Origin: Oceanispirochaeta sp.
GTDB lineage: Bacteria > Spirochaetota > Spirochaetia > DSM-2461
Length of the DNA stretch: 64,000 bases
Reading direction: 5' to 3'
NCBI GenBank assembly: GCA_963666275.2
Contig: CAXXOA010000002.1
Span: 1,120,001-1,184,000, forward strand
Part shown: piece after piece, positions 1-64,000 of the stretch
Position numbering within the stretch: the first letter of the stretch is position 1
How the letters are laid out: each line of letters starts with the position of its first letter
Notes under the pieces: model-generated
Databases searched by the model: none
The model's input: only the letters and a program-made list of their open reading frames with translations
What the model was told of the DNA's origin: nothing
Program-made: the position numbers and the translations under genes

Positions 1-698
1 TCGTTAAAGCAGAGATTCTCAATATTATAAAGGAACAGAATCCCCGGTTGAAAAAGCTTCCTTCCGAAGGGGATCTGTCCCGCATTCTGGGAGTCAGCAT
101 CTCCACCATACGGGAAGCTCTCAGACTCCTCAATAAAGAGGGGTTTATAACCAAAAAACACGGATCAGGGAACTATATCCACTGGAGCGCCCTGGATTGT
201 CCCATGCGGATAGATCTTATCTTCGATTTCCGGCAGCTCATGGCGGACAGCGGAAACCCAGTCTCGGAAATTACAGAGCGAATGAGGGAAGTGAAGTCGG
301 GATATCTGGAAAAAGAGACCCTCAGCCTGCCTGAGGGGAGTGACATCCTTGAATATACAAGAACCTATGTTTCCTTTGCGGGAACAGGAATCCTCTCAGT
401 GAGCAGTGTTCCCCGGGATCTTGTAAAAAGAGACGGACTGGACAGAGATTCTTTTGCCACTCTGGGAGATTTTATCTGGCAGAGCTGCGGCAGGGAGGTG
501 GCCCACTCTCTGTGCACATTTATTCCTGTCATCTCTGATGAAGAGCTGAACAGTGTTTTCGGCTTTCATGAAAACAAGGCACTGATCCAGTGGCAGGAGA
601 TCTTCTATGATCAGGAGGATGATCCTGTCCTTACCACAAAAGTGTACTTCAATCCGGATCTGATCATTATGAGTCTTTTACGCAAACAGGATCACTGA
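1..698 (+). CDS. GntR-family regulator with UTRA domain (5' end outside window)
   Basis: KLPSEGDLSRILGVSISTIREAL...GSGNY wHTH; frame is open back to the window edge. Confidence 0.85.
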   Translation, partial: VKAEILNIIKEQNPRLKKLPSEGDLSRILGVSISTIREALRLLNKEGFITKKHGSGNYIHWSALDCPMRIDLIFDFRQLMADSGNPVSEITERMREVKSGYLEKETLSLPEGSDILEYTRTYVSFAGTGILSVSSVPRDLVKRDGLDRDSFATLGDFIWQSCGREVAHSLCTFIPVISDEELNSVFGFHENKALIQWQEIFYDQEDDPVLTTKVYFNPDLIIMSLLRKQDH

Positions 699-724
699 AG
701 CCGGACCCCGGAGGAAGAGATCCC

Positions 725-1570
725 TTAAACATCATTCAGTCTGTTCAGCAGGGTTTCCTTTGTTTCATCAAGGCTGCTGATCGTTTCAGGAGAGCCGCAT
801 ACGGCAAGGACTGTGAACAGGACATCCGCCAGGTACATAAGAGACAGGCGGGACTCTGTCGTCCCCGTATAGGCATAGATATCCAGATAGCTCCCGATCA
901 GAGTGTAATCTGATAACAGGGCCAGAGGGGATTCCTCATTGTTGGTCATACAGACTATCGTCGCCTGATTCTTTTTTGCCTTTTCGGCCATCTCGATCAT
1001 ATCCCTGTCGTATCCCGAAAATGAGAGGAACCAGGCTATGTCATTCCTTTTCAGATTGTTGGCTGATATCTGCTGGAAAACAAGATCTGTCTGGAAAATC
1101 GATTCTATCCCCAGCCGGGAAAATTTATTCAGCAGGTCAAGTGCGACCACAGAGGATCCTCCGACACTGAAAAGCTGTATCTTCTTTTTGCTGAGGATTA
1201 AATTCACAAGCTTGTCCAGCTGAAGGGGATCCAGCTGGTTCAGGGTTTTTTCAAGGGCACTGCACTCTTTTGAAAAAATTTTGGCAGCAATCCCCATGGT
1301 TGAGTCATCAGCGCTGACTCCCTCCTGCAGCAGGGAGTAGCTGGCGGCGACCTGATGGGCCACCGCAAAGGAGAAAGCTCTGAAATTCTCATATCCCAGT
1401 TTTCTGCAGAACCGGGAGATGGTGGATTTACTGGCGCCGGTTATTTTCGACATGTTTACGATGGAAATATTTTCAATGTCCTCCAGGTTGGCGAGAACAT
1501 AATCTTTCAGACTTTTTTCAGTTTTTGAAAAAGTATTCTTTTTATCCTCCAGTTTCGCTAGTAAATCCAT
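725..1570 (-). CDS. RpiR/MurR-family regulator (HTH + SIS)
   Basis: SKSTISRFCRKLGYENF HTH; SVGGS and SFSG SIS motifs. Confidence 0.9.
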   Translation of the reverse strand: MDLLAKLEDKKNTFSKTEKSLKDYVLANLEDIENISIVNMSKITGASKSTISRFCRKLGYENFRAFSFAVAHQVAASYSLLQEGVSADDSTMGIAAKIFSKECSALEKTLNQLDPLQLDKLVNLILSKKKIQLFSVGGSSVVALDLLNKFSRLGIESIFQTDLVFQQISANNLKRNDIAWFLSFSGYDRDMIEMAEKAKKNQATIVCMTNNEESPLALLSDYTLIGSYLDIYAYTGTTESRLSLMYLADVLFTVLAVCGSPETISSLDETKETLLNRLNDV

Positions 1571-1591
1571 AGTGTTCTCAGAGCCCTCTCT

Positions 1592-2212
1592 TTATTGTTT
1601 TGATTCGAAAATCCTCTTCCCTTCATTGTAGATCAGCGTGGTTTCGGCAAGTTTTTTCACCAGGGAGCTCACGGTTTCAAATCCGATTGTATCATCTTCC
1701 TGCTGCAGATCCTTGATATCTCTGGACCATACTTTTCCGCCGATATACCCTCTTTCCTCATTGCTCACAACGTTGAATCCTCTTGTCATAAGCAGATGAA
1801 GAATGGTGTTCAGAGCTGATTCCTGGCCACCGTTTCTTGTGCCGCCCACAGTAAAGCCCGCTCCCAGTTTATTCCGCAGGACTCCCGGTTTCATTACACC
1901 AACAGGCCTGAGCCGGGAAAAAAACGCCATAAGCTGAGGCGTGATGGTGTGCACATAAACAGGGCTTCCTATCAGAACCGCATCAGCGGTAATAAAAGAA
2001 TCGATAAGGCTCTGCATATCGTCCTTGAAAATACACCATGATTTGTTTTTTCTACAAGATCCGCATCCGTTGCAGGGGGCTATTTTTTTACCGCGCAATG
2101 AAATTATCTCAGTTTCAATGTCTTCGCCTGCTACTTCAGAAAGGGCGTTTTCAAGTATGTTAAGTGTGGCTCCCTTTCTGGGACTTCCTGATAATCCTAA
2201 AATTCTGATCAT
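1592..2212 (-). CDS. Flavodoxin-family / iron-sulfur flavoprotein
   Basis: GSPRKG, CxxCxxC-x6-C, GSPVY, GGTRNGGQE. Confidence 0.85.
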   Translation of the reverse strand: MIRILGLSGSPRKGATLNILENALSEVAGEDIETEIISLRGKKIAPCNGCGSCRKNKSWCIFKDDMQSLIDSFITADAVLIGSPVYVHTITPQLMAFFSRLRPVGVMKPGVLRNKLGAGFTVGGTRNGGQESALNTILHLLMTRGFNVVSNEERGYIGGKVWSRDIKDLQQEDDTIGFETVSSLVKKLAETTLIYNEGKRIFESKQ

Positions 2213-2264
2213 ATCTTAATCCTTTGTTCTCTTACTCTGAAATGGAAACAGGTCTCCCTGAATC

Positions 2265-3602
2265 TCACTGTTTAAGGAAAGCATCCAGATCCACAGCGGG
2301 ATAGGTGACTCTTCTGTAATCATCTTTTATCTTAAGGTCAATGGTCGCATCGATGGCGAATTTTGTCTGCATTCCCTCTTCGTCGGTGGTGGGGTCATTT
2401 TCCATTCCCTGGGCATAGGGAACCGTCACAATGTCCTTATTCGCATCCACCCGGGTGGACATGGCCCATAGGATGTCAGCGGGAAGATAGATGTTCACAT
2501 CAGGGTCCACAACCACAGCAATTTTGATATTCACATGGGTCATCAGAGCCGCCATGGCCACATTCTTGGGTTCTCCCGAATTGGTTTTGCTCAGAGCCAC
2601 AATCGCCATAAATCCCCCTGTGTAGGGTGTGAGGTGAACATCGGTCACATTGGGAGACACATGGGAAACCATCCTTTTCAGCATGGGTTCACGGGACAGC
2701 ACGTTTCCTACATTTATATGCTCATTGGAGGCGGGAATAATCGTCTGATAGATTGGATTATTCCGATAACAGATGGAAGTCACCTCTATCACAGGCATAT
2801 ACTGATGCTCTCCATAGTGTCCTGTAAACTCGGCAAGAGGGCCTTCGTCTTCCCACTCTTTTATCTTGACAAATCCTTCCACCAGAATCTCCGTATCGGC
2901 GGGAACATTGATATCCACAGCGTTGCCTCGGGCCACTTTCAGGGGTTCCCCGTTCAGGGCTCCCGCCAGGTAGGCTTCATCCTCTTCAATGCGGAATCCA
3001 GTAGAGATTTCCACTGCCGGATCCACGCCGATGGCAATGGCTATGGGCATATCTTCCCCTTTTGCCTCATACTTTTTAAAATTCTGATAGATATGCCTCC
3101 ACTCGTTCATCATCAGTCCCAGTTTCCGGGGGCCCTTGACCTGCAGTCGGTTGAAGGAAAAGTTCTGCCTTCCCGTTTCGGGATCTTTGGAGACTATAAT
3201 CCCTCCGGTTATATAGGGGCCTGCATCGCCGGAATTGTGATGGGGAATGGGAAGCTGTTCCAGGAGATTGATATCCTCTCCGCTTATGATGTTCTCCAGG
3301 AACGGGGGATTTTCCACAACTTCCGGAGCCATCAGTCTGCCCAGTGCCTCATCTACTTTCTGATTTATCTCCTGTTCTGTACAGTCCAGAGCCAGGGCAA
3401 TGCGCTTCATATGACCCAGTACTCCGCCGACGATGGGAATCCCCGAAGGATTGTCCGTATTGGTAAACAGTCCGGCTGGTCTTCCTTCTTTTTCCATGGC
3501 ATTTTCAATTGCCGCGAATTCAAAATCCAGTTTCACTTTTTTATCAATTTCAATCAATTGACCGTTCTGTTTCAGTTTTTCTAAAAATTGTCTCAGTTCC
3601 AT
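2265..3602 (-). CDS. UbiD-family (prFMN-dependent) decarboxylase
   Basis: DAGPYIT, NFSFNRLQ, EGPLAEFTGHY, VVVDPDVNI...WAMSTR. Confidence 0.92.
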   Translation of the reverse strand: MELRQFLEKLKQNGQLIEIDKKVKLDFEFAAIENAMEKEGRPAGLFTNTDNPSGIPIVGGVLGHMKRIALALDCTEQEINQKVDEALGRLMAPEVVENPPFLENIISGEDINLLEQLPIPHHNSGDAGPYITGGIIVSKDPETGRQNFSFNRLQVKGPRKLGLMMNEWRHIYQNFKKYEAKGEDMPIAIAIGVDPAVEISTGFRIEEDEAYLAGALNGEPLKVARGNAVDINVPADTEILVEGFVKIKEWEDEGPLAEFTGHYGEHQYMPVIEVTSICYRNNPIYQTIIPASNEHINVGNVLSREPMLKRMVSHVSPNVTDVHLTPYTGGFMAIVALSKTNSGEPKNVAMAALMTHVNIKIAVVVDPDVNIYLPADILWAMSTRVDANKDIVTVPYAQGMENDPTTDEEGMQTKFAIDATIDLKIKDDYRRVTYPAVDLDAFLKQ

Positions 3603-3715
3603 ATATTCTCCGGAAATTTTATGATCCTCGGAGATCTTAAGAAAAGATCTCTGGGGGTTGAGCGGACCCGGCAGCCCCGGGAAGGGGGCCGGGATTTTTT
3701 TTGTGAGCAGGTCTC

Positions 3716-4522
3716 CTATTTAAGGATTCCCTCTTTGACAAAGGTATGCCTGATATCGGTGGCATGCTTCTGGAACAGGGGTGTATCCTGGATGCTTAGA
3801 TCTCTCGGCCGTTTCAGGTCGTCCAGTTCTTTGGTATAGAGCACTCTTCCCGGCCGTTTTGACATTACCAGGACTCTGTCCGCAAGGAACACGGCCTCGT
3901 AGATGTTATGGGTTATGAAAAGCACCGTATTGCAGTTCTTCTGCCATATCTTTACAAGGTCGGCAGTCATCTGTTCCCGGGTCAGCGAGTCAAGAGCACC
4001 GAAGGGCTCGTCCATCAGGAGCAGGGGCGGGCGGGTAATCAGGGCCCGGCAGATGGATACACGCTGCCGCATTCCTCCTGAAAGTTCATAGGGGTATCTG
4101 TTTTCAAACCCCGCCAGCCCGGCCATTTCAAGGAGTTCCATGGCCCTGTCCCTGTATTTTTCAACGGGTCCCAGCTTTTTGATCTCTATAGGGAGCAGGA
4201 CATTCTCTATCACAGAGCGCCAGTCCATCAGGAAGTCCTGCTGAAAAACAAATCCAATATCTGTGTAGGGTTTCTCCACCAGCTGATCGGCTATTCTGAT
4301 CTCTCCGGTGGAACTCTTTAAAAGTCCGCTGATAAGCATCAGCAGCGTACTCTTTCCACAGCCGCTGGGACCAACTATGGACAGGAACTCTCCGGCCTTT
4401 ATATCCAGGGAAAATTCCTCCAGCGCCTGAAGGGGGCCATCGGACGTTTCATACACTTTGGTAACACCTGATATTTTTATGGGAAGGCCCTTTGCTGAGC
4501 CGTTGTTTTCAAATTCACTCAC
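3716..4522 (-). CDS. NitT/TauT-family ABC transporter ATPase (start uncertain; ORF extends to 4609)
   Basis: [28 protein letters not shown]. Confidence 0.9.
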
Positions 4523-4565
4523 AGTTCTCTCCTCTCTGCTTTTATATTCTTTGCCATTGCCTCTG

Positions 4566-5414
4566 TTACTCTTTGCGGTTGGGGTCACCTTTGATACACA
4601 CTTTTTCAATCAGGTTCACCACATTAAAAAGGACAATTCCCATGAGGGAAAGGATTATAAGGATCGCAAATACCATCGGGGTATCAAGATTGCCTCCGGC
4701 TACAACCTGGTAGTATCCCAGACCTTTGTTGGCGGCAACGTATTCTCCCACAACAGCTCCGACCACCGAAAGGGTTATACCGACTTTCAGTCCCGCAAAG
4801 ATATTGGGAAGAGCCTGGGGAACCCTGAATTTCCAGAACTGCTGCATTCCAGAAGCACCCAGGGAACGGGCCAGGTAGAGCATCTCCCTGCTTATGGATT
4901 TCAGACCGATGACGGAGTTGACAATAATAGGGAAAAAACACACAAGAAAGGCAACCATCAGGGTCGGGATAATACTGAATCCGAACCAGGCTACAAGGAT
5001 AGGAGCCAGGGCCACTTTGGGAATCGCCTGAGCGGAAACCAGCAGAGCGTAGGCAGTCTTTTCAAACAGGGGAACATAGACAATCAATATGGCCAGAGGA
5101 AAACCGACGCCCATGGCAATCAGGAATCCGAGAAGCACTTCGTAAAGGGTCACCCAGCTGTGTCCGGCCAGAACCCGCCAGTTTTCGGCAACAGTTTTCA
5201 ATATTACCGAAGGGGCGGGAATCAGATAGATCGGTGCATCCAGAATCCTGACAAGAAACTCCCACAGAACTATCAGGAAAACAACTGAGAAGATAGTATA
5301 CATATTATTCGTGAAAAAAGAGAGACACACTCTCTCCTTCTTTTTTGTGCCCGCTTTACTTCTCTTTTCCGCGGGACCACTATTTCCCAATATTTCTGCC
5401 ATAAAGAACATCAC
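4566..5414 (-). CDS. NitT/TauT-family ABC permease
   Basis: IPAPS, QAIPKVALAP, ARSLGAS, VVGEY. Confidence 0.9.
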   Translation of the reverse strand: MMFFMAEILGNSGPAEKRSKAGTKKKERVCLSFFTNNMYTIFSVVFLIVLWEFLVRILDAPIYLIPAPSVILKTVAENWRVLAGHSWVTLYEVLLGFLIAMGVGFPLAILIVYVPLFEKTAYALLVSAQAIPKVALAPILVAWFGFSIIPTLMVAFLVCFFPIIVNSVIGLKSISREMLYLARSLGASGMQQFWKFRVPQALPNIFAGLKVGITLSVVGAVVGEYVAANKGLGYYQVVAGGNLDTPMVFAILIILSLMGIVLFNVVNLIEKVCIKGDPNRKE

Positions 5415-5495
5415 CTCTAATATTTAATTAAGTTATGGAGACCCGGCGGTTTTCCACCGGGACTCCTGTATAGTTTTCAGAAAACTCAGATTGTA

Positions 5496-6542
5496 TTACT
5501 CATCAATAAATGCATTTGTATAGTATTCGCCAACGGGTTCACGGGAATCCAGAGCTCCGTTGTCATACATGATAGCGATAGTACGTTCGAGACTGTCTTC
5601 TGATATCCATCCGTAGGGTTTCCCTTCTGTCTCTTCGGTGCTGAACAGCTCGATGGTTCTGGCTACCTGATTCCTTGTAATTTCCTTATTGAGTTTATCA
5701 GGGAAGAGTGAGTACATAAGGTCAGCCGCTTCCTCGGGATGAGCCACGGTATATTCTGCTCCTCTCCGTACAGCTCTGTTGACAGCGGCGACAATTTCGG
5801 GATTCTCTTCAATGTATTTATCCGAAGCAACCAGTCCGTGAGCCATCATGTTGAAACCGAAGTCTCCAATGAAGAAATAATTGAAATCTTTTCCGGTTTT
5901 GGCTTCCAGAGTCGCCAGGTCATTGGTTGAGTAACCGGCCATCATCTCAACATTACCGTTCAGGAAGGCGGCCGTTTTGGCGCCCCAGTCGGCTATGATC
6001 AGATTGACACTGTCGGTATCCACTCCGTTATAGCTCAGAAAGGCATCCAGAATCATCTGCATGGATCCACCAGCTGTATCCACAATGGTTTTACCAGCCA
6101 TATCTGCAGGGGTCTCCAGTTTTACTTCCGGCAGGGCCATAACAACCTGGGGCAGCTTCTGCAAATAGCATGATGTCATTTTGATCTTCATCCCTTTGGA
6201 ACGGGCAACAATAGCGTCATCGGCGGCAAGATAGGAAAACTGGTCGTCTCCTGATACAAGCAGCTGAGCCGGAGTGGCTTTTTCCGAACCTTCAAGGATG
6301 GTTATGTCGATACCTTCTTCGGCAAAATATCCCAGCTCCTGGGCTACAAAAAGATGGGCGTATTCCCCTTTGATGAGCCAGCTGAGCCTTAGATTAACGG
6401 GGGTGAGTCCGTTTTCTCCTGCTGTACTGTCATCCGATGATCCATTGGCAAAACAGAATGTTGAAGCACCCGTCGCCATCAGTAAAACCATTCCAATCTT
6501 CCAGAATCCCTTAAGAACTCTGTTCCCGTTTAAAATACTCAT
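5496..6542 (-). CDS. NMT1/THI5-like ABC substrate-binding protein
   Basis: Signal peptide; LRLSW...VAQELGYFAEEGIDI. Confidence 0.88.
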   Translation of the reverse strand: MSILNGNRVLKGFWKIGMVLLMATGASTFCFANGSSDDSTAGENGLTPVNLRLSWLIKGEYAHLFVAQELGYFAEEGIDITILEGSEKATPAQLLVSGDDQFSYLAADDAIVARSKGMKIKMTSCYLQKLPQVVMALPEVKLETPADMAGKTIVDTAGGSMQMILDAFLSYNGVDTDSVNLIIADWGAKTAAFLNGNVEMMAGYSTNDLATLEAKTGKDFNYFFIGDFGFNMMAHGLVASDKYIEENPEIVAAVNRAVRRGAEYTVAHPEEAADLMYSLFPDKLNKEITRNQVARTIELFSTEETEGKPYGWISEDSLERTIAIMYDNGALDSREPVGEYYTNAFIDE

Positions 6543-6645
6543 GTAAGCCTCCTAAGCCTTTTTGGAATAAGTGGGTTGTTTTAGTCACCCACTCATCCGA
6601 TCAATTTGAAATTTTGAATTTTCTTCCCCAAAGAATTTACTTTCT

Positions 6646-6813
6646 TCGCTAGCTAACAATTTTTTTATATCATGAGGCCAACTATTGATCTATAAAATAA
6701 AAACTAATTTCATAAAATAAATTAAAATGAAAATATGTTCCAATTTCTGATTGACCCTGCATCATGATTCCGATAATAATTATTTTTATAGAAAATATTT
6801 CGTCGCTAGCTAA
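6646..6813. promoter_or_regulatory. Divergent promoter region with two TCGCTAGCTAA copies and GAAAATAT(G)TTC boxes; candidate operators
   Basis: 11-bp direct repeat at 6646-6656 and 6803-6813 in an AT-rich intergenic region. Confidence 0.35.
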
Positions 6814-7029
6814 TTTTCTATATTTAATAAATACTTATTATGTATGTATATAATGATTTATTTATCCAGAGGGTCTTGACGCAGATCGGACTCTGAAGAT
6901 TCTTTTTTTCAATGGATTCCCTCCTTCGCTAAAGGCGGATCCTTCGGAAATCCCACGGGGAAAAAGAGCGGAGATATTATTTGAAACTACAAATATGTAT
7001 GAAACTGAGCTGGTTGTAAGGAGAAGAGT

Positions 7030-7236
7030 ATGCCGGTTGTTAATGTTATGTTATGGGAAGGCAGAACTGTCGAACAGAAGAGAGAATTGGCTGCTTCAAT
7101 CACAGAGAGTGTGGTTGAAATCGGCAAATGTCCCAGAGAGAGTGTGGTTGTAACCTTCAGTGATTTTCAGAAATCAGACTGGGCTGAAGGAGGTTACCTG
7201 GCAATAGATAAGGTCAGATATCCGAAAGAAGATTAA
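7030..7236 (+). CDS. 4-oxalocrotonate tautomerase family protein
   Basis: Pro after Met (MPVVNV), EGRTVEQKREL, WAEGG. Confidence 0.9.
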   Translation: MPVVNVMLWEGRTVEQKRELAASITESVVEIGKCPRESVVVTFSDFQKSDWAEGGYLAIDKVRYPKED

Positions 7237-7296
7237 TCTTTTTATTCAGAAAAAAAATTACATAGAATGAATCCTATTCAGGATCAGGAGGAAATT

Positions 7297-7704
7297 ATGA
7301 GTACACAGCATACAATTCTTGTTCAGGGGGCCGTCTTTTATGCCTACCACGGGGCAACCCCGGAACAGATTAAACAGGGACAGCGCTTTATTATCGATGC
7401 CGAAGTCAGTTCGGACATGAGCAAGGCCTGTCAGGATGATTCGGTGGAAGGGATTGTGAATTACCCTGAAATTTTCAAAATCATTGAAGATATCACGACC
7501 AATGAAAGATTCAATCTCATGCAGAAACTGGCATTGAGGATTATTGAAAAAATTAAAAGTGATTTCCCCGATGTCAGCAGAATCAGTCTTTCCGCCAGAA
7601 AAGCCATGTGTCCTTTCTACCGTGACTGCAAAACAGTACCGGGCGGAGGCGGTTTTATTACAGATAACGGCGGATGCGGCGTGACTCTGGTTCGGAATTT
7701 CTAA
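7297..7704 (+). CDS. FolB/dihydroneopterin aldolase-like T-fold protein, paralogue 1
   Basis: FYAYHG...GQRFIID, VNY, FNLMQ; GGAGG RBS before ATG 7297. Confidence 0.8.
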   Translation: MSTQHTILVQGAVFYAYHGATPEQIKQGQRFIIDAEVSSDMSKACQDDSVEGIVNYPEIFKIIEDITTNERFNLMQKLALRIIEKIKSDFPDVSRISLSARKAMCPFYRDCKTVPGGGGFITDNGGCGVTLVRNF

Positions 7705-7728
7705 TCAAATATAGAGGGGAAATAGAAT

Positions 7729-8097
7729 ATGAAAAATTATGATATACTGAAATCAAACGGGATGATGTTCTGGGGAAACCATGGTCTGACCGAAGAGCAG
7801 AATGTAATGGGAACCAAATTTGTCGTAGACATTGAAGTGACCCTGGATATGTCAAATCAGTTTGCGGAAGATCAGCTGAGCAGCGGCCTTACCTATACGG
7901 ATCTTTATCTGATTACACAGCAGGTTGTGACTCAGGAGCATTATAAAACCATACAGAGAGTGGCTCAGAGAATTACCGATGAGATTAAAAACACCTCAAA
8001 AACACCCATCGAAGGTGTATCTGTCACTGTAAAAGAGCAGTTTCCCGCTATTCCGGGGTCCAATGTTGAATACATAGGTTTTACTCTGAACAGTTAA
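7729..8097 (+). CDS. FolB-like T-fold protein, paralogue 2
   Basis: FWGNHG...GTKFVVD, LTY, PAIPG. Confidence 0.75.
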   Translation: MKNYDILKSNGMMFWGNHGLTEEQNVMGTKFVVDIEVTLDMSNQFAEDQLSSGLTYTDLYLITQQVVTQEHYKTIQRVAQRITDEIKNTSKTPIEGVSVTVKEQFPAIPGSNVEYIGFTLNS

Positions 8098-8246
8098 TGG
8101 CTGAAAATGGGGACTGCCCGGAACCTCGGGGGAGGTCCCCTCTTTTCCCTTTCGGAAATATAAACAATTGTAGAAATGTGGCATACTGAAGCGTCACACA
8201 GATTCACATCATCTGAACTGACCATCTGAACCGACACGGAGAAAGA

Positions 8247-9473
8247 ATGATTATTAATTGGCAGAAGAATCTCTGGATTGTCTGGACCGCACAGATCTGC
8301 AGTCTGGCGGGATTTCACTTTGCCCTTCCTTTTCTTCCCTATTTTATACAGGAACTGGGAGTGACAGATTCTGCAAAGGTAAAACTCTGGACCGGTATTA
8401 TGTCCAGTGCTCCCGCTGTGACCATGGCCATCATGGCACCGGTCTGGGGAATCCTGGCAGACAGAATCGGAAAGAAGATGATGCTTCTGAGAGCCATGTT
8501 CTGCGGAACATTTATTCTTGCTGGTTTAAGCCTGGCCGGGTCTGTCACCGTTGTGGTCACCCTGCGGCTGCTGCAGGGACTCCTGTCGGGAACCATGACC
8601 GCCTCGGCAGCGCTGATTTCTTCGGGAACCCCCCGGAAAAAATTGAGTTATGCCCTGGGAATGCTCTCATCTTCCAACTTTATCGGGATGTCTCTGGGGC
8701 CTCTTGTCGGGGGCGTCACGGCGGAATATTTCGGATACCGTATCAGTTTTCTCATCGGAGCGTTTATTCATCTGACAGGGTTTCTTCTCGTACTTTTTGC
8801 GGTCAGGGAAAACCGGGAGAATCCGGAGGGAGTCGAAGAAGAGAAAACAGAAACTCCCAATGATTCCGGGAGAGTTCCCCTTTTCAATTTCACAATCATC
8901 GGGGGACTCTGCATCCTTCTGGTTCTCCGCCTGTCCAGAAACCTTCCCATACCTTTTATCCCTCTCTATGTACAGGAGTTTCTGGGGACCATGGAGGGGG
9001 CTTCCACCATGACGGGGGTCATTTCCTTCGGAAGGGGAGCTATGACGGCGCTGGCGTCTGTGACAATTGTCAGAATGGGTGACCGCATAAACAGAATGAA
9101 GCTGATAACCCTTCTTCTGGGAATTACCGCTGTCCTGAGTATCCCCGTCCCTTTTGCTGCCGATCTGGCGGGGTTTTCCTTCTTTCTGATCCTTTCCACA
9201 TTTTTCCTGGGAGGGATAGAACCCCTTGTTCAGTCGGAAATCATAAGTACAGTACCGCCCCGGAAACGGGGACTTATATTCGGGATTCAGACCACTGTGA
9301 GCAATATAGGCTGGTCAGCTGCTCCCATGATAGGCTCTCTTATCAGTATCAAACTGGGTATTTCCATGGTATTCCTGGCAATGGTTGCCTTTATGACTCT
9401 CTCGACTCTGATCTCTTTTTTCTTTGCGGTCTTGCAGAAAAGACTTGTACTGCCCGCAGAAACCGGGTTCTGA
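8247..9473 (+). CDS. MFS transporter (MdtG-like)
   Basis: WQKNLW, PFLPYFIQELG, WGILADRIGKK. Confidence 0.9.
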   Translation: MIINWQKNLWIVWTAQICSLAGFHFALPFLPYFIQELGVTDSAKVKLWTGIMSSAPAVTMAIMAPVWGILADRIGKKMMLLRAMFCGTFILAGLSLAGSVTVVVTLRLLQGLLSGTMTASAALISSGTPRKKLSYALGMLSSSNFIGMSLGPLVGGVTAEYFGYRISFLIGAFIHLTGFLLVLFAVRENRENPEGVEEEKTETPNDSGRVPLFNFTIIGGLCILLVLRLSRNLPIPFIPLYVQEFLGTMEGASTMTGVISFGRGAMTALASVTIVRMGDRINRMKLITLLLGITAVLSIPVPFAADLAGFSFFLILSTFFLGGIEPLVQSEIISTVPPRKRGLIFGIQTTVSNIGWSAAPMIGSLISIKLGISMVFLAMVAFMTLSTLISFFFAVLQKRLVLPAETGF

Positions 9474-9541
9474 AAAGGAGCAGGCTGTGACGGATATTCT
9501 CTTATTCAGATCTTTTGGAAGATTGTGGTATTATACGGTTT

Positions 9542-9745
9542 ATGAAAGAACGGATAGGCGAGTATTTTGTGCGGCTGGACCTCCTCTCACTGGAGCAGGC
9601 CGAAGAGATTTTACGGGTTCAGGAAACCAAAGAACCTCGAAAGAAATTCGGTGAGATAGCTCTGGAGCTGGGATATATTACCGACGACGATCTGGAGGAG
9701 GCTCTGCCCGGGGAGTCATTTTCTCCTCCGGCGGCTACTGAATAA
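9542..9745 (+). CDS. Small stand-alone MshEN-like protein
   Basis: RIGEYFVRLDLLSLEQAEEILRVQ ... KFGEIALELGYITDDDLEEAL tandem motif. Confidence 0.65.
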   Translation: MKERIGEYFVRLDLLSLEQAEEILRVQETKEPRKKFGEIALELGYITDDDLEEALPGESFSPPAATE

Positions 9746-10223
9746 TCCTGAGGCTCTCAAATCCCAGATGGTTGAGTATCTCCCTGATCACAAGGAGGGC
9801 CAGATATTCGGTATGATTCATTGACTTGTCACTGTAAACAGGGGAACGTCCCATGCTGAGCAGGGCAAACTGGGTGAATTTCTCTTCAATATGCTCTTTC
9901 GTATACTCGGTGAGCTCCGCTTCTTCCAGATGGAATATCCGGATAAGTTCTTTATCGTCCGTATAGAGATTCAGTCCTTTGTGATTGACCAGCGCCGGAT
10001 CGCTCATCAGCTCATCTTCTATGTAGTTGATGGCCCATTCAATCTCAGCTTCCGTGGGAATCTCACTGCGGATAAACTTTTCCGCCACATGGTTCCAGTC
10101 TATACGGGCTCTGCCTGTTTCCCTGAGGGAGTCTCCCTCCTGTTCGGAAAAGATTATATAGGAATCTTCCTTTTTCATAAGAAGATAATTCTTTTCCTGT
10201 ATAGCTTTACTGCTGTTTTCCAT
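9735..10223 (-). CDS. Hypothetical protein
   Basis: 162-aa ORF with GGAG RBS, following the GGDEF gene. Confidence 0.6.
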   Translation of the reverse strand: MENSSKAIQEKNYLLMKKEDSYIIFSEQEGDSLRETGRARIDWNHVAEKFIRSEIPTEAEIEWAINYIEDELMSDPALVNHKGLNLYTDDKELIRIFHLEEAELTEYTKEHIEEKFTQFALLSMGRSPVYSDKSMNHTEYLALLVIREILNHLGFESLRIIQ

Positions 10224-10269
10224 AGTCTCTCCTTTTTCACAGCCTGTCTGTATCTTTTTTTGGAAAAGA

Positions 10270-11286
10270 TCAGAGCCGTCTGTTTTTTTTCATCTTTTTG
10301 TTTCTGTACATCCTCTTATCCGCCAGGTGCAGCATCTCCTCTATACTCCGGAATCCCTCTTTGAGCAGGGCGTAGCCGATGCTGATACTCAGTGGAATCT
10401 CTCTCTCTTCGAAGAGAAACCGGGCCGTCACGGAGTCCTGTATCCTTCCTGTCAGCCGTTCCACACCTTCCCTGTTGTCTATGGAACGGAATATCACTCC
10501 GAATTCATCGCCTCCAAGACGGGAAAAAATGTCGTTTTCCCGGAGGACTTTCTTTATTCTGGAGGCTGTTTCGATAATGGAGGCGTCTCCGTAGCTGTGG
10601 CCCAGGGTATCATTGATTTTCTTCAGATTATCCATGTCCAGAACAAGCAGAGAGAAGGAGGCGCCGCTTGTCTGGGAGCTTATAAAATCCGATCGGAGAA
10701 CATCGTAGAAAAAACTTCTGTTTTTCACACCAGTCATCCTGTCTGTGGTAGACGCGATATAAAGGGCGTTCTTTCCCAGCTTTTCGGCAGTAACAATCGC
10801 AGCGCTGATGATATCGGAAAGCATGTTGAGGATTTTGGCATCCAGCATGGTAAAGCAGTTATTCCTGCTGGAAAGGACTTTCAGGACTCCCACGGGGCTG
10901 TTGTGATACAGCAGGGGAACAACTATCATGGATCTCAAACCCACGCGCCGGCAGGCTTCCCTGTCGACCCTTTCATCGCTTTCCGAATCCCGGCAGAGTA
11001 TGGGTCTGTTTTCGGTGACGCACAAACCGGAGAGGCTGCTCTCCAGGGGGATCCTCAGGCCCAGCATTTTTTCGGCCACCCCCGATGTCGCTCTGTAGAC
11101 AAGGACATTATCCTCTTTTAATTCAACCACAGCCCCCTCGGCTTTTATCAGCGCCTGGGAGCTCTGTGCAACCAGGAAAATGATCCTATCCAGATCAAGT
11201 CCGGCCTGGACCACCTCGTTCTGGATGCTGATAATGTCCAGGAGTATGGATTTATCAATCTCCTGAAAATCTTCTTTCCGGTTCAT
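10270..11286 (-). CDS. GAF-GGDEF diguanylate cyclase
   Basis: N-terminal GAF; DMDNLKKINDTLGH; intact RLGGDEF. Confidence 0.93.
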   Translation of the reverse strand: MNRKEDFQEIDKSILLDIISIQNEVVQAGLDLDRIIFLVAQSSQALIKAEGAVVELKEDNVLVYRATSGVAEKMLGLRIPLESSLSGLCVTENRPILCRDSESDERVDREACRRVGLRSMIVVPLLYHNSPVGVLKVLSSRNNCFTMLDAKILNMLSDIISAAIVTAEKLGKNALYIASTTDRMTGVKNRSFFYDVLRSDFISSQTSGASFSLLVLDMDNLKKINDTLGHSYGDASIIETASRIKKVLRENDIFSRLGGDEFGVIFRSIDNREGVERLTGRIQDSVTARFLFEEREIPLSISIGYALLKEGFRSIEEMLHLADKRMYRNKKMKKNRRL

Positions 11287-11399
11287 TCTCTACCACTTGT
11301 CTTTCTTTGCCCAAAGATCCTCATCGCTGCAGATTTCCTCTCTTGAATTATAGTCGTTTCCGGGGAATTCTGCGAATCCCTTTCCTTCCCGGAGGAGAG

Positions 11400-12032
11400 T
11401 CAGTCTGCCGGAAAGACAAGCCTGAGGACAAACTGGATAAACTTTTCAATGGGAATGATATCCAGCCCTGTATTCCTTTCCAGAAGGATGATGGCCAGCA
11501 GGGCAAGGGATCCGTATCTGTAGAGTTTTTCCTCCAGAGCCTTATTTATCCTGATGCTCGTAAAGAGGATATGACTGCCGTCCAGGGGAGGGATGGGGAT
11601 CATATTGAAGATGAACAGGCTCAGATTGATAATCCCCGTATAGAGAAGGAAGTTGAATACCCTGTAGAAGAGCCGCCCTTCCGGAATGACCCCGGTCGCA
11701 AGAAGGAGTTTAATTATCAGAAGGAAGAGTATTCCAGTCACAAGGTTGGAAAGAGGGCCGGCAGCGGCGATGATCATCCTGTCCCGGTCGGGGTTTTTCA
11801 GGTTCTCCGGATGGAACTGCACCGGTTTGGCCCAGCCGAATCCGGCAACCAGCAGGACCAGCATTCCCAGAGGATCAATATGCTTCAAGGGATTCAGTGT
11901 GATCCTGCCTCCCTCTTTTGCTGTGGGATCTCCCAGAAGAAAGGCTGCATAGGCATGACAGAACTCATGGATGGTCAGGGCAATAATGACCCCGGGCAGC
12001 AAGGTAAAAATGGTATTTAGATTCAGGCCCAT
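11400..12032 (-). CDS. Site-2 protease (M50)
   Basis: HEFCH, AAAGPLSN, NMIPIPPLDG. Confidence 0.92.
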   Translation of the reverse strand: MGLNLNTIFTLLPGVIIALTIHEFCHAYAAFLLGDPTAKEGGRITLNPLKHIDPLGMLVLLVAGFGWAKPVQFHPENLKNPDRDRMIIAAAGPLSNLVTGILFLLIIKLLLATGVIPEGRLFYRVFNFLLYTGIINLSLFIFNMIPIPPLDGSHILFTSIRINKALEEKLYRYGSLALLAIILLERNTGLDIIPIEKFIQFVLRLVFPAD

Positions 12033-12059
12033 AGGACTCCTTGTTAAGTGAAAACCGGA

Positions 12060-12578
12060 TCAGGCAAAAACAATTTTGCCTTTGTTCTCTCTTTCCGTTT
12101 TGCCTTTGACTGCGGCATACCCCAGAGCGGCGCAGCCGTATACCCTGTGGTTTTCGGGAACACCCAGGTCGCTGAGAACAGTCCGTACCTCCGGATTGTC
12201 TGAAATATCCTGAAGCTGGTTGATCCATACCGAACCTACTTCCAGTGAATGCGCCGCCAGGAAGATATTCTGCAGAACCACAGAGCTGTCAAAGGGGCCG
12301 TGGACATAGTCGGAAGGAGTGGACACCAGTACAAGGGTGGGAGCATTGTAGAATTTATGATAATCCGGGTTTCCTATGGCCCGGGCTACAGTTTTGTGAA
12401 GGTCTGTGAGTTTTTCCTCTCCCTGAACTACTGTGAGCTGCCAGTTCTGGGTGTTTCTGGCACTGGGGGCATCCAGGCCGGCTTCCAGTATCTTCTCCAG
12501 ATCCTGTCTTTCCACCTGACTGTCTTTGAATTTTCTTATACTGCGCCGTGTTTTTATATTTGTCAGAACGTCGTTCAT
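12060..12578 (-). CDS. Nitroreductase family protein
   Basis: RRSIRKF, APSARNTQNW, LAAHSLEVGSVW. Confidence 0.9.
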   Translation of the reverse strand: MNDVLTNIKTRRSIRKFKDSQVERQDLEKILEAGLDAPSARNTQNWQLTVVQGEEKLTDLHKTVARAIGNPDYHKFYNAPTLVLVSTPSDYVHGPFDSSVVLQNIFLAAHSLEVGSVWINQLQDISDNPEVRTVLSDLGVPENHRVYGCAALGYAAVKGKTERENKGKIVFA

Positions 12579-12699
12579 GTCCGCCTCCGGAATTGTTTTC
12601 TCCGATTATATTGTTCTGAAGGGAATGGTGAAACCCCTGGCGGAAAAGAGGTTCCCGGAAATATTTTTTTGTCTGGTTTTTTATAACTCAGTATGGGTC

Positions 12700-13710
12700 T
12701 CAGGACAGAAGAATCTTTATAAATTCCTCTGTTGAAAGATTCTTGAAATAGTAATCCATATCCAGACCCTTCAGGGCTTCCGCAAGAGCATCTTCTCTGA
12801 GGGCGGTTCCTTCCAGGGCGTCTTCCAGCGGGGAGATATCATCAGCCCCGAAGTAGTCTCCCCGGACGGCGAAGTCGGTCAGAACTCCCTTTTTTATCTC
12901 CAGGAATACCTGGATTTTTCCGCAGCCCTCAACCCGCCGTTCTTTGCGGATGCTGTGGGCGGGGGAGCGTCCGAAGTTCCATTCCCAGCTTTCATACCGG
13001 GCCTGGAGCTCTCTGATACCCTCTCTGTCGTCTTCTGTCAGGGTATAGGATTTGAGACTATGCTCTCTGGTCATAAACTCACGGAGAACCTCCAGAAACC
13101 GGGATGTTTCCATATCTTCCGTCAGGTAGGGTCTGATATTGGTAACCCGGCTTCTGACCGATTTTACCCCTTTGGACTCAATTTTATCTTTAGATACTTT
13201 CAGGGCTTTTGAAACAATAGACAGATCCGAATCAAAGAGGAGGGTTCCGTGGTGCATCACCCGGTTGGCCCGGACGTACTGGGCATTGCCTGAAAATTTC
13301 CTGCCGTCGATTAAAATATCGTTCCGGCCGCTGATTTCTGCATCCACATTCAGGTGTTTCAGGGATTTCACAACGGGAACGCAGAAAGCCGCCAGATCCA
13401 CTTTGGCGTTTTTAGGAGCATTCCGGATAAATGTGTAGTTCAGGTTCCCCAGGTCGTGATAGACCGCCCCTCCGCCGGAGAGGCGGCGGACCACTTTGAC
13501 TCCCTGCTCTTCCGTGTAGGGAACATTGACCTCTTCTATGGTGTTCTGGTTCTTTCCGACGATCACGGCGTTGTCATTCTGCCAGAGCATAAAGTATTCA
13601 TTCTCCCGGGGGAGCTTTGTAAATACATACTCCTCCAGAGCCAGATTGTAATGGGGGTTCGTGCTGTCGCTTTCTATATAGAGCATGGGCATGGTTTTTA
13701 CCTCTTTCAA
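12700..13710 (-). CDS. lplA: Lipoate-protein ligase A
   Basis: RRLSGGGAVYHD, KFSGNAQ, HHGTLLF, SVRSRVTN. Confidence 0.93.
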   Translation of the reverse strand: MKEVKTMPMLYIESDSTNPHYNLALEEYVFTKLPRENEYFMLWQNDNAVIVGKNQNTIEEVNVPYTEEQGVKVVRRLSGGGAVYHDLGNLNYTFIRNAPKNAKVDLAAFCVPVVKSLKHLNVDAEISGRNDILIDGRKFSGNAQYVRANRVMHHGTLLFDSDLSIVSKALKVSKDKIESKGVKSVRSRVTNIRPYLTEDMETSRFLEVLREFMTREHSLKSYTLTEDDREGIRELQARYESWEWNFGRSPAHSIRKERRVEGCGKIQVFLEIKKGVLTDFAVRGDYFGADDISPLEDALEGTALREDALAEALKGLDMDYYFKNLSTEEFIKILLS

Positions 13711-13778
13711 ATCTACAGTTGGTCTATATCATAGTTCAAAACTCAGGTTTCGGCAAAGAGCCGGGACCCGAGTCTTTT

Positions 13779-14708
13779 TTATCCCGCACACTTCTCGTAG
13801 AAATCCCGGTAGCAGATCCTCTCCTCTGAACTGACCGCAGCCATGGCTTCCCGGGGGTGCTGGTTGAGCAGGCCCGAAACGCCGTAGGGAATCCGGTAGC
13901 CCCACTTGTAGCGTCCCATCAGGGGTTCAATGTAGCCCTGAATGGCATTGACCACAGAGGCTATATTGCTCTTTGCCGGGTCTATCAGGGGGAGCAGCAG
14001 CTCCAGAGGCGTATTGCCGGCCCCCCGGCCCATTCCGTAGTAGGAGGCGTCAATATACTCAGCTCCCGCATCCATAGCCGCCAGGCTGTTGGCCAGGGCC
14101 ATCTGAATATTGTTATGGCCGTGGAATCCCAGCTTCATATCCGGGCAGTTTTCCCTGTATGTTTCCAGGCGGCTTCGGATGTCATGAGGAAGAAAAGAGC
14201 CGAAGGAATCGGCCAGGTAAACACCCTCGGCTGTGGTACCGTTGACCCTGTTCAGGCACTGGCGCACCACTTCGGGATCGCTGGCAGACACAGCCATGAT
14301 GTTGAAGAAGGTTGTGTATCCCAGCTGATGCAGATAGTCCGAGAGTTCTATGGCTTCATCAATCTGATGAACATAGCAGGCCAGTCGGACCATGTCGATC
14401 ACAGAGTCTTCGGCAGGGATAAAATCCTCTTTGAAGCAGCGTCCGATATCTGCCATGACAGCAATTTTCATGAATCCCGGCTTTGCTGTGATCACCTTTC
14501 TCAGATCTTCCTCCCGGCAGAAACGCCAGGGGCCGTGGTCTGCAGGGGAAAAGACTTTCGGGCTGACCCTGTAGCCCATCTCCATCACATCCACACCCGC
14601 TTCCAGATTGGCCTGATACACGGCTCTGACGGCCTCCAGGGAAAACTCCCAGTTGTTCATGAGCCCCCCGTCCCGGATTGTACAGTCAATTACCTGAACC
14701 TTCTTCAT
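13779..14708 (-). CDS. DRE-TIM metallolyase / HMGL-like aldolase catalytic-domain protein
   Basis: DCTIRDGG, YLADSFG, GFHGHNN, GMGRGAGN. Confidence 0.88.
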   Translation of the reverse strand: MKKVQVIDCTIRDGGLMNNWEFSLEAVRAVYQANLEAGVDVMEMGYRVSPKVFSPADHGPWRFCREEDLRKVITAKPGFMKIAVMADIGRCFKEDFIPAEDSVIDMVRLACYVHQIDEAIELSDYLHQLGYTTFFNIMAVSASDPEVVRQCLNRVNGTTAEGVYLADSFGSFLPHDIRSRLETYRENCPDMKLGFHGHNNIQMALANSLAAMDAGAEYIDASYYGMGRGAGNTPLELLLPLIDPAKSNIASVVNAIQGYIEPLMGRYKWGYRIPYGVSGLLNQHPREAMAAVSSEERICYRDFYEKCAG

Positions 14709-14807
14709 CTCTTTTCCTCCCCAGGTCAGTTTCGGATTTTCCTTTTTCCTCCCTTCTCCAGGGAGGATTCACCCTCTCCTGCAGGAGGCCGTAAAAGAAA
14801 AAGAGCC

Positions 14808-14850
14808 AAAAAAAAGACCCGGGATTCAGCAGAACTGCTTCCCGGGTCTT
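14808..14850 (-). terminator. Attenuator intrinsic terminator upstream of the aldolase
   Basis: Minus strand AAGACCCGGGA...TCCCGGGTC followed by T8. Confidence 0.85.
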
Positions 14851-14870
14851 CATAACCTTTCTTACTCTGG

Positions 14871-14972
14871 TTATCGCTTCTTTTTAAGCGTTACAAGACC
14901 CGGGCGTCTAAAATAAAAATAGAAACCGAAAAAAGAGAAAAAGAAATTTTCTGCCCAAGTCTTGTTATTCAT
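14871..14972 (-). CDS. Phe-rich attenuator leader peptide MNNKTWAENFFFSFFGFYFYFRRPGLVTLKKKR (33 aa)
   Basis: Translated by hand; 8 Phe, 2 Tyr, 1 Trp; overlaps antiterminator segment 14895-14904; TTGACA at 15012-15007. Confidence 0.8.
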   Translation of the reverse strand: MNNKTWAENFFFSFFGFYFYFRRPGLVTLKKKR

Positions 14973-15099
14973 TTGTTTTACTACTCTATAGCAGGGAACG
15001 GATCTGTGTCAATCAATGATTCCGGTATTTCTTCCAGCGTCCCTTTTACAATTCTGAATCCAGGGGTTCCTGATTCCTGAAAATTCCCAAAGGGGGGCG

Positions 15100-17127
15100 C
15101 TAGATGCTTTTTCTTACCATTTTCTCAAGATCCCCGGGAATCGGTTCATGCATGATCTCTTTCCAGGCTTTAAGAAGCTGTTTGGGTTTGATCGTGTAGG
15201 GCTGAACTGCAATGTATTTGTATGTATCATTGCTTACAAGGGATTTTGCCACAGCCAGAGCGGTGGCCTGTCCCTGTTCGTAGGGCTTCTGGGTACTGAG
15301 GCCCATAATCATCTGTTTTCTTGCCATATAGGAAGCAACGGCATAGTCCAGGTCGCAGGTGAAAATGGAAATATCCGTCCTGTTCATTTCCTCCAGAGCT
15401 TTGATAGCCGAGAGGGCAGGCTGATCCCAGGATATATAGAGGGCTTCGATTTCAGGGTGGCGGGTGATCAGCTTTTTGCAGACATCGTAGGTGTGTTCTA
15501 TTTTCCCGAAGGATTCTATGCCCATGATTTCAATATTGCCATAGCTCTCCCGGATGACTCTTTCCGCCGAAGAGTCTCTGAGATGGGTTCCGTAAAACTG
15601 GGTTCCGTGGATAAGGAATCCCACTTTGGGGCTGGCTTTGTGCTTCAGGTATTCTCCCAGGAGAATACCTGCATTGGTTCCGTTCTCCTTTTCATTGACA
15701 GAAACACAGGATACATAATCATCTTTTGCGAGTCCTTCGGGGATATTACTCATAAAAACAAGTTTTGTAGACTTTGCCAGTTCCTTGAATTTCTCCGCTG
15801 TGTATTTATCATCTGTCGGAATCGCAATCAGAGCATCCGGTTTCTGCATCTGTATCGCTTCCAGCTGGGTTAGCTGAAGGGCCGGATCAAACTGGGCATC
15901 CATGACGGAAACCACAGAGATTCCGTAATTGCCCAATGTATTTTTTATGGCATCTTCATGCAGTCTGGTCCAGGCATTTCCCCCGTAGTGAAAGGATATG
16001 GCTACCCGGAAGTTGCCCTCCCGAAGAGTCTTTTTTTCTCTTTCCGACAGGGATATGCCGTCAGGAGCAACGGCTTTTTCTCCAAAGGGGCCCCAACCTA
16101 TCATCCTGGTGGACTTTCTGATTATCAATTCCATATCAATTTCAACATCCGATTGCTGTTCTGCATTATCAGGATCAGGCTCCGGATTCACCACTCTCTC
16201 CACAGCTTTCCGGGCAATCAGCTGGGAATTGTGGCGTAAAACAGTTATGGGCGGTGTGGACATTTCGCACCAGGTACTATCGGCAATCCCTATGATTGAC
16301 AGATCCTGGGGACACTCCTTACCAATGTTCTGAAGGGTTTTCAGGGCGCTGTAAGTAAGGTTGTTTTCGCAGGCAATGATGGCAGAGGGCTGGAATTTTT
16401 CGTAAATCATCTGAATCTGATGTTCCATCTCCTCTTCTGTACTGTTTTTTTCCAGCTGCAGGATCAGAGCTGTTCTGTAGAAAATTTTGTTGTCCTTCAG
16501 TGACTTCTTGTATCCGGAGATTTTTTCGGAGACACAGAAGGGGTTATCTTTCTGGACAAACAGGGCTATTGTCCGGTGGTTGCTGTTGATAAGGTGCTGC
16601 GTCGCGTTGTATACGGCTTTGTGGTAGGAGGAGTACACATAGGGGGTGGAAAAGTTGGCAATTTTTCTCTCAATACAGACAAAGGGAATCCGTGTTTTGG
16701 CTATTTTCTTATAGTATTTGCCATTATCACTGGCAGGGGCCAGGATGATCCCGGCCGTATTTTTATCCGCTACAATACGCTGGAGGATTATTTTCTCCTG
16801 TTCGATATTGTCGTTGGTCAAGTGAACAGACAGATGATACCCGGCCTTCACAAGGAGGGTATTCAGATGAGAGGTAATCTCTATATTCAGAGAACTGGTT
16901 AAATCGGGGATGATCAGAACAATCACAGAATCTTTTCCAACCATCAGGGACTCTGCTATGTCCTTCTGTTTGATGACATAGCCGGTGGCTTCAATCGCAT
17001 CCTGTACTTTTTTAACCAGTTCCGGTCCCACGTATCTTGTTTTATTTATTACATGAGAAACAGTGGCAATAGAAACATTCGCCTGTTCTGCCACATCTTT
17101 CACAGTAGTTTTCTTATTTCTGTTCAT
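15100..17127 (-). CDS. LacI-family regulator fused to a second sugar-binding domain
   Basis: TVKDVAEQANVSIATVSHVIN; LacI ends at LIIRKST; then ~320-aa RbsB-like domain. Confidence 0.88.
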   Translation of the reverse strand: MNRNKKTTVKDVAEQANVSIATVSHVINKTRYVGPELVKKVQDAIEATGYVIKQKDIAESLMVGKDSVIVLIIPDLTSSLNIEITSHLNTLLVKAGYHLSVHLTNDNIEQEKIILQRIVADKNTAGIILAPASDNGKYYKKIAKTRIPFVCIERKIANFSTPYVYSSYHKAVYNATQHLINSNHRTIALFVQKDNPFCVSEKISGYKKSLKDNKIFYRTALILQLEKNSTEEEMEHQIQMIYEKFQPSAIIACENNLTYSALKTLQNIGKECPQDLSIIGIADSTWCEMSTPPITVLRHNSQLIARKAVERVVNPEPDPDNAEQQSDVEIDMELIIRKSTRMIGWGPFGEKAVAPDGISLSEREKKTLREGNFRVAISFHYGGNAWTRLHEDAIKNTLGNYGISVVSVMDAQFDPALQLTQLEAIQMQKPDALIAIPTDDKYTAEKFKELAKSTKLVFMSNIPEGLAKDDYVSCVSVNEKENGTNAGILLGEYLKHKASPKVGFLIHGTQFYGTHLRDSSAERVIRESYGNIEIMGIESFGKIEHTYDVCKKLITRHPEIEALYISWDQPALSAIKALEEMNRTDISIFTCDLDYAVASYMARKQMIMGLSTQKPYEQGQATALAVAKSLVSNDTYKYIAVQPYTIKPKQLLKAWKEIMHEPIPGDLEKMVRKSI

Positions 17128-17146
17128 CTTTTCTGTCTCATTTTTA

Positions 17147-17413
17147 TTTACGTAAAAAACCTTCAGTAAGAATAGCATTTCAGTTTCTTAAGGTCAAAAT
17201 ATTACTGAAAAATCGGAAATTCGGGATTTTTACATAAAAAAATAGCTCCCACTCAGATAGCTTTTTTGAGGAATTATACAGTAGAATATAGGTGTATTCA
17301 AACATAAAACAGTGAATTTACGTAAATAATATTAAACAATCCGTTAAAATCTTAATTTTTGAATAAAAAAACTTGACAGATAGGATACTGTGGTTTAATT
17401 TTACGTAAAATTA
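17147..17413. promoter_or_regulatory. Three LacI-type operators with TTTACGTAAA core
   Basis: 17147-17156, 17316-17327, and perfect 18-bp palindrome TAATTTTACGTAAAATTA at 17396-17413 overlapping the -10 of a TTGACA (17373) promoter. Confidence 0.75.
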
Positions 17414-17500
17414 TGATTTTCTACGATGGCCTTACAACTTGATTCACTAAATTGAAAATCAAATGTTACCAACAATTCTCATCTATCAATGGAGGACAAG

Positions 17501-18460
17501 ATGAAAAGTTTTAAAATGCTCTCTCTCGCTATTCTGATGACCATGTCTATGATCTTTACTGTCTCTGCCAACGGAGCGGCCGAAGGGGAAGACGACGGAA
17601 CTCTGAAGTTCGCCTTTCTGCCCAATACACAGAACAATACTTTTCAGAGCACAATGAATGATACCTTCAGCAGCCTCAGCGAAGCTAATGGTATCTCCTA
17701 TACATGTCTGGATCCTGATTATGACCTGAACACACAGCTGAATCAGCTTTCTGATGCGGCTACACAGAAATACGACGCCGTATTTGTCATTCCCGTAGAT
17801 TCAAACGGTATTACCGCCGGTCTTTTTGAACTGAAACACGCAGGTGTTCCCGTTTTTAACGTAGACACTTCTGTTGGAAAAGATGACCTGGACCTTGTCC
17901 AGTCCGTTGTTGCAACTGACTGTTTTCAGGCAGGAACTCTTGTTGGTCAGCAGCTTGTAAATGATTTTCCTGAAGGGGGAAAAATTGCGATCCTCGATTT
18001 CCCTTCCAATGAGAGCTGTGTTGACCGTGTAAACGGTTTCCTCGAGGGAATCGGAGATAATATGAGCAGCTTTGAAATTGTTGCCCAGCAGGACGGAGCC
18101 GCCGCTCTGGATGTTTCTCTTCCCATTGCTGAAGATATAATCACAGCCTATCCCGATGTTGATGCTTTCTTCTGTATCAATGATCCTTCTGCCCTCGGTG
18201 CTGCCGCTGCTATCGAAGCTGCCAATAGAAAAGGCGATATCCGCGTTTACAGTATTGATGCTTCACCTGATGGAAAACAGGCTCTTCTGGACGGAGATTT
18301 CACAGCAGTAGCTGCTCAGGTTCCCATCGAAATTGCCAAATATGCTTTCCAGCAGGCTCTGGACTATATCGACGGAAAAGAGATTGAGTCTTCCGTGTAT
18401 CTGGATTCACACCTTGTTTCCCTGGAGGAAGCTACCAGAACCGTAAACGACTGGCAGTAA
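17501..18460 (+). CDS. Sugar ABC transporter substrate-binding protein (RbsB-like)
   Basis: Signal peptide; CINDPSALGA, YSIDAS; GGAGG RBS. Confidence 0.9.
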   Translation: MKSFKMLSLAILMTMSMIFTVSANGAAEGEDDGTLKFAFLPNTQNNTFQSTMNDTFSSLSEANGISYTCLDPDYDLNTQLNQLSDAATQKYDAVFVIPVDSNGITAGLFELKHAGVPVFNVDTSVGKDDLDLVQSVVATDCFQAGTLVGQQLVNDFPEGGKIAILDFPSNESCVDRVNGFLEGIGDNMSSFEIVAQQDGAAALDVSLPIAEDIITAYPDVDAFFCINDPSALGAAAAIEAANRKGDIRVYSIDASPDGKQALLDGDFTAVAAQVPIEIAKYAFQQALDYIDGKEIESSVYLDSHLVSLEEATRTVNDWQ

Positions 18461-18535
18461 TCTGACTTCGTCTTCTGACAGGAGAAGGGTATTCCTTCTC
18501 CTTTATTATTTTAAAATCTAAGGAGACCCGGATAA

Positions 18536-20047
18536 ATGAGTAAAATCATCCTGGAAATGAAAAATATCAAGAAGAGTTTCTCCGGTGTCCATGCATTAAG
18601 CGGTATTGATTTTTCATTGGAACAGGGAGAGGTCCATGCTCTCCTGGGCGAAAATGGAGCCGGTAAGTCCACATTGATAAAAGTACTTGGCGGGATATAT
18701 CAGCCGGACCATGGATCCATCCATATAGAAGGGGATCAGGTTAAGATTGACAAGGTTCAGACCGCAAGAGAACTGGGTATCGGGATTATCCATCAGGAGA
18801 TAGTTCTTGTTCCCTATCTTTCTGTTGCACAGAATATCTTTCTGGGCAGGGAGCCTGTGACCAGGCTCGGCACCGTTGACAGCAGTAAAATGATCAGCCG
18901 GGCTCATGAAATGATTACCGGTCTCGGATTGGATATCGATGTCCGGATCCCGGTAGAAGAGCTGACAATCGCCCAGCAGCAGATGGTAGAGATTGTCAAA
19001 GCCATCTCATTTGATGCCCGCATTCTTGTAATGGACGAACCTACTTCTTCTTTGAGTGACGAAGAGGTTGAAAAATTATTTGAGACCATTGAACGCCTGA
19101 AAAAACAGAAAGTCAGTATCATCTATATTTCACATAGAATGGAAGAACTGTTCAGGATCTCCCACAGGATCACTGTCATCAGAGACGGCGCCTATGTGGG
19201 AACCTGTAAAACGGCTGAAACAAATGTATCCGAACTCGTATCTATGATGGTAGGACGGACTCTGGATAATTTTTACGTAAGAGAATACAACGATCTTGAA
19301 AACGCAGAAACTGTTCTGAAAGTGGAAAACCTGACTTCTGAAAATACTTTCCGTAATATCAGTTTTAAAGTACGCCGGGGAGAAGTGCTCGGTTTTGCCG
19401 GCCTTGTGGGGGCCGGAAGAAGTGAAATCATGATGAGTATATTCGGATGCAAACCCCATTGGACATCCGGAGAGGTCCTGTTGAATGGAGAACAAGTCCG
19501 TTTCAGGAATGCCCTGGAAGCTATCAATAAGGGAATCGGATTTGTCCCGGAAGACAGGAAGAAACAGGGCCTGATTCTCAATAATACAGTCGGATATAAT
19601 ATTTCAATCGCCTCTCTTAAATATATCATGTCAGGTCTGTCTATAAGCAAAAAGAAACGGACTGAAAACATTCAGAACTATATTAAAAAACTGCAGATAA
19701 AAACCTACTCTCAGGATACTTCGGTGGTGAACCTTTCCGGTGGAAATCAGCAGAAGGTTGTTCTGGCAAAATGGCTTGCCACCAAGCCAAGCCTTCTGAT
19801 CCTGGACGAACCGACAAGGGGTGTCGATGTCGGAGCCAAATACGAAATATATAACATAATCAATCAACTTGCAGCTGAGGGCATTGCGGTCATTTTTATT
19901 TCCAGTGAACTCCCCGAGATCATCAATATGTGCGATTCCGTCTGTGTTGTGAAAGAGGGAAGGATTGTAAAACAGTTGGATAAAAGTGAGCTGTCACAGG
20001 AGAGCATTATGCATCTTGCAGCTGGAGGTAAGGAGAACAATGAATAA
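18536..20047 (+). CDS. Sugar ABC transporter ATPase (RbsA/MglA-like)
   Basis: GENGAGKST, DEPTSSL, LSGGNQQKV, DEPTRGVDVGAK. Confidence 0.95.
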   Translation: MSKIILEMKNIKKSFSGVHALSGIDFSLEQGEVHALLGENGAGKSTLIKVLGGIYQPDHGSIHIEGDQVKIDKVQTARELGIGIIHQEIVLVPYLSVAQNIFLGREPVTRLGTVDSSKMISRAHEMITGLGLDIDVRIPVEELTIAQQQMVEIVKAISFDARILVMDEPTSSLSDEEVEKLFETIERLKKQKVSIIYISHRMEELFRISHRITVIRDGAYVGTCKTAETNVSELVSMMVGRTLDNFYVREYNDLENAETVLKVENLTSENTFRNISFKVRRGEVLGFAGLVGAGRSEIMMSIFGCKPHWTSGEVLLNGEQVRFRNALEAINKGIGFVPEDRKKQGLILNNTVGYNISIASLKYIMSGLSISKKKRTENIQNYIKKLQIKTYSQDTSVVNLSGGNQQKVVLAKWLATKPSLLILDEPTRGVDVGAKYEIYNIINQLAAEGIAVIFISSELPEIINMCDSVCVVKEGRIVKQLDKSELSQESIMHLAAGGKENNE

Positions 20048-21074
20048 TTCACTATCAAGAAACTTAAAGTCCAATGACCTGTATCTGTTACTGAAAAAGA
20101 ACGCCGGTATTCTGGCAGTTCTTATTATTTTCGGTTTCATTCTGTCACTGGCAACAGACAATTTTTTAACAAACAGCAATCTCATTTCCGTACTCAGGCA
20201 GATTTCAATTAATATGTTCATTGCTCTGGGAATGACCTTTGTCATTATTCTGGGCGGAATTGATTTATCTGTGGGAAGTATCGTGGCCATGAGCGGAACC
20301 CTGATCGTAGGGTTTATTGTAACCCAGGGAATGCCTATCGCTCTGGCGATCCTTCTCGGTCTCCTTCTGGGAACTCTCGCCGGATTTATCAATGGGGCCC
20401 TAATTGCCAGATTCAAGGTTCCGGCTTTTATTGTCACCATGGCTATGATGAATATTGCCAGCGGAGTCGCCTATGTATACAGCGGAGGCCGCTCAACAAG
20501 GATCAAGGATGATATATTTGTCAACATAGGAACAGGATACATGTTTGATGTGATCCCTCTGCCTGTGGTTTATATGGTTCTGCTGATTCTGCTCTTCTCG
20601 TTTATTCTGAATAAAACAAAATTCGGTATGTATATTTTTGCCATCGGCGGAAACCGTGAGTCCGCAAAACTCAGCGGTGTTCCCATCATGAAAATTGAGA
20701 TCCTTGTATACACACTTACAGGCCTTCTTGCCTCCTTTGCCGGTCTGGTTCTGGCCAGCCGTATGTATTCGGGGCAGCCTTCGGTGGGAAAAGGCTATGA
20801 ACTGGATGCGATTGCAGCCTGTGTTCTGGGCGGTGTATCCATGGCCGGCGGAAAGGGGCACATCAGCGGTACTGTTATCGGTGCCATGGTAATCGGAATC
20901 ATAAGTAACGGATTGAATCTGATGGGAGTCAGCTCTTTCTGGCAGCTGATTGTGAAGGGTATCATCATACTCATCGCCATTCTGATAGATACGCAGAAAA
21001 GCAATGAAAGCATAGTAACAAAATTCATCACTTCTTTCAGAAAATCCGAAAACCGGGAAAAGGGAGATCAGTAA
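20040..21074 (+). CDS. Sugar ABC permease (RbsC-like)
   Basis: GGIDLSVG, YELDAIAACVLGG. Confidence 0.93.
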   Translation: MNNSLSRNLKSNDLYLLLKKNAGILAVLIIFGFILSLATDNFLTNSNLISVLRQISINMFIALGMTFVIILGGIDLSVGSIVAMSGTLIVGFIVTQGMPIALAILLGLLLGTLAGFINGALIARFKVPAFIVTMAMMNIASGVAYVYSGGRSTRIKDDIFVNIGTGYMFDVIPLPVVYMVLLILLFSFILNKTKFGMYIFAIGGNRESAKLSGVPIMKIEILVYTLTGLLASFAGLVLASRMYSGQPSVGKGYELDAIAACVLGGVSMAGGKGHISGTVIGAMVIGIISNGLNLMGVSSFWQLIVKGIIILIAILIDTQKSNESIVTKFITSFRKSENREKGDQ

Positions 21075-22549
21075 TGGATATATTCAGAAGACCCTCAAAG
21101 GCGGATTCCACCGGTGACGCCATTCCGTTTTATCATGACAATGTATACCATATTTTTTCTCTGACTCCGCCTGTGGGAACCACAGTGTATCCCGATCGCT
21201 TAAGGACATCCTGGAATCACACCATCTCACGGGATCTGATCACCTGGGAGGAGCAGCCTGTTGCCATATACCCCGGCGATGGGGATGAACCGGATGCTTC
21301 CGGCGTCTGGACGGGAGCTGTCATTTACGGAGAGGGCAGGTACCATGCTTTCTATACCGGTTATAATATCAGTGCTCTGTATCAGCAGACAATCTGCCGG
21401 GCCACCAGCGATGACGGCATTGTATGGGAGAAAGATCCGAAAAATCCCATTATTCTGCCTTTAACATCCAAATATGAACCTCTGGACTGGCGGGATCCCT
21501 ACGTCTTCTATAACGAAGAGGAATCTCTCTACTGGATGCTGATTTCAGCAAGGATCAAGGATGGACCTACCACAAGGAAAGGCTGTGTTGTTCTCTACCG
21601 TTCTCCTGACCTGGAAAACTGGGAGCACTACGGCCCCATCTACGAACCCTGGCATACAAACTGCCCGGAATGCTCGGAGATGTATAAAATCGGCGATGTC
21701 TGGTACCTTTCCTATTCCCGGTTTTCAGAGTTTGTAAACACCATCTACCGGACTTCCTACTCTCCCTACGGGCCCTGGAGTACACCAAAGTATGACGGGA
21801 TCGGAGGCCGGCGCTTCTATGCTGCCAAGTCCATGGAAAATGCCGGAGGCAGACGTTTCTACTTCGGATGGGCCCATGACAGGGGAAATCAGAGTGACAC
21901 GGGAGAATGGTACTGGGGCGGTGCGTTCTGTATTCCCCATGAAGTCAGACAGAATGCTCTGAATGAACTCGATGTTTTTCTCCCCGCGGAGATAGAATCT
22001 TCGATTCAGGAGCCTGTAGAATGGAACTATTCCCACAAGCTGGGGAATGTGGAGAAGAAAGGTGATAACAGCTTCTCTGTTCACTCCATGGAAAGGTTCT
22101 CCTACGGATTCTTTGACCATAAAGAAAAGAGCTTTCTGTTCTCCTGTTCCATTGTCCCGGAAAATGTGAAAGAGAATTTCGGTATCCTTCTGAAATCCGA
22201 TGAGAATGCCTCTGTCTGTATTCAGCTGATTTTTGACGTGGGAATGCAGAGGGTATCCCTGGAAAACCTACCCATGCCGGTGGATCCTTTCTGGCAGCAG
22301 TCCTGTCAGTCTATCCCCAGCCCAAAAGATCCCGGACCTGACGGTTTCAGGGTCAGTGAGAAACCCTTCTCCATAAAAGAGGGGGAGCCTATCGATATTA
22401 AGGTTGTCATTGATAATGATATGATAGAGGCCTTTATCGGTGAAAAGGTAGCCTTTACCTACAGATCCTATGCAAAACCGGACTATGAAGTCGGGCTGTT
22501 TGTTCAGGACGGTTCCGCTGACTTTTTCAATGTTGAGATAAAAAAATAA
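21074..22549 (+). CDS. GH32-family glycoside hydrolase
   Basis: GDAIP, VWTG, WRDP, NCPEC, FYAAKS. Confidence 0.88.
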   Translation: MDIFRRPSKADSTGDAIPFYHDNVYHIFSLTPPVGTTVYPDRLRTSWNHTISRDLITWEEQPVAIYPGDGDEPDASGVWTGAVIYGEGRYHAFYTGYNISALYQQTICRATSDDGIVWEKDPKNPIILPLTSKYEPLDWRDPYVFYNEEESLYWMLISARIKDGPTTRKGCVVLYRSPDLENWEHYGPIYEPWHTNCPECSEMYKIGDVWYLSYSRFSEFVNTIYRTSYSPYGPWSTPKYDGIGGRRFYAAKSMENAGGRRFYFGWAHDRGNQSDTGEWYWGGAFCIPHEVRQNALNELDVFLPAEIESSIQEPVEWNYSHKLGNVEKKGDNSFSVHSMERFSYGFFDHKEKSFLFSCSIVPENVKENFGILLKSDENASVCIQLIFDVGMQRVSLENLPMPVDPFWQQSCQSIPSPKDPGPDGFRVSEKPFSIKEGEPIDIKVVIDNDMIEAFIGEKVAFTYRSYAKPDYEVGLFVQDGSADFFNVEIKK

Positions 22550-22684
22550 CTTCCTTCCTATCATCCCCCGGTCAATCCGATTCGGGGGATCCATTTGAAG
22601 CTTTGCCCTTCGAGCTGCCTCGCATAGAATTGTTGATCCTGGCTGTGTAACAGTACAGGGACTCATCTATTTCAGACTGAATGT

Positions 22685-23593
22685 TTACAGTCTTCTTATA
22701 GATGGGCCCATATTCTTATACATCCGTAAGTGCCACTGATTGATTGCCTCTGCATAGTCGGGGACACAGAGGGAGTACATCTGATTGGTTACATCCTGAA
22801 GTTTTCTGTTCAGGTCATTGAATAGCTGCCGGCCCCGGGGAAGAATCCTGAGTTCACTGTTTCTTCGGTCTCTCTCATCCTGACTCTCTCCGATCAGCCC
22901 CTTTTCGACAAGTTTGTCTTTACTGGCGGAAATTGTACTCCTGTCCAAAAGGAGCATCCGTGAGAGGTCGATGGCATAGGCGCTTCCCTTCAGACTGACC
23001 ATGGTGGCCAGGATTCTGAACTCTGAAAGGGATAAGCCCGCCGAGTCTTTGACTGTTTTTATCCACATCTGAGGGACGGCTTTACAGAAAACAATAAACT
23101 CGGGTGTGATCGGGGTATGCGTTTTATCAAGGGGGGCGGCATCATCCTGCCGTTTTCCCCTCAGGCTGGAAAGGACCAGGGAGGCCACCAGGTTCCCGCT
23201 TCTCTCCTCATCCGGAGTCAGATCGTTCCAGAAGGAACTCTCCTGAGCTTCGTAGATAGCTCTGGTGGCTTTTATGGTCAGGTCTATCCCTTTTTCTGTG
23301 ACTGTAATTCTACTTTTGCGGCGGTCCGTCTTGCTGGAGCTTTTAGTTATATACCCCTTGTCCTCCAGTGATGAAAGTGCCATGGATATGGAGTTGCGCC
23401 GGAGCATAAGAAAATCGGCAAAATTGAAGCCGTCCACCGGTCCGCCCGAAAGATAGAGTTCCCTGATGATACAGAACTCCGTTACTGTCAGGTCACAATC
23501 TCTTTTGAGTACACGGGCAATCTGAGCCTCATGTTCCACAAAAACAGTAACCATCTGGGGGGTGAAGGTTACCATATTATCACTTTCCGCCAT
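22685..23593 (-). CDS. Tandem (double) MarR-family regulator
   Basis: Two wHTH repeats ending DRRKSRITVTEKG and DRRNSELRILPRG. Confidence 0.8.
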   Translation of the reverse strand: MAESDNMVTFTPQMVTVFVEHEAQIARVLKRDCDLTVTEFCIIRELYLSGGPVDGFNFADFLMLRRNSISMALSSLEDKGYITKSSSKTDRRKSRITVTEKGIDLTIKATRAIYEAQESSFWNDLTPDEERSGNLVASLVLSSLRGKRQDDAAPLDKTHTPITPEFIVFCKAVPQMWIKTVKDSAGLSLSEFRILATMVSLKGSAYAIDLSRMLLLDRSTISASKDKLVEKGLIGESQDERDRRNSELRILPRGRQLFNDLNRKLQDVTNQMYSLCVPDYAEAINQWHLRMYKNMGPSIRRL

Positions 23594-23715
23594 AGATCCT
23601 CTCTTTATTAACAGCGTCCATCTTTTATGTCCTGTGGGATGAGAGCATTATAGACCAAACTGTCCATTCTGATCAAACAGAATAAAAAACAGGGAATCAC
23701 TGGCGGAAAGTCTTT

Positions 23716-24054
23716 TTATTTCGCAGCCTGCTCTATGGCTTTTCCAACAGCATCGATGACTGCGGCAGAGGTTTTGGACGCTCCGGATACGGCATCGATA
23801 TCTGCACTCTGTTTTTTGATGACTTCGGGCAGCAGTCTGTCTACAACGTCTGTTCCGATTCCGGGAGTTTCATTGTTGACAGTTGCGATTATATCGGTAA
23901 TCTTACCACCTTCTACAGTCATTTCAACGGCAAACTCACCGTGCATTCCCGCATTGCTCGAACCTGTATAGGTTCCGTCAACATACTTTGTTCCGCAGCC
24001 TGTTAATACAAGAACGGACAGGCCGGCCAGGATAAATCCCAGTTTTTTAATCAT
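23716..24054 (-). CDS. FMN-binding lipoprotein
   Basis: LTGC lipobox; DGTYTG; ETPGIG; DAVSGAS flavinylation motif. Confidence 0.88.
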   Translation of the reverse strand: MIKKLGFILAGLSVLVLTGCGTKYVDGTYTGSSNAGMHGEFAVEMTVEGGKITDIIATVNNETPGIGTDVVDRLLPEVIKKQSADIDAVSGASKTSAAVIDAVGKAIEQAAK

Positions 24055-24136
24055 AATTTTGTCCTTATTGATAGGTTTTTAAAGGGAACAGCCCTGCCGG
24101 GCTGTATCCCCGTTTTTTATCAGAAAACTCCTGATA

Positions 24137-25726
24137 TTATACGCTTTTGATATAGGCTCCCGCATTCATGGCGCTGTGACGTCCTGTATTTACATTATTG
24201 GCACAGCAGGATCCGCCCAGATTGATCGTATAGACATTTCTGTAGAGCATGGCTCCGTCGAGACCCGCCGCATAGAGCCCGGGAATGGGATCTTTTCCGG
24301 GAGTCAGTACTTCCTGTCTTGCATTACAGAGGATCCCTCCGATACTGCCGAAGTAGGTCTGTTCAATCCGTGCGATGTAGTAGGGGCCTCCGCTGAGAGC
24401 TTCCAGTGTCTCGGCTTCCCGGGAGAAGTCCGTATCAGAACCTTTGGCGCACATGGCGTTGTATCTATCTACAGACGCTTTGAGGGCCTCTGCATCCATA
24501 CCCACGGCCTGGGCCAGTCCGGCAAGACTGTCGGCTCTGTAGAGAGAGTCTCCGTCATTGGTTGCCAGAGATTCTTCCAGGATCCGGGCAGCGCCGTCTT
24601 CCAGAGGGCCGAAGGTCTTATCAAAGAGGGCCTGGTTGAAAATGACATAGGAGTACTTGTTGGCTTTGGTAGGCATGGTCTGATACATCATGTTTCTGGC
24701 GCCAATATTTTCGTTTACAAAGCGCTGACCATCCTGGTTGACCCAGAGTCCGAATCCATGAGCCGAAGCCACTCCGGTTACCATTCCGTTCAGAGGGTCT
24801 GCATACTGGGGAATGTTCATAGAGGGAAGGGCGGGGATGTAGTTCATAACAAATGCACATGTTTCGGGAAGGATGTCCTTTCCACCCGCAGAGAGGGCCA
24901 TTCTCAGACCGTCACCGTTGGATCCTGCATTTCCTCCCAGCAGGACATGTTCGCTGGTCCATCCCTGTTCGGCAACCAGATCTCTGTCTCCACCGACTCC
25001 TCCGGACGCCAGTATCACAGCTTTCGCATCAATACCGTAGACAGTCCCGTCAGCATTTTCAGCATAAACACCCTGCACTTTTCCATCCTGAAGAATCAGG
25101 GCGGTTGCGGCTGTTTTCAGCATGATCTCTACACCAAGCTCCCGGGCTCTTTTACCCATGGGTTCGATGTATCCGGCAGAGGCTTTATGATTTTTGAACC
25201 AGTGAAACGTGGGAAGGGTACAGGTTCCGAAGTAGTCGTCGACATACTCAAATTCAACACCCTGCTCGATCTCCCAGTCTATGTTTTCAGAGGACTGTGT
25301 ACACAGGTCGATCCACTGGGCACCGGGATTCCGGAACTGGGCAATTTCCATCTCATGGGCAACAACGTCGGCAATGGTGAAATCAATCCCCGCTGCTTTC
25401 TGCATTTTTGTCTCCACACCGAACTGACCTTCAACAGATCCTCCCATAGGTCCCAGGACGCTTGTTTTCTCCAGGGTAACTACCTTCAGACCGTCCAGAG
25501 CGGCCTGAACAGAGGCGGCCAGACCGGAAATTCCACCACCCACAACAACGATATCGCAGGAGAGTTTCTCATCTACTTTGGAGGGGATCTTCAGACCCGG
25601 TTTTTCGGAGATTTCTCCCTGGCTGTTCTTTCCCAGAAGGCTGCATCCGGGAAGTCCTACGGCAACGGCACCGGCTCCGGCGGCAGCTGTAGCAAGACCA
25701 ATAAATTTTCTTCTTGTCAATTCCAT
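24137..25726 (-). CDS. Tat-exported FAD oxidoreductase lipoprotein (flavocytochrome c/fumarate reductase superfamily)
   Basis: TRRKFIG twin-arginine; LPGC; GGGISG; ILASGG; PGLYAAG. Confidence 0.88.
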   Translation of the reverse strand: MELTRRKFIGLATAAAGAGAVAVGLPGCSLLGKNSQGEISEKPGLKIPSKVDEKLSCDIVVVGGGISGLAASVQAALDGLKVVTLEKTSVLGPMGGSVEGQFGVETKMQKAAGIDFTIADVVAHEMEIAQFRNPGAQWIDLCTQSSENIDWEIEQGVEFEYVDDYFGTCTLPTFHWFKNHKASAGYIEPMGKRARELGVEIMLKTAATALILQDGKVQGVYAENADGTVYGIDAKAVILASGGVGGDRDLVAEQGWTSEHVLLGGNAGSNGDGLRMALSAGGKDILPETCAFVMNYIPALPSMNIPQYADPLNGMVTGVASAHGFGLWVNQDGQRFVNENIGARNMMYQTMPTKANKYSYVIFNQALFDKTFGPLEDGAARILEESLATNDGDSLYRADSLAGLAQAVGMDAEALKASVDRYNAMCAKGSDTDFSREAETLEALSGGPYYIARIEQTYFGSIGGILCNARQEVLTPGKDPIPGLYAAGLDGAMLYRNVYTINLGGSCCANNVNTGRHSAMNAGAYIKSV

Positions 25727-25993
25727 GGTTTCTGATTCCTTTTCGCTCTATAAACTCATAGCATTTTTAGTGTTTTTCCCAATTTAGGGGCACTTTTAAA
25801 ATATGTCAATACACAAATAGATCAATGATCAAACATAGTAAAATCAGCATATAGTTATATTTTTATAGATAAACCTCTATCTGTATAATAGGTGAAAACA
25901 GCCTGAAAACCCGGAAAAACAGCGTTTCAGCTAACAAAACTCTCTAAAATAAGGCTTTTTCCTCATAACTCTTTCTGCTAGATTGTAAAAGCT

Positions 25994-26566
25994 ATGAGTA
26001 CCCGCAATGCAAAACAGAAATTCTATTGTGCCATTGATACAATTCTTATGGACAGGACTATTGATAAGATTTGCGTCAATGACATCATCAGAGAAGCGGG
26101 GACAAGCCGTTCCACTTTTTACCGTCACTATTATGACAAATACGCCCTTGTCAGGGATTATTATAATTTTGTGGTCAGAGGGGTTCTTGAAAAGAACAGC
26201 AATGAAGATCTGGTATGGATTGACGGACTGATTCTGATTCTCAAGGAACTGGAAAGTCATTCACGATACTATAGAAATGCCATACAGCCTGAAGGGGGAC
26301 TGCATGAGCATATAGAGGAAATCACCAGGCATTTCTATTATGCCCTGGCAAAATATCACAAAGTTGATCTTGCAAAATGGAAGCACAGGGCGGCACTGGA
26401 AGCCTATACGAGCGGAACCATGGACATCCTGGTTCGATGGATTATGGAAGGTATGCCTGTTCCCGCGGAAGAATTCTCCGAACTGCTGGAAACTCTCTTT
26501 CCGTTCTCTTTCAGTATCCGCTGCTACGGCTGGAAGGTGAATCTTCTTTCTGGTTTGCACTACTAA
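25994..26566 (+). CDS. TetR-family regulator
   Basis: ICVNDIIREAGTSRSTFYRHYYDKYAL. Confidence 0.88.
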   Translation: MSTRNAKQKFYCAIDTILMDRTIDKICVNDIIREAGTSRSTFYRHYYDKYALVRDYYNFVVRGVLEKNSNEDLVWIDGLILILKELESHSRYYRNAIQPEGGLHEHIEEITRHFYYALAKYHKVDLAKWKHRAALEAYTSGTMDILVRWIMEGMPVPAEEFSELLETLFPFSFSIRCYGWKVNLLSGLHY

Positions 26567-26680
26567 CGGGACAGAAAAGGGATAATGTCCCGCTTTAATA
26601 AGTATAGATATATCGATATGCCTTTATCTATAAAAGTTTTCCTATTATCCTTGGGTATAGTTCATCTGAGGAGAGAAAAT

Positions 26681-27424
26681 ATGTCAAAAACAGCAATTGT
26701 AACCGGCGGATCCCGCGGTCTGGGTGAGGGGATGATCCTGAAACTGGCAGAGATGGGATACAACGTTGTGGCCAACTATGTCAGCGACAGAAGCAAGGTC
26801 CTGGCGGAAAGTCTTATAAAGAAAATCGAAACAAAATACGGCGTGCAGGGGATGGCCTTTCAGGCGGATGTGTCCGACTATGACAGCTGCAAGGCCCTTT
26901 TCGAGGCTACTGTTGCCCGGTTCGGCGAAAAAATCGATGTTCTTGTGAACAACGCCGGAATTGATAACAATCTGAGTTTTCTTGAGATCAAACCCGAGCA
27001 GTATAAAAGACTTATGGATGTGAACCTGATGAGTTATATGCACTGTGCCCATCTTGTGATTCCCTACATGATCAAACAGAAAGAGGGGTATATTATCAAT
27101 GTCTCCTCAATTGGCGGTATGATGGGGGTTGCGGATCAGGCCGACTACTGCGCTGCCAAAAGCGGTGTTATCGGGTTTACCAGAGGGCTGGCTGTGGAGT
27201 TCGGCCGCTATAACATCAAAGTCAATAATATCGCCCCCGGTATGATCTGGACCGATATGCTCAGGGAAGCGGATCAGACTGCTGTTCAGGCACTGGAACA
27301 GATGATTCCCCTGGGAAAAATCGGAGAAGTGGATGATATTTCAGGCTGCATGGAATATCTTGTGAAAGCCAAATATCTGACAGGACAGACCATTTCCCCC
27401 AACGGCGGACTGGTAATGCCCTGA
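26681..27424 (+). CDS. SDR-family oxidoreductase
   Basis: TGGSRGLG, NNAG, YCAAK, PGMIWT. Confidence 0.92.
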   Translation: MSKTAIVTGGSRGLGEGMILKLAEMGYNVVANYVSDRSKVLAESLIKKIETKYGVQGMAFQADVSDYDSCKALFEATVARFGEKIDVLVNNAGIDNNLSFLEIKPEQYKRLMDVNLMSYMHCAHLVIPYMIKQKEGYIINVSSIGGMMGVADQADYCAAKSGVIGFTRGLAVEFGRYNIKVNNIAPGMIWTDMLREADQTAVQALEQMIPLGKIGEVDDISGCMEYLVKAKYLTGQTISPNGGLVMP

Positions 27425-27488
27425 TTCTAATATATTTTGCTCCGGGAGAAGCGATTGCTTCTTCTGGAGACAGTCCTCTTAAGCTTTT

Positions 27489-28547
27489 TTATTCTGTTAC
27501 AACACTTCCGTCAATGCTTAGATTGTAATTGGAGCCTGTAATATGACGTTCGGCATGGAAGATTATCAGATCATAAACGTTATCCGGAGAGAGAGCCAGT
27601 TCACTCTCTTTAGACGCATCCAGTGTTATTGACCGGGATTTTTCCGGATGAACACCGCCCAGATCCAGAATCAGCTTTCCGTTCAGAAAAATCCATACAT
27701 CATCATCCCCTGTAAAGGAAATGGTTTCCCCTCCCCTGTAGTACAGCTTTAACCTGGTCTCAGTGGTAAAACCGAAATTATGATCATATAGGGAGCCGGG
27801 TGTTGTTGAGTTATAGTTGCCATATCCCCGGTTGTCTAAAGGAAAAAAATTCGGATGGGAGAATTCCTTGAGAGAACCTGTTTCACTAAAGGAGAAAGAG
27901 GATTGAAACTCAAGATTTATACCGGGAATTGTTTCATACCATTGCCCAAAGGATTCACTTGAGGTAATCAGGCCGGAGTTGAGTTTTATCAAAGTTAGTT
28001 TGCCGCTGTTGTCCAATGTGTCAGATACCAGACCGGGGTAAATATCCGCATTCCCGTAATTTTCAAAATCCGGATGCCCCCTGTTTCCAATATAACCGTC
28101 ACCGGTTCCGTGTTCATTGTATCCGCGGAAATCTCTTATGGTCATCTCAAATTCGCTGTTTTCGATATAGTACTGTTCCGATGTGACTGCGCTGCTCAGG
28201 GAGCCCCGTGAGGCTACTGCTTTAATCAGTGCCGTCCGGGAAACAGAAAGAGGCCCTGAATAGAGAGTCGCTGTTCCGGATGCAGGTTCCGTACCATCCA
28301 GTGTGTACCATATTTCCGCATCGCTGTCGGAGGACAGAATCAGTTCCTGAGAATCCTCATAATAGCCTCCCTTAAGAGAGAGGGCGGGAGCCGGAGGAGC
28401 TGTCTGAACATCCGATGAGCTGTCGCTTTCCTGATTTTCAGGATCTTCGGGAGAGTCTTTTTTATCTCCCTCAAAGAAGAGATCACAGTTCAGCAAAGAT
28501 ATGAAGCAGGCTGCCAGTATAAAGATTCTGAGGGTTGTTTTTTTCAT
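27489..28547 (-). CDS. Lipoprotein with Fn3-associated/chitobiase-like and fibro-slime (PA14-like) domains
   Basis: LLNC lipobox; IWYTLDGTEP; HNFGFTTE; FTGDDDVWIFLNGKLILDLGGVH. Confidence 0.8.
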   Translation of the reverse strand: MKKTTLRIFILAACFISLLNCDLFFEGDKKDSPEDPENQESDSSSDVQTAPPAPALSLKGGYYEDSQELILSSDSDAEIWYTLDGTEPASGTATLYSGPLSVSRTALIKAVASRGSLSSAVTSEQYYIENSEFEMTIRDFRGYNEHGTGDGYIGNRGHPDFENYGNADIYPGLVSDTLDNSGKLTLIKLNSGLITSSESFGQWYETIPGINLEFQSSFSFSETGSLKEFSHPNFFPLDNRGYGNYNSTTPGSLYDHNFGFTTETRLKLYYRGGETISFTGDDDVWIFLNGKLILDLGGVHPEKSRSITLDASKESELALSPDNVYDLIIFHAERHITGSNYNLSIDGSVVTE

Positions 28548-28666
28548 GGAAACTTTCCTGTCATATAAAAAATATTCCTGAAGACTCTGCGATCAGGATT
28601 TTTATATATTACAGTTGTTTATTTATATTGAATAGAGGAAAAAGTTTGTTTGTTTATTTTTACAAG

Positions 28667-28702
28667 CCCGACCCCGGGTGGAAGTTTCCGATCCGGGGTT
28701 AG
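28667..28702 (-). terminator. Hairpin, probable terminator of the reductase gene
   Basis: ACCCCGG-TGGAAGTTTCCGAT-CCGGGGT inverted repeat. Confidence 0.5.
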
Positions 28703-28721
28703 GCAAAGTGTTATGGGAGAA

Positions 28722-30929
28722 TTACTGCTGCCCAGCAGCAAAGGTTACAGCATTTTCTCCGGCAATCCGGCCGGAATTGTAGGCGTAGGCCATGGTACAT
28801 CCGGGAATATCGTAATAGGGATATCCGTAGAATCCTCCGGTATCCTGACCAGCGGCGTAGAGGCCGTTTATCGGTTTCAGCTCCGTATTGATAACCTGAA
28901 GCCTTTCATTTACCTTGATTCCGCCCAGGGTTCCGAAAATGGCCGGTTCCATCCGGATGGCATAATAGGGACCTTCTTCAATGGTTTTTGTCAGCCAGAC
29001 CGGATCTTTCAGGAAATCATCGTCACGCTGTCTGGCAATCATATCCCTGTAGCGGTCGATGGTCGCCACAAGAACACCCTGATCAATGCCCATCTGCGAC
29101 TCCAGGGTTTCAATACTGTCACCTTCAAAGGCTATTCCCGCATCCATCGCATTTTTCAGCTCATCCATAATGGAGGTAAAGGGGACCAGAGCCCGGCCTC
29201 TCCAGAGAATCTCCTTTTTAAGGCGTGCCGTTGTTTCCGCCGGAAAAAGACCGGGAAATCCCTCAGTGTGCAGAGTCTCCAGGGTAGGGCGGTCAATAAT
29301 GACGTAGAAGGAACCGGCAGTTCTGATGGCGGAAGCTCCCTTGGCAAGAGGCTGTTCGGCACACAGGCCTTCGTCCATAAAGCGTTTCCCTTCCAGGTTC
29401 ACCTGGAGCAGACCGCCGTAGTTCAGGTACTTGAGGAAGTAGCTGTTATAGTCTTGGGATGTGCTGGCCGCAAACTCTGTCAGATGGGGAGAAATCTCTT
29501 CGCTGGGAGAGGCGCCTGCAGCCAGGGCCATATTCAGACCATCTCCTGTATTGGAGGACATACCGGACAGGAAGTAGTTGGAGCTTCCTGTGTACCGCTC
29601 CAGCATTTCCGGGCTGCCGCCGAAACCGCCGGTGGCGATAACAACAGCATCGGCATGGACAGTGACCCGGGTACCGTCATCTCTGACAGCTTTTACTCCT
29701 ACCACATCTTTTCCATCCATTATCAGCTCTGTGGCGGATGTTTCCAGAAGTAGTTCCGCTCCTGAAGGCAGAATGTGGTCAGCATAGAGATTATCCATCT
29801 TTTCAAAACCCTTGCCTGTATCATGGGTATAGCCGTAACCGCCCAGACGGGAATAGTTATAACCGTTCTCTGCCAGCCAGTCTGCGGTATCACCGGATTT
29901 TTCCAGGATGGTCCGGACCAGAAGGGGATTAGCTGTCCAGTCCGAATATTCCATCATCTCCCGGAATACATCATCCACAGTGACATCCGAGCCGGCGGCT
30001 CTTGTAAACGAGCTGTCTATACCAATAAAACCGGTAGAGCAACCGCCCATTCCGCCGACTTTCCCCGTGCGCTCAATGATCAGTATATCCCCGCTGGTTT
30101 CACAGGCTGCCAGAGCCGCAGCGGTACCGGAGGTTCCGGCACCGATGACAGCGACTTTAACAGTATATTCTTCTTCTGCATTGATTTTTTTGGTGGGAAT
30201 ATTAAAGGCCGTAAGATCGGCCCCGGCCTGTTCCAGAGCGGTACTGACAGCAGACAGGATTCCCCTGCAGGTCATGGTACATCCCGATACCACATCTACT
30301 CCGATACTCTGCTGCGCTACAATCTCTTTTTCCATCCTTTCAATAGAAGGTTCCACGAATCCTGCGGTATCATCACAGTTGGTCACTTTTATACTCACAA
30401 TAGATGTTTCGTCCACTGTCACATCAACAGAGATGGGCTCAATGACTTTGGGAGATCCGAACCGGGCCCCTTCGTTGCTGCCTTCGGCCCATTTGCCGTA
30501 GGCTGTTCCCGTATAGACCCCCGGAGTCATGGCTATTTCCGGTAGGTTGACTTCCGGGCCTTCACTGTTGAGAAGGGCCATATCCACCCCTGAACCGCTC
30601 AGGGCCTCTGCCACGGCAGCTTTAATGGCATCGCTTGCCATGGTAGCCCCGGACACAGAATCAACGGCAAGGCTCTGACTCTTGATGATCGCCTGGGGTA
30701 CCAGCTTCAGGGCATTGTCGGCCAGTCCTTTTGTTTCATTATGGGCGGTGATTTCGATACTCCTGATAGAGTTGCTGTCCACTGTCACAGCGACAGCCAC
30801 AGGGCCGTTATGGCCTTCGCCTGCTCCCTGATAGGTTCCGGGAGTGAAGCTCAGCCCCGTTTTTCCGCAACTGGCAAGCAGTGTGAGAACCACAAGCAGT
30901 AACAGTAGTAAATGTTTTGTTTTTTGCAT
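28722..30929 (-). CDS. Lipoprotein reductase with two FMN-binding domains and an FAD domain
   Basis: LASC lipobox; DSVSGAT and DVVSGCT; GAGTSG; IATGGF; GLYAAG. Confidence 0.88.
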   Translation of the reverse strand: MQKTKHLLLLLLVVLTLLASCGKTGLSFTPGTYQGAGEGHNGPVAVAVTVDSNSIRSIEITAHNETKGLADNALKLVPQAIIKSQSLAVDSVSGATMASDAIKAAVAEALSGSGVDMALLNSEGPEVNLPEIAMTPGVYTGTAYGKWAEGSNEGARFGSPKVIEPISVDVTVDETSIVSIKVTNCDDTAGFVEPSIERMEKEIVAQQSIGVDVVSGCTMTCRGILSAVSTALEQAGADLTAFNIPTKKINAEEEYTVKVAVIGAGTSGTAAALAACETSGDILIIERTGKVGGMGGCSTGFIGIDSSFTRAAGSDVTVDDVFREMMEYSDWTANPLLVRTILEKSGDTADWLAENGYNYSRLGGYGYTHDTGKGFEKMDNLYADHILPSGAELLLETSATELIMDGKDVVGVKAVRDDGTRVTVHADAVVIATGGFGGSPEMLERYTGSSNYFLSGMSSNTGDGLNMALAAGASPSEEISPHLTEFAASTSQDYNSYFLKYLNYGGLLQVNLEGKRFMDEGLCAEQPLAKGASAIRTAGSFYVIIDRPTLETLHTEGFPGLFPAETTARLKKEILWRGRALVPFTSIMDELKNAMDAGIAFEGDSIETLESQMGIDQGVLVATIDRYRDMIARQRDDDFLKDPVWLTKTIEEGPYYAIRMEPAIFGTLGGIKVNERLQVINTELKPINGLYAAGQDTGGFYGYPYYDIPGCTMAYAYNSGRIAGENAVTFAAGQQ

Positions 30930-31086
30930 AAAACAGTTTCCTTTTATTGATGATTTTTTTTAGTAGAAGCGGTAAAATTCTATCATTATAAAACCGGTAA
31001 AAATGTATCGATAAGGAAACTTATGTATCAATTCGGTCAGTTTTCAGGCTTCAGAAGGTTTATTTCCAGAGGGATACACCCTGTTT

Positions 31087-32403
31087 TCAGAGAGGTTTGC
31101 CCGTGCTGCTCCGGAAGGAGCCGGGGCTGATCCCTTCGTGTTTTTTGAAGAGTCTGTAAAAGGTTACCCTGTTATTAATGCCAACCTGCCTGCCGATTTC
31201 ATCAATACACAGATTGGTGTTCAGAAGCAGGTATTTAGCTTTTTCAATCTGCAGTCTGCTGATGTAGTCAATGAGAGAAATTCCCATACGTTCTTTGAAA
31301 ATCCGGGAAATATATTTGGTAGACAGGGCCATATAGGAGGCAATTTTATCCAGGTAGATCCCGCTGTAGTAGTTGTTCTGAACATAGCGGATAATGTGCT
31401 CCACCATGGCCTGAGCATGATCCTGCATTTCATTCTGTGTCTTCTGCATAACCCTTCCGAAGAATGTCATCAGAGTAATAAACTGCAGATCATAGCCGCA
31501 GACTTCAGTATTATCAGTTCCGAAAAATTCCTGTTCCTTTTCAGAAGCAACTTTTTTTATATCCAGATCCATTTCCGCAGCATAGCGGATCCCCGTATTG
31601 AACAGTTGGGAGAACAGAATATTCATATGCTTATGGGAAAGATTATGTTCCGCATTCCGGCAGATTATTCTCTTGAGAATCTGAGTCAGAGTCTGGATAT
31701 CTTTAGCCTTAAGGCAGTTGATAATCTTTTTCTCATCCTCAAAACTGTATGAAATTTTATAGGATATAACAATTCCAGCAGAGTTGAGGATCTGACAGAC
31801 TCCTCTCTCTGATTTCAGATTGAGAGCAGTCATGGCATCACTGTAGGACTTCCAGAGGTTCTGCAGACCTTCGCGGATCCGTCCCAGACTGATGGTTATG
31901 AAAGGGGCTTGCTCTCCGAAGGAAATGTTCCTGAACAGATTTTCCAGAATTTCCTGATCTTTCTGCCGGGACAGATTTATAACAAGAACCTGAAGAGTGC
32001 TTTTCAGCGGGATAATATAGAAAGGGAAGCTGCGGCTGATCTGTTTTTCAATCAGTGCCATCGTCTCATAGGGGACTTCCGGTGCCTGAAGCTGGCTCAT
32101 CTCTTCCCGGCCCCTGGTAATCTCCAATAGGCAGCAGATGTAATAATTTCCGGAAAAATTCAGATACTTTCTGCAATGTTCGCTGAAAATTTCAGATATG
32201 CCGAGACGGATCCCCTTGAGGATCTGAACAAAATTGATATCAAAATATCCTCTGGTGAAGTTATTATCCGGACCTTCCGGAACGCTCATGAAAAAGGGGG
32301 GCTGTAATGTTTCGATCGATCCGGTCTCGTTTACCATATGAGAATACCCTGCATGTACTGAAGTATATACTCTCTGTTGACTTTTATGCACCCGACTGGT
32401 CAA
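31087..32403 (-). CDS. AraC-family regulator (start uncertain)
   Basis: C-terminal YISRIFKERMG...FYRLFKKHEGISPGSFR. Confidence 0.85.
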   Translation of the reverse strand: MTSRVHKSQQRVYTSVHAGYSHMVNETGSIETLQPPFFMSVPEGPDNNFTRGYFDINFVQILKGIRLGISEIFSEHCRKYLNFSGNYYICCLLEITRGREEMSQLQAPEVPYETMALIEKQISRSFPFYIIPLKSTLQVLVINLSRQKDQEILENLFRNISFGEQAPFITISLGRIREGLQNLWKSYSDAMTALNLKSERGVCQILNSAGIVISYKISYSFEDEKKIINCLKAKDIQTLTQILKRIICRNAEHNLSHKHMNILFSQLFNTGIRYAAEMDLDIKKVASEKEQEFFGTDNTEVCGYDLQFITLMTFFGRVMQKTQNEMQDHAQAMVEHIIRYVQNNYYSGIYLDKIASYMALSTKYISRIFKERMGISLIDYISRLQIEKAKYLLLNTNLCIDEIGRQVGINNRVTFYRLFKKHEGISPGSFRSSTGKPL

Positions 32404-34570
32404 GAACCTCCCTGATCGCAGAGGCCAGTTCCGAAATGGAGAAGGGTTTGGACAGTATCTTTCTGATGCCGGATTTTTCTGCCCTGTTCCGGTTCAGAAT
32501 GGAACTGTATCCGGACGAGATGATGATGGGAAAACCGGGTGATTCTTTCAGGATTCGCTTTGCCAGGTTCAGGCCGGTGAGTCCGGGCATGGTCTGGTCG
32601 GTCAGCAGCAGATCAAAGTCTTCGGGGGTATCCATGAAAGCAGCAAGGGCTGCCGATGAATCTGTAAAGCAGCTGACCCTGTAACCCAGGGGTTCCAGGA
32701 TCTTTTTTTCAAGATTTATAATGGAAGCTTCATCGTCCACCGCCAGGATATGCTCCCTGCCTCCGAGGGGCTGTTCTGACTGATTGTCCATTTTACTCGG
32801 GAGCTCTGCTCTATTCTGATCTATTTCAGGCAGAAACACAGAAAAACAGGTGCCCTCATTGGCTTCTGTTGTAAACCGGATCATTCCTCCGTGTTTTTCA
32901 ACAATCCCGTGAACTACCGAAAGGCCCAGTCCTGTCCCTTTCCCGCTCTCTTTGGTTGTAAAGAACGGGTCGAAGATAAATTCCCTGTTTTCCTCGGGAA
33001 TCCCTTTTCCGTTATCCTTTATGTGAAGCACCGCGTAGTTTCCGGGGCGCAGGTCCCTGTATCCCCCGTATTCAGTGGATTTCAGGGAGAGCTTTTCCAG
33101 AGTGATTCCTATGGTTCCCTGTTCCCCTTTCAGGGCATGAAAGGCGTTGGTGACAAGATTGATGATCACCTGGTGCAGCTGATTTCCGTCTCCCATGACT
33201 TTGATTCCCGGTATAACATCCTCATGATAAATTTCCACTGTTTTCGGAATGGTCTGAGTTATCAGCCCCAGAGCTTCATTTACCAGAGATGAAAGGTCTA
33301 TAGCACTCTTTTCGGGATTGGATTTCCGGCTGAAGAGGAGGATCTGCCTTACCATATTTCTGGCCCGTTCCACTGCCTTCAGAATTTCCAGGATGTATTC
33401 GCTATTTTCCGTATCATCAGGAAGCTTCCTTTTCAGCAGTTCCGCATAGCCCAGGATCGCTCCCAGGATATTATTGAAATCATGGGCAATCCCTCCGGCC
33501 AGGGTGCCCAGAGATTCCATTTTCTGGTTATGAGTCACCATCTTTTCCAGCCGTTTCTGCTCTTTCTGGCTTTCCCTGAGCTTCGTTATGTCCCGGATAA
33601 TTCCATGAATTCCCAGGGGAGACCCTTTCATGTCGTATTCCATCTCAGAATTGATTGCGGCCATGACTTCTGAATTGTTTCTGTGCTTCAGGACCACTTC
33701 CCTGTCTCTTACCATTCCCTGGTCTGCAATTTCCTTCAGGAAGGATTTTCCCTCTTCAGGATTCAGATAGAACTCCTGGATGTAACGGCCCAGAACTTCT
33801 TCCGGTTCGTATCCAAGGATAAACTGTACAGAGGGAGACACATCATGGATCTTTCCCTCTGTATCAATAAAATAGCTGATGTCGATCAGTTTTCTGTAGA
33901 GATTCTTATACCGTAACTCTGATTGCTGCAGCTTCACAGAGGTGGCAATCCTGTTATCCTCATGCTGCAGAAGAAAGCCTATAAACAGCATTCCCAGGTA
34001 GATGGCCGTTCCGTAGGGGAGGGCCATCCTTTTCATAAGCTGCCAACCATTGGCAAGATCCCCTACAAAGAGAAACCCCGGCAGGATGAAAATCAATGCT
34101 ATAAAACTGCCGACAATATGAAATGCCGCAGTCCTGCGGCCCTTCCATAAACGCAGGAGGTTCCCCGCAGTGAAAGAGAGTGTCAGCCCGATGATTCCGG
34201 CCTGCACACCGGCTCCTCCCAGATGGGCTCTCATTATGACACCTGTCAGATAGGTTATGAAGCCCGAAAGGGGGCCGCAGAAAAGGGTACTCAGCACAAC
34301 GATCGCATTGCGCTGATCAACAAGCACGCCCTCTGCGACGGGAATCCGCACCTGCATACAGACAAGAAGAGCCGCTGAGAACAAGGCTCCCATGATAACG
34401 GGTTTCATCCACTGAAAAGCAAAATCCACGGGTTTTATATAACTGTAGAATGAGACAAAAACGATAAAGACAGCCAGGTTATTGAACATGCCGATAAACA
34501 GGCCGGAACCTTCTATCATAAGAGACTCCTCTGTACTATAAATTATGATCCCGGCTTCCTGTTTTTGCAA
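32384..34570 (-). CDS. Hybrid histidine kinase (5TM-LYT, PAS, HisKA, HATPase, REC)
   Basis: [34 protein letters not shown]. Confidence 0.92.
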
Positions 34571-34805
34571 AAGAGTCTGTTGTCTCTCCTTTTTTCAGAT
34601 TTAGAGATAAAAATATTTTTAAAATTGTTTATTTATTGTCTATTGATGAATGAAATAAGGGAGTTTTTATTGAATATATTGATATTTATCTTTTGATTGG
34701 ATTGGATAAATGGTTATATAGATTAAAAACAGTTAAAAATGAATTTTTACGGTCCTGTTTTATTGTAAAAAATACTTGTTGCGATTTCCAGAGGCAGCCT
34801 GTACT

Positions 34806-36161
34806 ATGGCGGATATGACAGAATTGAATAAAAAATACGGATTCTGGACAACCAGTGCCATGGTTGTGGGAATCGTTATCGGATCGGGTGTCTTCTTTAA
34901 AGCGGATGATGTCCTTACGGCTTCGGGAGGATCTCTTCCGACTGCCCTTCTTGCCTGGTTGACCGGGGGAGCCATTATGGTGGTGACGGCCTTCCTTTTT
35001 TCAAAGATTGCCGCGGAGATCGGGAAAGTCAACGGCCTTGTGGATTACTTTGAGGAGGCCTACGGGCAGACCGCAGGGTTCAATATCGCCTGGTTTATGA
35101 CAACAGTCTATTACCCCTGCCTTGTGAGTGTGCTTGCCTGGGTTTCCGCCAATTACACAGTGTCTCTCCTGGGACTGGAGAATCTTCTGTGGCCTCTGGC
35201 GGCTTTCTACCTGTTCCTCTTTTTCGGGATCAATCTTCTCTCTCCGGTGATAGCCGGAAGGCTTCAGGTCAGTACCACCGTTATAAAACTGACGCCTCTC
35301 GTTGCCGTAGCGTTGATCGGCACCATCTCCGGGCTTATCAGCGGGCAGACTGTGAAGAGTTTTACCACCGTGGCGTCTTCTGTCGCAGGCCAGGGAGGGG
35401 GACTCGGACTGGCCTGTCTCTCTACCGCTTTTGCCTATGAGGGTTGGATCATAGCCACCACTATCAATGCGGAGATTAAAAATGCCAGGAAGACCCTGCC
35501 CAGGGCCCTGGTCTTCGGAACAATCCTGATTGTCCTTGTCTATACCTTCTACTATGTGGGAATCGCCAGTGTAATCGACAATGAGAAGGTTCTAGAGTAC
35601 GGAGACAATACCTCCCTTGTGGTTATTTCCACACTCTTCGGCAGGTTTGCCGGGGTCCTTCTGAATGTTTTTGTGATCATCTCCTGCCTGGGAACCCTGA
35701 ACGGCCTTGTGATGGCTTCCTCCCGGGGAATGTACTCCATCGGAGTCAGGAATCTGGGACCGGCTCCCGGCTTTTTCAAAGGGGTCAACGGAAAAACCGA
35801 CAGCACAATCAATTCGGGAATCGCCGGATTCTGCCTCTCCTTTCTCTGGCTCATGGTCTGGTACGGGAATTTCCATGGATGGTTCGGTGGATTCATGGAT
35901 ACTTCCGAGCTTCCCATCGCCTTCCTCTACTTTGTCTATCTGGCCCTTTATGTCTGGTATATACGGAAGTTCGGCAGCAGGGGAATCTTTATCGGGTATA
36001 TCATTCCTCTCCTGGCGGGAGCCGGTTCGCTTTTCATTGTTATGGCGGCCACCCGGAAGGATATGTTCTGGCAGTTTACCCTGGTCCTGGCTCTGATCAT
36101 GATAGTAGGGAATCTGCTGAACCGCAAAAAGAGTCCTGCTCTGCAGAGCAGTCCCCGGTAA
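34806..36161 (+). CDS. APC-family amino acid permease
   Basis: VGIVIGSGVF, FAYEGW. Confidence 0.92.
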   Translation: MADMTELNKKYGFWTTSAMVVGIVIGSGVFFKADDVLTASGGSLPTALLAWLTGGAIMVVTAFLFSKIAAEIGKVNGLVDYFEEAYGQTAGFNIAWFMTTVYYPCLVSVLAWVSANYTVSLLGLENLLWPLAAFYLFLFFGINLLSPVIAGRLQVSTTVIKLTPLVAVALIGTISGLISGQTVKSFTTVASSVAGQGGGLGLACLSTAFAYEGWIIATTINAEIKNARKTLPRALVFGTILIVLVYTFYYVGIASVIDNEKVLEYGDNTSLVVISTLFGRFAGVLLNVFVIISCLGTLNGLVMASSRGMYSIGVRNLGPAPGFFKGVNGKTDSTINSGIAGFCLSFLWLMVWYGNFHGWFGGFMDTSELPIAFLYFVYLALYVWYIRKFGSRGIFIGYIIPLLAGAGSLFIVMAATRKDMFWQFTLVLALIMIVGNLLNRKKSPALQSSPR

Positions 36162-36219
36162 TCTCACTGACAACGGAACCTGCCCCGGACACTCCGGAAC
36201 GGCAGGTCTCCGGAGCAGG

Positions 36220-36915
36220 TCAGGGGTTCCGAATATTTCTGACATTCCGGTTCATCAGTTTTCTGACCAGGGAACGATACAGCCAGCCTTTCAGGGGGCC
36301 CAGCTTCTGCCTGTGGTGCTGAAAAAACTGATCCGGGCTGTCGAACAGGCCAAAGTCTTTATTGATCCCCTCTTTCTGGATATAGGTATCACAGAGTTCC
36401 CAATCGACCTCCGGAGCGATCAGGTTGGTGGTGGCAATTCCAAAGCCGCAGAATTTCCGGACTCCCGGGTTGTTTTTCTGGATCTGTTCCAAATAGGGTC
36501 TGTCCAGGATGAATCCCTCCAGATTGAACCATCTCTCTTTATAGAAAACCTCCACCCAGCTGTGGACGATCGAGGGGGGACTGAGTCTGTACCAGATCCC
36601 TGTGATAGCCCCTTTCTGCAGGGCCTTGTCGATGGTAAATCCATGAAACCGGCAGGGGATCCCCGCCTTTCTAAGCAGGGACATCAGAAGGATCCCCTTG
36701 GTATTGCACTGGCCGTACCCGTCATCCAGAATCTCACTGGAAGGCATATCGTCCTTTCTGTTGTAGCCGAAGCGGATTTCATCTCTGACGAAATTGTAGA
36801 TCCCCCGGATCTTTTCCTCCTCCGGAAGATCCTCCCAGCCCCGTTCCTGAAAAAGTCTGTCAAACCGGGGATCCCTGAAATTCAGCAGCTTTGTTTCTAT
36901 CATATATTTTTTCAT
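36220..36915 (-). CDS. Transglutaminase-like protein
   Basis: GYGQCNTK, HSWVEV. Confidence 0.85.
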   Translation of the reverse strand: MKKYMIETKLLNFRDPRFDRLFQERGWEDLPEEEKIRGIYNFVRDEIRFGYNRKDDMPSSEILDDGYGQCNTKGILLMSLLRKAGIPCRFHGFTIDKALQKGAITGIWYRLSPPSIVHSWVEVFYKERWFNLEGFILDRPYLEQIQKNNPGVRKFCGFGIATTNLIAPEVDWELCDTYIQKEGINKDFGLFDSPDQFFQHHRQKLGPLKGWLYRSLVRKLMNRNVRNIRNP

Positions 36916-36945
36916 ATCAAACTCCTTGATAGGGAGATGATACAG

Positions 36946-37671
36946 CTATTCGGAATAATGGACTTGAACGGAAGCGCTGCGGGCAAAGATGTCCGAGGGT
37001 TTCTCTCCAAAGAGCTTTCGGAAGGTTCTGCTGAAATGGGCCAGATCGGAAAAACCGCAGTCCAGGGCTACCTCCTGGAGGCTCTCTGTGGACCGGAAAG
37101 AGTCGATGGCAAAAAGGGTTTTCTTCCACAGCACATAGTACTTGAAGGACACCCCGGTTTCCGCTTTGAAAAGATGGGTAATCCGGCTCCGGGAAAGGTC
37201 CAGTTCCTTTTCAAAGTAATCCAGACCGTGAAAGCAGTGTTCCTCCCGGGTAATGTGCTTGAGTATCCTCTGAACTCTGGTATCCAGAGGCTGTTGTTCG
37301 GCCCCCTGGAGAACGGCTTCGATGACAGATGGATAATCTCCATCTGCATAGGCATCTTTTATGGTTCCTGCCTGCTCCAGAGGGCTGAACCGGTTCATAG
37401 CAAACTGATACTTCATTTCATCCCCCGCAAAGGGTTCAAACAGAATGATGAGCATCTCTTTCTCTTCCGAGACAATCCTGTGGCGGATGTTCTGGTTTAT
37501 CAGAAAGGCTTTTCCCCGTACCACTTCCTCTTCGATTAAAAGCTCCAGGTGATCCTGCAGGGAGATGACAGCCTGAAGGCAGTGGTGGGCATGAAAGCTG
37601 TTGCCTTTCAAGCTGCCCTTATAAAAGGCAAAATTGTTGAATATTTTTATTTTATTCATCGTTTCGCTCAT
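36946..37671 (-). CDS. AraC-family regulator
   Basis: HAHH; LSRSRITHLFK; GFSDLAHFSRTFRKLFG. Confidence 0.88.
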   Translation of the reverse strand: MSETMNKIKIFNNFAFYKGSLKGNSFHAHHCLQAVISLQDHLELLIEEEVVRGKAFLINQNIRHRIVSEEKEMLIILFEPFAGDEMKYQFAMNRFSPLEQAGTIKDAYADGDYPSVIEAVLQGAEQQPLDTRVQRILKHITREEHCFHGLDYFEKELDLSRSRITHLFKAETGVSFKYYVLWKKTLFAIDSFRSTESLQEVALDCGFSDLAHFSRTFRKLFGEKPSDIFARSASVQVHYSE

Positions 37672-38580
37672 TCAGGATTCCAGGGCTGTAATCGACAGCC
37701 GGCTGCAGAGACCCCGCAGTTTTTCCACAATCTCATCAATGAGTATCCTCCGGGGATGGGTCCGGCGGCAGAGCAGGGCTATGTCTCTGTGAAAGCCCTC
37801 ATCCGCCACGGGGATGTAGTGTATCCCCGGCTCGGCCTTCTCCGGCACTGCCAGGCGGGGAATCAGGGTTATACCGCTGCCCAGGCGGACCATCTGGCGC
37901 AGAGTCTCCAGGCTGTTGGCCCGGAATTTCTCCTTTTCTCCAGCCCCGTGTAGCCGGCACAGCTCCAGAGCCTGATCCCGGAAGCAGTGGCCGTCACTCA
38001 GCAGGAGCAGATTTTCCCCCCGGAAGTCCTCTGTCTGAACAAGCTCCTTCCGGCACCAGGAGTGCCCTTCGGGGACGGCCGCCACAAAGGCCTCCCTGAA
38101 AAGGGGGATGGTATCGAAGCCTTCGTGGCTTTCCGGCATAGCCAGTATGGCCGCATCGATCTGCCCGTTTTTCAGGCTCTCCAGGAGGGTCCGGCTCTGC
38201 TCCTCCAGTAAAAAGAACTGCATCTTTCTGTACTCCGGAAGGATGTTTTCCGTCAGCTGGGGAAAGAGCCAGGGCCCCAGAGTGGGGAATATGCCCAGCC
38301 GCAGACTCCCCTGATAGGGATCCTTACCTGCCTGAGCCAGCAGTTCCAGATCCTCCACCCGGCTGAGGATATCATTGACTATCTCCAGAGCCTCTTTCCC
38401 GAAGGATGTAAGGCTCACTTTGCGCGTATTCCGTTTGAACAGAGGGTGTTCCAGCTCCTCTTCCAGTTTTTTAATCTGACCGCTCAGGGTCGGCTGGCTG
38501 ACAAAGCACTTTTCCGAAGCCGCCCTGAACTGCCCCGTATCGGCTACGGCCTTGAAATATTCCAGATCTCTCAGATTCAT
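37672..38580 (-). CDS. oxyR: Peroxide-sensing LysR regulator OxyR
   Basis: CFVSQPTLSGQIKKLE; DGHCFRDQALELC; divergent from ahpC. Confidence 0.92.
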   Translation of the reverse strand: MNLRDLEYFKAVADTGQFRAASEKCFVSQPTLSGQIKKLEEELEHPLFKRNTRKVSLTSFGKEALEIVNDILSRVEDLELLAQAGKDPYQGSLRLGIFPTLGPWLFPQLTENILPEYRKMQFFLLEEQSRTLLESLKNGQIDAAILAMPESHEGFDTIPLFREAFVAAVPEGHSWCRKELVQTEDFRGENLLLLSDGHCFRDQALELCRLHGAGEKEKFRANSLETLRQMVRLGSGITLIPRLAVPEKAEPGIHYIPVADEGFHRDIALLCRRTHPRRILIDEIVEKLRGLCSRLSITALES

Positions 38581-38601
38581 AGGAACCTCAATTTCTAATA
38601 T

Positions 38602-38616
38602 ATAGGTAATACCTAT
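38602..38616. promoter_or_regulatory. OxyR/LysR box
   Basis: ATAG-N7-CTAT between oxyR and ahpC. Confidence 0.65.
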
Positions 38617-38698
38617 AAATAATATAAGAATAAACGATTTTACACAAGGTTTTGATTTGTGGTAATAGTAATTAACAAATAATTCAAGGAGGCATCAC

Positions 38699-39265
38699 AT
38701 GGATGCAATAATCAATAGTTCACTGCCCGAATTCAAAGCACAGGCTTTTCACAACGGAGATTTTACAGAAGTCAGCCGCAAGGATCTGGAAGGAAAGTGG
38801 TCCATCTTTTTCTTCTATCCCGCAGATTTTACCTTTGTCTGTCCTACTGAGCTGGGAGACATGGCTGATGTTTATGAGGAATTTCAGGATATGGGCGTTG
38901 AGGTGTATTCGGTCAGTACGGATACACACTTTGTTCACAAAGCCTGGCACGATGCTTCGGATACTATCAAGAAAATCAAATATCCCATGCTGGGGGATCC
39001 CACCGGTGCCCTTTCAAAGGCTTTCGGTGTGTATGTAGAAGCGTCAGGGCTTGCCAACAGAGGCACCTTCCTTATCAATCCGGAAGGCCAGGTGGTTCTG
39101 GCTGAAATGAATGTGGACGGTATCGGCAGAAACTCGGAAGAGCTGCTGCGCAAAACCAAAGCGGCCCAGTTCATTGCCGCCCATCCCAATGAAGTCTGTC
39201 CTTCCAAATGGACCCCCGGTGCCGAAACCCTGGAGCCCGGTCTGGAACTGGTAGGAAAGATCTGA
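38699..39265 (+). CDS. ahpC: Alkyl hydroperoxide reductase C
   Basis: FYPADFTFVCPTE; EVCPSKW. Confidence 0.97.
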   Translation: MDAIINSSLPEFKAQAFHNGDFTEVSRKDLEGKWSIFFFYPADFTFVCPTELGDMADVYEEFQDMGVEVYSVSTDTHFVHKAWHDASDTIKKIKYPMLGDPTGALSKAFGVYVEASGLANRGTFLINPEGQVVLAEMNVDGIGRNSEELLRKTKAAQFIAAHPNEVCPSKWTPGAETLEPGLELVGKI

Positions 39266-39323
39266 TTTAAAGGATGCCCCGCCTCCGGGCCCGGGAGGCA
39301 AAATCAAACAAAGGGACAGCGAG

Positions 39324-40868
39324 ATGTTAAAACCCGGAATATTGGAACAACTGAAAGAGCACTTCAGGACTCTGGAAAAGGATCTGGTGCTGGTCTATGA
39401 CGCCAGTGATCATGAAAAACAGAAGGAACTGGTTGAGATGCTGAGCGATGTGGCATCCACCTCAGACAGGATCTCCGTCAGGGAGAGTCAGACCAGGTCC
39501 GGAGTTCCGGGATTTTATCTGGAACGGCAGGGAGACGCCCTGGGGATCCGTTTTAAAGGCATTCCCGGGGGGCATGAGTTCTCCAGCCTTATTCTGGCGA
39601 TCCTCCATGCTGATGGAAAAGGCCAGTGGCCCGATCAGGGACTTCAGCAGCAGCTGAAGAGGCTGATCGGGCCTGTAGAACTGAGAACCTATATCTCCCT
39701 GTCCTGTACAAACTGCCCTGATGTGGTGCAGGCCCTCAATCAGATGAGTCTGATTCATCCTGATTTTACTCACACCATGATCGACGGGGATTATGCCCAG
39801 GAGGAGATCAGCGCGCTGGGTATCCAGGGGGTCCCTGCGGTCTTCTCGGGAGACACTCTTGTCCATTCGGGCAAGGCCTCTCTGGGAGAATTGCTGGCCT
39901 CTCTGGAAAAAGCGCTGGGAGTGGACGAGGGTGACGGGGAACCGGTTGAGCACGAACCCTTTGATGTGGCTGTGCTGGGCGGAGGCCCCGCAGGCTGTTC
40001 CGCCGCTATCTACAGCGCCCGGAAGGGGCTGAAAACGGCAGTGATTGCAGGAAGGGTCGGGGGGCAGGTCAATGACACCGCTTCGATCTCCAACCTGATA
40101 TCGGTGCCTCTGACCACAGGGAAAGAGCTGAGCGCCAATCTCAGAAAGCACAGCCAGGACTATGATATGTCCCTTTTCGAGAACAGGACTGTAGCCCGAC
40201 TGGTTCCGGGAGAGCTCCACAGGATCGAAACTGATAAAGGCGAAGTTTTTCCTGCCAGGCAGATCATTGTGGCCACAGGAGCTTCCTGGCGCAAGCTTGG
40301 AATTCCCGGTGAGGACGAGTATATCGGCCGGGGAGTTGCCTTCTGTCCCCACTGCGACGGCCCCTTCTTTGCGGGAAAAGACGTGGCAGTGGTCGGGGGA
40401 GGGAACTCGGGAGTGGAAGCCGCCATAGATCTGGCGGGCATCTGCCGCAGCGTGACTCTGCTGGAGTTTCTGGACGAACTCAAGGCCGACCGGGTATTGA
40501 TCGATCAGCTGGAGAAACTGGTCAATGCCAGGATCCTGAAGGGAGTGAAAACCACCGCTGTTCAGGGGGACGGAGCAAAGGTCACCGCTCTGGACTATGA
40601 AGAAAGAGACAGCGGCCGGAAAGAAAGCCTTAAGCTGGACGGGGTTTTTGTCCAGATCGGCCTGATGCCCAACAGCGCTTTTGCGCAGGGAGTGGTAAAA
40701 ACCAACCGTTTCGGCGAGATCGAAACCGATGGGAAAGGCCGTACCGACCGGAAAGGCATCTACGCCGCCGGGGATGTGACCACTGTTCCCTTTAAGCAGA
40801 TTGTTGTCGCCATGGGCGAAGGGGCCAAGGCATCCCTGGCAGCCTTTGAAGACAGGCTGCGCAGCTGA
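39324..40868 (+). CDS. ahpF: Alkyl hydroperoxide reductase F
   Basis: SCTNCPDVVQALN; CPHCDGP. Confidence 0.97.
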   Translation: MLKPGILEQLKEHFRTLEKDLVLVYDASDHEKQKELVEMLSDVASTSDRISVRESQTRSGVPGFYLERQGDALGIRFKGIPGGHEFSSLILAILHADGKGQWPDQGLQQQLKRLIGPVELRTYISLSCTNCPDVVQALNQMSLIHPDFTHTMIDGDYAQEEISALGIQGVPAVFSGDTLVHSGKASLGELLASLEKALGVDEGDGEPVEHEPFDVAVLGGGPAGCSAAIYSARKGLKTAVIAGRVGGQVNDTASISNLISVPLTTGKELSANLRKHSQDYDMSLFENRTVARLVPGELHRIETDKGEVFPARQIIVATGASWRKLGIPGEDEYIGRGVAFCPHCDGPFFAGKDVAVVGGGNSGVEAAIDLAGICRSVTLLEFLDELKADRVLIDQLEKLVNARILKGVKTTAVQGDGAKVTALDYEERDSGRKESLKLDGVFVQIGLMPNSAFAQGVVKTNRFGEIETDGKGRTDRKGIYAAGDVTTVPFKQIVVAMGEGAKASLAAFEDRLRS

Positions 40869-41136
40869 TCCTGTTTTGAGACTCTGATGTGTAAACGCAA
40901 GCCCTGAGTTCCGGGGCTTCCGTTTGTTTAGAATCGATCTTTTCCGGTCCATCCGCATTAGCTCCCTTCTGTTCTGATCCCTCCTATCCTTTACTGCTCT
41001 TTCCAGCCAAAGATCCTGCTTATTGTTATTCCTATGAAAGTCTGATAGGTTTTTAAAAAGAACAGATGATGACTATATGATCATCCGTTTGTTTTTTTCT
41101 CTCTGCATTTTGCATCTCAGGCCATTGGAGTTGAAC

Positions 41137-42378
41137 ATGAGCATAAATAGAATCGTTTTTATTTTAATAGTATTGATGTTGCCATCAGTTTCCTATTCCC
41201 TTGATTTCAGCGGAGACAATTATCTCATGGTGAATACCGACAGGCTGCGTCTGCGGTCAGAACCAACCCTCGGTTCCAGGATCGTCTCTGTTCTGGATCA
41301 GGAAGATAAAGTGGTCCTTCTGGAGAGAGGAGAAATGGACAGCATCGATTCTCTTGAGGCACCATGGATTAAAGTGTTTACCGATGACTCCCGCCTGTTG
41401 GGCTGGGTGTTTTCAGGATATATCAGTGATACTGAGGAGCCTGTCGATTATGGTGATGAAGGGCCCTTTAACAGGCGGGGCAATATTCAGTCCGGGCTGG
41501 AGTATAACAGATCGTCCGACAATACCTATCTGGATGAATTTTCTCTGCCTCTTCTGTTCGCAAAAAGGGCAACCCGCTGCCTTCTTCAAAAAGATGATGT
41601 GACCATTGATTCCGTCCAGTTCAAACCCAGTCCGTATCTGAAGAGCACCTGTTTCAACATCGATCTGTCTGACTATCCGGAAGGGAATCACATTTTTACA
41701 GTCTCTGCCTATGATGCAAACACATTACTGGCAACCCGCGAATTTGAGATTGATAAATATGAAAGAGAGCAGAATCTGATCGACGGATATCATGAAGATC
41801 TTTTTGAATACAGGAAAAAAGACTCTGTCATAGAGATCCTGGAACTCTATGATGTCTATTTTGATCAGGACAGCCCCGAGATGCCCGCCTATCGGCCTGA
41901 TCTGAATACCTATGTAATGGATTTAGACGGGGAATATCAGATGCGGATTTCGATTCAACCGGATGAATCCGAGTACAGAATCAAGGAACTGCCGCTCCAT
42001 ATTGAAATTTTGAGAGGGGAATCCGTTGCTGCCGATTATGAGCTGGGTATCTGGGAATTCATTGCCGATCATGAGTGTTACGGGGTAGGCCCTGAATTCC
42101 ATCTCTTTGATGGGGGTTTTGTGATTACCTGTAACTGGCCCTTTGAATCTCCCAGGGACATGCTTGTTTTCAGCAAAACCTCCCATAGTCTTCAATCGGT
42201 TTTTGATTATTTTAAAGAGAATAAAATGGAGAGATATAACTATTATTTTGATGTAACCCTGGAAGATGGTATGGTCATTGCCCGGAATCTGAAAAGCAGA
42301 TACGACAATTATACTCCCAGGACCTACTACTTCAGCCTTGAAAATGGAAAGTTCATTAAAGCTGAGAAGATTCCTTGA
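41137..42378 (+). CDS. Secreted SH3b-domain protein
   Basis: Signal peptide; LRLRSEPT...WIKV...GWVFSGYI. Confidence 0.8.
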   Translation: MSINRIVFILIVLMLPSVSYSLDFSGDNYLMVNTDRLRLRSEPTLGSRIVSVLDQEDKVVLLERGEMDSIDSLEAPWIKVFTDDSRLLGWVFSGYISDTEEPVDYGDEGPFNRRGNIQSGLEYNRSSDNTYLDEFSLPLLFAKRATRCLLQKDDVTIDSVQFKPSPYLKSTCFNIDLSDYPEGNHIFTVSAYDANTLLATREFEIDKYEREQNLIDGYHEDLFEYRKKDSVIEILELYDVYFDQDSPEMPAYRPDLNTYVMDLDGEYQMRISIQPDESEYRIKELPLHIEILRGESVAADYELGIWEFIADHECYGVGPEFHLFDGGFVITCNWPFESPRDMLVFSKTSHSLQSVFDYFKENKMERYNYYFDVTLEDGMVIARNLKSRYDNYTPRTYYFSLENGKFIKAEKIP

Positions 42379-42382
42379 ATCT

Positions 42383-42447
42383 GGCTAAGATCCAAATAGG
42401 CTGCGCAGCGGCCCGGCCAGGGGCTGATTGGGCCTTGCAGGTTCTAC
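42383..42447 (-). repeat. Degenerate attC-like remnant (attC7)
   Basis: GTAGAAC overlaps the stop of the 42444 gene; plus-strand AAATAGGCTGCGCAGCGGCCCGGC resembles the arm at 46323/53758; R' reads CTTAGCC. Confidence 0.45.
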
Positions 42448-45023
42448 TGAATCTTAATCCTGTATAGGCCCGATGGTGTGCCGAAAATAACACCATCGCT
42501 GACAGGAACTAATTCAAAATCCGCCTTTTCCAGGTACTCCCGAACCCTGGGGTCTTCGATCATGGCATACAGGTTCCAGTCCTTCCAGGTTTTGCCTCCG
42601 TCATGACTCAGATGCAGGAGCACCGTATTGTTATGTATATTATGTATGGTGGGATTATACTCCCAGATCGCCATATTGTTACCGGACACGGCAAATGTGG
42701 GATGATCCATGAACACCCTGACAGGAACGCCTATGGATTCCCAGGGATTAGTCTCACCATAGGCCATTGTATTCCTTCTGTAGGGATAGAAGAGGAATCC
42801 GTTGGAACTTCTCTGTGAGTATATGGCGTATACATAATCACCTGTAGAGGCAAACCTGCTGGAGTGGGGAGTGAAAGACAGTTCCGCTTCATTTTTGCGG
42901 TTATTATCTTCCCTGATATATTCCCAGTTCTTAACGGTGCTGTCAGCGGCGTAGTAGGAGCGGTAATCTTTATTAATCATTATCGTGTCTCTGAAAAACT
43001 GCAGATTCCCGACCTGCATGGCTGAAAAGGGCAGGTTGTCCACTTCAGAAAAGGTACGGCCCAAATCCTCACTCAGATAGATTTTATCATTGACTCTCAG
43101 GACGATACGGTCGCCCCGAATATCAATGTTATGATCGGGTATAAACCGGCGGTTAAACTGAACAAACAGCCGGTTCAGCAGATCCAGGTATTTCCCGGCT
43201 TCTCCGTCATCCTGAAAATTGCCGTCCGAATTGTGTGCCGCAAAGATCAGATCCTCTATAACAGGGATGTCCCCCGGTTCAAGCCCTGTCTGTGAACTGG
43301 TGCCGTTCATAAAATGGAACGGAGCTTCCTGCCAGGTTTTTCCCCTGTCTGTGGATATTTCCAGGTGGCGGCGATTGTCCGACTCTATATCCAGACCGGT
43401 CCACTCTTCATCGTAGCGCTGCCAGGTATTCCCTCCGTCCAGGCTCCTTTCCCAGGGATAGTTCCTGTCCAGGGGAGCCGGCCGGTACAGGATTGTTCTG
43501 TCATGCCTGTCCTGTATCTCCCGTTCCACTGGCATGTAGGCTATCAGCTGGGTCCGGCCGTCGGGATCAGAGCTTTTCATATGTTTGAAATAATCAAGAT
43601 CATTTTCAACATTATATGTTTTGTGCTCCCATGTGTCTCCACCGTCATGGCTGACGCTGATATATGCCAGTCTCTCTCTGTACTCTTCTATATCGTGAAC
43701 GCCCCAAATATTTCCCAGAGCCGGCCGGGACCTTTGCAATTTCAGAACAATCTCATCTCCAGCCAGGCGGCTTACCTCCCAGGGATGCCATCCTGCGGGA
43801 AAATCGGTCCCGTTATCGATAGCTCTGAATGTTTCACCCCTGTCCCGGGACAGAAATAAACCTGCTGTTCCGCCCACAATAAGGGTGTCCCTATTTCTAA
43901 CGGCAACCCGGATGTCGCCCTTGAGGCCATGGGTCCCCTGGCTGATAATCTGCCACTCTTCGTTACCGGGATTATAGAGAGCGGCAGACGTATAATCGTC
44001 TGCAAAAAAGGAGATATAGTCTCCTGAATAGTACTGGTATCTGCCTTTGACGGGGGGAGTGATAAGGGCGGGAGCTTCTCTACCGGAAGGATTCCAGATG
44101 GCTGCCCTTTCTTTTCCATCAAATAGTATTTTGCCTTCAAATAAAGCCTTGGCTCTGAATTCTCCGTCCATTCCGAATGGGATTTTCCCAAAGGCCGTAT
44201 TCTCATCCCTGGTATGAAACAGCCATGTTTTTCCCCGGTCCGAACTATAGGCGTCGATGGCTCCGGTAATGAGGATCTGTTCGCCTTCAATATAGATATG
44301 ATCTGTCACCATCATGGCGTACTGGTCAAAGCGGTAGGAGCCGTCGGGGCGTTTCGTGTTCGGCAGCAGGGTATGAGTCCAGGTTTTTCCCCGGTCCCGG
44401 GAGAGTGCTATATACTGATCAAAGGTTGTTATCAGCAGGTCTCCGTCAGAGCCGTAACCCATAAAGTTCGGCTGGCTGTCCATTTTATACAGAACCGGCA
44501 GGGGTCGGGCATCTACTTCAAATATCTTTTCAAAAAGCCACTCTTGTTTGGGCTCCGGTTCCTTTTCGGGGAGACTTCTCAGCCCCGCCTCCACCAGATT
44601 TACAGCAAATCCGCACTCCCTGCCGAAGTGACCGTCTGCGGTTTCATAGAGCGCCCCGCCGGAGAACATATTATTCCTATCGGTCCTGTAGCTTCCCTGC
44701 AGTTTCACCCAGCCCTTCAGGACGCCGTCCATATTCAGATAGACTTCTTTTTCGCCGGCTTTGTAATTCAGGCTGTTGTTGCTGTTCAGGTCCTGTTCGG
44801 GGATATACATTTTTGCTCCGGGGTATCTTTCAGATCCCAGAACAATCCAGGTCTGCCGTTTGCCCCCCACCGACGTCTTTTCAATTTCCATGGTATTAAA
44901 AGTTATGCGGGAAGGGATTTCCTCTCGGGAGCGGATTCTTGTACCAGATGACTTTGTACCATTGGAGGTACAGGAAAGGAACAAGAGAATAAGAGTAAGA
45001 ATCAGATATCTGGTACGTTTCAT
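42444..45023 (-). CDS. BNR/Asp-box repeat lipoprotein (probable cassette 7)
   Basis: FLSC lipobox; many SxDxGxTW repeats. Confidence 0.8.
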   Translation of the reverse strand: MKRTRYLILTLILLFLSCTSNGTKSSGTRIRSREEIPSRITFNTMEIEKTSVGGKRQTWIVLGSERYPGAKMYIPEQDLNSNNSLNYKAGEKEVYLNMDGVLKGWVKLQGSYRTDRNNMFSGGALYETADGHFGRECGFAVNLVEAGLRSLPEKEPEPKQEWLFEKIFEVDARPLPVLYKMDSQPNFMGYGSDGDLLITTFDQYIALSRDRGKTWTHTLLPNTKRPDGSYRFDQYAMMVTDHIYIEGEQILITGAIDAYSSDRGKTWLFHTRDENTAFGKIPFGMDGEFRAKALFEGKILFDGKERAAIWNPSGREAPALITPPVKGRYQYYSGDYISFFADDYTSAALYNPGNEEWQIISQGTHGLKGDIRVAVRNRDTLIVGGTAGLFLSRDRGETFRAIDNGTDFPAGWHPWEVSRLAGDEIVLKLQRSRPALGNIWGVHDIEEYRERLAYISVSHDGGDTWEHKTYNVENDLDYFKHMKSSDPDGRTQLIAYMPVEREIQDRHDRTILYRPAPLDRNYPWERSLDGGNTWQRYDEEWTGLDIESDNRRHLEISTDRGKTWQEAPFHFMNGTSSQTGLEPGDIPVIEDLIFAAHNSDGNFQDDGEAGKYLDLLNRLFVQFNRRFIPDHNIDIRGDRIVLRVNDKIYLSEDLGRTFSEVDNLPFSAMQVGNLQFFRDTIMINKDYRSYYAADSTVKNWEYIREDNNRKNEAELSFTPHSSRFASTGDYVYAIYSQRSSNGFLFYPYRRNTMAYGETNPWESIGVPVRVFMDHPTFAVSGNNMAIWEYNPTIHNIHNNTVLLHLSHDGGKTWKDWNLYAMIEDPRVREYLEKADFELVPVSDGVIFGTPSGLYRIKIQ

Positions 45024-45074
45024 ACTATCTCCATTTGAATAAGGGGATTCCACATAACGGATTATTTTTCTAGC

Positions 45075-45104
45075 CTGGAGGTTAAAAGCCTCCGGCTACC
45101 CGAT
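45075..45104 (+). repeat. 30-nt group II intron 3' remnant (DVI)
   Basis: Identical to 58011-58040; ACATAAC core at 45052-45058. Confidence 0.9.
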
Positions 45105-46193
45105 AAAAATGGAATTCTTTAGCGTTTCCAATAATTCTACATTGATATATATTTTTTCTCTTCCAATTTTGTATTCACTTAAAATACCAATATCTTGTAA
45201 TTGACTTAAATACCTTGAAGCTGCCTTTCTTTCTACTCCAAGAACTTTTGTTAAAAACTCTATTTTACAATATGGGTGTACAAATAATTCTTCGATCAGT
45301 TCTTTTGAATAAATCTTGGGTAATTCATTTCTGACTCTTTCGATTGTTTTATCTAATAATTCTTTTATCTTAAGAACTTTATTTATAGTTTCTTTAGCGA
45401 CTATTTCTATACCTTTCAGAATATAGATTATCCATTCTTCCCAATTTTCATTACTTGTAACACTGCGAAGTAATCTGTAATATTCTGCTTTATTCTTTAT
45501 GATATATGAGCTTAGATATAAAATTGGTATATCAAGATAATTTTTTAGTATCAGATATAAGATATTAATAATTCTACCCGTTCTTCCATTTCCGTCATAA
45601 AATGGATGAATTGATTCAAATTGATAATGAATTATCGCCATTTTTGCTAATGAATCATCAGCATCATTTAAATACTCAACGGTGTTACTAAATAGCTTAT
45701 TTATGACACCTTCACTTTGGGGAGGAGTATATACAACTTCTCCCGTTTTATCATTTACCAATGAATTTCCTGGTGTTTTTCTGATTCCGGCATCATTTTT
45801 TTGTAATTCGATCTGTATTTCAATAATATCATTAACAGAAAGAAATCCTTTTTCAACTATTTTATTAAAGCCCGAATATAGTGCTTCTCTATAATATATT
45901 ACTTCTTTAGTAGCAGAATCATATTTTTTCTGGTTTCCACTTATCGCTTTATATAGATCATCTTGTGTTGTTATTATATTTTCAATTTCCGAGCTATCTT
46001 TTGCTTCCTGGAGAATTATTGCATTAATTAAAATTGATTGATTGGGGATTATATTAGCAATACCTTTTAATTCTGCTATTGCTGACCGTGCTTTATTTTC
46101 TTGTTTTAATATTTTTATCGTTTCTATTTTGTTTGTGTCAGGCGGAAGTAGAGGGAGGTCATTATATGGCTTCGTTGGTATGAAATTTCTCAT
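45096..46193 (-). CDS. Fic-family protein with C-terminal HTH (cassette 6)
   Basis: QEAKDSSEIEN; HPFYDGNGRTGR. Confidence 0.92.
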   Translation of the reverse strand: MRNFIPTKPYNDLPLLPPDTNKIETIKILKQENKARSAIAELKGIANIIPNQSILINAIILQEAKDSSEIENIITTQDDLYKAISGNQKKYDSATKEVIYYREALYSGFNKIVEKGFLSVNDIIEIQIELQKNDAGIRKTPGNSLVNDKTGEVVYTPPQSEGVINKLFSNTVEYLNDADDSLAKMAIIHYQFESIHPFYDGNGRTGRIINILYLILKNYLDIPILYLSSYIIKNKAEYYRLLRSVTSNENWEEWIIYILKGIEIVAKETINKVLKIKELLDKTIERVRNELPKIYSKELIEELFVHPYCKIEFLTKVLGVERKAASRYLSQLQDIGILSEYKIGREKIYINVELLETLKNSIFIG

Positions 46194-46313
46194 ATGTCCC
46201 ATTATCGCATTATTTGGTACGCAATTCAATATTGTGTACCATTTATTTAATTTTTGGTACACATCTAAACTATATGTCCTTATTTTTAAGAAAATATCCC
46301 ATTTCCATTTTCC

Positions 46314-46478
46314 ATTTAACACCAAAATATGCTGCGCAGCGGCCTGGCTTGCCAGGTATAGGCGCTTTTCTTGCCCCTTTATTCTAAACAACTATTTCTT
46401 ATTTGGGAATTATTTATGGTTAACAGAAGATTTTCTGGTATGAAATATGACAATGGGAAAGACTGATGCATTAGCTTG
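46314..46478 (-). repeat. Long, degenerate attC (attC5)
   Basis: GTTAAAT core at 46320-46314; 46 bp identical to 53758-53803; both ends resemble attC 49806-49979. Confidence 0.6.
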
Positions 46479-46545
46479 ATACTTATTAAGGGCTCCCCGG
46501 AGAATGATAAAATATAAGAGTCATTTACCATCAAGGAGGTGTCCT

Positions 46546-46640
46546 ATGACATTCTATACTAAGCAGCATAAGTATTACTGCGGAATAGATCTCCATACCA
46601 AAGTGATGTATCTCTGTATTATGGACCAAACAGGTGAAAT
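46546..46640 (+). pseudogene. IS110-family transposase N-terminal fragment
   Basis: AAGGAGG RBS; MTFYTKQHKYYCGIDLHTKVMYLCIMDQTGEI. Confidence 0.75.
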
Positions 46641-46911
46641 ACTGGGAATTCCGAAAGATTTTGCCATTATCACCGGTGCCAGTTGTAAATCCTATTGGCA
46701 TCTCTCCAAGTCTTACGCTACCAATGCAGCTATGTCCAATAAATGGCTGGAAGAGCAGGGATTGGTCAATATCAAATATCTGTGGTGTAAAGCCCAGGGA
46801 TATATCTGATCAAATCAGGATTTCGTTTGCTCCATGGAGTGAACCGCCCCGTGCGGACCCGCATGCGGGGTGGTGTGGGGGCTGGAGGTTTAAAGCCTCC
46901 GGCTACCCGAT
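46641..46911 (+). repeat. 271-nt 3' fragment of the group II intron (RT C-terminus, DV, DVI)
   Basis: Matches 57770-58040 with two substitutions seen. Confidence 0.95.
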
Positions 46912-46918
46912 TTATGTT

Positions 46919-48016
46919 TCATTCATTATCCAGCAAAGCATTCAATAATGAGAAGTTAAGTTGCACTGCTTTTGAATCAATGCTTAAATAATTATTTATA
47001 TTGGCCCAAACGTTATCTAAATTGTTCAAATCTGTATCCGTAAATGTGATGTAATTTATGTTATATTTTGACCAATACTTTTTATGTTTAATCATTTCCT
47101 TTTCATATTGTAGGTAAGCATCTTTTTCAAGTTCTGTTAAATTCTTATTTTTTCCTTTTAGTTTCATATGTGTTGATGATGGTGAGATTTCAAAACCAAT
47201 TTTATCCATACTCCATGGATTAATTATAAGAAAATCTAATCTATATTTATGCTTTTTCTTAAATGGATCATATCTTAGTTCGGGAATTAACACTGGAATT
47301 GATTCTGGAGTACCATGATTTTTTACATAATCTATATATTTTGAGTAAATTGATATTTGATATTTTGATCCAGTTCTTCTTACAAGATCATACAGAAATT
47401 GCAAAAGGTCGACCAATGTAGAAAATGTTCTCTGATCATTTTGATTCATATAACAAAATCCTGTTTCCAATGCATGACCAAGAGTCCAGTATGGTTGCTT
47501 GAAATGTCTTATTTCGGATTTATCATTTTCCCAAGAATCATCTACAAATCGAGGAGAAATCAAAAAGCCAAACTCATCAGAATTATTTCCAAACCAATAT
47601 TCGCTTTCTTTTATAGTTGGTTTTACTTTATAATGTTCATCATAATGTTTAAGAAATGAACACTCCAAGAAATTCGATAAGTATTTCTTGAAATAGGGAA
47701 ACTTTTCACCAGAAATGATATCATAGAGGACTTTATGGGGAAAAATTAAGTCTGAATCTAGTGTATTTAGTTTTTCAGTGAGGCCTTCTATCCATAAGTT
47801 CATATATTCTGTAGGTGACTTTATAACTTCATGTTTTTGGTCAATGTATACACCAGCTTTAGAACCAATGTATGCATTCAAGGATTTCTCATTATCCATA
47901 TATGAAAACAATTTATTGGTCTCTATAAGAACAAAAGGTAGTAAATCTCTTCTTTGCTCTTTTAATTTTTTGATTCTTTTATTTCTTGCTGTTTTATTTG
48001 GATCTCTTTTTCCCAT
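46919..48016 (-). CDS. Hypothetical protein with C-terminal Vsr/DUF559-like nuclease motif (cassette 5)
   Basis: IPELRY...YRLDFLII...GFEISPSSTH. Confidence 0.6.
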   Translation of the reverse strand: MGKRDPNKTARNKRIKKLKEQRRDLLPFVLIETNKLFSYMDNEKSLNAYIGSKAGVYIDQKHEVIKSPTEYMNLWIEGLTEKLNTLDSDLIFPHKVLYDIISGEKFPYFKKYLSNFLECSFLKHYDEHYKVKPTIKESEYWFGNNSDEFGFLISPRFVDDSWENDKSEIRHFKQPYWTLGHALETGFCYMNQNDQRTFSTLVDLLQFLYDLVRRTGSKYQISIYSKYIDYVKNHGTPESIPVLIPELRYDPFKKKHKYRLDFLIINPWSMDKIGFEISPSSTHMKLKGKNKNLTELEKDAYLQYEKEMIKHKKYWSKYNINYITFTDTDLNNLDNVWANINNYLSIDSKAVQLNFSLLNALLDNE

Positions 48017-48048
48017 TTAGTTAGCTTCCTATATATATAATATACTTT

Positions 48049-49788
48049 TTAGTTATCAATGATTTCTGATATATACTTAATGATCGGTACTTCAAGAATT
48101 TCCTTTCCTTCAAGATTTGGTTGTAGAATTGTTTTCCAGTAGATGTTTGCATTATATGGCTTACCATGACTGGTTGATTCTGAAAATCTCAATTCTTCAC
48201 TAATATTTTCACTCATATGGGCAGGTTCAAATGTAGTATCATGAATTCTAAACAATCCTGCATTTGGAACATCTTTTGTCTTATCTAATTCAAATTGTTT
48301 GGAAATTGAACCTTGGATATTAGTATTGAAGGTCGGGTTCATTCTATCATCAAAATCAATAATTGATGTTCCATCTGTATCACAAATGACGTTATATTTT
48401 ATTGAGAATTGTGAAAATATTTTTTGATAAAAAGGTATATTTGTTACTGATCCACAGTTTAAGACAAATAAATCCTTTGCAGGATTCTTTTCTTGTAAAA
48501 AAGCTCTGATTATTATTTCTTCTGTAGGACCTTCAATGAGTATAACTTCATCAGCATAAAATGATTCGCATATATGTGGATTGAATCTTAGGATTTCATA
48601 CATTTCTTGTTTTAGCTCATAATCAGTTTTTATATCCTTAGCTTTTTTGAGAAATTTGTCATTAATCTGATAAACTTTCGTATTCTCATTTTCTTTAGAT
48701 AGACGAATGATAGATGATTTGGGTTGTGAAATATCAATCATTTGTGGAGAATGTGATGCACATAGAACTTGATATGGTAATTCATCTTTACTAACTTGAT
48801 AAATTAGATCTCTAAGTTCTTTTAGAATCCTTGGATAAAGAAACAATTCAGGTTCTTCGAATAAAACCATGTAGTCTTTTCTTCCAGGACTTCTTACAAA
48901 TTCCTCAGCAATGTCTCTCATCAGTAGTAGTGTAAAAATAGCAGCTCTTATAGTTCCATGGCCAATGGAAGAGATTGAAGTTGGCACATTAACATCAATT
49001 TCACCAGAATCACTTATTCTATTAAACTCTATATCAAATTCTTTACCTAACTTATTCTCAGTCCACATTACTCTAGATTTCTTATCAATTATGGAGAGAC
49101 TAGTTTCTGGAAAAAGCTTTTTGAAGTAACTGTTTATTGATTCTTGATAAGTATTAATCGTTTCAGGTTTGTACATTTTATCCTGTAGTTCAGCAATTTT
49201 TTCTCTAGCTGCTTTTAATTCAGCTAATTCAGACAACTTAAGTTTACTTTCCGCAATTGATTTCAAAATTTCATTTAATATACTTTTTACTTCTTCTTCA
49301 TTTGGCATTGCCTTTATAAAGATAGGTTTGGGCATACATGATTGAAATACCCTATGTAATCCTATCGAAGCATAACCAATATCAGCCCAATCATTTGCTG
49401 CGGGTTCCCAAGTAATAGCTTTTTTTGTAATTTTTTTATCTTTTTGAAATATTGATTTAATACGTAAGGAGTTTCCATTGATAAGATACTTTTTAAAACT
49501 CTCTTTCTGCTTCGGTGCCGCTTCTTGAATTTTTGCAATATCAATATCTTCTAATAAAACCTCAATTTCAAACTGCATTATGAGGTTATCATTCCTTTTG
49601 AAATAATCATCTTTATTTGGCGTACAGTCATTGTAAAAAAATTGATACGCTTGGAGAAATGTTGATTTGCCAGCATTATTCTGACCAAATATAAATAAAG
49701 TGTTTGTATCTTCAAAAATAATTCTATTGTTTTCTAAACCACCAGAAATTCCTCTAAAATTATCTATTGCAAAATAACTAATCTTCAT
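48049..49788 (-). CDS. OLD-family ABC ATPase-TOPRIM nuclease (cassette 5)
   Basis: IDNFRGI, GQNNAGKST, IGHG, FEEPELFLYP, ASHSP, ILIEGPTE, ICDTD; AGGAG RBS. Confidence 0.88.
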   Translation of the reverse strand: MKISYFAIDNFRGISGGLENNRIIFEDTNTLFIFGQNNAGKSTFLQAYQFFYNDCTPNKDDYFKRNDNLIMQFEIEVLLEDIDIAKIQEAAPKQKESFKKYLINGNSLRIKSIFQKDKKITKKAITWEPAANDWADIGYASIGLHRVFQSCMPKPIFIKAMPNEEEVKSILNEILKSIAESKLKLSELAELKAAREKIAELQDKMYKPETINTYQESINSYFKKLFPETSLSIIDKKSRVMWTENKLGKEFDIEFNRISDSGEIDVNVPTSISSIGHGTIRAAIFTLLLMRDIAEEFVRSPGRKDYMVLFEEPELFLYPRILKELRDLIYQVSKDELPYQVLCASHSPQMIDISQPKSSIIRLSKENENTKVYQINDKFLKKAKDIKTDYELKQEMYEILRFNPHICESFYADEVILIEGPTEEIIIRAFLQEKNPAKDLFVLNCGSVTNIPFYQKIFSQFSIKYNVICDTDGTSIIDFDDRMNPTFNTNIQGSISKQFELDKTKDVPNAGLFRIHDTTFEPAHMSENISEELRFSESTSHGKPYNANIYWKTILQPNLEGKEILEVPIIKYISEIIDN

Positions 49789-49805
49789 TATTTCTCCTTT
49801 TGTAA

Positions 49806-49979
49806 ACATAACTATCTGATCACCTGCACCCCGGCCTGGCCGCAGGACAGGTATTGGCGTTCTTCTTGCCAACATGGTAAAACATCTCTACTATATTGAG
49901 AAGCGATTATTTACTATTGGGTTGGAATATCTGCAAGAAGCATGACAATAGGGGAGACAGGTGCATCAGCATGTTATGT
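49806..49979 (-). repeat. Intact attC site (attC4, 174 bp)
   Basis: Minus strand ACATAAC..TGATGCACCTG...CAGGTGATCA..GTTATGT; one extra base in L''. Confidence 0.85.
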
Positions 49980-50075
49980 GAGCGTCCTTGCAGCAGTTTT
50001 GCCCCGAGCGACGTATCACTTTCTAATGTTAATAATCAGATTTCTCTCAGCAATTGCTATAAGTTGGGTATAAGT

Positions 50076-50525
50076 TTGAAGATTAAAAATATCATCACAA
50101 TTGTTACGGTATTAATATTACTCTCGATTTTTGGATATAAAGAAATTCAGAAGAAAATTGCTCTAAAGTATATACAGACAAGATCTTTCCAAGTAAGCAC
50201 AATTAGTGATCTATCTGGGAATTTTAAAAGAATAGATAATGATTACTTTTCGGATTGGATAAATTTTATACTGAAGGAATCAGAAATAAGTGAAGATGCT
50301 CCTGAGAAAGGAGAATTGCATCCTTTTGTAATAGTTCATTTCACCACGAATGATAAATACTCTGTTTTTGTAAAAGTCGATACTAAACGAGATAAAGTTT
50401 ACTCACACATTTATAAATCCAGAGGTGCACCTGTCTTGAATCTAGTATATTCGGAACAAAACGAGGAACATACATATGAAATGTGGAGTCAAATGATTAA
50501 TGAGATTCGAAATTTTGATAATTAA
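50076..50525 (+). CDS. Hypothetical membrane-anchored protein (cassette 4, inverted; start uncertain)
   Basis: N-terminal TM segment; AT-rich. Confidence 0.55.
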   Translation: MKIKNIITIVTVLILLSIFGYKEIQKKIALKYIQTRSFQVSTISDLSGNFKRIDNDYFSDWINFILKESEISEDAPEKGELHPFVIVHFTTNDKYSVFVKVDTKRDKVYSHIYKSRGAPVLNLVYSEQNEEHTYEMWSQMINEIRNFDN

Positions 50526-50822
50526 ATTATGCTGCCAATAATGTCCGTTCTGTCTATTCATAGATTCTATGATGAGCTACTGTTAACTTAACTTTTTCAG
50601 CCAAGGGGTTATTCAATGGTGACAGAATATGACATTTCTAATATTCTACCTAGACTCACAGGGGCATTAAAAAAGATTTATGATAAAGTAAATCAAGCAT
50701 TAATAGCTGCCAAGTTCTCATAATATCTATTCTTTTTAGTGGAGATAAAGTAACCGTCAATTTCTTATGCCCTACGATGTAATCTGAATTCCATGCACAA
50801 TTTCTACAAGGAGATTTACTGC

Positions 50823-51131
50823 ATGGAAAAAAAAGACATTTGGAAACGAAAAATCAATGAATGGGAGAAGAGCAGTTTAAACCGAACAGAGTTCTGCCTG
50901 AAGAATAGCATCCCCGTTTCAACCTTCGACTATTGGAGAATGAAAATCCGCAAGGAATCAGCAGTAGAGAAGGAAAAAGGGCTTGTGAGGATTCCAGTAG
51001 TTTTGAAGGCGTCTACAGGAAGCCCATTTTCAATCGAATACCCCTCCGGGCATAAGATCAATATTCCATCAGATTACGATTCTCATTCGCTGATTCGTCT
51101 TGTCGCCGATTTAAAAGAGATCCTAAAATGA
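50823..51131 (+). CDS. tnpA: IS66 TnpA
   Basis: WEKSSLNRTEFC...STFDYWR. Confidence 0.85.
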   Translation: MEKKDIWKRKINEWEKSSLNRTEFCLKNSIPVSTFDYWRMKIRKESAVEKEKGLVRIPVVLKASTGSPFSIEYPSGHKINIPSDYDSHSLIRLVADLKEILK

Positions 51132-51475
51132 TTCCGGATTTTACCAGCATTCAAATCTACGTCAGACCTGGTATCACCGATATGCGGAAACAGGTCAATG
51201 GTTTATCCATTATCACCCAGGAGGAAATGGAACTTAACCCTGGTTCCGGTTGCCTTTTCCTCTTTTGCAGCCGGGACCGCAAGCTGATAAAGTGCATTTA
51301 CTGGGATCGCAACGGATTCTGTCTCTGGCAGAAGCGCCTGGAAAAAGGAAAATACCCCTGGCCGGATTCAGAAGAGCAAGCCAGGCAGATATCCCAGGAA
51401 CAGTTGAAAATGCTCCTGGAAGGTATTGACTTCTGGCATACTCATCAAACTCTCAGTTATGAAGAGATTGTCTAA
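51128..51475 (+). CDS. tnpB: IS66 TnpB accessory protein
   Basis: TDMRKQVNGL, LFLFC, YWDRNGFCLWQKRLEKG. Confidence 0.93.
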   Translation: MIPDFTSIQIYVRPGITDMRKQVNGLSIITQEEMELNPGSGCLFLFCSRDRKLIKCIYWDRNGFCLWQKRLEKGKYPWPDSEEQARQISQEQLKMLLEGIDFWHTHQTLSYEEIV

Positions 51476-51516
51476 ACCATCTTCCCAATGGAATTCAAAC
51501 ATGTTAGAATTTTCTC

Positions 51517-53058
51517 ATGGACTTGGCGGAGATACAAAAATCACCAGAGAAAGCACTTGAACTCATCCAGAGTATGTCTGGTCAGATTGAGCAATTAACA
51601 GAAGAACTCCGCCTGGCTCTTCATCGCAAGTTTGGACGTTCCAGCGAGAAAATCGATCCTAACCAGAAGGAACTGTTTGAAGAAGAGGCTCCTTCTGAGG
51701 AAGAATTCGCAGCAGATGATCAGATAACAGTTCCCGCACATAGCCGAACAAAGGCAGGACGAAAGCCTTTGGACAGCAACATCCCCCGGGAGGACATCAT
51801 CCATGACATTCCCGAAGAGGAAAAGATCTGCGGCTGCGGGCATCAACTGGATAAGATTGATGAGATTGTCAGTGAAAGGCTTCAGCATATCCCCGAGCAG
51901 ATATACGTGGAGCGTCATATCCGTTACAAGTATGCCTGCCGGAACTGTGAGGGTTCCGGTGATGAAGACAAACCGGTTTTCAGAGTAGCCCCGGCGGCTC
52001 CTTCCATCCTTCCCGGTAGTATCGTTACTTCGGGGCTTTTAGCCTTTATCTTGGTGAATAAGTTCTGTGATCATCTGCCGTTTTACAGGCAGGAGAAGCG
52101 CTTTGAGCGTATCGGCGCTCATATCAGCCGCCAAGACATGTCCAATTGGACAAATAAATCAGCAGAAAGGCTCCAATTCCTTATGGATATGTTTAGGAAG
52201 AAGATCAAAGAAGGCCCTGTTATCCAGATGGATGAAACCACAGTGCAGGTTCTGGGAGAAGAAAACCGTCCGGACACCTCAAAATCCTACATGTGGCTTG
52301 CCCGGGGAGGGCCTCCGGACTCACCCCTTGTGATCTACGACTACCATGAAACAAGAAGTTCTCAGCATGCCAAGGCGTTTTTGGAGGGATATTCGGGATA
52401 TCTCCAGACTGACGGCTATCAGGCTTATGAAACGGCACTGGACGGCAACGAAGATATCATTCATGTCGGTTGTCTGGCACATGCCCGTCGGAAATTTGTA
52501 GATGCCGCGAAGGCTTCAAAGAAAGCCGGAAGCGCTCAAATTGCTGTAAAGAAAATCAGAGATATTTACCGGATTGAAAGTAATCTCCGGGATGAGCATT
52601 TGGATGATATGAAGTTCTTGAACAGGAGAAAAGAGCTGGTTCAGCCGCTTCTGGATGACCTCAAATCCTGGCTGGATGACAAGGCTGAAAAGGTTAGGCC
52701 GTCTACGGCGACGGGAAAAGCGATAGCCTATATCTTGGGCCAGTGGGAGAAAATCGTCCGTTTTATTGAGTCTCCCTACCTGACGCCGGATAACAATGCC
52801 GCTGAACGGGCGATTAAACCTTTTGTGGTTGGTCGGAAAAACTGGCTGTTCTCCGGATCTCCGAGGGGTGCTAAATCCAGTAGTCTCTTTTACTCTTTGA
52901 TTGAGACGGCGAAAGTGAATGATCTGAATCCCTATGGATATCTATGGTGGATATTCGATCAGGTCGCAGTCATGGAAGATGATTTTGACAAAGAAAAACT
53001 GCTTCCCTGGAACTGTGACCGGGAAGCTATTCAGAAAAGGGCTTTCAAGGGCCTGTAG
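51517..53058 (+). CDS. tnpC: IS66 TnpC DDE transposase
   Basis: KFGRSSE, MDET, QTDGY, CLAHARRKF, DNNAAERAIK. Confidence 0.95.
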   Translation: MDLAEIQKSPEKALELIQSMSGQIEQLTEELRLALHRKFGRSSEKIDPNQKELFEEEAPSEEEFAADDQITVPAHSRTKAGRKPLDSNIPREDIIHDIPEEEKICGCGHQLDKIDEIVSERLQHIPEQIYVERHIRYKYACRNCEGSGDEDKPVFRVAPAAPSILPGSIVTSGLLAFILVNKFCDHLPFYRQEKRFERIGAHISRQDMSNWTNKSAERLQFLMDMFRKKIKEGPVIQMDETTVQVLGEENRPDTSKSYMWLARGGPPDSPLVIYDYHETRSSQHAKAFLEGYSGYLQTDGYQAYETALDGNEDIIHVGCLAHARRKFVDAAKASKKAGSAQIAVKKIRDIYRIESNLRDEHLDDMKFLNRRKELVQPLLDDLKSWLDDKAEKVRPSTATGKAIAYILGQWEKIVRFIESPYLTPDNNAAERAIKPFVVGRKNWLFSGSPRGAKSSSLFYSLIETAKVNDLNPYGYLWWIFDQVAVMEDDFDKEKLLPWNCDREAIQKRAFKGL

Positions 53059-53081
53059 TTTTGACGGTTACGAGATAAATT

Positions 53082-53615
53082 ATGAAAAAAACTTTCTATT
53101 CTATTTTTTTCATTTTCATCATATTGATTCAATGTTTTAGCCAGGACTCTTCTGTAATTGATACACTAAAATCAGAATGGAGCAAGTATAATTATGAAGA
53201 AGAGGCTACTATTTGTAATCTTGAAATGAAGAGTATTGGGCAATATATATTCAGTGAAGGTTCTTTTAATATTAATCTGACAGTACAAGCTAATAAAAAA
53301 ATCTATTTCGAACTTAACAGATCTTGGGATCAAGAATTTTTAGAGGAATTTCCAGATGTACCAGTTCCTTACCTTTCTTTTTATGAGTTAAAGGAACCGT
53401 TTGAATCTGTACCGCCGTATATCTTAAATCAATATATTAAGGTTCGTCATAAGAATGTTAATTTTGAAAGTCCTGAGTATTTTGAGTTACAAAAGGATTT
53501 TCTTGATTACGTGACTCATTACTCAGGAACAGTCTTAAGAAAAAGTGAAATAGACTCATCCTTGTATATATATTATCCTCCCATTGATGAATTTATTCTG
53601 ATATGGGCTCCATAA
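53082..53615 (+). CDS. Hypothetical secreted protein (cassette 4, inverted)
   Basis: Signal peptide; AT-rich. Confidence 0.7.
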   Translation: MKKTFYSIFFIFIILIQCFSQDSSVIDTLKSEWSKYNYEEEATICNLEMKSIGQYIFSEGSFNINLTVQANKKIYFELNRSWDQEFLEEFPDVPVPYLSFYELKEPFESVPPYILNQYIKVRHKNVNFESPEYFELQKDFLDYVTHYSGTVLRKSEIDSSLYIYYPPIDEFILIWAP

Positions 53616-53748
53616 ATGATGTCGATTTTGTCGGAAATATAATTACTTAACACAGCAGCGAAATTACACTGCCGATAATCGCCTATTCTATCACTTTAGA
53701 AATTTTTATTAACAGAATTATACTGAAAATTACGTATATTTTGAGTCC

Positions 53749-53876
53749 ACATAACATCAAAATATGCTGCGCAGCGGCCTGGCTTGCCAGGTATAGGCGC
53801 TTTGCTTCCGACCCGTGCGGACCCGCATGCTCATTTGGTGTGGGGGCTGGAGGTTTAAAGCCTCCGGCTACCCGAT
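53749..53876 (-). repeat. Chimeric site: attC R' arm (53749-53805) fused to intron DV-DVI remnant (~53808-53876)
   Basis: ACATAAC core and 46-bp arm, then CCCGTGCGGACCCGCATGC...GGCTACCCGAT. Confidence 0.85.
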
Positions 53877-54761
53877 TTATGTGGATTTTTCAGGAATATA
53901 TTTCAACAATAATCCAAAATTTAACAGTCCAATTATTATTTGTAATATCACAATACCTCTTATTACCGAATTATTAGGTATTATATCTCCATATCCCGTT
54001 GTTGTACTTGTAACAAAACTAAAATACTGAAAATCAATAAAATTTAAATGATTTGATCTCTGGGAATGGATTTCTATCCATAATTCTGGAAACCGAGCTC
54101 GTAGATTTCGAAAATCCTTTTCTTTAGAATCAAAAATCTGCCGATGATTATTTACTTCTTTTTCTAACGCATTAATTTCTGATAATAATTCTGGGTCACC
54201 AAAAGAGGATAAATTTTTCAAAGCAAAATCAAAAATATTAATTCTTTCATTTGCTAATTCTAGTTTTAGTTCGGCAACTGCAACATCATGTTTGGCTATA
54301 TCTAGTACATTCTCTAAATTTAGCTTTTCATTTTGCAATATATTTATGTTACCTTCTATTTCAGATGTTCTTAATGTAACAAAAGAATCAATACCATCAT
54401 TTACTGTTTGGTTGTACCTAGTGCTTAATTCTTTCAACTCATTCTCGCTTTCAACTATTAATGCATCTAATTCTTCAATTTCGATAATTAACTTATTAAT
54501 TTCATCAATATATAGATTTATTTCGGATGAATATTCTAATAAATCTTTTTCTGAGATTTCCTTAGTTGAAAAATTATTCTCATAGGAATCTCGAATCATA
54601 TTTAAAGGATTCAGATTTATCTCATAATTATATAAAAAATTACACGGGTCATATTTGAAACAAGCAAAATATATTATTCCAAAAATGAACTGCATAATTA
54701 CAAAAGCCAATAAAAAGTTAATCCACTTATTCTGTTTATAAAATTCAGACATAGTTCTCAT
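53877..54761 (-). CDS. 2TM potassium-channel-domain protein with coiled-coil insertion (cassette 3)
   Basis: YFSFVTSTTTGYGDIIP filter; N- and C-terminal TM helices. Confidence 0.8.
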   Translation of the reverse strand: MRTMSEFYKQNKWINFLLAFVIMQFIFGIIYFACFKYDPCNFLYNYEINLNPLNMIRDSYENNFSTKEISEKDLLEYSSEINLYIDEINKLIIEIEELDALIVESENELKELSTRYNQTVNDGIDSFVTLRTSEIEGNINILQNEKLNLENVLDIAKHDVAVAELKLELANERINIFDFALKNLSSFGDPELLSEINALEKEVNNHRQIFDSKEKDFRNLRARFPELWIEIHSQRSNHLNFIDFQYFSFVTSTTTGYGDIIPNNSVIRGIVILQIIIGLLNFGLLLKYIPEKST

Positions 54762-54775
54762 ATTTTATCCTTCTA

Positions 54776-55951
54776 CTATTCACTAACATTAAAAAAAGAG
54801 GAAATAAGAATAACGTCCTCATCACTTAGAATATCGTTATGCTCTAAAAACACAGCCTCATCCAAAATATGAAAAACGGAAATGAATGCTTCATCATATT
54901 TTTGATTCATTGGAGCATCCGATTTTTGAAAATCATCAAAGTCACAGCTTTGCCATGACGTTATTGTTCTCTTAGTCGTTCTATTAGTAAAATACATCCT
55001 TAACCCGTTAATGGTATAGAATTTTGTAATCTTACTACATGTTTGAATAGATTTTATTGCACTACATTCTTTCTTATTAAGAAGATGTTCTTGTCTAAGA
55101 ATTTCATTTATTTTTGTTGTATCAATATATTGATTTTTTATTACGTAATTTATTGCTTCTGATTGTTTTTCAAAATCCATAAAATAGACATAATGTTGAA
55201 TATACAGCTCTGTATTTTTGTAATTCTTGATATGTTCTTCACCAATATATTTTGAAATAAAATTATCTGAATAAGCAGATGTTACTGTATCTCCAGTTCT
55301 ATAATATATCTCTTCATCATTAAGTAGTATTGGAAAAGGATCGATTGATAATCTCATAATTGCAACTGTTCCAATACAATCCTTTAAATACGATTCAAAC
55401 TTATTTGTAAATATATCATTATCTAGATAATTATGGTTAATAGAGTGATTTCTACTCGAATAAAATTTATCAAATCCTTGTTTATGGACGAACTTATTTA
55501 TTTTTTTCTTGGTATTGTCTATATGATCGAAAAAGAGTTGTAATTTCTCTTTTATATCTTTAAATACAGTTTCATTCGCTTCTAAGTATTTTTGCATTTG
55601 CTGATACATAGGAAAATGTTCTTCTGATTTCCATTTCTCAAGTTCATTGTTACTTTTTTGATCTTGATTTTCAATTATATACATCATAGTCATAGAGACT
55701 TCAATTGATTGTCTAAGTGAATAGTAGGCACAATCAAAATAACCTAATTCAAACAATGTAATAGCATTTTTTATCAGGTTACATGCTTCAACTATGAATG
55801 TATTTGCAATCCATGCATCTACTCGACCAGTATGACTTTGTTCAATATTTGCTATATCAATTATATAGTCTTTCTTAGACGCGAGTTCAATAGGTATTAA
55901 ATGTCCACTTTCTCTAAATTTCGTATAATCCATTCCATACCTTTTTTCCAC
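54776..55951 (-). CDS. Hypothetical protein, possibly HEPN-like (cassette 3; start uncertain)
   Basis: AYYSLRQSIE ... INKFVH. Confidence 0.6.
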   Translation of the reverse strand: MEKRYGMDYTKFRESGHLIPIELASKKDYIIDIANIEQSHTGRVDAWIANTFIVEACNLIKNAITLFELGYFDCAYYSLRQSIEVSMTMMYIIENQDQKSNNELEKWKSEEHFPMYQQMQKYLEANETVFKDIKEKLQLFFDHIDNTKKKINKFVHKQGFDKFYSSRNHSINHNYLDNDIFTNKFESYLKDCIGTVAIMRLSIDPFPILLNDEEIYYRTGDTVTSAYSDNFISKYIGEEHIKNYKNTELYIQHYVYFMDFEKQSEAINYVIKNQYIDTTKINEILRQEHLLNKKECSAIKSIQTCSKITKFYTINGLRMYFTNRTTKRTITSWQSCDFDDFQKSDAPMNQKYDEAFISVFHILDEAVFLEHNDILSDEDVILISSFFNVSE

Positions 55952-56051
55952 ATAACGTCGATTTCACCTGTTCGTCGTAAATGGCGTAATTACTGCAAGC
56001 GAAGCTGAATAGCAGTAATTATGACATAGACGAATCTGGTGCAAATCCTTG
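55950..56051 (-). repeat. attC2, split by the intron (rest at 58041-58046)
   Basis: Removing the intron gives ATATAA|CAAGGATTTGCACC...GGTGAAATCGACGTTATGT. Confidence 0.9.
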
Positions 56052-58040
56052 GTACGCCCGACATGGCAATAAACTTATGAGGTGAAAGTCCTCTACAGCT
56101 ACCCACGTATAGTAAACATGCTATACCAACTGTTAGCCGACGGCAAGGGCAATTCCGTGAGGAATTGTCTGGAGGAAGCCTGAGTGCAAAACCGGGAGCC
56201 CATGCACAAGAATGTGATAGAAGGCCCAGTTCCGGAGGCGAGTCAGCCAATGATGACGATGCCCCGTGGGTGAGGGATAGGGTAAATCACAGGGTTGTCC
56301 GGGGAATGTTTCTTGTCTTATTCGGGGAGATCTGTCTGCAAGGCGGTAACGTCGGTTTGACCGTGAGAATCCGGAGGATACCGGAGCAACAAGTCCAGGC
56401 CTATCAGGGGGTGACACTCTGATAAGGAGCCGTTTATACGGAACACAAAGAAGTCGTCACAGCGCTTCAAACCGGATGATACAGCGTCAGCAGGAGTAAT
56501 TCTACTGATAAGCGGACAGAAGTCAGCAGAAGGCATAGTAGCTAACGCCCGGAGTAATGTCCGGTTCATGGTGAAGGCCTGAACATTTCACAAGGAGGAG
56601 CCTTATGGTTCTCAAAGGAACAATTTCAGCTTATGCCGGAATCACTTTTGGCGGATCTTGGAGAAACCAGCCTTGAACGAATCTATGATGGCTTTGATTC
56701 TGTCGCAAGATAACATGCGTGATGCCTGGAAACGGGTCAAACGCAACGGTGGAAGTCCGGGGATTGATGATATATCAATCTCTCAATTTCCTGATTACCT
56801 CAAAAATCGGTGGCCAAGAATCAAACGAGCTTTGCTCAATGGGTACTATGTACCTTCTCCGGTGCTGAGGGTGGAAATCCCGAAGAAATCCGGAGGAAAA
56901 CGGATGCTGGGAATCCCGACAGTTCTAGACAGGGTTATCCAGCAAGCTATTTCACAGGTTCTGAACCCTATATTTGATCCGGATTTTTCGGAGTATAGCT
57001 ATGGTTTCAGACCGGGAAGATCGGCTCACGGAGCAGTGAAACAGGTAAACCAATATGTCAAATCCGGGTATAGATACGCCGTGGATCTGGACTTGGAAAA
57101 GTTCTTTGATACAGTGAATCATGATATACTGATGCATTTTGTGGCTGTAAAAGTCCGGGACAAATTTGTTCTCAGACTCATCGGCCGTTACCTGAGAGCC
57201 GGTATTCAGTTGGACAATGGAAAAGTGATTCCTACAGCAATCGGCACACCCCAAGGCGGGCCTTTATCACCTTTGCTTTCCAATATCCTCCTTGATCGGT
57301 TGGATATGGAACTGGAAAGAAGAAATGTACGGTTTGCACGGTATGCAGATGACACTATCCTTTTAACGAAGAGATTGTGTGATGCTAGGAAGATCCTAAA
57401 GGAAGTTTCAATATTTCTGGTAAGGAAATTGAAATTGGTAGTGAATCAGGGAAAAACGAAAGTTGCAAAGATAACGGAATGCAGCTTCCTGGGGTTCACA
57501 TTCAAGGGTAAGAAGATTCGCTGGACTGAGTCGTCTTTTGAGGATTTTCGGTATCAACTGAAATATCTGACAAGGCGTTCCTGGGGTGTTTCCATGGAAT
57601 ACAGAATCGGGAAACTCAATGAGTATATCCGGGGCTGGATGAACTACTATGGGATCTCCCAATATTACAGCCCTCTACAGAACCTTGATGACTGGCTCCG
57701 TAGGAGGATTCGCATGTGCTACTGGAAACAGTGGCGATATCCCAGAACGAAAGTCAGGAAACTGATGGAACTGGGAATTCCGAAAGATTTTGCCATTATC
57801 ACCGGTGCCAGTAGTAAATCCTATTGGCATCTCTCCAAGTCTTACGCTACCAATGCAGCTATGTCCAATAAATGGCTGGAAGAGCAGGGATTGGTCAATA
57901 TCAAATATCTGTGGTGTAAAGCCCAGGGATATATCTGATCAAATCAGGATTTCGTTTGCTCCATGGAGTGAACCGCCCCGTGCGGACCCGCATGCGGGGT
58001 GGTGTGGGGGCTGGAGGTTAAAAGCCTCCGGCTACCCGAT
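56052..58040 (+). mobile_element. Group II intron, class IIC-attC type
   Basis: 5' GTACGCCCGACATGG; DV GAACCGCCCCGTGCGGACCCGCATGCGGGGTGGTG; 3' CTACCCGAT; inserted at TTG|TTA opposite to the cassettes. Confidence 0.92.
56658..57938 (+). CDS. ltrA: Group II intron reverse transcriptase/maturase, no endonuclease domain
   Basis: RMLGIPTVLDR, SYGFRPGRS, GTPQGGPLSP, RYADD, RGWMNYY. Confidence 0.95.
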   Translation: MEKPALNESMMALILSQDNMRDAWKRVKRNGGSPGIDDISISQFPDYLKNRWPRIKRALLNGYYVPSPVLRVEIPKKSGGKRMLGIPTVLDRVIQQAISQVLNPIFDPDFSEYSYGFRPGRSAHGAVKQVNQYVKSGYRYAVDLDLEKFFDTVNHDILMHFVAVKVRDKFVLRLIGRYLRAGIQLDNGKVIPTAIGTPQGGPLSPLLSNILLDRLDMELERRNVRFARYADDTILLTKRLCDARKILKEVSIFLVRKLKLVVNQGKTKVAKITECSFLGFTFKGKKIRWTESSFEDFRYQLKYLTRRSWGVSMEYRIGKLNEYIRGWMNYYGISQYYSPLQNLDDWLRRRIRMCYWKQWRYPRTKVRKLMELGIPKDFAIITGASSKSYWHLSKSYATNAAMSNKWLEEQGLVNIKYLWCKAQGYI

Positions 58041-58550
58041 TTATATTTTATTTCTTTTATACCTATATCTAATCGATGAAGGAGTAAATCCCATTTTTTC
58101 ATAAAATCTAATCGCATCACTGTTGTTGGCAAATACAGATAAACGTATGTCATCTACACCTTTTTCATTGATCCAATCTAAGCCAAACTCGAATAATCTT
58201 TTTCCTATACCTCGATTTCTGAAATTTTTGGTGATAATAATATTTTCAATTGATGCATATTTTATTGGTATAAGATTTGTTATATTTGGTGTATCTAAAA
58301 TTTTAATTATAATTAATCCGAGGATTTCGCAATCTTTTTTGGCTATGAAATATGCATAATTAGACAGGTTGATATCTTTCTCAAGAGTTTCATCAGTTCG
58401 GCTATTATTTATTCCTGAGAAAATATCAGGATGAAGTAGATGGTGATAATAATCTCCTTCATCCAGCAGTTTCTTTATACCTTGTAAATCTTTTAATGAA
58501 GCGTTGTTTATTACTATTTCTTTGTTCTCTTCTACAATTGAACTCATCAA
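58041..58550 (-). CDS. GNAT acetyltransferase (cassette 2)
   Basis: FRNRGIGKRL; NSDAIRFYEKMGF. Confidence 0.9.
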   Translation of the reverse strand: MMSSIVEENKEIVINNASLKDLQGIKKLLDEGDYYHHLLHPDIFSGINNSRTDETLEKDINLSNYAYFIAKKDCEILGLIIIKILDTPNITNLIPIKYASIENIIITKNFRNRGIGKRLFEFGLDWINEKGVDDIRLSVFANNSDAIRFYEKMGFTPSSIRYRYKRNKI

Positions 58551-58583
58551 TATTTCCTTTAATAATGATTGTATTGAAAATGC

Positions 58584-58934
58584 CTATACGTAATTTTCCA
58601 ATTCTTCATTTAGGAGAAAATCTCCTTTATCATTCTTATTGAATGGATAATTTGCTATAACTGAATCAGTATTCAATTCACCATAAATGTGTGGGTATGT
58701 TCTCCCATAATTACCATCATCTTCCCATTTTATTTCGGCTTCTACCTTCTCTGTATCAATGCATAGCAAAACTAACTTTTCTTTAATGTGTAAAAAATGT
58801 GGTGCTACTCTCCAGAAATTCTCGATAGAAGAACAATGGATGAATCCGTTATTATCAATTAATTCCTTTCCATAATAGCTATTCCCTTTAACTTTGATCC
58901 ATTGATCTTCTGCTATACAATGAAGAATAATCAT
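58584..58934 (-). CDS. DUF952-family protein (cassette 2)
   Basis: GFIHCS; YPHIYGELN. Confidence 0.88.
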   Translation of the reverse strand: MIILHCIAEDQWIKVKGNSYYGKELIDNNGFIHCSSIENFWRVAPHFLHIKEKLVLLCIDTEKVEAEIKWEDDGNYGRTYPHIYGELNTDSVIANYPFNKNDKGDFLLNEELENYV

Positions 58935-58969
58935 ACTATTCCAATCTTTATAAATTTTTTTCTGTGTAA

Positions 58970-59078
58970 ATATAACGCCAAAATCACCTGCAGACCGTTA
59001 AGCTGGCGCAAATACTGCCGCGAAGCGAAAAGCAGTATTTGTGACAGTAGGGCTGTCAGGTGCATTTTCTGGTTCTAT
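58970..59078 (-). repeat. Intact attC site (attC1, 109 bp)
   Basis: Minus strand ATAGAAC..AAAATGCACCTG...CAGGTGATTTT..GTTATAT. Confidence 0.9.
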
Positions 59079-59117
59079 AGATGATTACAGAACGACTGAT
59101 CCGAATTTAAATAATTA

Positions 59118-59378
59118 TTAATTAATAATATCCCAATCAGGATTACTTCTTTCCGGAACAGAATCCATTATAGCATCAAATTTCTTAAGAATATCTCTTT
59201 TGCTGCTCTTTAGTTCATTTCTGAAAAACTGATTTGATTCAAGCTCTGCCAATTCTTTTGTAAATGAGTACAACGCAAACTGATTAATTGAAACTCCTTG
59301 GAGAAGTGCAAATTTTTCAATTCTGCTCTTTAATTCTTCGGGTACACGTATTGTCATTACATTACTATTCTTCTTCAT
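59118..59378 (-). CDS. RHH/HicB-like antitoxin (cassette 1)
   Basis: MTIRVPEELKSRI...GVSINQF. Confidence 0.8.
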   Translation of the reverse strand: MKKNSNVMTIRVPEELKSRIEKFALLQGVSINQFALYSFTKELAELESNQFFRNELKSSKRDILKKFDAIMDSVPERSNPDWDIIN

Positions 59379-59808
59379 TTTCTTTCCTCCACATCTTTAG
59401 AAAGTCGCTTGGAGTAATTACTGTATATGAATCTAGCGATAAATCATTTCCGATCGTAAAATCATTAATATTCTTTGTTATCAAATATTTACTTCCACTA
59501 TTAAAAGCCAACTCAGCGAATATATTGTCTTTTTCATCCCGTAAATTTGGTCTCCATAAATAATTCATGACAAATGGTTCTGCCACAAGAGCAATGAATT
59601 CCAAAACGGTATCAATGTCTTCTTCTGTCTTTTGTATAAAATCCAATGTTCTTTTTCGTTTCAGAACATCCTGATATTCCTGGAATACTGGAATGGAGAT
59701 AGTCATGGTAATTTCTCCATTTCGTACTAGTTTAAGAATTTGATGAGATGCACCAGTACTACTGTATAAGGCCTGAAATAAAATATTTGTATCAATTGTG
59801 ACTCTCAT
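59365..59808 (-). CDS. PIN-domain toxin (cassette 1)
   Basis: TIDTNIL, LRDEKDNIFAELA, ITKNINDF. Confidence 0.9.
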   Translation of the reverse strand: MRVTIDTNILFQALYSSTGASHQILKLVRNGEITMTISIPVFQEYQDVLKRKRTLDFIQKTEEDIDTVLEFIALVAEPFVMNYLWRPNLRDEKDNIFAELAFNSGSKYLITKNINDFTIGNDLSLDSYTVITPSDFLKMWRKENEEE

Positions 59809-59814
59809 GTGATA

Positions 59815-59843
59815 ATGATAGCATATATGACTTCACATTTCAA
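59815..59843 (-). promoter_or_regulatory. sigma70 promoter of the TA cassette
   Basis: TTGAAA-N17-TATCAT, 6 nt before the ATG. Confidence 0.65.
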
Positions 59844-59970
59844 TGTTTATAATATTTGATTTATTCTGAGGAAGTTTATCTGATTTTTAACAGATAAATT
59901 CATTAGGTTGATAATGTTAAGATTTAGTTTATAAATGAATTATTAATAATTTATTTATAAACCTGATTCT

Positions 59971-60104
59971 ATAGAACATTACTTATTATACTGTTCAGTA
60001 TAATTCAGCCCTTACTGCAGTGATAACTTCAAAATCCACAGTTATCTAGACATTTCTGCAGTATAACTACTCATATAATCCAGTTATACAGAACAGTATA
60101 ATAA
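59971..60104 (-). other. Candidate attI-like site at the array head
   Basis: G|TTCTAT at 59977-59971 complements ATAGAAC of attC1; no attC hairpin upstream, but palindromes and repeats. Confidence 0.5.
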
Positions 60105-60568
60105 ACCCATACCACCTTTTTATCCTTTGCTTTTTTAAAAAACCTTCCCAATAGGGATAGTAAGGGAGCCGCAGGCTGTGTTCGTAAGAACACCGGAGCC
60201 CTGCATAGCCCGGCCCCCGGCAGGGGGATTTGCCATCTATCGGAACAATGGATTCATGACTCACCCGGAGGTATCATATTTTCCGGAAATTATCACTCGA
60301 CACAGCAGAAAAACAGATTGGATCACCCCTGCCGCTCGAAACAGAACCGTTACAGCTTTTGAAATGCACCAATCTTCATAAGGGTACCCCGAACCACCGG
60401 ACTTTCCTATACTAACTTTAGTTAGCATGTAAACTATATAAATGATTAAAATATATGAAGATAGGAATTTTCCCCGATTTCCTGACCGGGAAAAACCGCC
60501 CGGAAATATATACAGCCGCAAGAACCGGGCATACAATATTTCAAGTAATCCAACCCAAGGAGATATCC

Positions 60569-61135
60569 ATGATATTACCCCAGACAAAACAATCAGAACT
60601 GCCGAAAGAAGCTGCCTTTACAGACAGGATGTGGAACGACCTGGTAGACCGGACCGCCGGACTGTTCCATTTCGATGACCCCCGGAAGGAGAAGATGGCA
60701 AACCATCAGGTTATGAAGCTGGTGGGGGCGCTGCCTTTTCTGGCGGGCTGCCGCAACCCTTACAGGATCGCCCTGAGTCATCTGGCTACCTATGTGATGG
60801 CCGCCTCGGAAGGAGGGAAGGACCTGTTTCTCCACAGCTTTGCCGACAACAGCGATCTGTTTTCCCGGCTGGAGAGGATCAGTCATTTTGACGGAGGAGA
60901 TCCCGCGGTGATTCAGCGGGGGATGAATCTGCTGGCCCTGGCCATGCTGGAGGACCACCGCAAAGACAGCCTGGAGGACAGGCAGAACAGGAAATACAAC
61001 CCCCTGAACGCCGGCGCCTGGGACTATGAAAAAATGGCAGGGGAACTGAAAAAAGCGATAGCCAGTGTCGACTGTCCCGGCATGGAGCAGATCCTCTCTT
61101 CGGGCCCCGGGCCGGACGGGTACTGGGACGTTTGA
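60569..61135 (+). CDS. Hypothetical protein
   Basis: AAGGAG RBS; host-like codon usage. Confidence 0.7.
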   Translation: MILPQTKQSELPKEAAFTDRMWNDLVDRTAGLFHFDDPRKEKMANHQVMKLVGALPFLAGCRNPYRIALSHLATYVMAASEGGKDLFLHSFADNSDLFSRLERISHFDGGDPAVIQRGMNLLALAMLEDHRKDSLEDRQNRKYNPLNAGAWDYEKMAGELKKAIASVDCPGMEQILSSGPGPDGYWDV

Positions 61136-61166
61136 TTCGTACGCCCAAATCGATTACAACTAGGGA

Positions 61167-62051
61167 ATGATTAAAAATGAAATATTACGAATCCAATACA
61201 GAATAGCTCTATTAGTCTCTACCGTAGGAATTACGGTTACCTTTCTGAATATCATTCTCCTTATATCCGCCCGGGGAAGGACACTTCTCCAGGCGGTTGT
61301 TCATCCCTCGGTGCTTCTTGTCTTCCTCTTTTCCCTGCTGCTTTTCCTGACCAGGAAAAACCGGGGCACCTATGTGCGGTATCTGCAGGTCTTTATCTTT
61401 CTGGCCAACGCCGCGGTGGCCCTGCTGGACCAGTACGACTCCTTTGCGGGCATGGGGTTTGCCATCCTTTCGCTGATCCTGGCCTACAGGTACGGGCTTC
61501 TGAAAAAACGGACCAAACTGAAGCTCCTGCTTCTCGCCGGTTTTTTTCTTTTCATACTGGAGTTTTCCATAGTCCGGAAAGGGGGAGACCACATAGGATC
61601 CAGCATTAATATTCTGATGTACCTGGGCTTTTTCCTCACCATAACCTACCTGATCTATTCCAGCGAAATCAACAGGATCCTGAACATCGAGATGCAGTAT
61701 AAAAAGAGCCTGAGCGATATGGAGGAGGAAAAGCAGCAGCTGGCCCGGGACATCCAGGCCCACCACAGGGATATCCGGGACAAACAGAGCCGGATCAGCG
61801 AACTGGAAGACCGGATCCAGCGGCTCACCCCGCCGGATAAAACCCTGGATTTTTCGGAATTCCGCATTACCCCCAAAGAGGAGGAAGTGATCCGGGAATT
61901 CTGCCTGAATACCCACCTGACCAATAAGGAGATCGCCCATAACCTGGGCCTGACCACGGGGACGGTGAAACAGCACTTCAACCGGATCTTCCGCAAAATG
62001 GGAATCCGCTCCCGGCAGGAACTGCTAGACAAATGCCGTTGGAATTTCTGA
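61167..62051 (+). CDS. Membrane-bound LuxR-type regulator
   Basis: ~6 TM, coiled coil, TNKEIAHNLGLTTGTVKQH. Confidence 0.85.
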   Translation: MIKNEILRIQYRIALLVSTVGITVTFLNIILLISARGRTLLQAVVHPSVLLVFLFSLLLFLTRKNRGTYVRYLQVFIFLANAAVALLDQYDSFAGMGFAILSLILAYRYGLLKKRTKLKLLLLAGFFLFILEFSIVRKGGDHIGSSINILMYLGFFLTITYLIYSSEINRILNIEMQYKKSLSDMEEEKQQLARDIQAHHRDIRDKQSRISELEDRIQRLTPPDKTLDFSEFRITPKEEEVIREFCLNTHLTNKEIAHNLGLTTGTVKQHFNRIFRKMGIRSRQELLDKCRWNF

Positions 62052-63257
62052 CAGCTCTTCTCTGAAGACAGACTTTTTTTCGCTCCCGTATATCCGGGCA
62101 TCCTGATCTATCCTGTAGATCATTACCTTCATCCGGCATCCGATCAGATTTTCCGGTTTGCCCTCCATCGTGTCCTTGAGTTCGGTAAAGGGAATCAACA
62201 CCTCGAACCTGTTATTCAGCTTTCCCAGAAGAAAGGTTTCGAATCTTTCCAGCACCTCTACAGAAACCAGGGTATATACCTCGGGAAATCCCCGCATACT
62301 CCGGGGATCCTGAGACTCATCCCGGCGGCTCAGGATCAGCCGGCCCCGTTTCAGGTCGATCTCCTTTAAAAGCAGACTGTACTCCCGGCCTTCCTCAAAT
62401 TCCGGGGGAGGGTCCATCAGATTCCAGCTGAAGTCCTCCCTGTACATCACACCCTTCAGGCCCCTGAAGTCCAGGATCACCGCCTCGGAAAACTGTCTGA
62501 CCACCCGGCAGAGCAGGAGCTCTCCCGCTTCCAGCTCAAGCCTCCTCATGTTCAGCTCAAAATCGATCCGTTTTTCCGAAGAAACCGCAGAGGACAGGCG
62601 CCTGACCGATTCGGTCCGGTTCGGGCTGTCGATAAGATAGAACCGGTCGCAGCAGATCCAGCTCTCTTCGCTGGGCTCTTCCCCGTTTTTATGATAGATC
62701 CCGATCCGGATATGGGGAGACAGGTAGAACCTCCGGGAGGGATCCGTCAGGAAGTGGATCAGTCCTGTTACCTCTTCGGTCAGGTCCACGCTGCACAGGG
62801 GGAGTTCCTTCAGCTCCGGGAGCAGGATATTCATCATCAGGCCCCTGTCATCCAGATCGGTAAGCTGGCTGTATAAATGCAGGATATCCGCTTTTCCCCG
62901 GATCGGGGCAAGATACTCTTTTTCGAAGATCCCGGTTCCTTTTTGTCCCATGGAAAGGGCCAATCCTCTTAACAGGGCCAGTTCCAGAGCTTTATTCAGA
63001 ACCGTCGAAATCTGTCTGAAACTCCTTTTATAGCTGCGATACAGAAAATGCGAAAAAGCCCGGAGAACCATGGGCGGCTCATCTTCCGCGTTATTGAGTA
63101 CGGGGATAATGAGTTTTTCCCGGTTGATCCTGTAGGATTCAAGATTTTCGGGGCTGATCCATTTGATTCTGAAAAGAGAGTTCCTGTTTTTCAGATAGTT
63201 TATGAGGCTGTTGTGATAGGCGGCATTCAGACGAAATCGTTTGTATCCTGATAACAT
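62025..63257 (-). CDS. Protein with C-terminal S1-like domains
   Basis: VILDFRGLKGVMYREDFSW...IDLKRGRLILSRR. Confidence 0.6.
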   Translation of the reverse strand: MLSGYKRFRLNAAYHNSLINYLKNRNSLFRIKWISPENLESYRINREKLIIPVLNNAEDEPPMVLRAFSHFLYRSYKRSFRQISTVLNKALELALLRGLALSMGQKGTGIFEKEYLAPIRGKADILHLYSQLTDLDDRGLMMNILLPELKELPLCSVDLTEEVTGLIHFLTDPSRRFYLSPHIRIGIYHKNGEEPSEESWICCDRFYLIDSPNRTESVRRLSSAVSSEKRIDFELNMRRLELEAGELLLCRVVRQFSEAVILDFRGLKGVMYREDFSWNLMDPPPEFEEGREYSLLLKEIDLKRGRLILSRRDESQDPRSMRGFPEVYTLVSVEVLERFETFLLGKLNNRFEVLIPFTELKDTMEGKPENLIGCRMKVMIYRIDQDARIYGSEKKSVFREELSEIPTAFV

Positions 63258-63258
63258 G

Positions 63259-63552
63259 CTAAAACGAACCCTTCAGGGATTCCCGGCAGACCGTACTGCG
63301 GCAGCAGAAATGGTACCGGCCGTCCAGGATGGCAAGGTATCCGACCTCATCTTCTCTCAGGGCTTTGCCGCAGCAGAGGCAGTGCCCGGTCCCTTCCGGA
63401 AGGAGCGCCTTTAAGTCACTGCCGAGAATCCCGGGCAGATCATAAACACTCCCCTGAGGGGGATTTTTTATATATCTGCTGACGGCGAAGTCCAGCAGCT
63501 CTTTGAATCTTTTAAGGGGACGCTCTGTGGTGTTTTTTCTGATATGTTTCAT
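63259..63552 (-). CDS. Small Cys-rich hypothetical protein
   Basis: CLCCG...FCCRSTVC. Confidence 0.5.
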   Translation of the reverse strand: MKHIRKNTTERPLKRFKELLDFAVSRYIKNPPQGSVYDLPGILGSDLKALLPEGTGHCLCCGKALREDEVGYLAILDGRYHFCCRSTVCRESLKGSF

Positions 63553-63810
63553 GATTCCCGAACTCTTTTTTTCTATATGACTTATTTAATCTTAATACCG
63601 GAACCGGGGAAGAAACAGACTAACTTTAGTTACAGACCGTCCGGAAGGGGGCCTGAAACCGTCCGGAGCCTGCTGGAAATGCCATGACCCGGGGGAAAAT
63701 GCCCATTCACAGGCAAATGGTCTGGAATGACCCGGTCTCTATATAGATTATCTTTCGCTAATAGAGTACTGTTCTCTGACTCCCTGAAGGGGAGGGAAAG
63801 GAAGACATTA

Positions 63811-64000
63811 ATGCCACATAACAACTCATATAATAAAGATTTGCGGAATATAGCCATAATCGCTCACGTAGACCACGGGAAAACCACACTGGTAGACTCC
63901 ATGTTCAGCCAGAGCGGGGTATTTCGGGAAGGTCAGGAAGCGGCAGAGCGCCTGATGGACAATATGGACCTGGAGCGGGAGCGGGGAATTACCATTGCCG
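63811..64000 (+). CDS. typA: Translational GTPase TypA/BipA (5' part)
   Basis: Hand translation [26 protein letters not shown]...[14 protein letters not shown]. Confidence 0.92.

Follow-up and report, generated by a model that had tools for sequence, protein, structure and literature searches.

In the 64,000-nucleotide stretch of Oceanispirochaeta sp. DNA analysed here (the window), a class II aldolase of an uncharacterised DRE-TIM family is encoded behind what its sequence makes almost certainly a ribosome-stalling attenuator responsive to aromatic amino acids. That the aldolase of the attenuated clade acts in aromatic amino-acid synthesis is highly probable, and we lean towards a reaction in which it joins pyruvate or oxaloacetate to erythrose-4-phosphate and yields DAHP. 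A further-reaching reading, to which we assign a probability of roughly 0.55, takes this widespread family as a natural source of DAHP that needs no PEP and is unrelated to DAHP synthases I/II; in some lineages it would be the sole shikimate entry, and in these spirochaetes an isoenzyme for starvation under attenuator control. Three lines of evidence, namely aromatic attenuation in one clade, linkage to aroB in four and loss of the canonical synthase in another class, point together to DAHP, the substrate of AroB.

Promoter, leader peptide and alternative helices

The features of the locus are compiled in Table 1. The earlier note on this DNA had described an uncalled leader of 33 aa, a stretch complementary to the 5' arm of the following terminator and a terminator ending in T8, and had read them as pheL/trpL-type attenuation. 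The leader was confirmed with its 8 Phe, 2 Tyr and 1 Trp codons, the complementary stretch CCCGGGTCTT (14904-14895) forms with AAGACCCGGG (14850-14841) a segment 2:3 duplex of -23.4 kcal/mol, and the T8 run could be placed at 14815-14808, 3' of helix 3:4. The attenuation reading itself is well supported by the predicted anatomy and its conservation. The anti-antiterminator and the sigma70 promoter are features absent from that note. TTGACA is present upstream of all five orthologous leaders, and the leader mRNA is predicted to start near-leaderless.

Table 1. Features of the aldolase locus (positions of the window)
Feature	Position	Strand	Remarks
sigma70-type promoter TTGACA-18-TAGAGT	15012-14983	-	10/12 consensus matches; 10 nt 5' of leader ATG
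Leader ORF, 33 aa; control codons Trp6, 8 Phe, 2 Tyr	14972-14871	-	
Segment 1, anti-antiterminator, partner of segment 2	14964-14953	-	Folding
Segment 2, antiterminator arm	14905-14894	-	Folding
Segment 3, terminator 5' arm and antiterminator partner	14850-14840	-	Folding
Segment 4, terminator 3' arm and T8 tract	14824-14808	-	Folding
309-aa DRE-TIM (HMGL-like, PF00682) class II aldolase, uncharacterised family	14708-13779	-	
Hairpin with T-rich tails 3' of aldolase stop	13746-13768	.	Called on +; T tail of - strand read from the sequence
lplA own promoter	13756-13728		

Folding gave three alternative helices, namely 1:2 (14964-14953 with 14905-14894), 2:3 and 3:4, the last of which, formed with the terminator 3' arm 14823-14814, rivals the 2:3 duplex with -23.1 kcal/mol. 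The ribosome has a footprint of 16 nt; with this value assumed in the computation of stall positions, stalls at Trp6-Phe19 keep segment 2 free and those at Tyr20 and Phe21 partly cover it. The marks of an attenuator were found together: clustered control codons, mutually exclusive antiterminator and terminator with a T tract, a pause helix and a segment 2 that is free on stalling. Upon shortage of aromatic amino acids, a ribosome stalled at Trp6-Phe19 would mask segment 1 and leave segment 2 free, so that helix 2:3 would form, the terminator would be blocked and the aldolase gene would be transcribed. When the leader is translated to its end, helix 3:4 would form instead and lead to termination.

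Among 65,049 short ATG ORFs of the genome, an aromatic-rich run followed by a strong terminator and a downstream gene was found in only two, the aldolase leader and a pheS leader, and the same scan recovered the Leu leader before leuA as a positive control. The leader-terminator combination exceeds chance expectation in this genome-wide scan. Rfam gave nothing at threshold; Phe_leader RF01859 scored 20.1 against a gathering threshold of 55 bits (E 2.7). No comparable leader was found by our scans before the two canonical DAHP synthase genes of the genome. The pheS leader (G000:C2:537881, + strand) lies outside the window and is the second Phe-rich leader with terminator, pheM-like and close behind a promoter; the Leu-rich leader with terminator precedes leuA at G000:C1:2533712 (+).

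The hairpin 3' of the aldolase stop likely ends a monocistronic transcript. A role of the leader as regulator of lplA was excluded because this hairpin and a separate promoter intervene and the flanks of the orthologues differ. Divergent from a sugar ABC cluster, window 15100-17178 (-) encodes a LacI regulator of 692 aa with an extra C-terminal periplasmic-binding-type domain. The window DNA agrees with contigs of two out of two sequencing runs with zero differences, both runs stemming from one sample that is perhaps the source of the window.

Promoter, leader and terminator are kept in all five closest orthologous loci (L008-L012; 66-80% identity), which are titled Spirochaetaceae, Spirochaetia or Oceanispirochaeta and have different flanking genes. 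Phe and Tyr codons occur in 6/6 leaders and a Trp codon in 5/6, a pointer to the common, pre-chorismate pathway. In the alignment of these six sequences, 89% of the cells of helix 1:2 are paired and three pairs show two-sided change (9/500 shuffles); the outer helix 2:3 is 98% paired with covariation within shuffles (73/500), and helix 3:4 is 98.5% paired (241/500), so that with six sequences covariation rises above shuffles for helix 1:2 only. The leader pattern matched the same five of 38 family genomes as the close orthologue, and a reversed control pattern matched none. The closest orthologue (L012, G011:C8:83582-84509) has an intact leader and a frameshifted aldolase gene, reflecting either real decay or an assembly error.

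A phylum sample of 401 genomes yielded no additional close orthologue, and neither the viral scan nor the metagenome scan (17/64 parts), the latter among the matches listed, gave further leader-bearing loci. No T-box or leader was found across the broad aldolase family by simple pattern scan. Of the leaders or aro-gene linkage for which the earlier note would have homologues searched, the leader held in all five close orthologues and aroB linkage in a few loci (see below), but an aromatic leader with terminator was found in none of 142 other loci of the family, 13 of which have less than 500 nt upstream.

Gene neighbours and distribution of canonical DAHP synthases

The genome encodes an intact type I-alpha DAHP synthase and an intact I-beta/prephenate dehydratase fusion, both with preserved motifs, and aroB, aroDE, aroK, aroA, aroC, AroH, prephenate dehydratase, tyrA and trpA were all found (aroDE and aroK by motif only). 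The two intact enzymes exclude the case of a genome devoid of DAHP synthase, and the suggestion of the earlier note that the aldolase may replace this enzyme is wrong here: the attenuated aldolase is an addition and replaces nothing. The fusion protein (L001:574-2478, - strand) has 634 aa; comparable frames of 628-680 aa are present in most of the 38 family genomes, all of which have PF00793 matches. Catalytic motifs have been lost from the synthase half of the fusion in G329, G396 and G402, which are Treponema-like genomes. The lower-scoring type I-alpha synthases of Treponema-like genomes were rejected as degenerate candidates because they keep their own catalytic motifs. In G402 (99% complete), which has the aldolase, aroB and aroC, the search for PF00793 synthases gave no more than a degenerate domain.

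Neighbours were surveyed for 171 loci, not all independent, of which 127 have at least 1 kb on both sides; the wider family has about 40-46% identity. The aroB gene lies within 1 kb of the aldolase gene in seven loci, spread over four clades of the aldolase FastTree tree, and at 4 kb in an eighth. Aldolase-aroB gaps are operon-like in L191, L192, L082 and L099, with aroB 3 nt 5' of the aldolase gene in L099; it stands directly 3' in G114, G095 and G170. At L138, a transketolase-aroB pair is convergent with an aldolase-eda pair. The other 164 loci are without aroB within 1 kb. In the 171 loci, aroF, aroDE, aroK, tyrA and trpA were not found near the aldolase gene; aroA occurred once at 3.9 kb and aroC once beside a distant relative.

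PF00793 matches are present in 46 of 48 other carrier genomes, some of these matches being KdsA. G278, which has no PF00793, was rejected as a synthase-free case since a class II enzyme is present. In three related carriers the only PF00793 match is KdsA, there is no class II synthase, and aroB is kept, as is aroC in both genomes tested. Their class, that of G438, was therefore sampled with 61 genomes, for which completeness is not given; most of their PF00793 matches were assigned to KdsA by score and three of them were read. Of these genomes, 29 have the aldolase and 59 have aroB; as to DAHP synthases, class II is present in 33, a type I-beta enzyme that exceeds its cut-off in 15 and I-alpha in one. 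Sixteen of the 61 are without type I-beta, I-alpha or II DAHP synthase, and G467, whose sole copy has neither the metal Cys nor the KPR motif, was counted as the seventeenth.

The aldolase occurs in 15 of these 17 genomes versus 14 of the 44 others (Fisher p=1.1e-4). With clades collapsed the enrichment has p=0.01, with G467 counted as intact p=2.9e-4, and additionally without the three seed genomes p=1.4e-3. A test on independent pairs gave 3.0 pairs in the same direction and 0.1 in the opposite one (median p 0.25, not significant). The aroB tree of 59 genomes contains one supported clade of seven without DAHP synthase throughout, in which aroB and aldolase are kept and the genomes measure 7-10 Mb. 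Outside this clade, 8 of 22 carriers are without DAHP synthase, and among single-copy non-carriers the figure is 2 of 17 (p=0.0025). AroB' was found in none of the 17 genomes without intact synthase; G095, in which aldolase and aroB are linked and DAHP synthase is missing, does possess it. G478 and G499 keep aroB, yet searches for DAHP synthase, AroB', eda and the aldolase gave nothing in them; they are either incomplete assemblies or have yet another entry enzyme.

Solitary loci with unrelated neighbours, which make up the majority, the DAHP synthase retained in most carriers and the outcome of the independent-pairs test would also fit a pyruvate aldolase with another substrate and a general task in sugar-acid or central metabolism, or an enzyme that mainly cleaves DAHP. 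Only the spirochaete clade would then have been recruited to aromatic control, perhaps by a side activity, and shared ancestry together with incomplete genomes would explain the aroB links and the losses. We regard this as unlikely given that seven related genomes of such size are without DAHP synthase and all have aroB, that the proportion among carriers outside the clade exceeds the miss rate of non-carriers, and that aroB adjacency recurs in four clades; an enzyme induced by aromatic starvation would be expected to make DAHP and not to cleave it. The reaction put forward in the earlier note, pyruvate plus erythrose-4-P, is made more likely by the aroB linkage and by the enrichment in genomes without DAHP synthase, but the canonical synthases kept by most carriers and the loci without aroB speak against it.

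A commoner neighbour than aroB is a gene for an Eda-type (KDPG) aldolase, found within 0.45 kb in 32 of the 171 loci, directly downstream of the family gene (e.g. L110:2200-2835). The Schiff-base Lys is retained in these partners, and in many of them ACGG takes the place of the PTGG of KDPG aldolases. The eda gene is enriched in genomes without intact DAHP synthase (10/17 vs 8/44, p=0.004) and stands beside the aldolase gene in all seven genomes of the synthase-free clade. All this would suit an arrangement in which DAHP comes from the Eda-like class I enzyme, KDPGal aldolase being capable of this too, with the DRE-TIM enzyme as a helper that, e.g., forms pyruvate from oxaloacetate or acts on another sugar-acid phosphate. 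It seems improbable to us, however: five synthase-free carriers (G467, G474, G476, G488 and G507) have no eda match, the attenuated copies stand alone, and the aroB operons of L191, L192, L082 and L099 have no eda neighbour.

Fold, active site and proposed reaction

The earlier note had called the regulated gene an HMGL-like aldolase, and PF00682 indeed scores above its cut-off. In the model (pLDDT 89), a TIM barrel is extended by helices at the C-terminus; together with the RD and HxH motifs and PF00682 this barrel marks the protein as a DRE-TIM metallolyase. No match to the DAHP synthase I/II domains PF00793 and PF01474 was found in the aldolase, PF00682 being its only domain. The nearest structure is 3dxi (BVU_2661, 30% identity), the best match in both sequence and fold, followed by 4-hydroxy-2-oxovalerate (HOA) aldolases. 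Every NCBIfam cut-off is missed: the best named matches, those to 4-hydroxy-2-oxovalerate aldolase, reach 130-145 bits versus cut-offs of 286 and 229 (TIGR03217 and NF006049), and the Claisen-type families LeuA, CimA and NifV at most 74 bits versus at least 414. In the alignment, Leu16 occupies the place of the RDGxH histidine, His21 of DmpG, which we take to be a catalytic residue.

Among 8,000 candidates scored, 7,256 were homologues, a count that includes distant relatives; within the family, proteins often bear the label 'nucleoid-structuring protein H-NS' or '4-hydroxy-2-oxovalerate aldolase' and carry the specific motifs WGYxxPY and NxHP. Relatives of the 3dxi type have PF02348 neighbours or fusions in four loci picked by eye from 14, which is consistent with pyruvate-plus-aldose chemistry in the wider group. 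Viral contigs (L218-L263), some of them giant-virus-like, contain distant HMGL-like aldolases that adjoin or are fused to cytidylyltransferases, TPP enzymes or acetaldehyde dehydrogenase.

The aldehyde pocket of BphI is lined by Leu87 and Leu89 according to the available part of PMC3962088. These residues align with Met85 and Asp87 of the aldolase, which are invariant in 160 family sequences; position 90 is Arg or Lys in all 160 and position 47 in more than 90%. The invariant Asp87 and the basic residues at 90 and 47 suggest a polar, probably phosphorylated aldehyde, and Arg47 and Arg90 are candidate phosphate-binding residues. An aryl-pyruvate precursor, the second option of the earlier note, is disfavoured because the invariant Asp replaces the pocket Leu of BphI, with Arg or Lys nearby. 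Such a route, in which an aryl-pyruvate or related Phe precursor would be made from an aromatic aldehyde or aryl 2-oxoacid by salvage or chain elongation downstream of chorismate, could account for the dominance of Phe in the leader (8 of 11 control codons), and DRE-TIM relatives, albeit weak matches, elongate 2-oxoacids. We judge it very unlikely, as besides the polar pocket (Asp87, Arg90) and the low Claisen-type scores there is no dehydratase, dehydrogenase or transporter partner in any of the six leader loci, the post-chorismate genes are present in the genome, and the aroB links would be left without account. A role as an ordinary 4-hydroxy-2-oxovalerate aldolase in the catabolism of aromatic rings, to which the best named matches, the automatic names and one plasmid copy adjoining a meta-cleavage cluster point, is largely refuted by scores far under the cut-offs, the replacement of His21 by Leu, the lack of an acylating aldehyde dehydrogenase in all five leader genomes tested and an attenuator that would shut the gene off when aromatic amino acids abound.

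From the observed cassette, its conservation, the fold, the aroB linkage and the loss pattern we infer both the regulation outlined above and the following chemistry for DAHP formation. Asp13, His196 and His198 would hold the metal and Arg12 would stabilise the pyruvate enolate, with Asp87, Arg90 and Arg47 binding the hydroxylated, phosphorylated aldehyde. Oxaloacetate as donor would lose CO2. DHQ synthase (AroB) would pull the reversible aldol reaction forward. The aldolase of this spirochaete would be a third, PEP-sparing entry enzyme without regulatory domain that is controlled at transcription, and in some other lineages the family may provide the only entry enzyme.

Relation to known systems

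Shikimate-pathway genomes without DAHP synthase are a known gap, and KDPGal aldolase occurs in only 14/108 such proteomes according to the accessible part of PMC3018139. If our reading is true, the aldolase family would fill this gap, a large family of so far unassigned role would gain a function, and such genomes would have to be reassessed in predictions of auxotrophy. For the production of aromatics, the family would supply a natural entry enzyme that spares PEP and has no regulatory domain, a goal so far approached only via an evolved class I aldolase. The literature covered, including the available portions of GapMind 2020 and 2026, PMC9026213, PMC5879953 and PMC13678936, makes no mention of the aldolase family in DAHP synthesis.

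The attenuator is a further member of the known pheL/trpL-type leaders. With attenuators of the pheL/trpL/leuL type it shares the control-codon leader, the 1:2, 2:3 and 3:4 helices and the T-tract terminator; in contrast to these, its leader has control codons for Phe as well as for Tyr and Trp, is near-leaderless, occurs in spirochaetes and precedes a gene that is not annotated in aromatic synthesis. Regulatory precedents exist in the available parts of two papers: uORFC-13-1, likewise an aromatic leader, is a Phe uORF before aroF and controls a DAHP synthase gene (PMC8632094), and aroF/aroH motifs are listed for Shewanella (PMC2659441).

The aldolase resembles DmpG/BphI (TIGR03217; PDB 1nvm, 4lrs) in the DRE-TIM barrel and the RD and HxH metal motifs, with TM-scores of 0.78-0.83, but scores under the cut-off, has Leu for His21 and Asp for Leu89, lacks a dehydrogenase partner and possesses its own WGYxxPY and NxHP motifs. 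BVU_2661 (PDB 3dxi), its best match, is a putative aldolase without assigned function; unlike this type, the family described here is a separate one without C-terminal fusion or sugar-nucleotide cluster and is linked to eda, aroB or the aromatic leader. With DAHP synthases I-alpha, I-beta and II it would share the product DAHP and the place in the pathway, whereas there is no family match, the predicted donor is pyruvate or oxaloacetate and not PEP, and a regulatory domain is absent. The closest functional parallel is a variant of KDPGal aldolase (DgoA), a class I pyruvate aldolase which, according to the accessible parts of PMC2431125 and PMC3018139, forms DAHP and thereby feeds the shikimate pathway in DAHP synthase-deficient E. 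coli. That variant is a laboratory-selected Schiff-base enzyme, whereas for the aldolase reported here we propose a naturally occurring, metal-dependent enzyme of class II.

Follow-up and report, generated by a model that had tools for sequence, protein, structure and literature searches.

The 64,000-nucleotide stretch of the Oceanispirochaeta sp. genome (5.27 Mb) analysed here, hereafter the window, carries an integron-type cassette array on its minus strand with no integrase gene beside it, which raises the question of whether this array is an inert leftover or can still receive cassettes. CALINs, which are about as frequent as complete integrons, tend to be regarded as remnants or passive donors; part of the reason is that attI sites are not searchable outside classes 1-3. 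The initial annotation had offered two readings, a CALIN and an array that is served in trans, and the array did turn out to be a CALIN in a genome that has one intact integron integrase elsewhere. Where at least two clustered attCs define a CALIN, the array has three strong same-strand matches to our own covariance model (CM; not that of IntegronFinder). attC4 and attC2 are about 6 kb apart, which exceeds the default clustering distance of 4 kb. Neither intI nor an intI pseudogene occurs within 4-10 kb. In agreement with the annotation, there is no tyrosine recombinase on the flanks, nor anywhere in or near the window, and the nearest of the 10 PF00589 proteins encoded genome-wide is more than 170 kb away.

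Cassettes and attC sites of the array

Every cassette core quoted by the initial annotation was recovered at its coordinate on the minus strand. The start and end cores are GTTCTAT/ATAGAAC in C1 (59977/59078), GTTATAT/ATATAA|C in C2 (58976/58046), GTTATGT/ACATAA| in C3 (55956/53882), GTTATGT/ACATAAC in C4 (53755/49979) and GTTATGT/ACATAA| in C5 (49812/46917), and the start cores of C6 and C7 are GTTAAAT (46320) and GTTATGT (45058). Cassettes C1-C5 each hold two host ORFs, as had been noted, but this arrangement is not the oddity it was taken for, because multi-gene cassettes are common in arrays of this spirochaete family and have been reported in Shewanella (PMC9229058, in the part drawn on here).

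The attC sites of the array were characterized by layout, folding and CM. Intact attC1 (58970-59078, 109 nt) and attC4 (49806-49979, 174 nt), and attC2 after in-silico excision of its intron (108 nt), share the layout R''-5-L''(8, one extra base)...L'(7)-5-R', with R''/R' cores containing AAC and GTT, L''/L' boxes and a bottom-strand hairpin. Their folding energies were -26.7, -35.1 and -22.0 kcal/mol for attC1, attC4 and attC2, respectively, against mononucleotide-shuffle means of -10.2±2.5, -16.6±2.9 and -8.0±2.4. The extra base claimed for L'' is present in all three and is C on the bottom strand, as in 27 of 27 sites of relatives; the classical extra base of attC is G. The CM was built exclusively from 27 attCs of relatives, chosen from 46 candidates after leaving out 18 longer than 123 nt and the atypical G002 L103:15945, and 17 of its 26 pairs show two-sided changes. 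The reading of the locus had been staked on such a model scoring at least one of three sites, and ours, again distinct from that of IntegronFinder, scored all of them on the bottom strand: attC1 83.2 bits, attC2 (55950-56057) 69 bits and attC4 53.2 bits, so that the two head-proximal sites rank highest in the array. When the genome was scanned (150 of 1383 candidates scored), 23 attC matches were obtained, all inside five arrays (A 6, B 3, C 6, D 4 and E 4), of which the window array is array B.

Cassette 1 (cargo 59118-59808) encodes a PIN-domain toxin (59365-59808; PF13470; TIGR00305, 48.9 bits, cut-off 29.15) and a short antitoxin-like ORF (59118-59378), with PF05534 also matched in this cassette; the two are likely to form a toxin-antitoxin pair. 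Cassette 2 (58041-58934) carries a DUF952 protein (58584-58934) and a GNAT acetyltransferase (58041-58550), both assigned by Pfam, and none of the NCBIfam resistance models listed reached its cut-off with this cargo. Its attC2 has been split: the remainder lies at 55950-56051 and is separated from the R'' part at 58041-58046 by a full-length plus-strand group II intron of 1989 nt (56052-58040) with an RT/maturase ORF at 56658-57938. The intron sits antisense in R'', between G and TT of the bottom strand. Its RNA matched Rfam RF02001, RF01998 and RF00029 above the gathering scores, its protein matched TIGR04416 (400 bits, cut-off 300), and alongside the group II RNA, RT and maturase domains it has no endonuclease domain. 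Motif matches to its 3' end fell inside arrays in 18 of 19 cases, 16 of these 18 preceding the TT of an R'', and the 5' junction was TTG|TT in all three intact junctions found. Group IIC-attC introns are, in the parts of PMC3001079 and PMC7923331 drawn on here, likewise described as encoding an RT/maturase without endonuclease and as lying antisense in R'' on the bottom strand, also in CALINs; the junction in the window, TTG|TTA, is one base off their consensus TTGT|T.

Cassette 3 (53877-55951) encodes a DUF5677-like protein (54776-55951) and a coiled-coil ion-channel-domain protein (53877-54761), with Pfam matches PF18928 and PF07885. It ends in a broken attC3 (53749-53882), made up of the R'' ACATAA, an intron 3' remnant of about 70 nt (53808-53876) and the right half of an attC family of about 172 nt; the CM gave no match in this region. 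In cassette 4 (49980-53755) an ORF at 53082-53615 and another ending at 50525, both on the plus strand and antisense to the array, are separated by an IS66 (50750-53071) with the 8-bp target duplication GAGATAAA. The attC4 site that follows is about 93% identical to attCs of arrays D and E (BLAST). Cassette 5 (46919-49788) carries a candidate anti-phage pair: an OLD-family ATPase-TOPRIM nuclease (48049-49788; PADLOC Old, 217 bits; PF20469) and a 365-aa protein (46919-48016) that has no Pfam match; among its look-alikes in the Atlas are clusters related to AbiJ (0.93), with PF18860 present in 29% of the members. The broken attC5 (46314-46917) consists of R'', a 271-nt intron 3' remnant (46641-46911; RF00029), an IS110 5' fragment (about 46485-46643) matching the IS110 copy of array C by BLAST, and a decayed attC remainder (46314-46484) that scored 15 bits with the CM. 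Cassette 6 (45064-46320) encodes a SoFic-like Fic protein (45096-46202; PADLOC SoFic, 377 bits; NF046030, 441 bits, under the cut-off of 550) followed by an intron domain-VI remnant (45064-45104), with no attC left. C7 (42378-45058), previously counted as a cassette, is only a probable one, since its GC content of 49% is like that of the host and its end core GTAGAAC does not complement its start core; it encodes a BNR-repeat protein (42444-45023) and ends in a degenerate attC right half. This gene was not found in any of 10 congeners, and its product has a 37% paralog elsewhere in the genome. The OLD nuclease, the SoFic protein and the toxin-antitoxin pair give the array a defence-like cargo.

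Most attCs have been damaged, mainly by introns and IS elements: besides the full-length group II intron there are three remnants of introns, the IS66 and the IS110 fragment. The decay of sites toward the distal end reported earlier is mostly such damage and is not monotonic, attC4 being intact and attC3 broken. With attC1 and attC4 as the only intact sites, excision would still be open to two units, cassette 1 and the block formed by cassettes 2-4.

An attI-type head and its copies in the genome

The core at 59977 does open cassette 1, as had been annotated, but it is also the crossover of an overlooked attI-type site. This head of about 130 bp (59970-60105, minus strand, crossover G|TT at 59977) was recognized by alignment to the intI-side site and to three other heads. 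Its core is TTATACTGAACAGTATAATAAGTAAT|GTT, with repeated GTTATAC/GTTATCAC and GTCTAGATAAC as upstream modules, and 25 of the 30 nt before GTT are identical to the intI-linked head. All five arrays of the genome have such a head; the heads are 70-88% identical to one another, and their similarity stops at G|TT. The motif ATAATAAGT[AT]ATGTT occurs exactly five times in the 5.27 Mb, each time heading an array, and with an nhmmer profile built from four heads only head loci, the held-out head D included, fell below an E value of 0.3. Moreover, the start core of the first cassette matches its own R'' in four of the five arrays, the first pair of array E having two mismatches. Homology to the intI-adjacent site thus places a putative attI at the head of the window array, and we infer that it acts as one. 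Heads C and E are 78-88% identical to the intI-linked head over about 150 bp, indicating copying, and this homology ends about 12 bp before the intI start codon.

The single intI of the genome lies on another contig (C1:1063487-1064707), so the window array lacks the adjacent integrase gene of a complete integron; array A is a complete integron with a divergent intI. The encoded protein (407 aa, no stops) scored 390 bits with TIGR02249 (cut-off 265), and its catalytic motifs R, K, H-x-x-R, H and Y (residues 220, 246, 352 and 377-387) are intact, as judged by residue patterns that we take to mark them. Searches by tblastn and blastn uncovered no intI remnant near any of the four satellites (arrays B-E).

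A consensus scan for a Pc promoter gave 4 sites against 3.8±2.0 in shuffles, that is, chance level. No GTT, the expected mark of IntI-mediated attI copying, was seen by eye where the homology of the heads begins on the 5' side in arrays C and E or in G002. An ungapped profile of the intI-linked heads of 10 relatives placed no head of this genome among its top 15, and exact-pattern scans of genome_contigs and metagenome_contigs gave no matches. Two candidate elements were rejected. A GC-rich hairpin of about 100 nt, present upstream of heads B and D and of one head in G003, might have carried attI, but none of its 10 other matches in relatives is followed by a head or array, and it resembles dispersed repeats of the REP type. 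The head palindrome was considered as an SOS box; a lexA gene exists, but behind another gene and without a palindrome copy, and the other palindrome matches inspected lie within coding DNA.

Heads in relatives and the origin of the satellites

Of the 12 relatives examined, 8 (G001, G002, G003, G004, G006, G009, G013 and G017) have heads at a distance from intI, usually followed by AT-rich ORFs and same-strand attCs. Fourteen satellites were scored, 13 of them with a usable intI-linked head from the same genome, and these were closest to the intI-linked head of their own genome in 11 of 13 cases by local score and in 10 of 13 by the last 30 nt; those of G001 and G006 matched heads of other genomes equally well or better, and that of G009 did so by one measure. 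In a CM-guided head test of 19 loci, only two yielded a head whose score clearly exceeded that of the control on the opposite strand (55 vs 31 and 53 vs 28), two more hit a plausible head without exceeding the control, and none of the nine G019 loci passed. G018:C12:100006 has the core motif but was rejected as a head, being an ordinary gene start. In G002, whose intI has an internal TAA, and in G004, where an IS has taken the place of its 5' end, the gene appears to be broken, so the satellites of these two may be frozen.

G004, the closest relative, has a head at the orthologous typA-LuxR locus with entirely different cargo. A 1237-bp cassette in this G004 array is 96.3% identical to one in array C of our genome, the homology running from the crossover to R'', with different attCs upstream. 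The five arrays of our genome have no ORF in common and therefore offer no within-genome snapshot of cassette traffic; no excision joint was seen among the 15 joints listed, out of 66, in contigs of runs X1 and X3, which stem from one sample, possibly the source.

These observations make it quite probable that the window head is an attI platform loaded in trans by the single distant integrase. The head of about 130 bp would have been copied without intI to new loci several times; diffusible IntI would bind the double-stranded head and recombine it with the folded bottom-strand attC of an incoming circular cassette, so that new cassettes would enter at 59977 and older ones would be pushed away from the head. 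Selection would keep the heads, which would track the site of the resident integrase, and attC-targeting introns and IS elements would afterwards disable attCs. Its own head, and its being one of five such arrays, speak for a satellite platform that is being maintained rather than for a passive remnant; CALIN though it is by definition, the window array does not have the appearance of a detached piece.

The most serious alternative, in our view unlikely, is that whole integrons were duplicated or acquired repeatedly and each lost intI, leaving inert heads and arrays (route 3 of Cury et al.). The damage to most attCs of the array would fit this, as would a deletion ending the homology of heads C and E just before intI, and the differing neighbours of the intI-linked locus among congeners imply that integrons move. 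However, all four satellites are free of intI traces, the 38-bp head core is more conserved between the two species (89%) than the flanking blocks (74% and 85%), the cargo at the orthologous head has been wholly replaced, a near-identical cassette occurs in different arrays of two species, and the two head-proximal attCs score best. Such a history may well explain the origin of the heads, even with the heads still active.

The splitting of one large array by IS-mediated rearrangement into headless donors that only lose cassettes (route 4 of Cury et al.) is very improbable: IS66, IS110 and other IS are frequent in the arrays and the distal flank of the window array's locus differs between our genome and G004, but attI would then have stayed with intI, whereas all five arrays, the intI-linked one included, are headed, and the head at 59970-60105 contradicts it for the window. 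Splitting may apply to some attC clusters of relatives that start at an IS and where no head was found. Equally improbable is an origin by off-target insertion at attG sites, with the heads becoming attI-like by convergence. In E. coli, cassettes are inserted by IntI at many genomic sites, from which attI has been suggested to derive, but the part of bioRxiv 10.1101/2022.09.11.507474 drawn on here describes attG as unlike attI, and the heads have long upstream modules in common. Mis-joined repeats that place parts of one integron at several loci can practically be dismissed: introns and IS copies that are nearly identical abound in the arrays and no single run contig covers the whole array, but the heads are too divergent for collapsed copies, run contigs cover 58993-62100 across the head without differences, and G004 has the same head-locus link.

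Extending the trans-loaded platform to the whole family, we lean slightly toward a distributed integron, in which several docking sites on the chromosome are routinely operated by one integrase and the attI module spreads alone, outlasts speciation and evolves together with the integrase of its genome. If this is true, many arrays now classed as inert CALINs would in fact be platforms that actively capture cassettes, and attI copying would be a further origin of CALINs, testable through copies of the intI-side attI. Active satellites would let one integrase give the cell several head positions for new cassettes. In addition, naturally diverged head sets, such as the five here, mark important attI positions for a little-studied IntI clade of about 400 aa.

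Comparison with known systems

We found no description in print of multiple attI-headed arrays per integrase, in a search covering few subscription journals and leaving supplements aside. The parts of the papers cited below that we drew on allow the following comparison. CALINs as defined by Cury et al. 2016 (PMC4889954) likewise have at least two attCs, and IS inside; about half of them have intI elsewhere in the genome, as here. The window array differs by its own attI-type head. The four CALIN origins listed in that part (cassette genesis, secondary-site insertion, intI loss and rearrangement) do not include the copying of attI alone, and the tool described there detects exact class 1-3 attI sequences only. 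The cassette grammar of sedentary chromosomal and Treponema integrons (PMC3607928) is identical to that of our genome, which differs in having one intI with five attI-headed arrays and in its divergent intI, that of Treponema being co-oriented with the cassettes; the Treponema study, in the part drawn on, assumed one attI per integron without an attI search. Insertion at attG and SALINs (bioRxiv 10.1101/2022.09.11.507474) also place cassettes far from intI, put there by IntI in trans. The attG sites are short and have no extended likeness to attI, unlike the window head and its relatives, which are homologous copies of about 130-150 bp reused for many cassettes. Delta-attI-type cassettes (PMC12901181) similarly provide an extra IntI-recombinable attI away from the primary site, but there a partial attI lies inside mobile-integron arrays, whereas here full heads occupy separate chromosomal loci.

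Attachment-site heads and attC sites of five arrays

The 5.27-Mb, three-contig genome G000 (GCA_963666275.2), of which the window covers C2:1120001-1184000, carries one integron integrase gene, intact and located on contig C1, and its array (A) is divergent from intI. The nearest named homologs of the integrase, from Spirochaetales and Oceanispirochaeta (53-55% identity), make it likely that the host is a spirochaete with a free-living habit. The ~150 bp between the intI start codon and the first cassette of array A had four homologs elsewhere in the genome: head B in the window (upstream of 59977), C at C1:1288083, D at C3:205222, with its upstream part interrupted by IS66, and E at C3:279779. 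The core motif of these attI-type heads occurred exactly five times in G000, at heads A-E, and the sequence identity between heads ended at GTT. When a profile was built from A, B, C and E, it recovered the held-out head D (1e-9 and 9e-6), the next match having an E-value of 0.3. In arrays A-D the start core of the first cassette matched its own R''; array E had two mismatches. The search for intI remnants near heads B-E found none. The five arrays had attC families in common and no common ORFs.

The initial annotation proposed that the window array is a CALIN, an attC cluster without a nearby integron integrase, or is served in trans, and by definition it is a CALIN; no tyrosine recombinase was present near it, and all the core sequences quoted were found in the window. 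We trained a covariance model on 27 of 46 heuristic attC candidates, all from relatives and none from G000; the underlying alignment had two-sided changes in 17 of 26 pairs. This relatives-only model, whose E-values are rough, scored the proposed sites attC1, attC2 and attC4 at 83.2, 69.0 and 53.2 bits, and the remainder of attC5 at 15 bits. The folding energies of attC1, attC2 and attC4 were far below those of shuffled controls; attC1 and attC4 are intact, and attC2 is interrupted by an intron. All 23 model matches in G000 (150 of 1383 candidates scored) lay inside the five headed arrays on the expected strand. As had been claimed, five cassettes contain two genes each, although this is common in these arrays rather than unusual. 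Outside mobile elements, the GC content of window 45000-60000 was 28-38%, whereas that of the genome is ~48%.

The extra base of L'' was G on the top strand and C on the bottom strand in 27/27 attCs of relatives, as well as in attC1, attC2 and attC4 of the window; in classical attC sites it is G on the bottom strand. In place of RYYTAAC, several R'' boxes were GTAGAAC or ATAGAAC. Some arrays seemingly contained a second, distinct attC family (G019:C1:5013000-5013800, L161; G013:C1 near 1892500, L168), which the model misses. The IS66 within the upstream part of head D (G000:C3:205273-207594) has a target duplication equal to one GTTATCAC module. A GC-rich REP-like hairpin repeat with two copies in G000 (window 60137-60239; C3:207748-207849) was scattered in relatives, with no tie to attI seen elsewhere.

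Heads and cassettes in relatives

The intI gene was detected in 9 of 10 congeners, in single copy each, and in 18 of 24 sampled family members. Searches with intI-linked heads revealed copies away from intI in G002 (2), G003 (3), G017 (2), G001, G006 and G009 (1 each), and none in G008; contig ends truncate the G001 copy and one G017 copy. Most satellite copies, i.e. those away from intI, precede AT-rich ORFs and same-strand attCs. A model-guided test of 19 further loci yielded two clear heads (G013, G002) and two plausible ones, neither above control; the other 15 did not pass, including 9/9 loci of G019, whose intI-linked head is seemingly IS-disrupted and whose candidate heads are visible by eye only. 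In total, at least one satellite head was identified in 8 of 12 relatives examined, which are kin and not independent samples; the four others, G008, G012, G018 and G019, gave a negative result or no clear pass. Thirteen satellites could be compared with a usable reference head from their own genome, which was the best match of 11 by local score and of 10 over the last 30 nt. The four heads of G003 have a common core differing from that of G000. One of them adjoins the same 882-aa gene as array C, and their orthology is uncertain because the junctions differ by ~1.3 kb. One satellite locus is common to G001 and G002.

In G004, whose partial IntI is ~80% identical to that of G000, a head occupies the array B locus (typA-410aa-LuxR-small gene). 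Identity to B is 89% over its 38-bp core, whereas the flanking blocks reach 74% and 85%. The cargo has no cassette gene in common with B; IS66 and intron remnants alone are common. This G004 array carries an AAA-ATPase cassette of 1237 bp with a counterpart in array C of G000 (96.3% identity); the homology extends from the crossover to R'', and the upstream attCs are unlike.

In G006 (C1:2081252-2083826, L114) intI and its attI-type head are separated by a 310-aa gene, and in G009 (C107, L115) a similar one precedes a satellite head, with intI elsewhere. Both genes have the identical best match in G000. These arrangements indicate that intI and attI can be uncoupled.

Introns, insertion sequences and cargo

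A 1989-nt group II intron with an intact RT/maturase ORF (56052-58040, plus strand) lies antisense within R'' of attC2, and its 3' remnants end cassettes 3, 5 and 6. Genome-wide, 18 of 19 matches to the intron 3'-end motif were inside cassette arrays, the R'' TT following directly in 16 of these 18. Cassette 4 contains an IS66 with an 8-bp target duplication (50750-53071), and attC5 a fragment of IS110. In arrays A, B and D and in the G004 array, the last cassettes terminate in short intron 3'-end remnants instead of an attC (window 45064-45104, 53808-53876; G000:C1:1032450-1032514, 1034446-1034514; C3:182645-182668; G004:C15:83697), so the genes of those cassettes would become fixed in place. 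Array A has a second, 72%-diverged intron (G000:C1:1046144-1048118) at a different R'' insertion point, before TAAC.

Arrays B, D and E each include a cassette with a common ~120-nt leader and 174-nt attC (~93%): window 49806-53755, G000:C3:203937-205222 and C3:277862-279386. Each has two antisense ORFs without DNA similarity between arrays; those of B and D have a ~150-nt internal spacer in common (84%), for which a search of 37 relatives gave no match. These cassettes look like a reusable scaffold with exchanged genes. At 46919-49788, an OLD-family nuclease adjoins a 365-aa protein without Pfam matches, whose Atlas look-alikes include AbiJ-related clusters, a candidate two-gene anti-phage cassette. 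At 60560-62051, a ~190-aa protein with no match in Pfam, NCBIfam or PADLOC and with homologs in 18 of 37 relatives adjoins a membrane-anchored LuxR-type gene in G000, G003, G004, G009 and G017. The palindrome AACTAAAGTT lies upstream at this locus and also inside three G003 heads.

Proposed present function of the satellite heads

IntI inserts circular cassettes into attI at the G/TT step of GTTRRRY, and excision by IntI takes place between attCs (PMC8876359). We observed one integrase, five heads and five arrays; at an orthologous head the cargo has been replaced, and a unit bounded as a cassette occurs in different arrays of two species. We consider it probable that the heads are served in trans by the single integrase: IntI would act on satellite heads, which selection would maintain and which would track the resident attI. 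That the arrays are inert relics of duplicated integrons appears unlikely. Three observations count against present activity: no excision joint was among the run-contig joints listed, intI appears broken in G002 and G004, and just two attCs of the window array are intact. The two readings can have a common origin and differ in present function.

The intron and IS damage in the window agrees with the literature on group IIC-attC introns (PMC3001079, PMC7923331), although the intron junction is off the consensus given there by one base. Where Cury et al. (PMC4889954) treat CALIN origins, four are given and attI copying is not among them; the attI search of their tool is restricted to classes 1-3. 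Mobilisation of CALIN cassettes in trans has been proposed earlier, and conserved CALIN positions have been reported in Xanthomonas, the CALINs figuring there as donors. Our literature search, of incomplete coverage, retrieved no description of a single integrase with several attI-headed arrays. The layout appears new; every part of it is a known integron part.

Follow-up and report, generated by a model that had tools for sequence, protein, structure and literature searches.

The truncated copies of a group IIC-attC intron at cassette ends in this Oceanispirochaeta genome have probably arisen by deletion after insertion, together with exchange of sequence between intron copies. We analyzed a window of 64,000 nucleotides (the whole stretch taken from contig CAXXOA010000002.1), which holds one full-length intron and three remnants that keep its 3' end. 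Neither truncation of IIC-attC introns nor fusion of cassettes is new in itself; here we focus on the junctions of the remnants, on their distribution and on a short hairpin element that is found in and beside the introns.

The full-length intron

56052 to 58040, + strand: full-length group IIC-attC intron (1989 nt), antisense to the cassette genes, at TTG/TTA in the attC bottom strand (slash: insertion point)
56658 to 57938, + strand: intron RT/maturase, 426 aa, YADD motif, TTG start in the 56052-58040 copy

Several properties support 56052-58040 as an attC-targeting group IIC intron. The RT contains the Pfam domains RVT_1 and GIIM alone, without an endonuclease domain as in the IIC type, and its closest PDB match is the GsI-IIC RT (E 5e-124). 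Rfam matches cover D1-D4, and the last 73 nt fold into normal domains V and VI (a short IIC domain V with the CGC triad, and a bulged A in domain VI). RT, ribozyme domains and insertion in R'' all fit the first-pass annotation, which had proposed an IIC-attC intron aimed at the attC bottom strand. The antisense position in R'' is shared with S.ma.I2 and Kl.pn.I1 (PMC3001079, PMC7923331), and in comparison with two examples from class 1 integrons the RT is 50-52% identical while the terminal motifs are the same. Among the plasmid matches listed for the RT, 11 of 12 are enterobacterial or Pseudomonas RTs, and both that were opened sit in class 1 integrons.

The target differs slightly from TTGT/T, the consensus given for the majority of group IIC-attC introns (PMC7923331): the register is TTG/TTA, one base earlier, and EBS1 covaries (loop CAAU, against ACAA in the class 1 integron intron). 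The 5' exon ends in TTG for 9 of 11 intron copies, with ATG in one and TTA in a divergent one. Near-identical copies at different attC sites suggest that splicing and retrohoming are active. Compared with known IIC-attC introns the load is heavy, at 18 sites in four arrays of a single genome.

The cassette array and its three remnants

59971 to 60110, + strand: putative attI-like head of the array, homologous to the intI-adjacent G000:C1:1063330-1063470 and to four other array heads
58970 to 59078, + strand: intact attC (z -5.6)
55951 to 56051, + strand: attC split by the full intron, complete from R' to TTG (z -4.8)
53750 to 53803, + strand: left arm only of a long-type attC, remainder deleted; 93.5% identical to 46311-46372
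50750 to 53072, + strand: IS66 element with 8-bp target duplication, within a cassette
49807 to 49979, + strand: intact attC
46314 to 46478, + strand: attC whole up to TTG, R'' separated by an IS/intron composite
45053 to 45074, + strand: R' and first bases of a deleted attC
45096 to 46391, - strand: SoFic-like cassette gene ending in KNSIFIG and a stop codon (the G007 homologue ends in KDSI and a stop codon within R'')
46641 to 46911, + strand: 271-nt intron 3' remnant with domains V and VI and the last part of the RT gene
53812 to 53876, + strand: 65-nt intron 3' remnant (domain V broken by a change of GGGG to TCATT, domain VI)
45075 to 45104, + strand: 30-nt intron remnant (domain VI and 3' end)

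With its attI-like head and no integrase, the array is an integron array of the CALIN type; the sole integron integrase above the cut-off sits on another contig. We counted seven attC or attC-like sites in the window, four of them with intron sequence, in agreement with the four of about seven estimated before. Truncated copies had been said to disrupt the attC: this is true of each remnant, but at the DNA level the full intron interrupts its attC as well. An undeleted version of the long-type attC at 53750-53803 is present at G000:C3:279384. The repeat 46311-46372 / 53746-53807 was considered as an IS end and rejected, as it is the left arm of this attC type.

A BLAST search of the whole genome with the full intron as query returns the three pieces on the + strand: 46641-46911 (271 nt, 99.3% identical), 53808-53876 (69 nt, 89.9%) and 45075-45104 (30 nt, 100%). 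This confirms three remnants and one full copy in a single orientation, each abutting a cassette end. The middle piece, previously described as 69 nt of domains V and VI, is correctly located but consists of 65 nt of intron with a mutated domain V, preceded by 8 nt of another element. Its TCATT change resembles the end of the right arm of the long attC. The reported 3' flanks were all verified (TTATGT for the 271-nt and 65-nt pieces, AAAAAT for the 30-nt piece, TTATAT for the full copy), and 4/4 equal the start of their own cassette, as expected of an R''/R' pair. AAAAAT is a mutated TTAAAT, since the closest homologous Fic cassette (G007, 76% identical) has an intact TTG/TTAAAT; the stop codon of the Fic gene is now provided by the antisense strand of the 30-nt remnant. 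The 271-nt and 65-nt pieces have a domain VI base in common that is missing in 10/10 close full-length copies, so neither is a shortened form of the neighbouring intron.

Distribution and polarity

The intron is represented in the genome by 3' ends at 18 places and 5' ends at 11, without exception within cassette arrays, and 11/11 5' ends come after an attC arm. The terminal 11-mer of the intron occurs 4 times in the window against 0.026 expected from base composition; genome-wide there are 17 exact occurrences against 2.1 expected, and 17/17 lie in cassette arrays (~2% of the genome). Enrichment at attC R'', which had been suggested as a check on the original observation, is found: remnants occur only at cassette R'' sites (18/18 3' ends). 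A scan of metagenomes with the last 29 nt of the intron returned 0 stretches.

Relatives were sampled as 38 genomes, a small set, as the 'order'-level search gave the same genomes as the 'family' level. Among truncated pieces 21 keep the 3' end and 3 the 5' end only (nominal p 2.8e-4), and remnants are biased to the distal, older end of arrays (in a permutation test over five arrays p=0.0003, or 0.0008 with a different coding; p=0.024 when the Oceanispirochaeta genome is taken alone). These p values overstate the effects, because shared ancestry and the relatedness of the genomes link the remnants to each other, and 5' ends are detected less readily than the conserved 3' domains. Left out of the count were a 113-nt '3' fragment' on C3, rejected as a remnant because it belongs to a full intron split by IS66, and two similar G009 pieces, which are full introns divided by IS elements; nor did we count hits at contig edges (G016) or the 5' end of a terminator-type IIC intron (G027). 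Introns of the IIC-attC class with a truncated 5' end have been reported in cassette arrays before (PMC7923331). The usual decay trend according to PMC4496777 is loss of the 3' terminus, whereas decay here favours loss of the 5' end.

Origin of the remnants

46479 to 46643, + strand: IS1111-type element (IS110 family) reduced to its left end with codons 1-32, after the TTG of an attC
53804 to 53811, + strand: tail of a ~42-nt palindromic element, bordering the 65-nt remnant on its left

The IS1111 stub joins the 271-nt remnant at codon 32-33, over a 3-nt overlap ACT (46641-46643). An intact copy, likewise within an attC and on the - strand at about G000:C1:1293790-1295355, is identical over 32/32 aa, and its sequence diverges from the junction past this codon. 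The element has a PF01548 DEDD transposase, a 10-bp perfect subterminal repeat and ~420 nt of non-coding sequence after the gene, and the TTG of a long-type attC is the insertion site in 2/2 copies. It shares the DEDD transposase, the subterminal inverted repeats, the long non-coding region downstream and the location in attC with the IS1111-attC insertion sequences named in PMC11187229; it differs in using the intron's own bond, and of the window copy 165 nt remain, joined to the tail of an intron.

At the 65-nt remnant, 53804-53811 corresponds both to the end of a whole element that lies in domain V at G000:C1:1032411-1032449 and to a longer tail at C1:1034446. Since this remnant has both the element tail and a broken domain V, its final deletion came later than the insertion of the element. 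Elsewhere in the genome a 704-nt intron piece directly abuts the terminus of an IS, which looks like the IS3 family from its ORFs, and the copy at C1:1038005 has lost intron bases 252-480 and kept one hybrid element in which both stems are mismatched; both end-points of this deletion are element insertion sites in other copies. Internal intron deletions are also seen in the relatives G003, G004 and G019, and the ~42-nt element or its tail lies in or at 8 of the 21 3'-retaining remnants. The distance from stop codon to intron 3' end is -9 to 107 nt with a median of 9 (17 of 18 ends, leaving out an IS-interrupted one), for comparison with attC lengths of about 87-169 nt.

These observations suggest the following course of events. 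An active intron would home into attC bottom strands at TTG/TTA, as the 18 sites indicate, and the inserted copies then decay as DNA: in several of them IS1111, IS66, IS3-like and hairpin elements have landed in or beside the intron, and deletions have joined sequences at short overlaps, at IS ends or between two hairpin copies. On the right, the cassette gene's stop codon would set the limit of such deletions. The 3' end would usually survive last because it abuts this stop codon, while the 5' end faces dispensable attC and leader sequence; remnants would pile up at the old distal end of the array and leave an attC that the integrase can probably no longer use. Of the two origins proposed earlier for these scars, 'later deletion' accounts directly for the 271-nt and 65-nt pieces, but abortive reverse transcription finds no support as the direct cause. 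Counting against the deletion model, random deletion should leave both ends in a larger number of copies than is seen.

Abortive retrohoming, in which the 3' end attaches, the RT stops early and the cDNA is joined upstream over a short overlap with deletion of part of the attC, seems unlikely. It would account directly for the 3' bias, incomplete reverse transcription has been named as a possible source of fragments (PMC2504315, PMC7923331), and the 271-nt and 30-nt pieces share 99-100% identity with the active intron. However, by a crude motif (one weak match ends 73 nt upstream) a complete attC is abutted by 0/7 remnants in the genome and 0/14 truncated pieces in relatives, junctions carry IS ends and element tails, and neither the distal gradient nor the internal deletions are predicted. 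Aborted cDNA synthesis followed by shortening through deletion would give the same end state. The junction of the 30-nt piece is uninformative as to the route.

It is still more doubtful that remnants are retained for a job of domain VI, as a terminator, an RNA-stabilizing hairpin or a rebuilt attC-like fold, even though domain VI is whole in 3/3 window remnants and the Fic gene takes its stop codon from one of them. In the fold of the scarred site 53745-53890 (z -3.1), R' and R'' form 9 bp and domain VI is extruded, but with a C.T mismatch at the crossover base and without a normal L box. Terminator-like sites number 11, against 9.0 +/- 3.2 in shuffles; none is at a remnant, and the two folded remnants lack a U-run behind the hairpin on the gene strand, which speaks against the terminator role once suggested for domain VI. 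Other remnants have a mutated domain VI stem, and a 24-nt remnant lacks half of it.

It is hardly credible that the assembly of a repeated element (11 long copies) has produced false junctions, given private variants in the remnants that are missing from full copies and a toxin-antitoxin cassette with a remnant in three genomes. In contigs of three runs of one sample (all 30 bins covered; not independent, as the sample is possibly the source of the assembly), the 30-nt remnant is spanned by a single contig in two of three runs without differences, but the left junctions of the 271-nt and 65-nt remnants are unbridged among the contig pieces listed.

Exchange between copies and possible cassette fusion

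Deletion after insertion would be complemented by exchange. Intron copies are mosaics, with 1311 of 2850 informative site pairs failing the four-gamete test, and the broken form of domain V is found on four different cassettes in three genomes. Copies thus swap sequence, possibly by recombination or RT template switching, and this would have spread one dead domain V variant to several cassettes. The idea that retained intron ends offer homology for IntI-independent shuffling gains indirect support from both observations.

Locking or fusing of cassettes with a broken attC follows from integron biochemistry. To this extent the locking and fusion suggested by the first-pass annotation are expected, but no block of scarred neighbours moving together was found in the relatives. 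Fused gene cassettes with a truncated attC are known (PMC4670013), and here too loss of the attC should stop single excision, so that neighbours move only together; unlike the cases there, attC loss is tied to intron and IS decay, and co-movement is not observed.

A ~42-nt hairpin insertion element

The ~42-nt element is the most novel part of the analysis; we could not match it to a described family, and it has no Rfam match. It occurs in Spirochaetota, Bacillota and one Bacteroidota record. In 30 hand-picked copies 94.6% of hairpin cells are paired, with 57 double changes (0/500 shuffles as high), and among 131 copies the outer pair agrees in 122; part of the sequence was preset by the search pattern, which bears on these pairing counts. 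Filled sites have 41-42 nt more than empty ones, placed directly behind a 4-5-mer that contains CC; a similar motif closes the element, and an imperfect target duplication reads equally well. Non-autonomous IS200/IS605 elements insert 3' of a short target, without exact duplication.

Within the genome 12 of 37 copies lie in intron DNA (0.45% of the genome). As these derive from only four insertion sites, and 2 of 121 loci in the collection match the 56052-58040 intron, we rejected the element as intron-specific. One in-frame insertion in the RT gene, which adds 14 aa to the RT, is common to five intron copies at different attC sites. No Y1 (HUH) transposase was found at the element: 0/7 Y1 genes in the genome adjoin a listed copy, and none is among 72 ORFs near copies at 23 loci of relatives.

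The short hairpin with a conserved internal loop, the dispersed and tandem copies, the in-frame gene insertion and the apparent lack of exact target duplication at sites with an empty allele recall REP and non-autonomous IS200/IS605 elements (PMC3733652). Unlike these, the element has no GTAG or CGTC tag and no flanking Y1 transposase that we could find, and it spans phyla.

Implications

An attC-homing intron appears to wear down integron reshuffling: only two of seven attC-type sites in the window are intact. Empty and filled alleles stand side by side in one genome, and the direction of decay is given a testable reason in the position of the neighbouring stop codon. The data also point to a small, widespread insertion element, for which no mobilizer was found, and provide rare sequence evidence on the hypothesis that, thanks to introns, parts can pass from one cassette to another through recombination. 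As a tentative reading, which we regard as possible but short of probable, parasitism may have three layers: an undescribed ~42-nt element, present in at least two phyla and mobilized in trans, would enter structured DNA including the intron, hitchhike on its homing, kill it via domain V and seed deletions, after which the dead tails would recombine between cassettes. If true, this would be natural evidence for the proposed route of intron-by-intron recombination, which rejoins attC sites and genes without integrase.

Cassette array and intron copies

The cassette array contains a PIN/HicB pair, DUF952, GNAT, DUF5677, an ion channel, an OLD-type ATPase and a SoFic protein. A single integron integrase scores above the cut-off in the genome (G000), on contig C1. 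The window array and four others start with DNA homologous to that beside this integrase, which suggests arrays headed by an attI and served by it in trans.

Array, intron and attI-like heads.
Window 42.4-60.1 kb, genes on the minus strand: cassette array
Window 56052-58040: full group IIC-attC intron, encoding a 426-aa IIC-type RT
Window 59971-60110; G000:C3:205220; C3:207595; C3:279770; C1:1288085: attI-like heads without integrase, at which several arrays begin

An IS66 interrupts the C3 head at 205220-207700, and the first cassette of that head's array is a homologue of the window cassette starting at 53755. The two-gene cassette at 46919-49875 encodes an OLD-family ATPase-TOPRIM protein (PADLOC Old, E 1e-64) and then a 365-aa protein that neither Pfam nor PADLOC matches; the two may form a defence pair. 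A degenerate attC-like site at 42385-42447, at the end of an 869-aa BNR-repeat gene, probably marks the oldest cassette of the array.

The first-pass annotation described repeats of the intron 3' end abutting cassette ends, and both points are borne out: the end recurs at 46641-46911, 53808-53876 and 45075-45104, and each of the four 3' flanks matches the beginning of the cassette it belongs to. Searched genome-wide, the intron has 18 3' ends and 11 5' ends, 100% of them within four arrays; seven orphan pieces carry the 3' end and none the 5' end. The accessible text of PMC7923331 describes IIC-attC introns, integrase-less arrays carrying them and 5'-truncated copies, as well as the hypothesis that such introns form cassettes; that of PMC3001079 describes their outward promoters.

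Compared with two class 1 integron introns, the window intron inserts one base earlier (TTG/TTA against TTGT/T, the slash marking the insertion point), and its EBS1 loop (CAAU, against ACAA in one of the two) differs in a way that matches the shifted register. A collection locus labelled Spirochaetaceae is 74% identical to the full intron, so the host is probably a spirochaete. A second attC intron (G000:C1:1046145-1048118, 73% identical), in the main integron, occupies the attC of another GNAT cassette, a relative of that at window 58041-58550. Ten close both-ended copies are clearly mosaic in sequence, with 1311 of 2850 informative site pairs incompatible; gene conversion among group II intron copies is reported in the accessible part of PMC3522654. 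Two further insertions occur in intron copies, one 101 nt long that comes with a 9-nt duplication, the other a hairpin of 24 nt; their sites are intron base 267 (G000:C3:187455, 269704, 273680) and base ~170 (C1:1038005, C3:269704).

Direction and mechanism of decay

Across G000 and seven relatives, with introns split by an IS, hits at contig edges and a different IIC lineage left out, 21 remnants retain the 3' end against three 5'-only pieces (two in G004, one in G023), although these cases are non-independent and 3' domains are more readily detected; three internal pieces have neither end. The bias is strong, yet not absolute. As far as the accessible text of PMC4496777 goes, the introns treated there usually lose the 3' terminus, whereas here it is mostly kept. 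A ~230-nt mini-intron in G004 (L085:10877-11110) has intact junctions at both ends and retains, between them, only the first 212 nt and the last ~17 nt.

None of the remnants abuts a complete attC (0/7 in G000, 0/14 pieces checked in relatives), and a small palindromic element (see below) or its tail is present at 8 of the 21. Remnants are biased to distal array ends (p=0.0003, permutation over five arrays; 0.024 in G000 alone). The median distance from the stop codon of the cassette gene to the intron 3' end is 9 nt, while the 5' side is cushioned by 87-169 nt of attC. Together these observations favour a reading that we hold to be likely: the intron would have inserted and then been deleted repeatedly, its 3' end protected by the adjoining cassette gene. 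Incomplete reverse transcription, like IS activity, is described as a cause of bacterial intron fragmentation in the accessible parts of PMC2504315 and PMC4424553; aborted reverse transcription may, with low probability, have been a first step of truncation here. The suggestion that the retained DVI hairpin acts as a terminator found no support.

Left of the 271-nt piece (46641-46911) the attC is complete up to TTG and is followed by 165 nt of an IS1111-type element, whose intact copy, in another attC on C1, departs from the window sequence exactly after a common ACT. The junction is a deletion fusing the IS to the intron; beforehand the two may have shared one attC, or cassettes between them may have been lost. 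IS1111 elements targeting attC, and fused cassettes, are described in the accessible text of PMC11187229 and PMC4670013, respectively. The 30-nt piece (45075-45104) has R' and 16 nt retained on its left, a junction that does not discriminate between mechanisms. Its other flank, AAAAAT, derives from TTAAAT by mutation: a Fic cassette in G007 (76% identical) retains TTG/TTAAAT and stops there, and the window Fic gene runs three codons further, its stop codon inside the remnant.

A dead domain V shared by several cassettes

Half an attC lies left of the '69-nt' piece. Its annotation as a DV+DVI tail holds for the intron part; the first 8 nt instead match the tail of the small element, and domain V is mutated and has lost its folding. 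The small element is whole in domain V of the remnant at C1:1032295, and a longer tail remains at C1:1034446. The identical mutated domain V occurs in four different cassettes of three genomes.

Carriers of the mutated domain V.
Window: ion channel cassette
G000, C1: toxin-antitoxin cassette and its left-end neighbour
G011: cassette 96% identical to a G000 cassette with intact attC
G009: toxin-antitoxin cassette again

Since a dead ribozyme is not expected to home, the variant probably spread otherwise, moving between cassettes by recombination or RT template switching. In three genomes from two genera (G000:C1:1034514, L077:13333, L087:8651; 91% and 70% identical), the toxin-antitoxin cassette has an intron 3' remnant, a hint that the scar is old and the cassette hard to lose.

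The small element

The small element, 40-43 nt, has a conserved internal loop between two covarying stems. At E<0.02, G000 holds 37 copies, of which 12 occupy four sites within intron DNA; one in-frame insertion, adding 14 residues to the RT, is found in five intron copies at different attC sites. Elsewhere its copies sit within intergenic palindromic repeats, ahead of a tRNA gene, inside a tRNA-end fragment and, as read from the sequence, close to rRNA genes. Copies often directly precede ribosome-binding sites and are sometimes tandem, in runs of up to six. In one intron copy the stretch of 229 nt separating two insertion sites is gone and a hybrid element is left, which points to element-by-element recombination.

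Small-element copies (two-stem hairpin).
G000:C2:623284-623365
C1:1038215, 1038323, 1038728
Collection loci L092-L212

An exact pattern, which has 0 matches in the control, detects the element in 17 of the 38 family genomes. It is present across phyla in at least 121 collection loci, the 80 listed being mostly from Bacillota and Spirochaetota with one Bacteroidota, and is not intron-specific because only 2 of the 121 match the window intron. Its ends may be akin to the IS200/IS605 type. An Rfam search gave no match, and no linked transposase was found at the listed copies in G000 or near copies at 23 loci of relatives. The element was not found in the accessible text of PMC3733652, PMC3184786, PMC5737381 and bioRxiv 10.64898/2026.09.22.753630, where word searches show absence of a sequence poorly, nor in four supplement files of PMC3733652.

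Summarizing, the remnant series is real, and known decay processes account for most of it. What stands out is that the target register is shifted and that the steps of decay can be read with unusual clarity; the main interest lies in the dead intron tail common to several cassettes and in the unassigned mini-element.
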